Positions 1 through 29,340 of a stretch of DNA of 29,340 nucleotides are shown one piece after another; the first letter of the stretch is position 1, and each line of letters begins with the position of its first letter. The notes beneath the pieces are model-generated. The model searched no databases. It saw only the letters and a list, made by a program, of their open reading frames with translations, and was not told where the DNA came from. A program made the translations under genes and the position numbers. Source of the DNA: Actinomycetota bacterium (lineage in GTDB: Bacteria; Actinomycetota; Thermoleophilia; Gaiellales; JAICJC01); assembly GCA_046732235.1 (NCBI GenBank), contig JBKPMQ010000323.1, positions 1 to 29,340 of the forward strand, read 5' to 3'.

Positions 1-249
1 GCCCTCACGGGCGCCGTGCCCGGCCCGGTCGAGCACGCGGACTGCCCGCACCCCGGCGGCCCGCCGCGGTGCTGGTGCCGGCCGCCGCTCCCGGGCCTTG
101 CGCTCGCGTTCTGCCGGTCCCACGGGCTCGACCCGGCCCGCTCGACGGTCGTCGGGACGGCCGCGGCCCACCGGACGCTGGCGGCGACGCTCGGGGCGCG
201 CTATGTCGATGCCTTGCTAGATGATTTCGGGCGTCCCCTCCGGTCCTGA
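1..249 (+). CDS. C-terminal fragment of a HAD-IIIA/GmhB-like domain protein (5' end outside window)
   Basis: Open frame from base 1. DCPHPGGPPRCWCRPPLPG resembles the CxH...CxCRKPxPG metal-binding segment of GmhB/HisB-type HAD phosphatases. Confidence 0.5.
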   Translation, partial: ALTGAVPGPVEHADCPHPGGPPRCWCRPPLPGLALAFCRSHGLDPARSTVVGTAAAHRTLAATLGARYVDALLDDFGRPLRS

Positions 250-279
250 CGGCGACCAGAGATCCAGGAGGTGCTCGAC

Positions 280-888
280 ATGTCGAAGGTGCTCGCAGGG
301 ATCACGATGTCGATGGACGGCTACATCACCGGCCCGAACGACCGCCGCGGTGCGGGGCTTGGCGACGGCGGCGAACGGCTGCACTACTGGGTGTTCGGCG
401 GCCCGTGGACGTACGGAAACGAGGGCAGGGGCACGCCGGCGGCGGCCGATCAGGCGTACATCGACGAGGTGTTCTCGTCCGGCGGCGCCTTCATCGTCGG
501 CCGGACGATGCACGACGTCGTCGACGGCTGGGGCGACGATCCCGGCTTCGGCGTCCCGGTCTTCGTGGTCACGCACCGCGGGCGCGAGACGGATATCAAG
601 GGCGACACGTCCTTCACGTTCGTGACCGGCGGCCTCGACGAGGCGTTGAGGCAGGCGCGCGATGCCGCGGGCTCGAAGAACGTCATCGTCATGGGCGGCG
701 CCGACGTCCTGCGCCAGTGCCTGGACGCGGGCGTCGTCGACGAGCTTACGCTCACGATCGCGCCGGTCCTGCTCGGCGGCGGCAAGCGGCTCTTCGACGG
801 GATCGGGCGCACCGACCTCGAGTTCGAGCGCACCGAGGTGATCGAGTCGCCGTATGCCACCCATATCCGGTATCGGGTGCGGAGCTAG
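280..888 (+). CDS. Dihydrofolate reductase family (RibD C-terminal domain) protein
   Basis: MSMDGYITGP, IVGRTM, VFVVTH, VMGGADV and VDELTLTIAPVLLGGGKRLF segments; SD AGGAGG at 266-271 before ATG 280. Confidence 0.9.
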   Translation: MSKVLAGITMSMDGYITGPNDRRGAGLGDGGERLHYWVFGGPWTYGNEGRGTPAAADQAYIDEVFSSGGAFIVGRTMHDVVDGWGDDPGFGVPVFVVTHRGRETDIKGDTSFTFVTGGLDEALRQARDAAGSKNVIVMGGADVLRQCLDAGVVDELTLTIAPVLLGGGKRLFDGIGRTDLEFERTEVIESPYATHIRYRVRS

Positions 889-900
889 TACCATCGCGCG

Positions 901-1851
901 GTGATGGCAAGCGCGATGCAGGAGACGATCGCCTCGCAGCCGGGCGAGCTGCGCCGGCTGCTCGCCGACGACTCAGGCGTAGGCCCGGCCGCCGAGCGGC
1001 TGCGGGGCCGCCGCGTCCTCCTGGCGGGGACGGGGACGAGCTGGCATGCGGCCAACATCGGCGCATGGTTTCTGCGGGCCGCGGGCGTCGAGGCATGGCC
1101 GGTGCAGGCGATGGACGCTGCCCTGGCCGGGCCGCGGCCGGGGGCGGACGACGGGCTCATCCTGCTCAGCCACCGGGGTACGAAGCTGTACACGACCGAC
1201 GTCGTCGGACGGGCCCGCGCCGACGGCGCCGCGGTCGTCTCGATCTCGGGCCGCGGCTCGCCCGGCGCCGACATCGAGACGGTCGACGCGGAGCGCTCCT
1301 CGGCGTTCACCGCCAGCCACCTCGGCGCGCTGACGCGGCTGGCGCAGCTGGCCGTCGCCCTCGGGGCCGACCTGGAGCTCGCCGCGGTGCCCGGCGCCGT
1401 CGCCCGGATCGTGGACGGCCCGCCGATCGGGGTCGAGCCGCCCGCGCGGTCGCTCGAGTTCGTCGGGGCCGGCCCGAACCAGTGGACGGCGGCCGAGGGG
1501 GCGCTCAAGATCCGCGAGACGGCCTACGTGGCCGCGTCGGGCCTTGCGGTCGAGCAATACCTGCACGGGCCATCCGTCGCCGTCGGGCCGAAGGACACGC
1601 TGGTTGCCCTGAACGGCGGCGGGCCGGGCGAGGAGCGGCTGCTCGCGGTCGCCCGGTCGGCAGAGTCCTGCGGCGTGACGGTGCGGGTTCTCGAGGACAA
1701 GGCGGCCGGCGAGCTCCTGTCGGTCTTCCCGCTCACCGCCGTCGTCCAGCGGATCGCCCTCGAGGCCGCCGAGCGGCTGGGAACGAATCCGGACAGCTTC
1801 GGCCGCGACGTCCCGGCCCGCGCGCACGCGATGGACGGGATCGCCCTCTAG
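901..1851 (+). CDS. SIS-domain sugar isomerase/aminotransferase-like protein (GlmS C-terminal-like)
   Basis: MQETIASQP start, AGTGTSWHA, LLSHRG, EGALKIRE and QYLHGP motifs typical of two-SIS-domain proteins. Confidence 0.85.
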   Translation: MMASAMQETIASQPGELRRLLADDSGVGPAAERLRGRRVLLAGTGTSWHAANIGAWFLRAAGVEAWPVQAMDAALAGPRPGADDGLILLSHRGTKLYTTDVVGRARADGAAVVSISGRGSPGADIETVDAERSSAFTASHLGALTRLAQLAVALGADLELAAVPGAVARIVDGPPIGVEPPARSLEFVGAGPNQWTAAEGALKIRETAYVAASGLAVEQYLHGPSVAVGPKDTLVALNGGGPGEERLLAVARSAESCGVTVRVLEDKAAGELLSVFPLTAVVQRIALEAAERLGTNPDSFGRDVPARAHAMDGIAL

Positions 1852-2243
1852 GGCCACTCCAGGCCGAGCTGCTCGGTCATCGTCTGGCGGTCGAAGTAGT
1901 CGCGGTAGCGGACGATCTTCCCGTCGCGGAGCTCCACGATCCCGACGCCCGTGCGCGCGAACGACCGCCCCGTTGGCGCGTGCGTCCCGCGGCCGCTCCA
2001 CTCGTTCGCCACGACGTCGCCCTGGCCGATGAGCGTCAGGCTCTCGACGCGGAAGTCGGGAAAGGTCGCGGTGAAGGAGCGGCAGAGGTCGATGAGCGCC
2101 TCGACCCCGTCGATGGTCTGCCCGCTCGGGACGTCCGTCCACTCGCAGTTCTCTGCGACGAGGCGGCGGAAGGCCGCCCAGTCGCGGGTCGTCAGCGCGT
2201 CTCCGAACCGGCGCACGATCTCGATGTTGTCGTCGACGGTCAT
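1848..2243 (-). CDS. SnoaL-like/NTF2-family protein
   Basis: NIEIVRRF..., FPDFRVE, GDVVANEW, ELRDGKIVRYRDYFD. Start set at ATG 2243. Confidence 0.85.
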   Translation of the reverse strand: MTVDDNIEIVRRFGDALTTRDWAAFRRLVAENCEWTDVPSGQTIDGVEALIDLCRSFTATFPDFRVESLTLIGQGDVVANEWSGRGTHAPTGRSFARTGVGIVELRDGKIVRYRDYFDRQTMTEQLGLEWP

Positions 2244-2265
2244 GGGATTCTGCCGGTCGTGGTCC

Positions 2266-2586
2266 TCATTCGAGCCATTCGGTTTCGAACGTCGGGTTGG
2301 CATGGATGCAGACAAGCTTCGAGGGACCGGGTCCGGTGCTCGTGAACTTGTGCGGGGTGTCGGGCGGCACGATCACGATGTCGCCCGGAGCGGCGGCAAG
2401 CTGCTCGTCCCCCGAGGTGAAGGCGAGGTGCCCCTCGATGACGACCCAAGTCTCGTCGTAGGGGTGGCGATGCAGCCGTGGCCCGCCGCCGGGATCGCTC
2501 TCGTCGAGGATGACCGAGATGGTCGCGCCGTGGTCCCCGCCTGTCAGGTTTCCGCTTGGGAGTGCGTCGCTCTTGATCAAGGGCAT
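2266..2586 (-). CDS. Cupin-2 domain protein
   Basis: GPRLHRHPYDETWVVIEG and PGDIVIVPPDTPHKF cupin motifs. The real ORF is the last 106 aa of the 2266..3318 frame. Confidence 0.9.
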   Translation of the reverse strand: MPLIKSDALPSGNLTGGDHGATISVILDESDPGGGPRLHRHPYDETWVVIEGHLAFTSGDEQLAAAPGDIVIVPPDTPHKFTSTGPGPSKLVCIHANPTFETEWLE

Positions 2587-2682
2587 GAGGCCACCTTTCG
2601 GGTCTTTCACACGAATGGCATGACGGCCATGATCGCGCAGTCTGGGTACGATGGCGCCCCTGTCGGCGACCAGGGGGTTGGC

Positions 2683-3168
2683 GTGACGGCTGAGGAATGG
2701 GCACTCGCAGCGTCGGCATTCTTCTCGGGGCTCGCAGCAGGGTTCCTGGGGGGGCTGTGCATGATCGTGCGTCCGATGCAGGCGGCGATGGACGGCCGGG
2801 CCTTCCGGAACTTCATGGAGGCATTCCTTCGGTTCGCGGCGCACTCCTGGGGCAAGGTGTTCAACTATGCCTGGTCGGGCGGCATGACCCTCGGGCCGGT
2901 CGTCGCGCTCGTGCTCCTCTGGGACGATCCGGGCTCGACGTCGTTCGTGCTCACGGCGATCGGCCTGGGCATCGTGATCGTCGGTGTGCTCATCGTCTCC
3001 AACGTGTGGAAGACCCCGACCTACAACGTGATCCTGGCCTGGGATCCCGATGCCGTGCCGGCGGACTGGGAGGCGGGACGGCGGCGCTATTTCACGATCA
3101 ACTGGAGCCAGCTGGCGGTGACCTGGGCGGCGTTCGCCCTGTTCCTGGTTGCGCTGGTCTCGTTGTGA
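2683..3168 (+). CDS. Membrane protein, DUF1772/anthrone oxygenase-like
   Basis: Four hydrophobic segments; ends PADWEAGRRRYFTINW. GTG 2683 follows a G-rich SD-like stretch; start uncertain. Confidence 0.65.
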   Translation: MTAEEWALAASAFFSGLAAGFLGGLCMIVRPMQAAMDGRAFRNFMEAFLRFAAHSWGKVFNYAWSGGMTLGPVVALVLLWDDPGSTSFVLTAIGLGIVIVGVLIVSNVWKTPTYNVILAWDPDAVPADWEAGRRRYFTINWSQLAVTWAAFALFLVALVSL

Positions 3169-3205
3169 GCGGCAACGGAGCTTCAGGCGGCCGCATGCGC
3201 GGTCC

Positions 3206-3670
3206 TCAGCCGAGCAGGCGGATCGAGTAGCCGACGTCGAGCGGGTGCGGCGGAAACGGCACGACCCGCTCGTCCCCGTTGAGCCGCCAACCCTGCTTCT
3301 CGTAGAAGCGGCGCGCACGCGGGTTCTCGGCCAGGCACCACAACGACGCCGACGCGGCGCCCTGCTCGCGAAGCGCCTCGAGGGCGGCGCTGTGGAGCGC
3401 CTCCGCGACGCCGTTGCCCCAGGCGTGCTCCAGGACGTACAGCCGCTGGAGCCACCCGTCGCCGACCACGGTGAAGCCGCGATCGTCCTCGTCGATCAGG
3501 ACGATGTAGCGGGAGTCCTCCAGCTGCTTGCGCAGGTCCTCCCGCACCTCGTGGTCGGGGTACGGGAACCGGTCGGGCGGGAACACCTCCGCGAGACCCG
3601 CCAGCGACGCCTCGCGCTGGATCGCAAGGACGAGCTCCAGGTCGTTGATGTCTCCGCGGCGTACACCCAT
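3206..3670 (-). CDS. GNAT family N-acetyltransferase
   Basis: LQRLYVLEHAWGNGVAEAL (motif A) and LWCLAENPRARRFYEKQGW (motif B). Confidence 0.9.
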   Translation of the reverse strand: MGVRRGDINDLELVLAIQREASLAGLAEVFPPDRFPYPDHEVREDLRKQLEDSRYIVLIDEDDRGFTVVGDGWLQRLYVLEHAWGNGVAEALHSAALEALREQGAASASLWCLAENPRARRFYEKQGWRLNGDERVVPFPPHPLDVGYSIRLLG

Positions 3671-3717
3671 CAGCGTCAAGGGTAGTGCGACCGGAGACCG
3701 GGGGTAGGCTTGCCGTC

Positions 3718-4923
3718 GTGGCTCGTTTCCAGCGCGCTCGAGCCGAGGGCGAGGAGCAGCGGACGACGGCGGTCGAGCTGTTCTACGACCTCGTCTTTGT
3801 CTTTGCGGTGACGCAGGTCTCGGATCTTCTCCTGCATGACCTGTCGTGGCGCGGTGCCGGGCGAGCGGCGCTCGTGCTGCTCGTCGTCTGGTGGGCGTGG
3901 AACTACACGACCTGGGTGACGAACGAGCTCGACCCGGACTCGGTCCTGGTCCGTCTGCTCCTGATCGCGATCATGCTGGCGAGCCTGCTGCTCGCGATCG
4001 CAATCCCGCGGGCCTTCGACGACCGGGCACTGCTGTTTGCCGGCTCCTACGTGGCGATCCAGGTCGGCCGCCACCTCTTTCTCACGTTCGCATCGGCCGC
4101 GGCGGGAACGATGGAGCGCCGCCGCGCCGGCCGGATCTTGACCTGGTTCACCGTCGCAGGCGTGCTCTGGCTCGCCGGCGGTATCGCCGGCAGCCCGACG
4201 CGGCCGTGGCTCTGGCTGGCGGCGCTCGCCCTCGACTACACGGCGCCGATCGTCACCTACTGGGTGCCGGGCGCGACGCGGATCCCTTCCTCCGCCTGGC
4301 AGGTCGAGACGGCGCACTTCGCCGAGCGCTTCCAGCTGTTCGTGATCATCGCCCTCGGTGAGTCGATCGTCGTCACCGGCGCAACAACCGCACAGCTCGA
4401 GGTCACCGTCGCCCGCGCCGCGGCGTTTGCCGTCGCCTTCCTGACGACCGCGGCGCTCTGGTGGCTCTACTTCAATTACGTCGCGCGGATCGCGCAGCGC
4501 CGGCTTGAGTTGGCGGAGCGCCGAATCGAGATGGCGCGCGACGCCTATACGTATCTCCACGTCGTCCTCGTCGCGGGGGTGATCGTCGCGGCGGTCGGCG
4601 ACGAGGTCGCGATTGCGCACCCGACGTCGGTGCTCTCCCCGGCCGAGATCGCAGCGGTGGCGGCGGGCCCGGGGCTCTATCTGCTCGGGCTCGCACTCTT
4701 CCGGAAGCGCGTCGCCGGGACGCTTGCCCCGAAGCGCGTCGCAGGCGCCGCCGGCTGCGCCGCCGCCGGCGTGCTCGGAGCCTTCATACCGGCGCTTGCG
4801 CTGACAGCCCTCGTCCTCGCGGTCGTGGTGGCCGTGATCGCGAGCGAGCACATCGCTGCCGCCCGCCGCGCCGCCCGCGGCGAGCTCTCGCCCCTCGAGC
4901 GGCTCGAGACGGCGGAAACGTAG
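3718..4923 (+). CDS. ltrA: Low temperature requirement protein A family membrane protein
   Basis: TAVELFYDLVFVFAVTQ, WWAWNYTTW, HFAERFQLFVIIALGESI and LWWLYF motifs. Confidence 0.9.
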   Translation: MARFQRARAEGEEQRTTAVELFYDLVFVFAVTQVSDLLLHDLSWRGAGRAALVLLVVWWAWNYTTWVTNELDPDSVLVRLLLIAIMLASLLLAIAIPRAFDDRALLFAGSYVAIQVGRHLFLTFASAAAGTMERRRAGRILTWFTVAGVLWLAGGIAGSPTRPWLWLAALALDYTAPIVTYWVPGATRIPSSAWQVETAHFAERFQLFVIIALGESIVVTGATTAQLEVTVARAAAFAVAFLTTAALWWLYFNYVARIAQRRLELAERRIEMARDAYTYLHVVLVAGVIVAAVGDEVAIAHPTSVLSPAEIAAVAAGPGLYLLGLALFRKRVAGTLAPKRVAGAAGCAAAGVLGAFIPALALTALVLAVVVAVIASEHIAAARRAARGELSPLERLETAET

Positions 4924-5064
4924 GCCCCCGGCGTACGCACTACTGAGCCAAGGGGTGCGCGACGTTTGCTGGCCGTTTGCTGCCCGGGATGAGCCTGGCT
5001 GCGTGTCCGCTCACGAGAGGGCCCTCGTCCAGCAGACGTGCATTGGGCGCCGTCGTCAGCGTCT

Positions 5065-5523
5065 TCAGCGCGTCGAGAGAGTTTCGATCTGGCGCGTGTC
5101 GTAGCGTTTCCGTAGGTTGGCGATTTCGTCTGGGTCGGGCGGGCCGTCAGCGGCGAGGATGTCGGCGAGCTCGTCGAAATAGCGGTCGTGCCCTGGAGGC
5201 GACAAGATCAGCAGGAAGTTCGCGTCGGCCTCGCCTCGGTTGGCGAAGGCGTGCGGAACGTGTGGCGGCACGAAGACGGTTGCCCCGGCTCCTGCTCTGA
5301 ACACCTCGTCGCCGACGCGGAATTCAAGCTGGCCGCTGAGGACAAACCAGGTCTCCTCGAGCCGCTCGTGGACGTGCAGTCCGGTGTCGAAACCGGGAAG
5401 CGCGTTCCATTCACTGAGGCTCGCACCCGACGCGCTGTCGCTCTCGACTTTGAACACGACGCGCGTGCCGCGCAGCGAGACCGACCGCCCCTGACCCGAT
5501 TTCAGTTTGCCATGACCCGCCAC
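5065..5523 (-). CDS. Cupin-2 domain protein
   Basis: GLHVHERLEETWFVLSG and VFVPPHVPHAF; SD GGAGGGG upstream of GTG 5523. Confidence 0.9.
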   Translation of the reverse strand: MAGHGKLKSGQGRSVSLRGTRVVFKVESDSASGASLSEWNALPGFDTGLHVHERLEETWFVLSGQLEFRVGDEVFRAGAGATVFVPPHVPHAFANRGEADANFLLILSPPGHDRYFDELADILAADGPPDPDEIANLRKRYDTRQIETLSTR

Positions 5524-5759
5524 TGCGTCCCCCTCCGATCGTCACGGGTTGCGAACACGTAACCACGTCTCGGGGCGGAGGTCAATTGCGCCAGGAGGTG
5601 GCGCGACGCCCGCCGCCGCCCTTCCCAAAGTTGTTCCGGTCAGCCGTCGTTCGCGAAGCTCGCGCAGCGGACGGTCCCAGCCGGGCTGGTGGCAGACGCC
5701 CTCGATGTTGCCGTGGCTCAGCGGTCGCCCGGTGTTGGCGCGCACGTAAACCGAAGCAA

Positions 5760-5833
5760 CGGGAGCGACGGGACTCGAACCCGCGACCTCCGGCGTGACA
5801 GGCCGGCGTTCTAACCAGCTGAACTACGCCCCC
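5760..5833 (-). tRNA. tRNA-Asp(GTC), CCA not encoded
   Basis: GGGGGCG/CGCTCCC acceptor stem, anticodon arm CCGGC-CTGTCAC-GCCGG, T loop TTCGAGT, discriminator G. Confidence 0.97.
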
Positions 5834-5929
5834 GCGGTCGCACGGGCACGGCAGAGCGGCCCGGCGGCGGGCAGAGTATAGCCCCCGCTTGCCCGCATCC
5901 GGCCCATCTTGTAGACCTCCGCCTGCACG

Positions 5930-7726
5930 ATGAGCGCCTACCTGCCCATCGCCGAGCACGGCGTGATCGGCGACCTGCACAGCGTCGCGCTCGTCGGCAC
6001 GGACGGCACCATCGACTGGTTCTGCTGCCCCCGCTTCGACTCGCCGAGCGTCTTCGCCTCGATCCTCGATGCCGAGAAGGGCGGCTACTACCGGATCGCG
6101 CCGGTGAACGGCGGCTCGACGGTGCGGCAGCTCTACTTCCCGGACACGAACGTGCTCATCACCCGTTTCCTGACCCCGGACGGCGTCGGCGAGGTGCACG
6201 ACTTCATGCCCATCCACCGCGACCCGCGCCACCCGCGCCGGCTCGTCCGCCAGGTGGTGGCCGTCCGGGGCGAGATGCGTTTCACGCTCGAGTGCCGGCC
6301 CCGGTTCGACTACGCCCGTCAGCCGCACGAGGTGGAGCTCTACGACGGCGGGGCGGTGTTCAACACGCCGGCGCTGTCGCTGACGCTCGCGACCAACGTG
6401 CCGCTCGACCTCCACGGCGACGACGTCACCGCCCAGTTCGACCTCGCGAACGGCGCCAGCGCGACCTTCGTCCTGCAGCCGAACACCCGCGGGGAGAAGC
6501 TCAAGCCCATCAGCGAGGCAGCCGCGGCCGAGTCGTTCGAGAGCACCGTGCGCTTCTGGCGCGGGTGGCTCTCGCACTCGGTGTACAAGGGCAGGTGGCG
6601 GGAGATGGTGAACCGCTCCGCGCTGACGCTGAAGCTGCTCACCTACCGGCCCACCGGCGCGATCGTGGCGGCCGCCACCGCGAGCCTGCCGGAGCACATC
6701 GGCGGCGAGCGCAACTGGGACTACCGCTACACGTGGGTGCGCGACGCGGCGTTCTCGCTCTACGCGCTCCTGCGGCTCGGGTTCACGGAGGAGGCGGAGG
6801 CGTTCATCACCTGGCTCACCGACCGCTTCGGCGAGACGTCCTACGGCGAGAGCGGGCCGCTGCAGGTCATGTACGGCGTCGACGGCCGCCCCGAGCTGCC
6901 CGAGGAGCTGCTCACCCACCTCGAGGGCTACGCCGGCTCCGCGCCGGTGCGGATCGGGAACGGAGCCGCGACCCAGCTCCAGCTCGACATCTACGGCGAG
7001 CTGATCGACTCGATCTACCTCTACAACAAGTATGGCGAGCCGATCTCCTACGACTCCTGGATCGAGCTGCGCAAGATCGTCGAGTGGCTGTGCGACAACT
7101 GGGACCGGGCCGACGAGGGCATCTGGGAGACGCGCGGCGGCCGGCAGCACTTCACCTACTCGCGGCTCATGTCCTGGGTCGCGATCGAGCGGGCGGTGCG
7201 CATGGGCCGCTACCGCGGCCTGCCCGGCGACCTGGTGAAGTGGCTCGACGTGCGCGACCGCATCACGGAGCAGGTGATGACGCGAGGCTGGAACGACACC
7301 CGCGGCGCGTTCGTGCAGCACTACGGCTCCGACGTGCTCGACGCCTCGCTGCTGCTCATGCCGCTCACGAAGTTCATCGCCCCGAAGGACCCGCGCTGGC
7401 TGCGCACGCTCGACGCGATCGGGCGCGAGCTCGTCGCGGACAGCCTCGTCTACCGCTACAACGCCAAGGCGTCACCGGACGGCCTCCAGGGCGAGGAGGG
7501 CACGTTCTCGATCTGCACGTTCTGGTACGTCGAGGCCCTCGCCCGTGCCGGCCGGGTCGACGACGCCCGGCTCGTCTTCGAGAAGATGCTCACCTACGCG
7601 AACCACCTCGGGCTCTACGCCGAAGAGATCGGCCCCTCCGGCGAGGCGCTCGGGAACTTCCCCCAGGCGTTCACCCACCTCTCGCTGATCAGCGCGGCCG
7701 TGAACCTCGACCGCCAGCTGGGGTAG
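5930..7726 (+). CDS. Glycoside hydrolase family 15 protein (trehalase/glucoamylase-like)
   Basis: [52 protein letters not shown] and [13 protein letters not shown] motifs. Confidence 0.93.
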
Positions 7727-7730
7727 GCCC

Positions 7731-10700
7731 TCAGTCTCCTGGCCAGAGCGGCTGGGCGATCTCGACGATCGTGCCTTTCCCGGGTGCCGTCGTGATCTCG
7801 ACCCGGCCGCCGGCGGCGTCGACGCGCTCCATGAGCGACTCGAGGCCGAGGTGGTTCGTCCGCCGCGCCCGGGCGAGCGCCGCCTCGAGGTCGAAGCCGC
7901 GCCCGTCGTCGGCCACGCGCACGTGCAGGACGCCGGCGTCGCGTTCGATCCGCACCCGCACCGACTTTGCACCCGAGTGCACGCGCGCGTTCGCGAGGAT
8001 CTCGGTGATCGAGCGGAAGATGAGCGTCTCCATCGTCGAGTCGATCCGGCGCTCGAGACCGGCCACCTCCAGGCTGGTGGCGATGCCCGTCTCGCTCTCG
8101 AGCGTGTGCAGCGCCTGCTCGAGCGCGGCCACCAGGCCGTGGTGCCAGAGCAGGGCGGGGCGCAGGTCGAACGTCATGCGGCGCGTCCGCTCGACGGCGC
8201 CCGAGATCAGGTCGGAGACCTGCTCCAGCCCGCGCCGCACGCGCTCGGTGTTCCCGTCCTGGACGGCCAGGCGCACGCTGTCGAGCGAGATCACGCACGC
8301 CGACATGACCTGGATGGTGTCGTCGTGCAGGTCGGCGGCGACGCGCGAGCGCTCCTGCTCCTGGGCGCGCACGAGCCGCTCCATCAGCTCGCGGTGGCGG
8401 CGCTCGAGGGCCGCCAGCCGCTCGGCCCGCTGCTCGGACTGCTCGCGCAGGAGGACGCCGCGGCAGGTGGCCGCGACCTGATCGGCGACGGTGCGCATCG
8501 CGAGCGCGTCGGCGGCGTCGAAGCGGTCGCGGTGGCCGTCGTAGACGCCGAGCACCGCGATGCACTCGCCGTCGACGATCACGGGCGTGAGCAGCTCGGA
8601 GGGGAGCGGGACCGGCGCCGGCCAGTCGTAGGCCGGGTGCGCCTGGGCGTCCCCAAGCACGACCTGCTCGCGCGAGGCGATCACCGTGCCGACGGTGCCG
8701 ACGTCGATGCGGCGGTGCAGGCCGGCGGCGGTGGTGCCCTCGTCGCCGAGGTTCGCGACCACGACCTGCTCGCCCTCCTCGCGCAGCACCCGGATCGCCA
8801 CGGCGGCCGAGTAGCCGCGGCCGAGGTAGACGGTCTCGACGACCGCGGCCAGCACCTCGTCGATGGTCTGCGCCGAGGCGATCGCCCCTGCCACCTCGGT
8901 CGTGAGCGCCAGGCGGCTCGAGCGCTGCTCGGACTCGTCCCGGAGCCGCACCGCCCGCAGGGTGGCGATGAGCTGCTCGGCGACGGTGCGCATCAGCGTC
9001 GCGTCGGCGGCGTCGAAGCGGTCGCGGCGGTGGTCGTAGAGGGCGATGGCAGCAGCGGTCGGGCCCTCGAACACGGGGGTCACGAGCGCCGACTGGTAGG
9101 CGAGCGGCGTCGCGTGACCATCCAGGTGGCCGACGACGATCTGCTCGCGCCTCGCGAGCGCGCGGCCGCTCGCGCCGGCGGTGAGCGGCAGGCGCATCCC
9201 CTCGGTCGACTCGCCGACGCGCACGCGGTCGGTGACGACGGTGTACTCGTCGGTCCCCGGCACACCGAGCACCGCCGTGACGGCGCCGTAGTCGGTCGGC
9301 TCGAAGATCGCGTCGGCCGCCGCCCGCAGGACGGCCAGGGCGCCGTCGGCGTTCGCCACCGCGCTCGCGACAGCGGCGGCCAGTCCAAGGCGCTGGGAGC
9401 GGCGCTCCGACTCGCTGCGCAGCCGCACGCCCCGCAGCGCCGCCGCGAGCTGCTCCGCGACGGCCGCCATCAGCGCCTCGTCGGAGTGGTCGAACTGGTT
9501 CATCGGCCGGCTCGCCACCTCGATCACGGCGACGCAGCGGCCGTCCAGCATCACCGGGGTCGAGAGCAGCGAGTCGAACGACTCCTCGTCGCCCCACGGG
9601 GCGTAGTCGGGGTCGTGCTCGTGCCCGTTGATGAGGTTCTGGAGGCCGGACTTGATCGTCCGCGCCGTGATGCCCTGGCCGATCGGCCGGCGCAGGCCGG
9701 TGAAGCTCTCCCGCGACGCGCCGAAGTCGGCGACGACGAGCTGCTCGTCGGACTCCTCGAGCACGGTGATCGCCATGACGGCGTCGTAGTGACCGCGCTC
9801 ATGCACGGCCTCAGCTGCGACCCGGATCGCGCTCTCCGGTGTGTCCTCGGCCGGGAGCAGCGCCGCGATCTCGGCGGCCAGCGAGAGCCGGTGCGCCTGG
9901 CGGGAGGACTCCTCGCGCAGTTGCACGGCCCGGATCGCCGCGGCGAGGTGGTCCGAGATCGCCTTGACGAGCTCCTCGTCGTCGGTGTCGAACCAGTTCG
10001 GGTGCTCGTCGGCGATCACGAGCGCAGCCGCGCACGCCCCCTCGACCATGACCGGCGCGATGAGGACCGAGTTGTTGGGATCGCGCCCGGGCCACGAGAA
10101 GGCGGGGTGGTCGCCGGCCCGGCCCAGCCGCAGCACCTTGCCGGAGGTGATTGCGGCGCCCGGGATGCCGGCCGCCGTGGGCACGCGCAGGCCGACGTAG
10201 ACGTCGGTGCCGCGGTCGCGCGCGAAGACGGCCCGCCGCTCGCCCCGGGCCGGCTCGACAATCCAGGCGGTCAGGCCCGAGTAGCCGGTGTATCGGCTGA
10301 TGGCCTGGGCGGCGTCGTGCAGCGCCTGGTCGACCGTCTCCGGTGAGCGCAGGGCGCGGGCGACCTCGGCCACGACGTTCAGCCGGGTGGCGCGGCGATC
10401 GGACTCCTCCCGCAGCGCGGCGCCTCGCAACGCCGCCGCCACCTGCTCGGCGAGGGTGCGCATGAGCAGGGCGTCCGACTCGTCGAACTGGTCGGCGCGC
10501 AGGTCGGAGAGCCCGATCACGGCCTCGCAGCGGCGCCCAACGACGACCGGCGTCGCGATCAGCGACTCGTAGCCGGCGGCTGCCCACGCCCCGCCGGCGT
10601 CGGCGAGGTGCGACCGGCCGAGCAGCGCCTGCTTGCCGGTGCGCACGACCTGGCCGATGATCCCCGAGTCGAGCGGGTGGGTCGAGACGGCCACCGTGTC

Positions 10701-11696
10701 GCGGCCGCGCGTGATCGTCCACATCCGCTGGGTGCCGTGGCGGTGGTCGGCGCCCGCCGTCCACACCGCCGTGTAGTCGGTGTGGCGGTGGAGGGTGATC
10801 GTCACCGTGCGCAGGAGCTCGTCCACGCTTCCGGTGGCGGCGATCTCGCGCGAGAGGTCGGCCGCCAGCTCGAGCCGCCGTGCCCGTCGCTGCGACTCGT
10901 GCTGGAGCCGCTGCGAGCGCTCGCGCAGGCGCACGCCGACGAGCGCCGTGGCCACCTGGTCCGCGACCGCCTGCATCAGTGCTGCGTCGGCGGCGTCGAA
11001 CCGGTCGGGCTCGACGTCGGCGAGCTCGAGCACGCCCTCGCACCGGCCCTCGACCTCGACCGGCGTCAGCAGCAGCGACTCCCAGCGGCCGTCCGCCGAC
11101 CAGGAGTAGCGCTCGTCGGACGGGGCGTCGGAGAGGATGATCTGAGTCCCCTCGGCGATGCAGGCGCCGACGAGCCCGGCGTCGATCGGTCGGCGGATGG
11201 TCTGGGCCGAAGCGATGTCGGTGCCCAGATCGACCACCACCACCTGCTCGCCGGCCGCGCGGTCGACCATCGTCGCCGTGACGCCGGAGTAGCGCGTGTG
11301 GTCGAAGACCGCGCTGGCCGCCATCCGGAAGGCCTCGTCGACCGACGTCGCGGCGCCGACGGCGCTCGCGACCGCCTGGACAAGGGTCAGTTGCTCGGTG
11401 CGCAGGTCGGCCCGCCGCGACGCGGCGACGGCGTGGGCGGCCAGCTCGCAGACGGTCGAGAGCAGCGCCGACTCCTCGCCGAACGGCGCCCCGCCCGGGT
11501 CGCGGCTGACGATGAGCGTCGCCACCGGGTCGCCGTCGATCCGGATCGGCGCGGACAGGCTCGGGCCGCCCTCGGGCCCCGGCGGAAGCGGCTCACCGCC
11601 GGCGAGCGGCAGCACGAGCGCCTGGTCGGCGCCCAGGGCCACGCGGGCCCGGTCGGCGATCTCGCGCAGGGTCTCGGAGGGGAAGGCGTCGGGCAC
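7731..11696 (-). CDS. Soluble multi-GAF sensor histidine kinase (1 short + 6 full GAF-like repeats, HisKA_3, HATPase)
   Basis: Six repeats ending in FDxxD...(V/L/I)(A/S)(D/E)(Q/H)(V/L); H-box ERSRVAADLHDD; EILANARVHSGA; DDGRGF; TTAPGKGT; no obvious TM segment. Confidence 0.9.
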   Translation of the reverse strand: MPDAFPSETLREIADRARVALGADQALVLPLAGGEPLPPGPEGGPSLSAPIRIDGDPVATLIVSRDPGGAPFGEESALLSTVCELAAHAVAASRRADLRTEQLTLVQAVASAVGAATSVDEAFRMAASAVFDHTRYSGVTATMVDRAAGEQVVVVDLGTDIASAQTIRRPIDAGLVGACIAEGTQIILSDAPSDERYSWSADGRWESLLLTPVEVEGRCEGVLELADVEPDRFDAADAALMQAVADQVATALVGVRLRERSQRLQHESQRRARRLELAADLSREIAATGSVDELLRTVTITLHRHTDYTAVWTAGADHRHGTQRMWTITRGRDTVAVSTHPLDSGIIGQVVRTGKQALLGRSHLADAGGAWAAAGYESLIATPVVVGRRCEAVIGLSDLRADQFDESDALLMRTLAEQVAAALRGAALREESDRRATRLNVVAEVARALRSPETVDQALHDAAQAISRYTGYSGLTAWIVEPARGERRAVFARDRGTDVYVGLRVPTAAGIPGAAITSGKVLRLGRAGDHPAFSWPGRDPNNSVLIAPVMVEGACAAALVIADEHPNWFDTDDEELVKAISDHLAAAIRAVQLREESSRQAHRLSLAAEIAALLPAEDTPESAIRVAAEAVHERGHYDAVMAITVLEESDEQLVVADFGASRESFTGLRRPIGQGITARTIKSGLQNLINGHEHDPDYAPWGDEESFDSLLSTPVMLDGRCVAVIEVASRPMNQFDHSDEALMAAVAEQLAAALRGVRLRSESERRSQRLGLAAAVASAVANADGALAVLRAAADAIFEPTDYGAVTAVLGVPGTDEYTVVTDRVRVGESTEGMRLPLTAGASGRALARREQIVVGHLDGHATPLAYQSALVTPVFEGPTAAAIALYDHRRDRFDAADATLMRTVAEQLIATLRAVRLRDESEQRSSRLALTTEVAGAIASAQTIDEVLAAVVETVYLGRGYSAAVAIRVLREEGEQVVVANLGDEGTTAAGLHRRIDVGTVGTVIASREQVVLGDAQAHPAYDWPAPVPLPSELLTPVIVDGECIAVLGVYDGHRDRFDAADALAMRTVADQVAATCRGVLLREQSEQRAERLAALERRHRELMERLVRAQEQERSRVAADLHDDTIQVMSACVISLDSVRLAVQDGNTERVRRGLEQVSDLISGAVERTRRMTFDLRPALLWHHGLVAALEQALHTLESETGIATSLEVAGLERRIDSTMETLIFRSITEILANARVHSGAKSVRVRIERDAGVLHVRVADDGRGFDLEAALARARRTNHLGLESLMERVDAAGGRVEITTAPGKGTIVEIAQPLWPGD

Positions 11697-11811
11697 GGAC
11701 TGATTGTGCTTCCGGTGTCTTGCCAGAGCCTACGCAAAATCGGGGAGGTTGACTCCCGAAATCGGGTAGACCCGGCCGTCCCTTCGCCGGCCTTTAGACT
11801 GCCCGGGAGCG

Positions 11812-11884
11812 GGGCGGTTAGCTCAGCTGGGAGAGCGCCTGCCTTACAAGCAGGAGGTCACTGGTTCGAACCCGGTACCGCCCA
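11812..11884 (+). tRNA. tRNA-Val(TAC), CCA not encoded
   Basis: GGGCGGT/ACCGCCC acceptor stem, anticodon arm CCTGC-CTTACAA-GCAGG, T loop TTCGAAC, discriminator A. Confidence 0.97.
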
Positions 11885-11933
11885 TACTCGCGTTGCATCG
11901 TCCTCCTCGGGGGCCAGCGCAGAGCCACGCCTA

Positions 11934-11978
11934 ATGGCGGCTTCCGCCATACGGGAGGACTGGCCGCAGCGGAGTCCT
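11934..11978 (+). terminator. Two short hairpins downstream of tRNA-Val
   Basis: ATGGCGG-ctt-CCGCCAT (11934-11950) and AGGACT...AGTCCT (11957-11978); no U tract. Confidence 0.35.
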
Positions 11979-12152
11979 TGGGGCAAGCGGCCGACGGGCG
12001 CGGGCCTGACTTGGTCCGTGCCTGGGGCCGTGCTCTGCTCGGTGTCCGCTCGGTTGCTGGCTCGACGGGCGGTTAGAGGGGGCGAAGATGGGTGGGCGCT
12101 CGGAGGCGCTGTTTCGGATCACGTGCGCGTGACGCCGAATGGTCGTCCGCGT

Positions 12153-12188
12153 GACTGGCCATGAGCCTGGCGCATCGGCCGATTCGAG
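12153..12188 (+). promoter_or_regulatory. Conserved upstream motif, copy 1
   Basis: GACTGG CCATGA GCCTGGC GCAT CGGCCGAT TCGAG; 30 nt before ATG 12219. Confidence 0.75.
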
Positions 12189-12218
12189 AGGGGCCCGCAC
12201 GACGGAGAATCACTCGGG

Positions 12219-12566
12219 ATGATCGGCGACCTCACGGCGGACCCCCCGGGTGCCCGGGGAGAGACTTTCCTGTTCGCGCGGTTTCGTGCGCCGAACTATC
12301 CGAGAATGAAGCGGGCGTTCGACGACCTTCAGCAGCTCCTCCAGCGCCATGGCGCCCGAGGCCACCGCATCTTCCGGCTGACCGGCGATCCGCAGGACTA
12401 CATCCTGATTGTCGAGTTCGCGTCCGGCGGCGGCGCCCGTGGTTTTACAAAAGAGTCTCAACTGGCACGCGCGATTGATGCGGCCGGAGTTGAGGGTGGC
12501 GCCCACCACATTAAGTATGTCGAAGAGCTTCGTGATCAGCTCGAGGCTGTGAACTACCCCCAATAA
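12219..12566 (+). CDS. Small alpha+beta barrel (ABM/cyclase-like) hypothetical protein
   Basis: NYPRMKRAFD...GARGHRIFRLTGDPQDYILIVEF resembles small ferredoxin-like barrel proteins; GGAG upstream. Confidence 0.6.
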   Translation: MIGDLTADPPGARGETFLFARFRAPNYPRMKRAFDDLQQLLQRHGARGHRIFRLTGDPQDYILIVEFASGGGARGFTKESQLARAIDAAGVEGGAHHIKYVEELRDQLEAVNYPQ

Positions 12567-12834
12567 CGAAAGCCTCCACCGGCTGCGACACATACGGGCA
12601 ACGTCAGCTCTTTCGTGAACTCGGTCCCGAGCGGATAGCGGCTGTGGACCGAGTTGCGGCTCCGAGCCGAGCTGAAAGCCTCCCTCCTCGCTCCAGCTAC
12701 GCGCCGACCCCAGCACCTGCGCCTTATGGCGGACCAAGAAGCGGCGGAGCTCGTCTGCGCCCCGAAACGATGACGGGGAACGGAAGCAAGAGCGGCACGT
12801 CCGTCGCTGTCAGAGGCGTGTTGGCCGCCACACT

Positions 12835-13355
12835 CGTCGTGATCAGCTGGATCCGTCCTGCCCCGCACCCCGACAAGGTTGGCAGCGGTCAGGACCAGAC
12901 CAGCCCGATCGCGAGCAAAGTCGCTACCCAGTAGGTGGAAGCGTACGACCAGAAGACCGCGAGATAGCCGGCGAACGCGATCGCGATCGCTGCGTTCCCC
13001 ACCCAGGCATTGAGCCAGTAGCTCCACGCGGTCCAGAAGCCGATGAAATCGCCGAACGCCTTGCGCACATACACGTAAGGGCCGCCGGTCTTCGGATAGG
13101 CGCTACCCAGGCGCGCGGACACGAGCGCAAGGCAGCATCGCGCCGATCCAGGTGAAGATCCGGCCGACGATCGAGACGGGGCCGGCCGTCGCAGCCAGTG
13201 ATGCGGGCACCAGAAAGATTCCTGACCAAATCATGTTGCCGATCACGAGCGCCGTGGCCGTCCAAAACGCCCAGGTCCCGCCGTAACGCGCCCGGCGCCG
13301 GCGCAACCGGTTCGCCGGCAACGCCGGCGATAGGTCGGGTTTGAGCGGTTTCCAC
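12835..13355 (-). pseudogene. APC-family amino acid permease remnant
   Basis: Homology is split over at least 4 frame switches: LRRDLG / FWTATALVIGNMIWSGIFLVPASLA / LALVSARLGSAYPKTGGPYVY...WSYW / LTAANLVGVR / AGRIQLITT, then lost. SD AAGGAGG before GTG 13355. Confidence 0.85.
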
Positions 13356-13433
13356 GTTCGTCCCTCCTTGTGTCGTTGCTCACGAGCCCACCGGCCCTGG
13401 TGCGGATACGAGGACCGCCGGAGCGGCTCCGCC

Positions 13434-13470
13434 CTCGAATCTGCCGACGTGCCACCGCAAATCGCCAGTC
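13434..13470 (-). promoter_or_regulatory. Conserved upstream motif, copy 2
   Basis: GACTGG CGATTTG CGGTGGC ACGT CGGCAGAT TCGAG; 78 nt before GTG 13355. Confidence 0.75.
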
Positions 13471-13572
13471 GAGCCCGCCGGCGCGAGTGGCGTGAGTCCG
13501 CGCGGTGGAACGAGGTCACCGCCACCAGTTCGCTGCCAAGCGAGCCGGTGCCGGCGACCTCGATCCGTCAGT

Positions 13573-14415
13573 TCATCGTGTCGCGTTGACGGCGGAAAGG
13601 ATCACCTGGGTGACCTTGGCAGGACGGGTAATCGGGGTCAGGTGGCCTGCCCGAACACGGGAGATGTGAGCTCCGGCCCGGGTGTACATCATGCGCTGCA
13701 GTGCGGGCGGGATCACACGATCCAGCGTTCCGAGGAGAGCCCAGGACGGAATCGACTTCCACGCCGGCCGCCCTGAGCGCTCAGTGAACTCGGCCGCTGC
13801 CGCAGGACGCTGGATGGCGAACAGGATCTTCGCTTCCTTTTTTCGGACTCCATTGGCGAAACACTTTCTGAACCCGGGGTAGGGCGGATTGGCTTGCCAC
13901 CGCAGGTAGAGATCCACTCCACCATCGAACGGCACGGGATTCAACCCGCTCTGGACCACGCAGGATCCCGAGCCTCCGACGAGTGCGCCGCCGGTCTCGC
14001 CCTTCGCGGGCATGAAGCTGTCGATGTAGACAAGCGCCTTGACGCTCGGGTTACCTGTCGCGGCATTGGTGGTGACAAACCCACCGTAGGAGTGGGCGAC
14101 GAGCACGATGGGGCCGGGGATGGTCCTGAGGTAACTCGCCAGATACGCGGAGTCCTCGGCCGGTCCGCGCAGCGTGTTTGGCGGAGCTGCCACCGTGAAG
14201 CCCCTATCCTGCAGACGGTGGATGACGCTCGTCCACGATGATGCATCGGCCCAGTCACCGTGCACGAGTACGATCGTTGGTCGCTCCCTTCCCCCAGCCT
14301 GGGCGTTCGCCGCCGCAGTCCCACGGGACTGCAGGGCGAACAATGCCGCAAGCGCGAGAGCCGACGCAATCAGAAGAGCCCGGAGCCGGAAGCTGGCCGG
14401 TTGGTGGAAGAACAT
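13573..14415 (-). CDS. Alpha/beta hydrolase with predicted signal peptide
   Basis: PTIVLVHG, AHSYGG nucleophile elbow, DRVIP, AGHL; hydrophobic N-terminus ending AAANAQA; SD AGGAGG before ATG 14415. Confidence 0.9.
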   Translation of the reverse strand: MFFHQPASFRLRALLIASALALAALFALQSRGTAAANAQAGGRERPTIVLVHGDWADASSWTSVIHRLQDRGFTVAAPPNTLRGPAEDSAYLASYLRTIPGPIVLVAHSYGGFVTTNAATGNPSVKALVYIDSFMPAKGETGGALVGGSGSCVVQSGLNPVPFDGGVDLYLRWQANPPYPGFRKCFANGVRKKEAKILFAIQRPAAAAEFTERSGRPAWKSIPSWALLGTLDRVIPPALQRMMYTRAGAHISRVRAGHLTPITRPAKVTQVILSAVNATR

Positions 14416-14474
14416 CAAGAGACCTCCTCGTCTCGAGCGATTGACGCTCTGAGCGTCGCGCGAAAGGCCACCGG

Positions 14475-14510
14475 CTCGAATCCGCCGGCACGCCAGTCGG
14501 CTGACCAGTC
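14475..14510 (-). promoter_or_regulatory. Conserved upstream motif, copy 3
   Basis: GACTGG TCAGCC GACTGGC GTGC CGGCGGAT TCGAG; 59 nt before ATG 14415. Confidence 0.8.
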
Positions 14511-14548
14511 GCTGGCTCATCGTGTGCGGTGTGCGACTCCCGCTGTAT

Positions 14549-17500
14549 TTAGTAAGCGCGACGAGCCGAATTGCTTCGAAACGAGACCACCGCACCGCGG
14601 CCGTCTTCCAGGGCAACTGGAGCGGACGAATACGCCACCGGCACAAGCGACCCATCTTGGCGGACGAACCAGTCGTCGTCGACCCGAACCGTCTCACCGT
14701 TCAGACGCGGGCGCAGCAGTGGGCACTCGGCCGCCGGAAACGGCGTTCCGTCGGGACGGACATAGTGAATCGTGTCATGACTCGGCCGGCCGACGAGTTG
14801 GCGCTCGTCCTCGTATCCGAGGATCCTGAGCGCGGCGCGATTCAGGAAGCAAATCCGCCCTCGCGGATCGACAACATACAAGGCGTCCGCGCTCGCCGCG
14901 ACTGCCGATTGCAACGTGGCCGCGTTCACGGGGTACGAGATATCCGGAAGTGGGGGCGGGCCGTCCTTTGGTGTACTCGCCGCTCCGCCCCGTCCGCGAG
15001 CGAGATCGCCTATGGGCTCAGCCCTCATCGGCATTTCGATCGAAATCCGCGTTCCGTGGCCGGGCGGGCTGTCGAGCGAGAACCTTCCGTCGAGTGCCTC
15101 GATCCGGTCGATCAACCCGATGAGCCCAGATCCGGCGCTTACCTCGGCACCTCCCTTGCCGTTATCTTTGATGACGGCGCGAATCCGGCCCTCACAGGTG
15201 GTGATTGCGACCGTGACCTCGGATGCCCGTGCGTGTTTCGTGGCGTTGGCAAGCGCTTCGGAGATCACGTAGTACACGGCGTTCTCCGTCGACTCCGATG
15301 GACGCTCTCTGATGCTGACGTCCAACTTGACCGAGATCGGGGATTTCCGCGCCAAGGCGCGGAGGGACGGCCCCAGCCCCGCCCGCGAAAGTAGCGCTGG
15401 ATGAAGACCATGCGACAGCTCGCGAACGTCCTCCACTACGGCTTCCAGGTCGTGCCTGATTCGCTCGAGGGCGGATCGCGTGTCTCGCTGATCCGCGGGA
15501 ATGCCGGTCCGCACAGTTTCCACGTCGAGGCCGATCGCCACGAGCCGCTGCTGCGTTCCGTCATGAAGGTTGCGCTCGATCCGGCGCCTCGCCTCGTCGC
15601 CGGCGGCGACGATTCGTGCCCGTGAGGCGATCAGGTCCGCGCGGGTCGTGGCATTAGAGACGGCCGTCGCGACGAGCTGAGTAAAGCGGGCGAGGCGCTT
15701 CTCCGTATCAGTGGGGATCGGTCTGCCGGTCTCCGCGGCGGCCATCAGGAACCCCCAGACGCTGCCGTCCACCACGATCGGTACCCCCAGCGTCGAGGCC
15801 GTCAGGTCGCCCCGGAACGCCTCGCCGAATCGGTCGGTCGTTGTCGGGTCGTCGTCCGTCCGCGAGGGGCGACCGGTGGCGAGGACCAATCCTGCGATCC
15901 GGTGCACGTCGACCGGCCAACGACTGCCGACCGTGAATTTGGTCTCGCCGAAGATACCGAGAATCGTGAAGGTGCCGTCAGCCTCGTAGCGGCTCACGCC
16001 CACCACAGGAATGTTGATAATGCCAGCGACCTCTCGCGCGACGGCGGAAAACAGCGCGTCCGGACTTGCGCCTTGCGCGACGAGGGTCGCGACGCGGGAG
16101 AGGGCCGCCTGTTCGTGTGCGAGCGCACGGGCCCGCGCCTCTGATGAGGCGAGTTCCGCGCGGCCCTCGGCGTTCGCGATCGCAGTCGCGACCAGCTCAC
16201 AGAAGCGCTCGACACGCCTCTCGGTGTTCGGGGGCAAGGTCGCGCGCGAGCTTGAGGCGGTCACTAGGCCCCAGAGCTTGCCCTCGACGAGGATGGGCGC
16301 CGCAACGGTGGAGAGGAAGCCCATGGCCAGGACCCGCTGCGCCAGCTGGCCGTATGCGCTGGCGTCGATCCTGTCGTCGCGCGGAAAATCCACCCTGGCG
16401 GTGTGCCCGGTACGGTAGACCTGACGTGAAATAAATGACTCGTCGAGGTTCTGGCGCGTCCCCACCGGAATGTGCCCCAGACTTTCGCTGGCACCGACGA
16501 CTGTCACCTCTGACCCGTCGGGTTCGAAGCGCCCAATTCCAGCACCGTCGACTGCGAATAGCCGCGCAACCTCTTCGCTCACTGCGGAGAACAGCTCGTC
16601 AGGCTCGGTTCCGGCGGCCACGAGTGTCGCGACTCGACGAAGGGCCGCGTGTTCGTTCGCAAGCGCACGGGCGCGCGCCTCTGATGAGGCGAGCTCGGCG
16701 CGGCTCTCGGCGTTCGCGATCGCAGTCGCGATCACCTCGCCGAAGCTCTCGATGCGATTCTCGGTGTCCCGCGGCAGACTTGAGTGCGAGCTGGAGGCGG
16801 CGACATAGCCCCAGAGTTCGCCCTCGACGACAATTGGTGCTCCGACCGTCGAGGTGAACCCCAGCGCAACAAACTGCCGTGGCGCGTCGGCGATAGCGCG
16901 GGCGGTTTCGACGTTGTCGTTCCGGGCTGGGCGACCGGTTCGGTAGATCTCACCTGCGACGATTCCCTCGTCGAGTCCAGAGCGTGTCCCGACCGGAAGA
17001 CCGGGCAAGTCTTCGCTCACACCAACGAGCACTGCGCCGGAGCCGTCCGAGTCATAGCGCCCAACCGCAGCCCAGTCAGCTTCAAACAACTGCGCGACCT
17101 CGGCGCTAACGGCCGAGAACAGCTCAGTGGGTTCCGCTCCGACCGCTACGAGCGTTGCCACCCGCCGAAGCGCCGCCTGCTCGTCGGCCAGGCGGCGGAG
17201 ATTGGCGCGTGTCTCTGCGTTGATGAGCGCCGTCGTCACCAGTTTTGTAAAGCCGACGAGTCGGTCGCTCGTATCCGCGGGGAGGGGCGGACCTTGCTGC
17301 GCAGCGCCAACGGCAAGTACGCCCCAGACGGAGTCGGCGACGAGCACCGGAACGCCGACAACCGAACCGACGCCAAGCGAGCGGGCGGCTTCGCCCAATG
17401 GGCCGTGGACGCCGCTGTGGTCGTCGGTTCGTGCCGGGCGGCGCGACCTGACCACCGCCCTTACGATTCCGGGATCATCGTCGGGGAGGACCCATGTGCC

Positions 17501-18619
17501 GCCCACATAACCGCTACAGGCCGCACAGCCGGCGACAAGGGTTGCGTTCTTCTCGGGTTCGTAGCGCACGAGGCCGGCGAACGGCACCTCGAAAAGCTCC
17601 GAGGCTAACGTTGTAATTGCGGTGAATATTTCGCTTGTCGAAGCGCCGGAGGCGATCAGCGTAGCTGCGGTGCCGAGTGCTCGTTGCTCGGCAGCGACTT
17701 GTGCCAGTTCTCGTCGCGCCTCGGTGTTCGCGATGGCCGTTGCGAGGAGTTCCGTGAAGTCCACCACGCGCGATTCGTTGCCCCTGGGGATCTCGGCCGT
17801 CATCGTGCTCGCAAAGATCGACCCCCACAAACGGCCTTCAACAAAGATCGGTGCGGCCACGGTCGAGCGGGGAAGGGCGCCGAGCGCGCGAGCGTAGTCG
17901 ATCAGTGGGCCGGAGAACGCCTCGTGGTCGTCGATCAGGATGGGGCGCCGGATTTGGCGCACTGCCGCCGTGACATCGTCGCCCTGCAAATCAATCCGCG
18001 TACCGACGGGAACCTGCGCTTCTTCGTCGCTCCAGTAGGCGACGATGGTCATGAAGTTACCTGCTTCGAACCGTCCCATCGCACACCGATCGGCCGGGAG
18101 GATCCGAGCTATCTCTCTCGCGACGGACGCGAAGACCACATCCGGTGGCGCCTCGTCTGCCACACGCGTGGCAACTCGCCGCAGCGCTCCCTGCTCTTCC
18201 GCGAGCCTGCGAAGATCAGCTTCCGCCCGCTTCGCATCTGTCAGGTCACGCACGAAGCCGCAGACCAGCACCGGCTCGCCGCTGACCTGAATGAGGGCGA
18301 GCTCGACCGGAAATTCGGTGCCGTCTGCTCGCATCCCAGTCAGCTGCAGCCGGCGCCCCAACAGCCGATTCTCGCGGGTCTCGACGAAGCGAGCGAACGC
18401 TTTGCCGTGGAGCTCGCGCAGCGACGGCGGCACAATCAATTCGGCCAGCGTCCGACCAAGGGCCTCTTCACGCGAGTACCCGAAGGTGCGCTCGGCCGCC
18501 GGGTTGAACTCGATCACGCGGCCCGATGCATCAGCCAGGATGACGCAATCGAGCGCCGCGTCCAGGTAGGCGCGCAAAGCTGCGCTCCGCGCGAGGCCGT
18601 GGGAGGCTCCGAGCGTCAC
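14549..18619 (-). CDS. PAS-5xGAF-HisKA_3-HATPase-PAS sensor histidine kinase
   Basis: N-terminal PAS (EFNPAAERTFGY, RADGTEFPVEL); five repeats starting E(Q/H)xALxRVAT-like; RRRIERNLHDG; EALANATKHA; DNGKGGA; C-terminal PAS (FLNRAALRILGY, RQDGSLVPVAY). Confidence 0.92.
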   Translation of the reverse strand: MTLGASHGLARSAALRAYLDAALDCVILADASGRVIEFNPAAERTFGYSREEALGRTLAELIVPPSLRELHGKAFARFVETRENRLLGRRLQLTGMRADGTEFPVELALIQVSGEPVLVCGFVRDLTDAKRAEADLRRLAEEQGALRRVATRVADEAPPDVVFASVAREIARILPADRCAMGRFEAGNFMTIVAYWSDEEAQVPVGTRIDLQGDDVTAAVRQIRRPILIDDHEAFSGPLIDYARALGALPRSTVAAPIFVEGRLWGSIFASTMTAEIPRGNESRVVDFTELLATAIANTEARRELAQVAAEQRALGTAATLIASGASTSEIFTAITTLASELFEVPFAGLVRYEPEKNATLVAGCAACSGYVGGTWVLPDDDPGIVRAVVRSRRPARTDDHSGVHGPLGEAARSLGVGSVVGVPVLVADSVWGVLAVGAAQQGPPLPADTSDRLVGFTKLVTTALINAETRANLRRLADEQAALRRVATLVAVGAEPTELFSAVSAEVAQLFEADWAAVGRYDSDGSGAVLVGVSEDLPGLPVGTRSGLDEGIVAGEIYRTGRPARNDNVETARAIADAPRQFVALGFTSTVGAPIVVEGELWGYVAASSSHSSLPRDTENRIESFGEVIATAIANAESRAELASSEARARALANEHAALRRVATLVAAGTEPDELFSAVSEEVARLFAVDGAGIGRFEPDGSEVTVVGASESLGHIPVGTRQNLDESFISRQVYRTGHTARVDFPRDDRIDASAYGQLAQRVLAMGFLSTVAAPILVEGKLWGLVTASSSRATLPPNTERRVERFCELVATAIANAEGRAELASSEARARALAHEQAALSRVATLVAQGASPDALFSAVAREVAGIINIPVVGVSRYEADGTFTILGIFGETKFTVGSRWPVDVHRIAGLVLATGRPSRTDDDPTTTDRFGEAFRGDLTASTLGVPIVVDGSVWGFLMAAAETGRPIPTDTEKRLARFTQLVATAVSNATTRADLIASRARIVAAGDEARRRIERNLHDGTQQRLVAIGLDVETVRTGIPADQRDTRSALERIRHDLEAVVEDVRELSHGLHPALLSRAGLGPSLRALARKSPISVKLDVSIRERPSESTENAVYYVISEALANATKHARASEVTVAITTCEGRIRAVIKDNGKGGAEVSAGSGLIGLIDRIEALDGRFSLDSPPGHGTRISIEMPMRAEPIGDLARGRGGAASTPKDGPPPLPDISYPVNAATLQSAVAASADALYVVDPRGRICFLNRAALRILGYEDERQLVGRPSHDTIHYVRPDGTPFPAAECPLLRPRLNGETVRVDDDWFVRQDGSLVPVAYSSAPVALEDGRGAVVSFRSNSARRAY
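16081..16740 (-). repeat. Intragenic direct repeat 16081-16200 vs 16621-16740 (offset 540 nt = 180 codons)
   Basis: Hand alignment: 17 mismatches in 120 nt; 5 in the 70-nt core 16121-16190 vs 16661-16730. Both copies encode ATAIANAExRAELASSEARARALA. Confidence 0.9.
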
Positions 18620-18701
18620 CGCCCGTCAATCTATCACCAGGCACGCGGGACGCGATGGGCGCCGCCGGCGGCTCGAAATCCTTGGGTAAGATGCCACCGA
18701 C

Positions 18702-19355
18702 GTGGCCACTGGACGCGTGATCTTGGCCGACGACGATGTCCTCCTGCGCGAAGGAATCGCGAGCCTCCTGGGCGGCGCGGGCTACGAGATCGTGGGGCAG
18801 GCCGGAGATGCACACAGACTGACGAACCTGGTACGGGAGCAAAGCCCGGATCTTGTTGTGATCGATATCCGGATGCCCCCGACACACACGTATGAAGGGC
18901 TACAGGCAGCCAGCGCGATTCGGGCCGAATCGCCGCAGATCGGAATTCTCCTGCTCTCCGCTCATGTGGAGGTCGACACGGCGATGGACCTGCTCCAGGG
19001 CGGTGAACGGATCGGATACCTGCTGAAGAGCCGCGTCATGGATGCCGCCGACTTCATCGACGCCGTCGAGCGGATCGCCCGCGGCGGTTCGGTGGTCGAT
19101 GCGGCTCTCGTTCAAGAACTGGTCGCCGCCGGTCGACGAAACGATCCGCTTGGAGATCTGACGCCAAGAGAACGGGAGGTGCTCGCTCTTATGGCGGAAG
19201 GGCGCTCGAACAACGGCATCGCGCAGAGGCTGTTTATCACAGAAGGAGCTGTCGAGAAGCACGTTCGCAGCATCCTCATGAAGCTTCAACTACCCCCGAC
19301 CGGGGATGACCACCGCCGCGTCCTCGCAGTGATCGCCTTCCTCGAGGCACGTTAG
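18702..19355 (+). CDS. NarL/FixJ-family response regulator
   Basis: ILADDD, VVIDIRMP (phospho-Asp), GYLLK, LTPREREVLALMAEGRSN...VEKHV LuxR HTH; divergent from the kinase. Confidence 0.95.
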   Translation: MATGRVILADDDVLLREGIASLLGGAGYEIVGQAGDAHRLTNLVREQSPDLVVIDIRMPPTHTYEGLQAASAIRAESPQIGILLLSAHVEVDTAMDLLQGGERIGYLLKSRVMDAADFIDAVERIARGGSVVDAALVQELVAAGRRNDPLGDLTPREREVLALMAEGRSNNGIAQRLFITEGAVEKHVRSILMKLQLPPTGDDHRRVLAVIAFLEAR

Positions 19356-19705
19356 CGGAGCAACTCAGCGATCGCGTTCCCGTCGAGCCTTGCCTTTGAC
19401 AGGAATCCGACCGCCGGACTCGCGGCGATCAGTTCCGTCAGCTCATCCTCGGAGTGGGTCGAGATCAAGATGATCTGCGTCCTACGCGCATGTGCAGCCA
19501 GTCGTCGAGTTAACTCAACGCCATCTTCGTTGCCAAGCTGCACATCGACGAGAGCCACATCCGGCTCTAACACGTCGGTGAGTCGCAACGCCTCCGCACC
19601 CGAGGAGGCGCGTCCTACGACGTCGAGCCCCTGCGCCGAGAGGAGCCGGGACGCCGAATCAAGAAATGCTTCGTTGTCATCAACGATCAAGCAGCGCAAG
19701 CCCAC
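19352..19705 (-). CDS. Stand-alone receiver domain protein
   Basis: CLIVDD, ALVDVQLG, LIST and FLSK receiver motifs; no output domain; start uncertain (19705 or 19738). Confidence 0.88.
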   Translation of the reverse strand: MGLRCLIVDDNEAFLDSASRLLSAQGLDVVGRASSGAEALRLTDVLEPDVALVDVQLGNEDGVELTRRLAAHARRTQIILISTHSEDELTELIAASPAVGFLSKARLDGNAIAELLR

Positions 19706-19771
19706 GGCCCTAGCGTGGCTGAGAACGGCGAGCGACACAATGAAGCTAGCCCTACCCCTTCGGTGGGGGTT

Positions 19772-19820
19772 GCGGCGTTTGTCCCGCCGATCACCCGTCG
19801 GCGAGACAAACGGTCGCCGC
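19772..19820 (-). terminator. Long imperfect hairpin after the esterase stop
   Basis: CGTTTGTC-c-CGCCGA-7 nt-TCGGCG-a-GACAAACG with an outer GCGG/CCGC pair, immediately downstream of stop 19824. Confidence 0.6.
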
Positions 19821-19823
19821 AGC

Positions 19824-20786
19824 TTACGACGCGAGAGCAGTGCGCAGGATCGAGATGGCCTGGGCCACTGCAGCGCGAGTGGCGTGCGTCTCGCTGAGCG
19901 GGTTCAGCATCATGAAATCGTGGGTGATGCCGTCGTAGCGGACGGTCGTCACGGCAACCCCGGCCGCCCGGAGGCGCGCTGCGTAGGCCTCGCCTTCGTC
20001 GCGCAGAACGTCAGCCTCGTCGACGATCACGAATGCCGGCGGCAGATCGGCGAGCTGGTCGTCGCTTGCGCGCAGCGGTGAGGCATAGGGCTCAGAGCGC
20101 CGCTGGACGTCCGGCAGGTAGGCATCCCAGAACCACGCCATCCCTTTCGCGAACAGGAAGTAGCCCTCGGCGAATTGCTCGTACGAGCCGGTGTCCATGG
20201 CGGCGTCGGTCACGGGGTACCACATTGACTGCTGCACGAAGCGGACGTCACCGCGGTCGTGCGCCATCAGCGCCAGAGCCGCCGTCATATTGCCGCCGAC
20301 GGACTCGCCGGCGACAGCCATCCGCTCGGGGTCGAGTCCGTTCGACGCGCCCTCGCGCATGATCCACTGTGCCGTGGCATAGCCCTGCTCGATCGCGACG
20401 GGGTAGTGGGCCTCTGGTGACCGGTCGTACTCAACGAAGACGACCGCGGCGCCCGTCCCGACGGCGAGTTCACGGACGAGCCGGTCGTGCGTGCCCGCGT
20501 TTCCGAGTACCCAGCCGCCGCCGTGCATGTACAGGATCACCGGCAGCGTCCCGTCCGCGTCTGGCGGTCGGACGATGCGGACGCGGACGTCCCCGACTTC
20601 CGCCGGGACGGTAGTCCAGCGATCGTCGACCCGCAGCTTTTTGATCGGCTTGGCCTGGACATCATCGAGCACCTTGCGGGCCTCGTCCGGGCTGAGCTCG
20701 AAGATGAACGGCGGCGTCGACGTGGCGTCGACGAATTCCTGAGAGGCCTGCTCGAGTACAACCCCGGTTCCGGTCGTGATAGCCAT
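19824..20786 (-). CDS. HSL-family esterase/lipase (Abhydrolase_3)
   Basis: HGGGW oxyanion hole, GESVG nucleophile, EADVLRDEG, THDF; SD upstream. Confidence 0.93.
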   Translation of the reverse strand: MAITTGTGVVLEQASQEFVDATSTPPFIFELSPDEARKVLDDVQAKPIKKLRVDDRWTTVPAEVGDVRVRIVRPPDADGTLPVILYMHGGGWVLGNAGTHDRLVRELAVGTGAAVVFVEYDRSPEAHYPVAIEQGYATAQWIMREGASNGLDPERMAVAGESVGGNMTAALALMAHDRGDVRFVQQSMWYPVTDAAMDTGSYEQFAEGYFLFAKGMAWFWDAYLPDVQRRSEPYASPLRASDDQLADLPPAFVIVDEADVLRDEGEAYAARLRAAGVAVTTVRYDGITHDFMMLNPLSETHATRAAVAQAISILRTALAS

Positions 20787-20817
20787 GTTTTAACTCCTAT
20801 CTGGTGGTATCGGTCGG

Positions 20818-21534
20818 TCAGGCTGCTGCAGGTAGTGCCGCAGCTTCCCGGGTGAGCTCGGTTGTGTCATAGGAGCGCGAAACAAGAGCCGCGTGAAATA
20901 CGCCCGGGATGTGAAACCGCACGACGTGCGCCGGCACGCTCGGCCATGAAACGCTGCACTTCGGAGGGATGATGCGGTCCGCTTCGCCGATCACGAACCA
21001 GGATGGCAGGTCGCGCCACAAGGGCTCGTGCCCAGACACGGAGACGAGCGCTTCCTGCGTTGCCGGCCGCTGTGTGGCAGCCATTCGCGCTGCGTGTGGC
21101 TCGGGTAGATCTGCGCAGAACAGGGCGTGGAAGCTGTCCCGCGTGACGTACAGGTCGGTTGTCCCGTCCCCGCGCGGGACCCCATGCAAGGTATCCTCGC
21201 CGAGCCCGCTCCCGGGGGAGCGCCCCGCCAGGGAGAAGCAGCTCTCACCGGGGTCGGGTGCGAAGCCGTTCACATAGACGAGTCCTGTGATCTCGCCTGC
21301 GTCGATCGGTACGTTTGAGATAACGGCTCTGCCGTAGGAATGGCCGACAAGCAGGACCGGCCCGTCGATGCTGCGAATCAAATCAGAGACGCTGGTTGCA
21401 TCCGTGCCGAGATCCCGGAGTGGGTTGGCGGCGGCCACCACTGGATGGCCTGCCTCCATGAGCGAGTCGATGACCGAGTTCCAGCTCGCCGACTCTGCGA
21501 CTGCGCCGTGGACGAGAACAATGGTCGGTTTCAT
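20818..21534 (-). CDS. Alpha/beta hydrolase with a compensated internal frameshift (possibly decaying)
   Basis: KPTIVLVHG, NPLR, GHSYG, QRP, DRIIP. An alternative frame at 20911-20964 gives EVQRFMAERAGARRAV. Confidence 0.8.
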   Translation of the reverse strand: MKPTIVLVHGAVAESASWNSVIDSLMEAGHPVVAAANPLRDLGTDATSVSDLIRSIDGPVLLVGHSYGRAVISNVPIDAGEITGLVYVNGFAPDPGESCFSLAGRSPGSGLGEDTLHGVPRGDGTTDLYVTRDSFHALFCADLPEPHAARMAATQRPATQEALVSVSGHEPLWRDLPSWFVIGEADRIIPPKCSVSWPSVPAHVVRFHIPGVFHAALVSRSYDTTELTREAAALPAAA

Positions 21535-21562
21535 GAGCACCTTCTGAAGGTTCGTAATCCGG

Positions 21563-22315
21563 CTATCCGGCAAGGGACTGACTAAGCCATTCCTCAAAGC
21601 GGGTCGGGGCGACGCGTGCGCCAGCTCCCGGGGTCAGGGAATGCTCCTCGAGCTCTGCGCCGAAGTAGCGCGCACGCTTGTCGGCCTCGACGAGGCGCTC
21701 GTCCTTGTTGGCTCGCAGAACGCGACGAGCGAGCTCGTCGAGCCGGAACTCTTCGGGTCCTCCGAGCTCGATTATGCCGTTCACCGGTTCGTGCATTGCG
21801 ACGTCGCACAGCGTGGCTGCGACGTCGTCGGCGGATTCCGGCTGGACAAACACAGGCGCCAGATGAATCACATCGCCCGTGCTGCTCGAACCGGCGAGCC
21901 GGGCGATGAACTCGAAGAACTGCGATGCGCGAACGATCGTGTACGGCAGCTTCCCCGCCTCCACCGCTTCCTCCTGGGCGACCTTTGCACGGAGATAACC
22001 ACTCTCAGGGAGCCGGTCGGCGCCGACCACCGACAAGACGACGTGATGTCTCACGCCGGCGGACACTTCGGCGCTCAGAAGGTTGCTCGTGGACGCCTGA
22101 AAGAAATCGAGCACTGCTGCGTCGTCCATGACGGGCGCGTTCGACACGTCAACGACGACCCGCGCACCTTCGAGCACATCATTCAACCCTTCGCCGGTGA
22201 TCGTGTTCACTCCCGTGTCCGGGGACGCAGCGCGTGGCTCATGTCCAGCAGCACGCAGCTTGTCGACGACCTTGGACCCGATAAGGCCGGTTCCGCCGAT
22301 CACAACGATCCTCAT
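21563..22315 (-). CDS. NmrA-like/SDR NAD(P)-binding protein
   Basis: MRIVVIGGTGLIG Rossmann motif, HHVVLSVVGADR, GYLRAKVAQE, YTIVRASQFFEF; SD GAAGGAG. Confidence 0.92.
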   Translation of the reverse strand: MRIVVIGGTGLIGSKVVDKLRAAGHEPRAASPDTGVNTITGEGLNDVLEGARVVVDVSNAPVMDDAAVLDFFQASTSNLLSAEVSAGVRHHVVLSVVGADRLPESGYLRAKVAQEEAVEAGKLPYTIVRASQFFEFIARLAGSSSTGDVIHLAPVFVQPESADDVAATLCDVAMHEPVNGIIELGGPEEFRLDELARRVLRANKDERLVEADKRARYFGAELEEHSLTPGAGARVAPTRFEEWLSQSLAG

Positions 22316-22398
22316 CGCCTCTCCTTCCGATGGCCCGATCCGACTCCATCCTCGGAGCCGGCCGCTGGTCCCAGCGATGATCACGCGCCCTAGACGTC

Positions 22399-22434
22399 GT
22401 CGAATCCGCCGACAGGCCAGCCGAGTCGCCAGTC
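22399..22434 (-). promoter_or_regulatory. Conserved upstream motif, copy 4
   Basis: GACTGG CGACTC GGCTGGC CTGT CGGCGGAT TCGAC; 83 nt before ATG 22315, heading the NmrA-hydrolase-esterase run. Confidence 0.8.
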
Positions 22435-22568
22435 GCATCCCAAAGGGAGCCGACCGAGCGCCGGGGAATCCGGTGCACTGCTGACACAGAAGCCGAAGAG
22501 GAGCGACCTCCCCGCAAAACCATGGGAACTGACCGCCGGAAACGCTCGGTGAAGCTAGCCGTAGTGCC

Positions 22569-22603
22569 GACTCGCCCGCCTGCAGGCCATCGGGTCGCCA
22601 GTT
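22569..22603 (-). promoter_or_regulatory. Degenerate motif copy upstream of copy 4
   Basis: AACTGG CGACCC GATGGC CTGC AGGCGGGC GAGTC; first two-thirds resembles copy 4 with a 1-nt deletion. Confidence 0.4.
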
Positions 22604-22810
22604 GGCCGCACAGACACGCTCGCACTTCGGTGCAATCGTGACCTACGAACACGGAGGACGCTCGATGGCACGCGGCACGGCGACGCATTAACCGCGTCGA
22701 GAGGTCGCACACGGAACCGATGACCTTCGGGTCCGAGTTCGTGACCGGGTCAGCCATCGGCGGCTCATCCGGATTCCGATCGTCCAAAACCAAGCGGCGG
22801 GAGGCTGACC

Positions 22811-23965
22811 ATGAGCATCATGCGAGCGAGCCACGAAGCATCGACGGAGCTCCGCCTCGACTACGAGGACATCGTCTCCGGGCAGTTGGTCATCGTCATC
22901 CACGGGGTCCCGACTGACGACCGTGCGAAGGCGTCGAAAGGCAACGCTGGTTCTAGGTCGACACCGTCTCCGCTCGTTGATGAGGCGGAGGCGATTATCC
23001 AAGCGACTGGGCACGCACCCGCCCTGTTTACTCCGTTGCTGCTCGCCGCTTGGAGAGGCCAAGAGGCTTTGGCACTGGAACTGGCTGCCGCGACGATCGA
23101 AGAGGCGAGCGCCGAGCACACGGGATGGACAATTGCTCTAACCGAATACGCGAAGGCAGTGCTGTACAACGGCCTCGGCCACTACCACGATGCGGTCGTC
23201 GCCGCGCGGCGCGCATGTGCGTACGAAGACGTCGGGCTCTGCAGTTGGGCGCGCCTCGAACTGATCGAGGCCGGCGCGCGAGATGACGCGCGCGCCGCCG
23301 CGGCCGGCGCGGTGCGCTCCCTCGGAGAACGAACACGCGAAGGCAGCGACTGGGTGCTCGGCGCTTGGTGTCGGTCGGCAGCGCTTCTGAGCAATACGGA
23401 TGCGGCCGAGACACTGTTCCGTGAGGCGATCGAGCGATTCGACCGAGGCGGAGTCGCGGTTCATCTGCCCAGAGCGCAGCTCGTATATGGCGAGTGGCTT
23501 CGCCGTCAGAACCGGCGTGTAGCAGCGCGTGAGCCGCTTCGAGCGGCCCACGATGCGCTCAGAGGTATCGGGGCCGACGCGTTTGCGGAGCGGGCGCGAC
23601 GGGAGCTCCTCGCCACAGGAGAGACGGCTCGCCGGCGCACCGACGACACTCGAGACGTTCTTACCCCCCAAGAGGCGCAAATCGCCAGGCTTGCGCGAAA
23701 TGGTCTGACGAACCCTGAGATCGGCGTACAACTTTTTATCAGTGCCCGGACTGTTCAGTACCACTTGCGCAAGGTCTTCCGGAAACTGGACATCCGCTCC
23801 CGGAACCAGCTCGGGCGAGTGGATCTAAGCCGTCTCAGTCCGGGCGAGCTCGGCTGTCCCACTAGCGAAGGGACTGGCGCGGCGGCGGATGCAAGGCACG
23901 TCTCGCCGGACGATTCTCGCACCAACAGCAACGAACCTGATCCGACCTTGGAGGACGGGTTGTGA
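22811..23965 (+). CDS. LuxR-family HTH regulator, homologous to the C-terminal part of large AAA-LuxR proteins
   Basis: AVLYNGLG, RAQLVYGEWLRR, AFAERARRELLATGE, LTPQEAQIARLARNGLTNPEIGVQLFISARTVQYHLRKVFRKL; SD GGGAGG; no Walker A. Confidence 0.9.
   Translation: MSIMRASHEASTELRLDYEDIVSGQLVIVIHGVPTDDRAKASKGNAGSRSTPSPLVDEAEAIIQATGHAPALFTPLLLAAWRGQEALALELAAATIEEASAEHTGWTIALTEYAKAVLYNGLGHYHDAVVAARRACAYEDVGLCSWARLELIEAGARDDARAAAAGAVRSLGERTREGSDWVLGAWCRSAALLSNTDAAETLFREAIERFDRGGVAVHLPRAQLVYGEWLRRQNRRVAAREPLRAAHDALRGIGADAFAERARRELLATGETARRRTDDTRDVLTPQEAQIARLARNGLTNPEIGVQLFISARTVQYHLRKVFRKLDIRSRNQLGRVDLSRLSPGELGCPTSEGTGAAADARHVSPDDSRTNSNEPDPTLEDGL
23860..23895 (+). promoter_or_regulatory. Conserved upstream motif, copy 5 (inside the LuxR 3' tail)
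   Basis: CACTAG CGAAGG GACTGGC GCGG CGGCGGAT GCAAG; 66 nt before GTG 23962. Confidence 0.7.
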
Positions 23966-24273
23966 TCAATCCCCCGACTTGGAGCACGCTCATGCTCGTC
24001 GGGACGGACATCTTCGTCTCGCTTCGGTGGCCGGGAAGAACCGCGCTCGTGCTGACCTCGCTCGTCTCCTTCGTCACGCTGGTCGCGCTCGCGTGGTGGA
24101 TCGGCTGGTCACGACGCAGGCGTAGTCCCGCCGTCTGCCGGCACTCGCGGCGCGTGAGCGCTGTGAGACGACGCGAAACGGAGAGTCTATTCCAAGGCTA
24201 TACGCGCACTCGACCACGGCCCATCCGGCGGACGGCATTCGATGGGAACCCGCGTTCTGGAAAGGAGAATCGC
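23962..24273 (+). CDS. Possible small membrane protein, in frame with the next CDS (no stop between them)
   Basis: SD GGAGG then GTG overlapping the LuxR stop; hydrophobic LVLTSLVSFVTLVALAWWIGW followed by RRRR. Confidence 0.4.
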
Positions 24274-24561
24274 ATGGGCACCGTCACGACTCACAACCGC
24301 ACAGGCGTGATCGCCAGCGAATTAGGCGATGGCATCCGCGAACTTTGCTCACGCTCCTGCAATGGAATTGACATCGCCCTTATTTGGCATCGATGCAACA
24401 ACACAGCGATGGTCGTCGTTGTAAACCACCGAAACGGCGAGAGGTTTCTCTTGGAGGTTGACGAGAGCGAAAACGCGCTCGATATGTACCACCATCCCTA
24501 CGCATACGCCGCATATCGACAAATTCCGCGGGAATCGCAAGCGCTTCCCCGGGAACTGTAG
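24274..24561 (+). CDS. Hypothetical protein, 95 aa
   Basis: Strong SD AAAGGAG. RELxxR..GIDIALIW...GERFLLEV...ALDMYHHPYAYAA resembles a small actinobacterial family I recall but cannot name. Confidence 0.75.
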   Translation: MGTVTTHNRTGVIASELGDGIRELCSRSCNGIDIALIWHRCNNTAMVVVVNHRNGERFLLEVDESENALDMYHHPYAYAAYRQIPRESQALPREL

Positions 24562-24793
24562 CCCCAACAGGTGGTTCAGTTTTCCCGCTGGCGCTAACCA
24601 CACGCGCCGGCTGTGAACGCTTGAGGGATGGTGTTGGCGTCTGTCCGTGAGTCACGACCGAGGGCCGTGGCGGCCGTAGAGCGTTGAACCGGGCGAGGGC
24701 TCAAGATCGGACGGTTGTCCGCCGACCAGGGGGATCCAGCCGTGGTTGGGAGTGGAGCTCAACGCCAATCGCATATCACCAGGCCGCCTGTCG

Positions 24794-24830
24794 GACCGGC
24801 GACTCCCGCTGGCGTCCCGGCGGATGCGAC
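24794..24830 (+). promoter_or_regulatory. Conserved upstream motif, copy 6
   Basis: GACCGG CGACTCC CGCTGGC GTCC CGGCGGAT GCGAC; 78 nt before ATG 24909. Confidence 0.8.
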
Positions 24831-24908
24831 AGCGATCCAGCCAACGCGATGCTGCTCCGGCTTCCAGCCCAGGTGCCACGCACATTTCCCGACAGACAGG
24901 AGGACGAG

Positions 24909-25811
24909 ATGAGCACCACCGTTCCACGAACGCCGATGGATCTTCACGCGACCGAAGAAAAATCCGGCATCGCGTCGATTTCCGAGCGGGAGACCCGGGA
25001 GATCGAGGGGGCTAATGCCTCCGGCTATACCCCGGTCGTCTTCATCCACGGCCTCTGGCTGCTTCCGAGCAGCTGGGCGAACTGGGCGCACTTTTTCAAG
25101 CGAGCCGGCTACGCGCCACTGATGCCTGACTGGCCCGACGACCCGGAAACGGTTGAAGACGCGCGGACGAACCCGGACATTCTCGCTAAGAAGACCGTCA
25201 AGCAGATCGCCGATCACACCACGCAGATCGTTCAAGCCTTGGACAAGAAGCCGGCGGTGATCGGGCATTCCACCGGGGGCTTGCTCGCGCAAATGCTCGC
25301 GGGCCGGGGGCTCTCGGCCGCCACGGTGGCGATCGATCCGGGAGTCTTCCGCGGCGTCCTGCCTCTGCCGGGCTCCGTGCTCAAGGGGATCGGTCTGTTG
25401 CTGGTCAATCCGCTCACACGCGGCCGCGCAATCACCCTCTCATTCGACCAGTTCAAGTACGGCTGGGCGAACGCGCTGGACGAAAAAGAGGCGAAGGAAC
25501 TCTACGACGCGTTCCACGTTGCGGGGTCCGGGATCTCTCTTGCGCAGATGGGTAACGCGAATCTGAACCCTTGGACGGAAGCGAAGGTAAACACGAAGAA
25601 TCCGAATCGCGGCCCCCTGCTGATCATCGACGGCGAAAAGGATCACACCGTGCCCTGGGCGATTGCGCACGCCGCCTACAAGCGGCAGCGGCGGAACCCT
25701 GGCGTGACGGAGATCGTAAAGATCCCAAACCGCGGGCATTCCCTGACGATCGACCACGGCTGGCGTGAAGTCGCCGACACGGCGCTAACTTTCGTCAAGA
25801 GGTTCACCTAG
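24909..25811 (+). CDS. Alpha/beta hydrolase (non-heme haloperoxidase/esterase-like)
   Basis: VVFIHGLWLLPSSW, GHSTGG, GEKDHTVP, RGHSLTIDHGW; SD AGGAGG. Confidence 0.92.
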   Translation: MSTTVPRTPMDLHATEEKSGIASISERETREIEGANASGYTPVVFIHGLWLLPSSWANWAHFFKRAGYAPLMPDWPDDPETVEDARTNPDILAKKTVKQIADHTTQIVQALDKKPAVIGHSTGGLLAQMLAGRGLSAATVAIDPGVFRGVLPLPGSVLKGIGLLLVNPLTRGRAITLSFDQFKYGWANALDEKEAKELYDAFHVAGSGISLAQMGNANLNPWTEAKVNTKNPNRGPLLIIDGEKDHTVPWAIAHAAYKRQRRNPGVTEIVKIPNRGHSLTIDHGWREVADTALTFVKRFT

Positions 25812-25841
25812 CCGGGCGGTTCACCTCCGGTACTTGCCGTT

Positions 25842-25873
25842 CGTCGTAGCGGCCGTGCGCGGCCGCTACGACG
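25842..25873 (+). terminator. Perfect 14-bp hairpin
   Basis: CGTCGTAGCGGCCG-tgcg-CGGCCGCTACGACG, 30 nt after stop 25811; no U tract. Confidence 0.65.
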
Positions 25874-26063
25874 GCGAATGCCGGTGTCCGTGGCCCGGCC
25901 GCAGCCGGAGCCGACCTTCCGGACATCTGGTATCGGCCGCTCCTACGACCCGTAGGGGCGAGGCGCATCTTGCATACGAAGCTCGCTTTCGTCGGCTGAG
26001 CCACGCCAGCCCCGAAAGGTGAAACAAAAGATCGGCGAACCCTTCTCGAGGACGGCTCGTAAG

Positions 26064-26393
26064 TCACCCGGTGCAGGCTGACGGCGAGGGCGCGCTTTCG
26101 GAAGCGCCCTTCCTCCAGGTGATGCAGGTCACGACAGACTGCTGCGCTCCGCGCCGACACAGCGACACCGGTTTGCCCTCAGGATCTGCGACTTCAAGCG
26201 ACGCACTCCCCCCGAGGCATGTCCCGGCATCCCGCGGCACCATTACGCCGGCAGCATGTAGCGCCGTTGTTCGACCCAAATCCTCGACATGGATATACAG
26301 CGCGAACCGCGCTGCGTCACCCCGCTTGATTCCAATGAACTCCTTGGCGCGTCGAACGGATAGGACGCCGGATGCTTCCTTACGCTTTGTCAC
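26064..26393 (-). pseudogene. VOC/glyoxalase-family remnant
   Basis: ALYIHVEDL and VADPEGKPVSL are in frame. DMPRGECVA (cf. VOC DMPWGER) appears only in another frame at about 26197-26226. Confidence 0.6.
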
Positions 26394-26415
26394 GAAGCGG
26401 GTCGCCGTTCAGCAT

Positions 26416-26452
26416 GACGCGTGATTCACGCTAGCGCATTGGCGGATGCGAG
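26416..26452 (+). promoter_or_regulatory. Conserved motif, copy 7 (no convincing downstream CDS)
   Basis: GACGCG TGATTCA CGCTAGC GCAT TGGCGGAT GCGAG. Confidence 0.65.
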
Positions 26453-26564
26453 TCCGTCCGCGGGCAGAGAATAGTTAGGCGATCAATGCGCGGCTTCGCC
26501 GAAATTCAAGGATAATGCAAAGCTTCACATCGGTCGACACGCCTATCGCGGTTGAAGCCTCCGC

Positions 26565-26927
26565 TCACCGAGCTGGCGAACCGTTGGATGTCTCGTCGCC
26601 GGTGCAGTGCGCACCCTGGCTTACAGTCGCCATTCGTCTCACACGTGCGCACCCATCATTGGTGTAACTCATAACCTCGTACCACGAGTAGAACTCTTCC
26701 CAGCGGAAGGCCGCCTCCCGATGCGCCGGCAGCCGCGACGCCCGCCTCGCATGCTCGGCGGACTCCCACAAACATACGGATGCTCTGGCGCCGACATCCG
26801 AGCCAGGAACGTAACAATAGAGGCCCCCAGAGGCTCGCGCCTCCTCGTACGCCGCCTCGTCGAGGCGGCGAAGCTCGTCCCCGTCCACGTCATCACGAAC
26901 TCGACAGCTGAAAACGACTACGTACAC
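26565..26927 (-). CDS. ABM-like dimeric alpha+beta barrel hypothetical protein
   Basis: YVVVFSCR...EEARASGGLYCY...CLWESAEHARRASRLPAH pattern; SD GGGGAG before GTG. Confidence 0.65.
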   Translation of the reverse strand: MYVVVFSCRVRDDVDGDELRRLDEAAYEEARASGGLYCYVPGSDVGARASVCLWESAEHARRASRLPAHREAAFRWEEFYSWYEVMSYTNDGCARVRRMATVSQGAHCTGDETSNGSPAR

Positions 26928-27019
26928 TTTCGCGCTTTCTCCCCGTCGAACCTATTCGAAAAGTTGAGGCCGGTGATATCGGCTGGGTTTCGTATAAAGG
27001 ATCACCCAGCTAAGCGGCA

Positions 27020-27056
27020 CTCGAATCCGCCGAACCGCCGGCCGAATGGCCCATTC
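27020..27056 (-). promoter_or_regulatory. Conserved upstream motif, copy 8
   Basis: GAATGG GCCATTC GGCCGGC GGTT CGGCGGAT TCGAG; 92 nt before GTG 26927. Confidence 0.7.
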
Positions 27057-27201
27057 GTGTGCGTCGCGACAGAGCGAGCGGGGGCTGAGCTGACGGAGCA
27101 GGCTGGGAGAGTCGCCGGTCGGTCGCCCTGCGCTCCATTTCGTATGCCTGATCCGTCGGCGACCGCCTCTCACTGCCGGTCGGCTACGTGGTGCCCGCCG
27201 C

Positions 27202-27237
27202 AACTGGCGATCGCGCTGGCGTTCCGGCTGACGCGAG
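27202..27237 (+). promoter_or_regulatory. Conserved upstream motif, copy 9
   Basis: AACTGG CGATCG CGCTGGC GTTC CGGCTGAC GCGAG; 84 nt before ATG 27322. Confidence 0.7.
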
Positions 27238-27321
27238 CGAAGCTGAGCTAGATAAAGCTCGCGACTCGAACCGCCGCGGTTGCCGCGGGCGGACGGTGAT
27301 TAGCGAAGGAGGTCCGTTGCG

Positions 27322-27498
27322 ATGATGACGAAGATCGAGGTGGTCCGGGTACTTCGGAATGCAGGGTTGCTGGAGCTCGCGGATGAGGCCGCGCGATCGC
27401 TACCTGACGAGCTCGACGTCGAACAGGTAGTGGAGTTTGGCGCTCGCCATGGCATAACGACCGACGACCTCGCCGACCGCATGGGAGGCAGTCCCTAG
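27322..27498 (+). CDS. 58-aa small protein (absent from the ORF track)
   Basis: SD GAAGGAGGT. MMTKIEVVRVLRNAGLLELADEAARSLPDELDVEQVVEFGARHGITTDDLADRMGGSP; resembles actinobacterial small proteins ending GGSP (recollection). Confidence 0.8.
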   Translation: MMTKIEVVRVLRNAGLLELADEAARSLPDELDVEQVVEFGARHGITTDDLADRMGGSP

Positions 27499-27521
27499 GG
27501 CGGTAGCGGTTCCATATCTGC

Positions 27522-27557
27522 GACTGGCGAGGCCCCTAGCGCCTCGGCGGATGCGAA
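27522..27557 (+). promoter_or_regulatory. Conserved upstream motif, copy 10
   Basis: GACTGG CGAGGC CCCTAGC GCCT CGGCGGAT GCGAA; 64 nt before the putative start at 27622. Confidence 0.78.
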
Positions 27558-27621
27558 TGGAGCGCCCCAGTGTGACGCTTGCGCCTCGATACACACACAG
27601 CCCGATTCGAGAGGACAGATC

Positions 27622-27975
27622 ATTATCAGATACTGGTATTCGTGGACGGCCATCGTCGCCGTTTTCGGGGGCGCCCTGCTCCTTGCTATCCCTTATGTCG
27701 CCTTTGTCGCGCTCTTGATCGTGGTGATCCTCACACTGGCCACGGTCATATGGGCGATCGCCTACGTGCCGTACGCCGCCGCCCGGGCCATCCATCGCCG
27801 TGGACACCACGGCAGGAGCGCGAGCCCGACCACAGTGGCGGCCCCGCCCGTCCAAGCGCCTGCGTATGCACACGTTTCGCGGCGGAGCATCGACTACCGC
27901 GCCCCTGTCCTAGGGGGCTCGACTGAGTCAGCCACCATGAGCACGGGCGAAGTTTGCCCCGAGCGACGGTCGTAG
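27622..27975 (+). CDS. Small membrane protein with a non-canonical or mutated start
   Basis: IIRYWYSWTAIVAVFGGALLLAIPYVAFVALLIVVILTLATVIWAIAYVP; SD GAGAGGA at 27609-27615; no in-frame ATG/GTG/TTG between 27499 and 27714. Confidence 0.55.
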   Translation: MIRYWYSWTAIVAVFGGALLLAIPYVAFVALLIVVILTLATVIWAIAYVPYAAARAIHRRGHHGRSASPTTVAAPPVQAPAYAHVSRRSIDYRAPVLGGSTESATMSTGEVCPERRS

Positions 27976-28071
27976 GAACGGGACCCCCACAGTGCGTGAT
28001 CCCGCCGACGGCTGAGCAGATTTGCCTTTCGGGCGGCGATCAGCTCGCGAGGCGCTCGGCACGGATTGCCG

Positions 28072-28224
28072 TCAGCCGGAGGCCCCGCTCGAAACGGCGG
28101 TGATCATCCGGACGAGCAGTGAGACTCCGAATAGTGCAAGGCCTGCGATCCAGACGATCTGTCCGAGGGCACCCGCGCCGACGGCGATCAGGATGACGGA
28201 GCCGATCAGCGCGATAATCAGCAT
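28072..28224 (-). CDS. 50-aa two-helix membrane peptide
   Basis: MLIIALIGSVILIAVGAGALGQIVWIAGLALFGVSLLVRMITAVSSGASG; SD GAGAGAGG. Confidence 0.6.
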   Translation of the reverse strand: MLIIALIGSVILIAVGAGALGQIVWIAGLALFGVSLLVRMITAVSSGASG

Positions 28225-28283
28225 GTCAGGCACCTCTCTCGCTGCCACCCACCTCGCCTGCAATCGGCAATCCATATGAACCC

Positions 28284-28320
28284 TACGAATCGATTCGTAG
28301 CGTCAGCGAATTTGCGTGTC
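28284..28320 (-). promoter_or_regulatory. Degenerate motif copy overlapping a perfect 18-bp palindrome
   Basis: GACACG CAAATT CGCTGAC GCTA CGAATCGAT TCGTA, 59 nt before ATG 28224; palindrome CTACGAATCGATTCGTAG at 28283-28300. Confidence 0.4.
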
Positions 28321-28537
28321 AGCGCGGTGGCCTTTCCCGCACCGGCCCGCACCGGCACCGGGCCGGGATCGACCCGCAGCTCCCGCATCGGGCCTGGATC
28401 TGGTACGCCGCCCAGCATGCCAGGAAGAACAGGCACACCGCGGCGGCGAATGCGGCGGCGGGATCGAACGTGAGCGTCGACCCGCCGCCGTCCGTGTGCT
28501 GCTGCACGTAGTGATGCCAGAAGTGCGTGTACGGCAA
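28319..28537 (-). CDS. Small membrane protein with a Cys-rich tail
   Basis: One hydrophobic helix (AAAFAAAVCLFFLACWAAY), then CGSCGSIPARCRC; host-like GC3. Confidence 0.5.
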   Translation of the reverse strand: MPYTHFWHHYVQQHTDGGGSTLTFDPAAAFAAAVCLFFLACWAAYQIQARCGSCGSIPARCRCGPVRERPPR

Positions 28538-28611
28538 GGGTCACCTGCTCCGTCGCGGCTCGCCGGCCACTCTATCGGCCGTGCCGCGGCGGCGGTGTGA
28601 CGCGGGGCGCC

Positions 28612-28719
28612 CTACGGGAGCCGGGACGCCGCCACCTCACCCTCGCGGGTCAGGCGCACCTGCTCGCCGTCGCTCTCGACGAGGCCGAGCTCGGCCCGGT
28701 GGTCGTTGATCGTGGTCAT
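28612..28719 (-). CDS. 35-aa ORF (absent from the ORF track)
   Basis: SD AAAGGAG 7 nt before ATG; MTTINDHRAELGLVESDGEQVRLTREGEVAASRLP; GC3-rich codons. Confidence 0.5.
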   Translation of the reverse strand: MTTINDHRAELGLVESDGEQVRLTREGEVAASRLP

Positions 28720-28841
28720 GTCCCAGCTCCTTTCGCGCGCGAACCGGGCGTGGAGGCACCCGGGAGCCGTCCTGTGGCAAACGGCACGCCATCGGGCTCA
28801 ACCGGCGCGTCCGGCTGCCGCCTGCGGCACACTGCCCTGTT

Positions 28842-29340
28842 ATGGGCCCGGGCACGAGCTTCCTGTCTGCACTACCGACTCCGACGTGGGAGACGGCCGC
28901 GTGGGTCGTCGGCGTGTTCTTCGCCGCGTGGCTCATCTCGCGGCTCTCGGGGCGGCTTGCGACCTGGGTCGTCCGGCGCAGCGAGGCCCGGCACCTGAGG
29001 GAGGATGGCCCCGCCGACACCGGCGTCATCACGTCGCTCAAGCGGCGGGAGACCGCCGTCTCGCTCGTGCGCACGAGCGTGCGCTACACGGCCTACGGGC
29101 TCGCGCTGATCCTCGCCCTGGGCTCCCTCAGCTTCGGCAGCCGGCTCGGTACCGTCGCCGGCGCCTCGTTGATCGTCGTGCTGGTCGGGTTCGCAGCGCA
29201 GCGCTTCCTGACCGACATCCTGGCGGGGTTCTTCATGTTCTTCGAGGGCTGGTTCTCGGTGGGCGACAACGTCACCATCGAGCCGCTCAAGATCCGCGGC
29301 GTCGTCGACGAGGTCGGCCTGCGCGCGACGCGGCTGCGGG
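28842..29340 (+). CDS. MscS-family mechanosensitive channel (3' end outside window)
   Basis: VLVGFAAQRFLTDILAGFFMFFEGWFSVGDNVTI...GVVDEVGLRATRL is the MscS TM3/beta-domain signature. Confidence 0.92.
   Translation, partial: MGPGTSFLSALPTPTWETAAWVVGVFFAAWLISRLSGRLATWVVRRSEARHLREDGPADTGVITSLKRRETAVSLVRTSVRYTAYGLALILALGSLSFGSRLGTVAGASLIVVLVGFAAQRFLTDILAGFFMFFEGWFSVGDNVTIEPLKIRGVVDEVGLRATRLR

What the first reader, a model, noticed from the sequence alone, without database searches (positions are those of the whole stretch)
12153..27557. A 36-37 bp three-part motif, in 10 clear copies, marks a regulon confined to the accessory region
Seen in sequence, read on the strand of the downstream gene: 12153+ GACTGG CCATGA GCCTGGC GCAT CGGCCGAT TCGAG; 13470- GACTGG CGATTTG CGGTGGC ACGT CGGCAGAT TCGAG; 14510- GACTGG TCAGCC GACTGGC GTGC CGGCGGAT TCGAG; 22434- GACTGG CGACTC GGCTGGC CTGT CGGCGGAT TCGAC; 23860+ CACTAG CGAAGG GACTGGC GCGG CGGCGGAT GCAAG; 24794+ GACCGG CGACTCC CGCTGGC GTCC CGGCGGAT GCGAC; 26416+ GACGCG TGATTCA CGCTAGC GCAT TGGCGGAT GCGAG; 27056- GAATGG GCCATTC GGCCGGC GGTT CGGCGGAT TCGAG; 27202+ AACTGG CGATCG CGCTGGC GTTC CGGCTGAC GCGAG; 27522+ GACTGG CGAGGC CCCTAGC GCCT CGGCGGAT GCGAA. 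Nine copies end 30-92 nt (eight of them 59-92 nt) before a likely start codon, in sense orientation. The spacers vary freely while the blocks and the N4 spacing are kept, which points to a DNA element rather than a duplicated segment. Inference, two models: (a) GACTGG...RCTGG direct repeats 12-13 nt apart bind an activator next to a promoter element; (b) GACTGG and CGGCGGAT, 17-18 nt apart, are the -35/-10 elements of an alternative sigma factor. I do not recognise the motif as a described operator, but cannot exclude that it is known.
Basis: partly seen in the sequence, partly recalled or inferred. Interest (0 to 1): 0.88.

Follow-up and report, generated by a model that had tools for sequence, protein, structure and literature searches.

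The report
Shared promoter of a LuxR regulon
The ten repeats are the upstream halves of ten copies of one activator-dependent promoter, most likely switched on by the MalT-like LuxR regulator encoded among them. The same promoter and regulator pair recurs across the soil actinobacterial class Thermoleophilia, so this is a sound but fairly ordinary local regulon in a little-studied group.

Summary
All ten copies are at the stated coordinates, against 0.36 expected by chance. A matrix trained only on other genomes scores them 27-55 bits; the next best site in the 3.4-Mb assembly scores 15.5.

The motif is not a -35/-10 pair. A GAnnnT hexamer lies 16-17 nt after KCGAG. In other genomes an ATG or GTG often follows it by 6 nt, which marks a leaderless start. 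KCGAG therefore sits at -35, and the three conserved blocks (about -65 to -34) form an upstream operator.

The same promoter occurs in more than 100 loci, almost all Thermoleophilia MAGs. It precedes the same genes: an NAD-binding protein, alpha/beta hydrolases and a small two-helix membrane protein.

It travels with a LuxR/LAL regulator, not with the NarL-type two-component system. All motif-linked regulators share the recognition helix TVQYHL. Paralogues in motif-free relatives read TVEWHL.

Elsewhere the regulator is usually a full-length LAL with an ATPase. The window has a short form without the ATPase, and that form always sits next to a GAF/PAS kinase, a response regulator and a receiver.

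The 16-kb island lies after tRNA-Val and is missing there in two congeners. The closest known systems are MalT-type promoters. No binding or transcript data exist. An earlier scan note (e1-929979) appears to describe the same module on other DNA.

The parts
12153..12210 (+). Promoter copy 1. Motif at 12153-12188, -10-like GAGAAT at 12205-12210, ATG at 12219 only 8 nt later (near-leaderless). It drives a 115-aa gene of unknown function (12219-12566).
   Evidence: 43.4 bits with the external matrix
13411..13470 (-). Promoter copy 2. Motif at 13470-13434; the -10 position holds a degenerate GGTCCT. It faces a frameshifted remnant of an APC-type amino-acid permease (about 13355-12554).
   Evidence: 37.0 bits
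14452..14510 (-). Promoter copy 3, the best match. Motif at 14510-14475, -10 GACGCT at 14457-14452. It drives an alpha/beta hydrolase (Abhydrolase_6, 14415-13573).
   Evidence: 55.0 bits
22377..22434 (-). Promoter copy 4. Motif at 22434-22399, -10 GATCAT at 22382-22377. It drives an operon: NAD_binding_10 protein (22315-21563), Abhydrolase_6 (21597-20818) and a hormone-sensitive-lipase-type esterase (20786-19824).
   Evidence: 53.8 bits
23860..23917 (+). Promoter copy 5, inside the 3' end of the LuxR gene. Motif at 23860-23895, -10 GATTCT at 23912-23917. It drives a 199-aa ORF (23962-24561) whose N-terminus resembles the small two-helix membrane protein that follows the regulator in other genomes.
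24794..24853 (+). Promoter copy 6. Motif at 24794-24830, -10 GATGCT at 24848-24853. It drives an alpha/beta hydrolase (24909-25811).
26416..26472 (+). Promoter copy 7. Motif at 26416-26452; GAGAAT at the atypical offset of 14 nt (26467-26472). There is no convincing gene downstream, only a 50-codon ORF (26515-26667), and it runs towards the 3' end of the gene of copy 8.
   Evidence: 27.1 bits
26998..27056 (-). Promoter copy 8. Motif at 27056-27020, -10 GATCCT at 27003-26998. It drives a 120-aa gene (26927-26565) with no family match.
27202..27259 (+). Promoter copy 9, the weakest block 3 (CGGCTGAC). Motif at 27202-27237, AAAGCT at the -10 position (27254-27259). It drives a 58-aa ORF (27322-27498).
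27522..27579 (+). Promoter copy 10. Motif at 27522-27557, -10 GACGCT at 27574-27579. It drives a two-helix small membrane protein read in the frame of 27619-27975. That ORF has no ATG, GTG or TTG start; a Shine-Dalgarno sequence GAGAGGA is followed by ATC/ATT codons.
22811..23965 (+). Candidate reader of the motif: a 384-aa LuxR-family regulator with an all-helical TPR-like domain (about residues 54-268), a GerE helix-turn-helix (about 279-334, recognition helix SARTVQYHLRKVF) and no ATPase domain.
14549..18619 (-). PAS, five GAF, HisKA_3, HATPase and PAS sensor histidine kinase (1356 aa). It has no motif in front. It is always found next to the short LuxR form.
18702..19355 (+). NarL-family response regulator (receiver plus GerE). 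It has no motif in front.
19352..19738 (-). Single-domain receiver protein, the third member of the conserved kinase, regulator and receiver trio.
11812..11884 (+). tRNA-Val(TAC), the left edge of the inserted block of about 16.4 kb (about 11.9-28.3 kb).

Best explanation
Each copy is the upstream two thirds of a roughly 60-bp promoter that depends on an activator. Counting the transcription start as the 7th base after the hexamer, the layout is as follows. GACTRG lies at about -65/-59, nnCTGGC at -52/-46, and YGGCSGAT at -41/-34. KCGAG occupies the -35 position (-33/-29). After 16-17 nt comes a -10 hexamer GAnnnT (consensus GAYCCT) at -12/-7. Read as 9-mers, the blocks are three direct repeats of CTGGCG-n-n-T (CTRGCSAnY, CTGGCGYnT, YYGGCSGAT), centred near -59, -46 and -38. 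In one flavour the first repeat is part of the palindrome GACTGGCCAGTC. The inference is that the GerE-type helix-turn-helix of the LuxR/LAL-family regulator encoded in the island (22811-23965) binds these repeats as a multimer. The proximal site abuts the poor -35, and the regulator recruits RNA polymerase carrying a sigma-70-type (group 1 or 2) sigma factor. This is how MalT works at mal promoters. The -10 departs from the genome's own TAnnnT at its first base, which fits a promoter that is silent without the activator. The regulon consists of an NAD(P)-binding protein, several alpha/beta hydrolases including a hormone-sensitive-lipase type, a small two-helix membrane protein and small proteins of unknown function. 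The inducing signal is unknown. Shown here in silico: the copies, their fixed geometry, their conservation and their linkage to the regulator. Inferred: binding, activation rather than repression, and the identity of the sigma factor.
For: 1. Geometry. Of 154 non-redundant sites from other genomes, 143 carry a [G/T/C]AnnnT hexamer 16 or 17 nt after KCGAG, and 134 carry GAnnnT at 15-18 nt. The background frequency is 1% per position, and the search pattern ended at KCGA, so this is not ascertainment. Seven window copies have GAnnnT at 16-17 nt; copy 9 has AAAGCT there.
2. Transcription start. 48 of 59 type II sites have ATG or GTG 5-7 nt after the hexamer, against about 14% expected. Nineteen of these open real genes (leaderless) and 29 open 7-28-codon upstream ORFs. 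In the window's own genome TAnnnT is enriched about tenfold at 6-8 nt before start codons (183/146/107 against 10-25), so this -10-to-start geometry is native.
3. Conservation. The module recurs in homologous clusters whose LuxR is only 62-67% identical. It also occurs in 101 loci of GTDB species genomes, nearly all labelled Gaiellaceae, Thermoleophilaceae, Solirubrobacterales or unclassified Thermoleophilia, Actinomycetes or Actinomycetota. It precedes the same gene families there: NAD_binding_10 at 34 sites, the small membrane protein at 33, and hydrolases at 24.
4. Linkage. A LuxR homologue lies within the 8-kb locus in 56 of 101 loci, against 5 for the response regulator and 1 for the kinase. 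In 5 of 5 large genomes the best LuxR hit is 0-3.4 kb from the sites, while the best response-regulator hit is at least 100 kb away or on another contig. A site sits at or just past the 3' end of the regulator gene in most loci.
5. Specificity. All aligned helix-turn-helix domains of motif-linked regulators keep TVQYHL except one distant homologue, L047, with TVEYHM; four truncated rows are uninformative. Eleven LAL paralogues at loci found by protein search in genomes whose motif counts are at background read TVEWHL or TVEYHL.
6. Precedent. The Actinoplanes MalT-like regulator activates 17 promoters of one genomic region through a motif that overlaps -35 and contains GGATGA (PMC7567727). Here GGATKC ends about 32-33 nt before the inferred start.
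Against: There are no experimental data of any kind. No RNA run was listed, so the transcription start is inferred. The protein-DNA fold was not run. The external sites were recruited with a pattern that contains the blocks, so conservation of the blocks is partly by construction. Three direct repeats spaced 12-13 and 8 bp apart are unusual for GerE-type domains, which mostly bind inverted repeats as dimers. The window's regulator lacks the STAND ATPase that drives MalT multimerisation, so how it would assemble is open. A response regulator with a GerE domain is also encoded in the island. A -10 with an invariant G at its first base could instead point to a non-housekeeping sigma factor. Sites from -65 to -30 could in principle serve a repressor.
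Confidence: 0.72

Rival explanations
1. The island's NarL-type response regulator (18702-19355), phosphorylated by the GAF/PAS kinase, is the protein that reads the motif, as DevR/DosR reads Dev boxes.
For: It has a GerE helix-turn-helix. It lies in the island, as does its kinase. The half-site GACT...AGTC of the palindromic flavour recalls the DosR box (my recollection of that box, not tested). All eight informative short-LuxR clusters carry this two-component system.
Against: The motif occurs in many genomes without the system nearby. The response regulator lies within 8 kb in 5 of 101 loci, against 56 for LuxR. In 5 of 5 large genomes its best homologue is at least 100 kb away or on another contig. 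By sequence it is a generic NarL-family member, equally close to NarL, VraR and DevR.
Confidence: 0.08
2. The LuxR-family protein binds the motif but acts as a repressor that occludes the -35 region. The regulon is then induced by release of the protein.
For: The proximal block abuts or overlaps -35, where some repressors act. No expression data exist.
Against: The sites extend upstream to -65 and leave the -10 and the start free. The -35 is non-consensus. The -10 has a conserved non-consensus first base, whereas the genome's own leaderless promoters use TAnnnT. Both features are typical of activator dependence. MalT/LAL relatives are activators (PMC7567727, PMC4381067).
Confidence: 0.1
3. One reading: GACTGG and CGGCGGAT, 17-18 nt apart, are the -35 and -10 elements of an alternative (ECF-type) sigma factor.
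For: The spacing of 17-18 nt and the one-base play between the blocks look like a promoter spacer.
Against: A separate conserved hexamer with invariant A2 and T6 lies 16-17 nt after the motif, followed by start codons at +1. No sigma factor gene lies in the island or travels with the motif. The 22-nt fixed block is far larger than a -10 element. The GG/GC spacing of sigma-54 promoters does not fit (sequence inspection).
Confidence: 0.04
4. The copies are a mobile or recombination-related repeat (MITE-like or REP-like elements, or integron-type sites) with no role in transcription.
For: There are many copies in a horizontally acquired block with decaying genes.
Against: The spacers vary freely while the blocks are kept. 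Every copy is in sense orientation before a gene. The distance to the -10 is fixed while the distance to the start codon varies from 6 to more than 90 nt. The same motif precedes orthologous genes across a bacterial class. There are no flanking repeats and no recombinase, and no Rfam family matches.
Confidence: 0.02

Closest known systems
MalT-dependent promoters of E. coli and Klebsiella (MalT is the prototype LAL/STAND activator of the LuxR family)
   Same: The sites are asymmetric and repeated in direct orientation. The proximal one overlaps or replaces the -35 element, and the regulator's LuxR-type helix-turn-helix recruits RNA polymerase (PMC4381067; MalT box GGGGA(T/G)GAGG overlapping -35 as cited in PMC7567727). 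Block 3 here contains GGATKC, which matches 5 of 6 bases of the MalT core GGA(T/G)GA, at about the same distance from the start. In most other genomes the motif-linked regulator is a full-length AAA_16, TPR-like and GerE protein.
   Different: The repeat unit is CTGGCG-n-n-T, not the MalT box. The spacings are 12-13 and 8 bp. The targets are hydrolases and a redox protein, not maltodextrin genes. The window's regulator has no ATPase domain. By fold its sensor part matches only generic TPR proteins (Foldseek E of at least 0.015).
[quoted passage not shown] SE50/110 (PMC7567727)
   Same: One LuxR/MalT-like activator is encoded inside a genomic region. Seventeen promoters of that region share one motif overlapping -35, whose 3' end lies 34.4 nt from the mapped start. 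The region is patchily distributed among relatives and was judged to be horizontally transferred. Most of its genes are poorly annotated enzymes and membrane proteins.
   Different: The Actinoplanes motif is a palindrome (TCATCC-N5-GGATGA), its starts were mapped, and the regulator was deleted and overexpressed. Here nothing has been tested, and the motif is three-part and mainly direct.
Dev boxes of DevR/DosR (NarL family) at hypoxia promoters of Mycobacterium tuberculosis
   Same: A GAF-domain HisKA_3 kinase and a NarL-type regulator lie next to the targets. Several sites occur per promoter, with the proximal one near -35 (from my own knowledge of that system).
   Different: The motif does not travel with the response regulator, and it is not the 20-bp Dev palindrome.

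Membership tests
MalT/LAL-type activator-dependent promoter | The regulator site is at a fixed distance from the -10 and start, and abuts or overlaps the -35 position | tested here: met
   The hexamer lies 16-17 nt after the motif in 143 of 154 external sites and at 16-17 nt in 8 of the 10 window copies. A start codon follows it by 5-7 nt in 48 of 59 type II sites. The transcription start is inferred, not mapped.
MalT/LAL-type activator-dependent promoter | The cognate regulator has a STAND/AAA ATPase, a TPR/SUPR sensor and a LuxR-type helix-turn-helix | tested here: not met
   The window's regulator has only the TPR-like part and GerE. At least 35 of 56 motif-linked homologues in other genomes do have a Walker A about 600 residues upstream in frame. 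A same-genus paralogue has AAA_16 plus GerE.
MalT/LAL-type activator-dependent promoter | Several asymmetric boxes in direct repeat | tested here: met
   Three CTGGC-type 9-mers lie in one orientation in the position counts of 130 sites. This is sequence inspection only; no binding data exist.
MalT/LAL-type activator-dependent promoter | Box sequence GGGGA(T/G)GAGG, core GGA(T/G)GA | tested here: inconclusive
   Only block 3 resembles it (GGATKC, 5 of 6 bases). Blocks 1 and 2 do not (box as cited in PMC7567727).
MalT/LAL-type activator-dependent promoter | The regulator binds the sites and activates transcription | not testable with these tools
   The protein-DNA fold was not run. No RNA runs were listed.
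   A separate -10 hexamer lies 16-17 nt further downstream, followed by leaderless starts.
   There is no Sigma70_r2 protein in the island or in clusters L009, L011 and L014. One ECF gene 3.5 kb from the cluster in L132 is not conserved.
NarL/DosR-type response-regulator operator | The sites co-occur with the response-regulator and kinase genes across genomes | tested here: not met
   The response regulator is within 8 kb in 5 of 101 loci. In 5 of 5 large genomes it is at least 100 kb away or on another contig.
tRNA-adjacent genomic island | The block is inserted next to a tRNA gene, and the flanks are contiguous in relatives | tested here: met
   In G014 and G017 the homologue of window 28345-28537 follows tRNA-Val by 36-56 nt. 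GC is 65% against 72%.
tRNA-adjacent genomic island | An integrase and flanking att direct repeats | tested here: not met
   No recombinase domain was found in the ORFs scanned. No direct repeat of the tRNA 3' end was found at the right edge.

The most novel reading that the evidence does not exclude
In one lineage of this regulon the STAND ATPase of the LAL activator, its signal-dependent assembly switch, has been lost. A GAF/PAS histidine kinase, a NarL-type regulator and a single-domain receiver have taken its place beside the remaining TPR plus helix-turn-helix protein. A phosphorelay would then feed the same DNA-reading head and the same promoter set, for example through the receiver or the regulator acting on the TPR domain, or on transcription of the LuxR gene. 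That would be a natural swap of the input device on a conserved output module.
Probability: 0.3. Interest if true: 0.6.

Novelty: new variant of a known kind. Interest (0 to 1): 0.45.

Why it matters
To my knowledge almost nothing is known about gene regulation in Thermoleophilia, a class found in soil and known mostly from uncultured genomes. This module gives a complete promoter with a predicted transcription start, a predicted regulator with a two-residue specificity signature (Q316/Y317 against E/W in paralogues), and a defined target set of esterases or lipases, an NAD-binding protein and small membrane proteins. All of these can be tested with simple binding and reporter assays. The pairing of an ATPase-less regulator with a phosphorelay, against the full-length form without one, offers a natural experiment on how STAND-type activators receive signals. 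It is not a new kind of mechanism. Local LuxR/LAL regulons with a box at -35 are known (E. coli MalT, the Actinoplanes MRLGR), so the surprise for a specialist is moderate.

Tried and rejected
1. Protein-DNA fold. Three copies of the LuxR helix-turn-helix with copy 3 DNA were submitted, but the job was not folded and gives no evidence either way.
2. RNA evidence. Only four soil DNA metagenome runs hold the stretch, and no RNA run was listed.
3. Rfam. Only the two tRNAs match, so no RNA family covers the motif or the leaders.
4. Literature. A full-text search for the motif strings found only chance hits. GACTGGCCAGTC appears in a Thermus SbtR (TetR-family) REPSA paper that I judged unrelated. 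'Thermoleophilia + LuxR + promoter' gave one irrelevant review.
5. Covariation. The two motif flavours (CGGCGGAT and TGGCCGAT) do not track any change in the regulator's recognition helix, which is invariant in both.
6. Fold of the regulator. The model is confident (pLDDT 82), but Foldseek against the PDB gives only generic TPR proteins (Rap, LGN, KLC) at E of at least 0.015. No specific link to MalT domain III emerged. A sequence search of the PDB matches only the helix-turn-helix.
7. Sigma-54. The GG and GC dinucleotides are not 10 nt apart (sequence inspection).
8. Island ends. No att-type direct repeats and no integrase were found.
9. SARP-type reading. TCGAG is the classic SARP heptad core, but it occurs only once per site and no BTAD protein is present.

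Full report
**What the window is.** The window is one whole contig (C323) of a 3.4-Mb, 417-contig, 85%-complete metagenome-assembled genome. A flank protein (GH15, 5930-7726) has its named homologues in Gaiellales bacteria, so the host is a member of the Thermoleophilia. GC content is 69-75% up to about 11.9 kb, 61-67% from 12 to 28 kb, and rises again after that. A tRNA-Val gene lies at 11812-11884, at the left edge of the lower-GC block.

**The observation.** All ten copies are present as described.
- The fixed part, CTGGC-N4-CGGCGGAT-KCGAG with up to three mismatches, matches exactly these ten places. Shuffles give 0.36 on average and never more than 3.
- A matrix made from the ten copies scores them 31-40 bits, against 23 for the next best site in the whole assembly.
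- A matrix made only from sites of other genomes scores them 27-55 bits, against 15.5.
- Sixty related genomes, thirty of them in the same genus, hold the pattern only at the rate of a reversed control pattern.

Aligning the ten copies on the motif reveals a further conserved hexamer, GAnnnT, 16-17 nt after KCGAG. Seven copies have GAnnnT there and copy 9 has AAAGCT. Copy 7 has GAGAAT at 14 nt, and copy 2 has a degenerate GGTCCT.

To test this on independent data I used the regulator's homologues and one pattern scan.
- Clusters whose LuxR is only 62-67% identical to the window's carry the motif 3-5 times each, again with GAYCCT 16-17 nt downstream.
- A scan of one genome per prokaryotic species with GACTRG-N8/9-CTRGC-N4-YGGCNGAT-KCGA found 101 loci. 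Nearly all are MAGs labelled Gaiellaceae, Thermoleophilaceae, Solirubrobacterales, Conexibacteraceae or unclassified Thermoleophilia, Actinomycetes or Actinomycetota.
- These loci hold 154 non-redundant sites. The pattern stops at KCGA, so what follows is not ascertained.
- 143 sites have a [G/T/C]AnnnT hexamer at 16 or 17 nt, and 134 have GAnnnT at 15-18 nt. The background is 1% per position. The commonest hexamers are GATCCT, GACCCT, GACGCT and GAGCCT.

**Where transcription starts.** In the flavour I call type II (block 3 = TGGCCGAT), 48 of 59 sites have ATG or GTG 5-7 nt after the hexamer, mostly exactly 6 nt.
- In 19 sites this codon opens the real gene, giving a leaderless mRNA.
- In 29 sites it opens a 7-28-codon ORF that ends at or overlaps the start of the real gene.

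The window's own genome uses the same geometry. TAnnnT is enriched about tenfold at 6-8 nt before candidate start codons, whereas GAnnnT is not. The hexamer is therefore the -10 element and the start lies about 7 nt after it. KCGAG falls at -33 to -29, the -35 position, and the three conserved blocks lie at about -65 to -34. The distance from the hexamer to the start codon ranges from 6 to more than 90 nt, while its distance to the motif is fixed. It therefore belongs to the promoter, not to the ribosome-binding site.

**Anatomy of the operator.** I examined position counts over 130 sites. Some columns are fixed by the search pattern. The following are not: the C before GACTRG, the CSA after it, the SG before CTGGC and the G-Y-n-T after it.

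Read as 9-mers, the blocks are CTRGCSAnY, CTGGCGYnT and YYGGCSGAT. These are three direct repeats of CTGGCG-n-n-T, starting 12-13 and then 8 bp apart.
- Type I, as in the window, reads GACTGG-CGACYC-sGCTGGC-GYnT-CGGCGGAT-KCGAG.
- Type II reads GACTRG-CCAGTCA-GGCTGGC-N4-TGGCCGAT-GCGAG, in which GACTGGCCAGTC is a palindrome.

**Which protein reads it.** The island encodes two GerE-type DNA-binding proteins:
- a NarL-type response regulator (18702-19355), with a PAS/GAF HisKA_3 kinase (14549-18619) and a single receiver (19352-19738);
- a 384-aa LuxR protein (22811-23965).

Comparative data favour the LuxR.
- A LuxR homologue lies inside the 8-kb locus in 56 of 101 loci. The response regulator does so in 5, the receiver in 2 and the kinase in 1.
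- In five large assemblies, one of them a complete chromosome, the exact pattern occurs once or twice per genome. It is always 0-3.4 kb from the genome's best LuxR homologue. The best response-regulator homologue is at least 100 kb away or on another contig.
- In most loci a site sits at or just past the 3' end of the regulator gene and points away from it, as copy 5 does in the window.
- The helix-turn-helix is almost invariant (LTPQEAxIARLAxDGLSNPEIGAQLFISPRTVQYHLRKVF), although the proteins as a whole are 50-65% identical.
- Eleven LAL paralogues were found by protein search at their own loci in related genomes whose motif counts are at background. They read TVEWHL or TVEYHL where the motif-linked proteins read TVQYHL.

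None of this is a binding experiment.

**What kind of regulator.** Pfam sees GerE and a weak TPR match. The AlphaFold model (pLDDT 82) is an all-helical repeat domain followed by the helix-turn-helix. The first 50 residues and the tail are disordered. Foldseek finds only generic TPR proteins.

The nearest homologues in same-genus genomes are the C-terminal 290 residues of 900-1300-aa open frames. One of these is a 910-aa protein with AAA_16 and GerE, which is the LAL/MalT architecture. In the motif-bearing loci of other genomes, at least 35 of 56 regulators also have a Walker A about 600 residues upstream in the same frame. The usual partner of this promoter is therefore a full-length LAL.

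The window's ATPase-less form is a variant, but a common one. The top 120 short homologues are at least 62% identical, except one 666-aa hit at 49%. In all eight short-form contexts that could be judged, the response regulator, the receiver and the GAF/PAS kinase lie directly beside it. These contexts are the window, L009, L011, L014, L070, L132 and the two contigs. No regulator gene there has the motif in front. This is the basis of the more novel reading given separately.

**The regulon.** Downstream genes cluster into a few families:
- NAD_binding_10 protein, often followed by Abhydrolase_6 and a hormone-sensitive-lipase-type esterase (34 sites; window copy 4);
- a two-helix membrane protein of about 85-100 aa (33 sites; window copies 5 and 10);
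- alpha/beta hydrolases (24 sites; window copies 3 and 6);
- an 81-aa leaderless protein (15 sites; not in the window);
- occasional OsmC-like, CBS-domain, DUF4331, peroxidase and ferritin-like genes.

NCBIfam adds only a LipP1-like hormone-sensitive lipase, below its cut-off, for 19824-20786. The physiological role is unknown. The content suggests ester or lipid turnover, or a stress response.

**The island.** The left flank plus tRNA-Val and the right flank are 81-83% identical to same-genus genomes. In G014 and G017 the homologue of window 28345-28537 follows the tRNA by 36-56 nt. About 16.4 kb is therefore inserted here. Other congeners hold 4-18 kb of other DNA at this place, so it is a variable spot. 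No integrase and no att repeat were found. Copy 2 drives a frameshifted permease remnant and has lost its -10. Copy 7 has no clear gene. The block looks acquired and partly decaying.

**Comparison with what is known.** The closest systems are MalT-dependent promoters. MalT multimers bind asymmetric boxes cooperatively and recruit polymerase (PMC4381067), and the box overlaps -35 (as cited in PMC7567727). A close parallel is the Actinoplanes region in which one MalT-like regulator activates 17 promoters through a motif overlapping -35 (PMC7567727).

Block 3 here contains GGATKC at about the same distance from the start as GGATGA in those systems. The differences are the repeat unit and its spacing, the targets, and the missing ATPase in the window's regulator. 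I found no description of this motif.

It was read as the promoter module of a large LAL regulator of soil actinobacteria. That core is the type II palindrome seen here, so the scan has very probably met this module before.

**Verdict.**
- The best explanation is a LuxR/LAL-activated promoter found across the class Thermoleophilia (confidence 0.72).
- It is a new variant of a known kind, of moderate interest.

Noticed in passing
window 12554-13355 (-): Three frames together encode fragments of an APC-type amino-acid permease (GTWAFWTATALVIGNMIWSGIFLVPASLA..., then ...GGPYVYVRKAFGDFIGFWTAWSYWLNAWVGNAAIAIAF...). It is a frameshifted, truncated pseudogene behind motif copy 2, and that copy's -10 position is degenerate.
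   Followed up: partly
window 27619-27975 (+): This ORF encodes a two-helix small membrane protein (IIIRYWYSWTAIVAVFGGALLLAIPYVAF...). It is homologous to the gene that follows the regulator in 33 external sites. It has no ATG, GTG or TTG start; a good Shine-Dalgarno sequence (GAGAGGA) is followed by ATC-ATT-ATC. Standard ORF lists miss it and show a spurious Arg-rich frame instead.
   Followed up: partly
L024, L032, L041, L046, L049, L067, L078, L085 and other type II loci: An ATG exactly 6 nt after the -10 opens a 7-28-codon ORF (often 13-14 codons). It ends at or overlaps the start of the small membrane-protein gene. This looks like a conserved leaderless upstream ORF coupled to the main gene.
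   Followed up: partly
whole genome G000: TAnnnT is enriched about tenfold at 6-8 nt before candidate start codons. Leaderless genes therefore appear to be common in this Gaiellales genome.
   Followed up: partly
window 7731-11696 (-) and 14549-18619 (-): Two giant multi-GAF HisKA_3 kinases lie 3 kb apart. One is in the native high-GC flank (six GAF domains). The other is in the island (PAS, five GAF, kinase core, PAS), with internal 0.5-kb repeats at 16077-17191.
   Followed up: no
window 22569-22603 (-): A degenerate extra copy (AACTGG-CGACCC-GATGGCC-TGCA-GGCGGGCG-AGTCG) lies between copy 4 and the LuxR gene. It scores below every threshold used.
   Followed up: partly
L091 (Actinoplanes sp. 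NPDC051513) 694-728 (-): A good motif copy with GACCGT at the -10 position precedes an alpha/beta hydrolase 73% identical to the window's 13573-14415 gene. This is outside the Thermoleophilia, so the promoter and gene may have been transferred together.
   Followed up: no
downstream of tRNA-Val in G002, G003, G004, G006, G009, G010, G014, G017: The interval between tRNA-Val and the conserved mechanosensitive-channel flank varies from about 4 to 18 kb among congeners. The site is a recurrent insertion spot.
   Followed up: partly
L009 9726-10004, L014 7776-8081, and the contexts: A 54-101-aa ORF overlaps the start of the short LuxR gene by 4 nt. In the window the corresponding stretch may be fused to the regulator as its disordered N-terminus (residues 1-50, low pLDDT but with invariant R15, Y18 and P34).
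   Followed up: no
L047 2782-5780: A motif copy precedes a 540-aa AAA_16 protein, followed by a separate LuxR-like gene (38% identical, helix TVEYHM). This is a split LAL that may be autoregulated.
   Followed up: no
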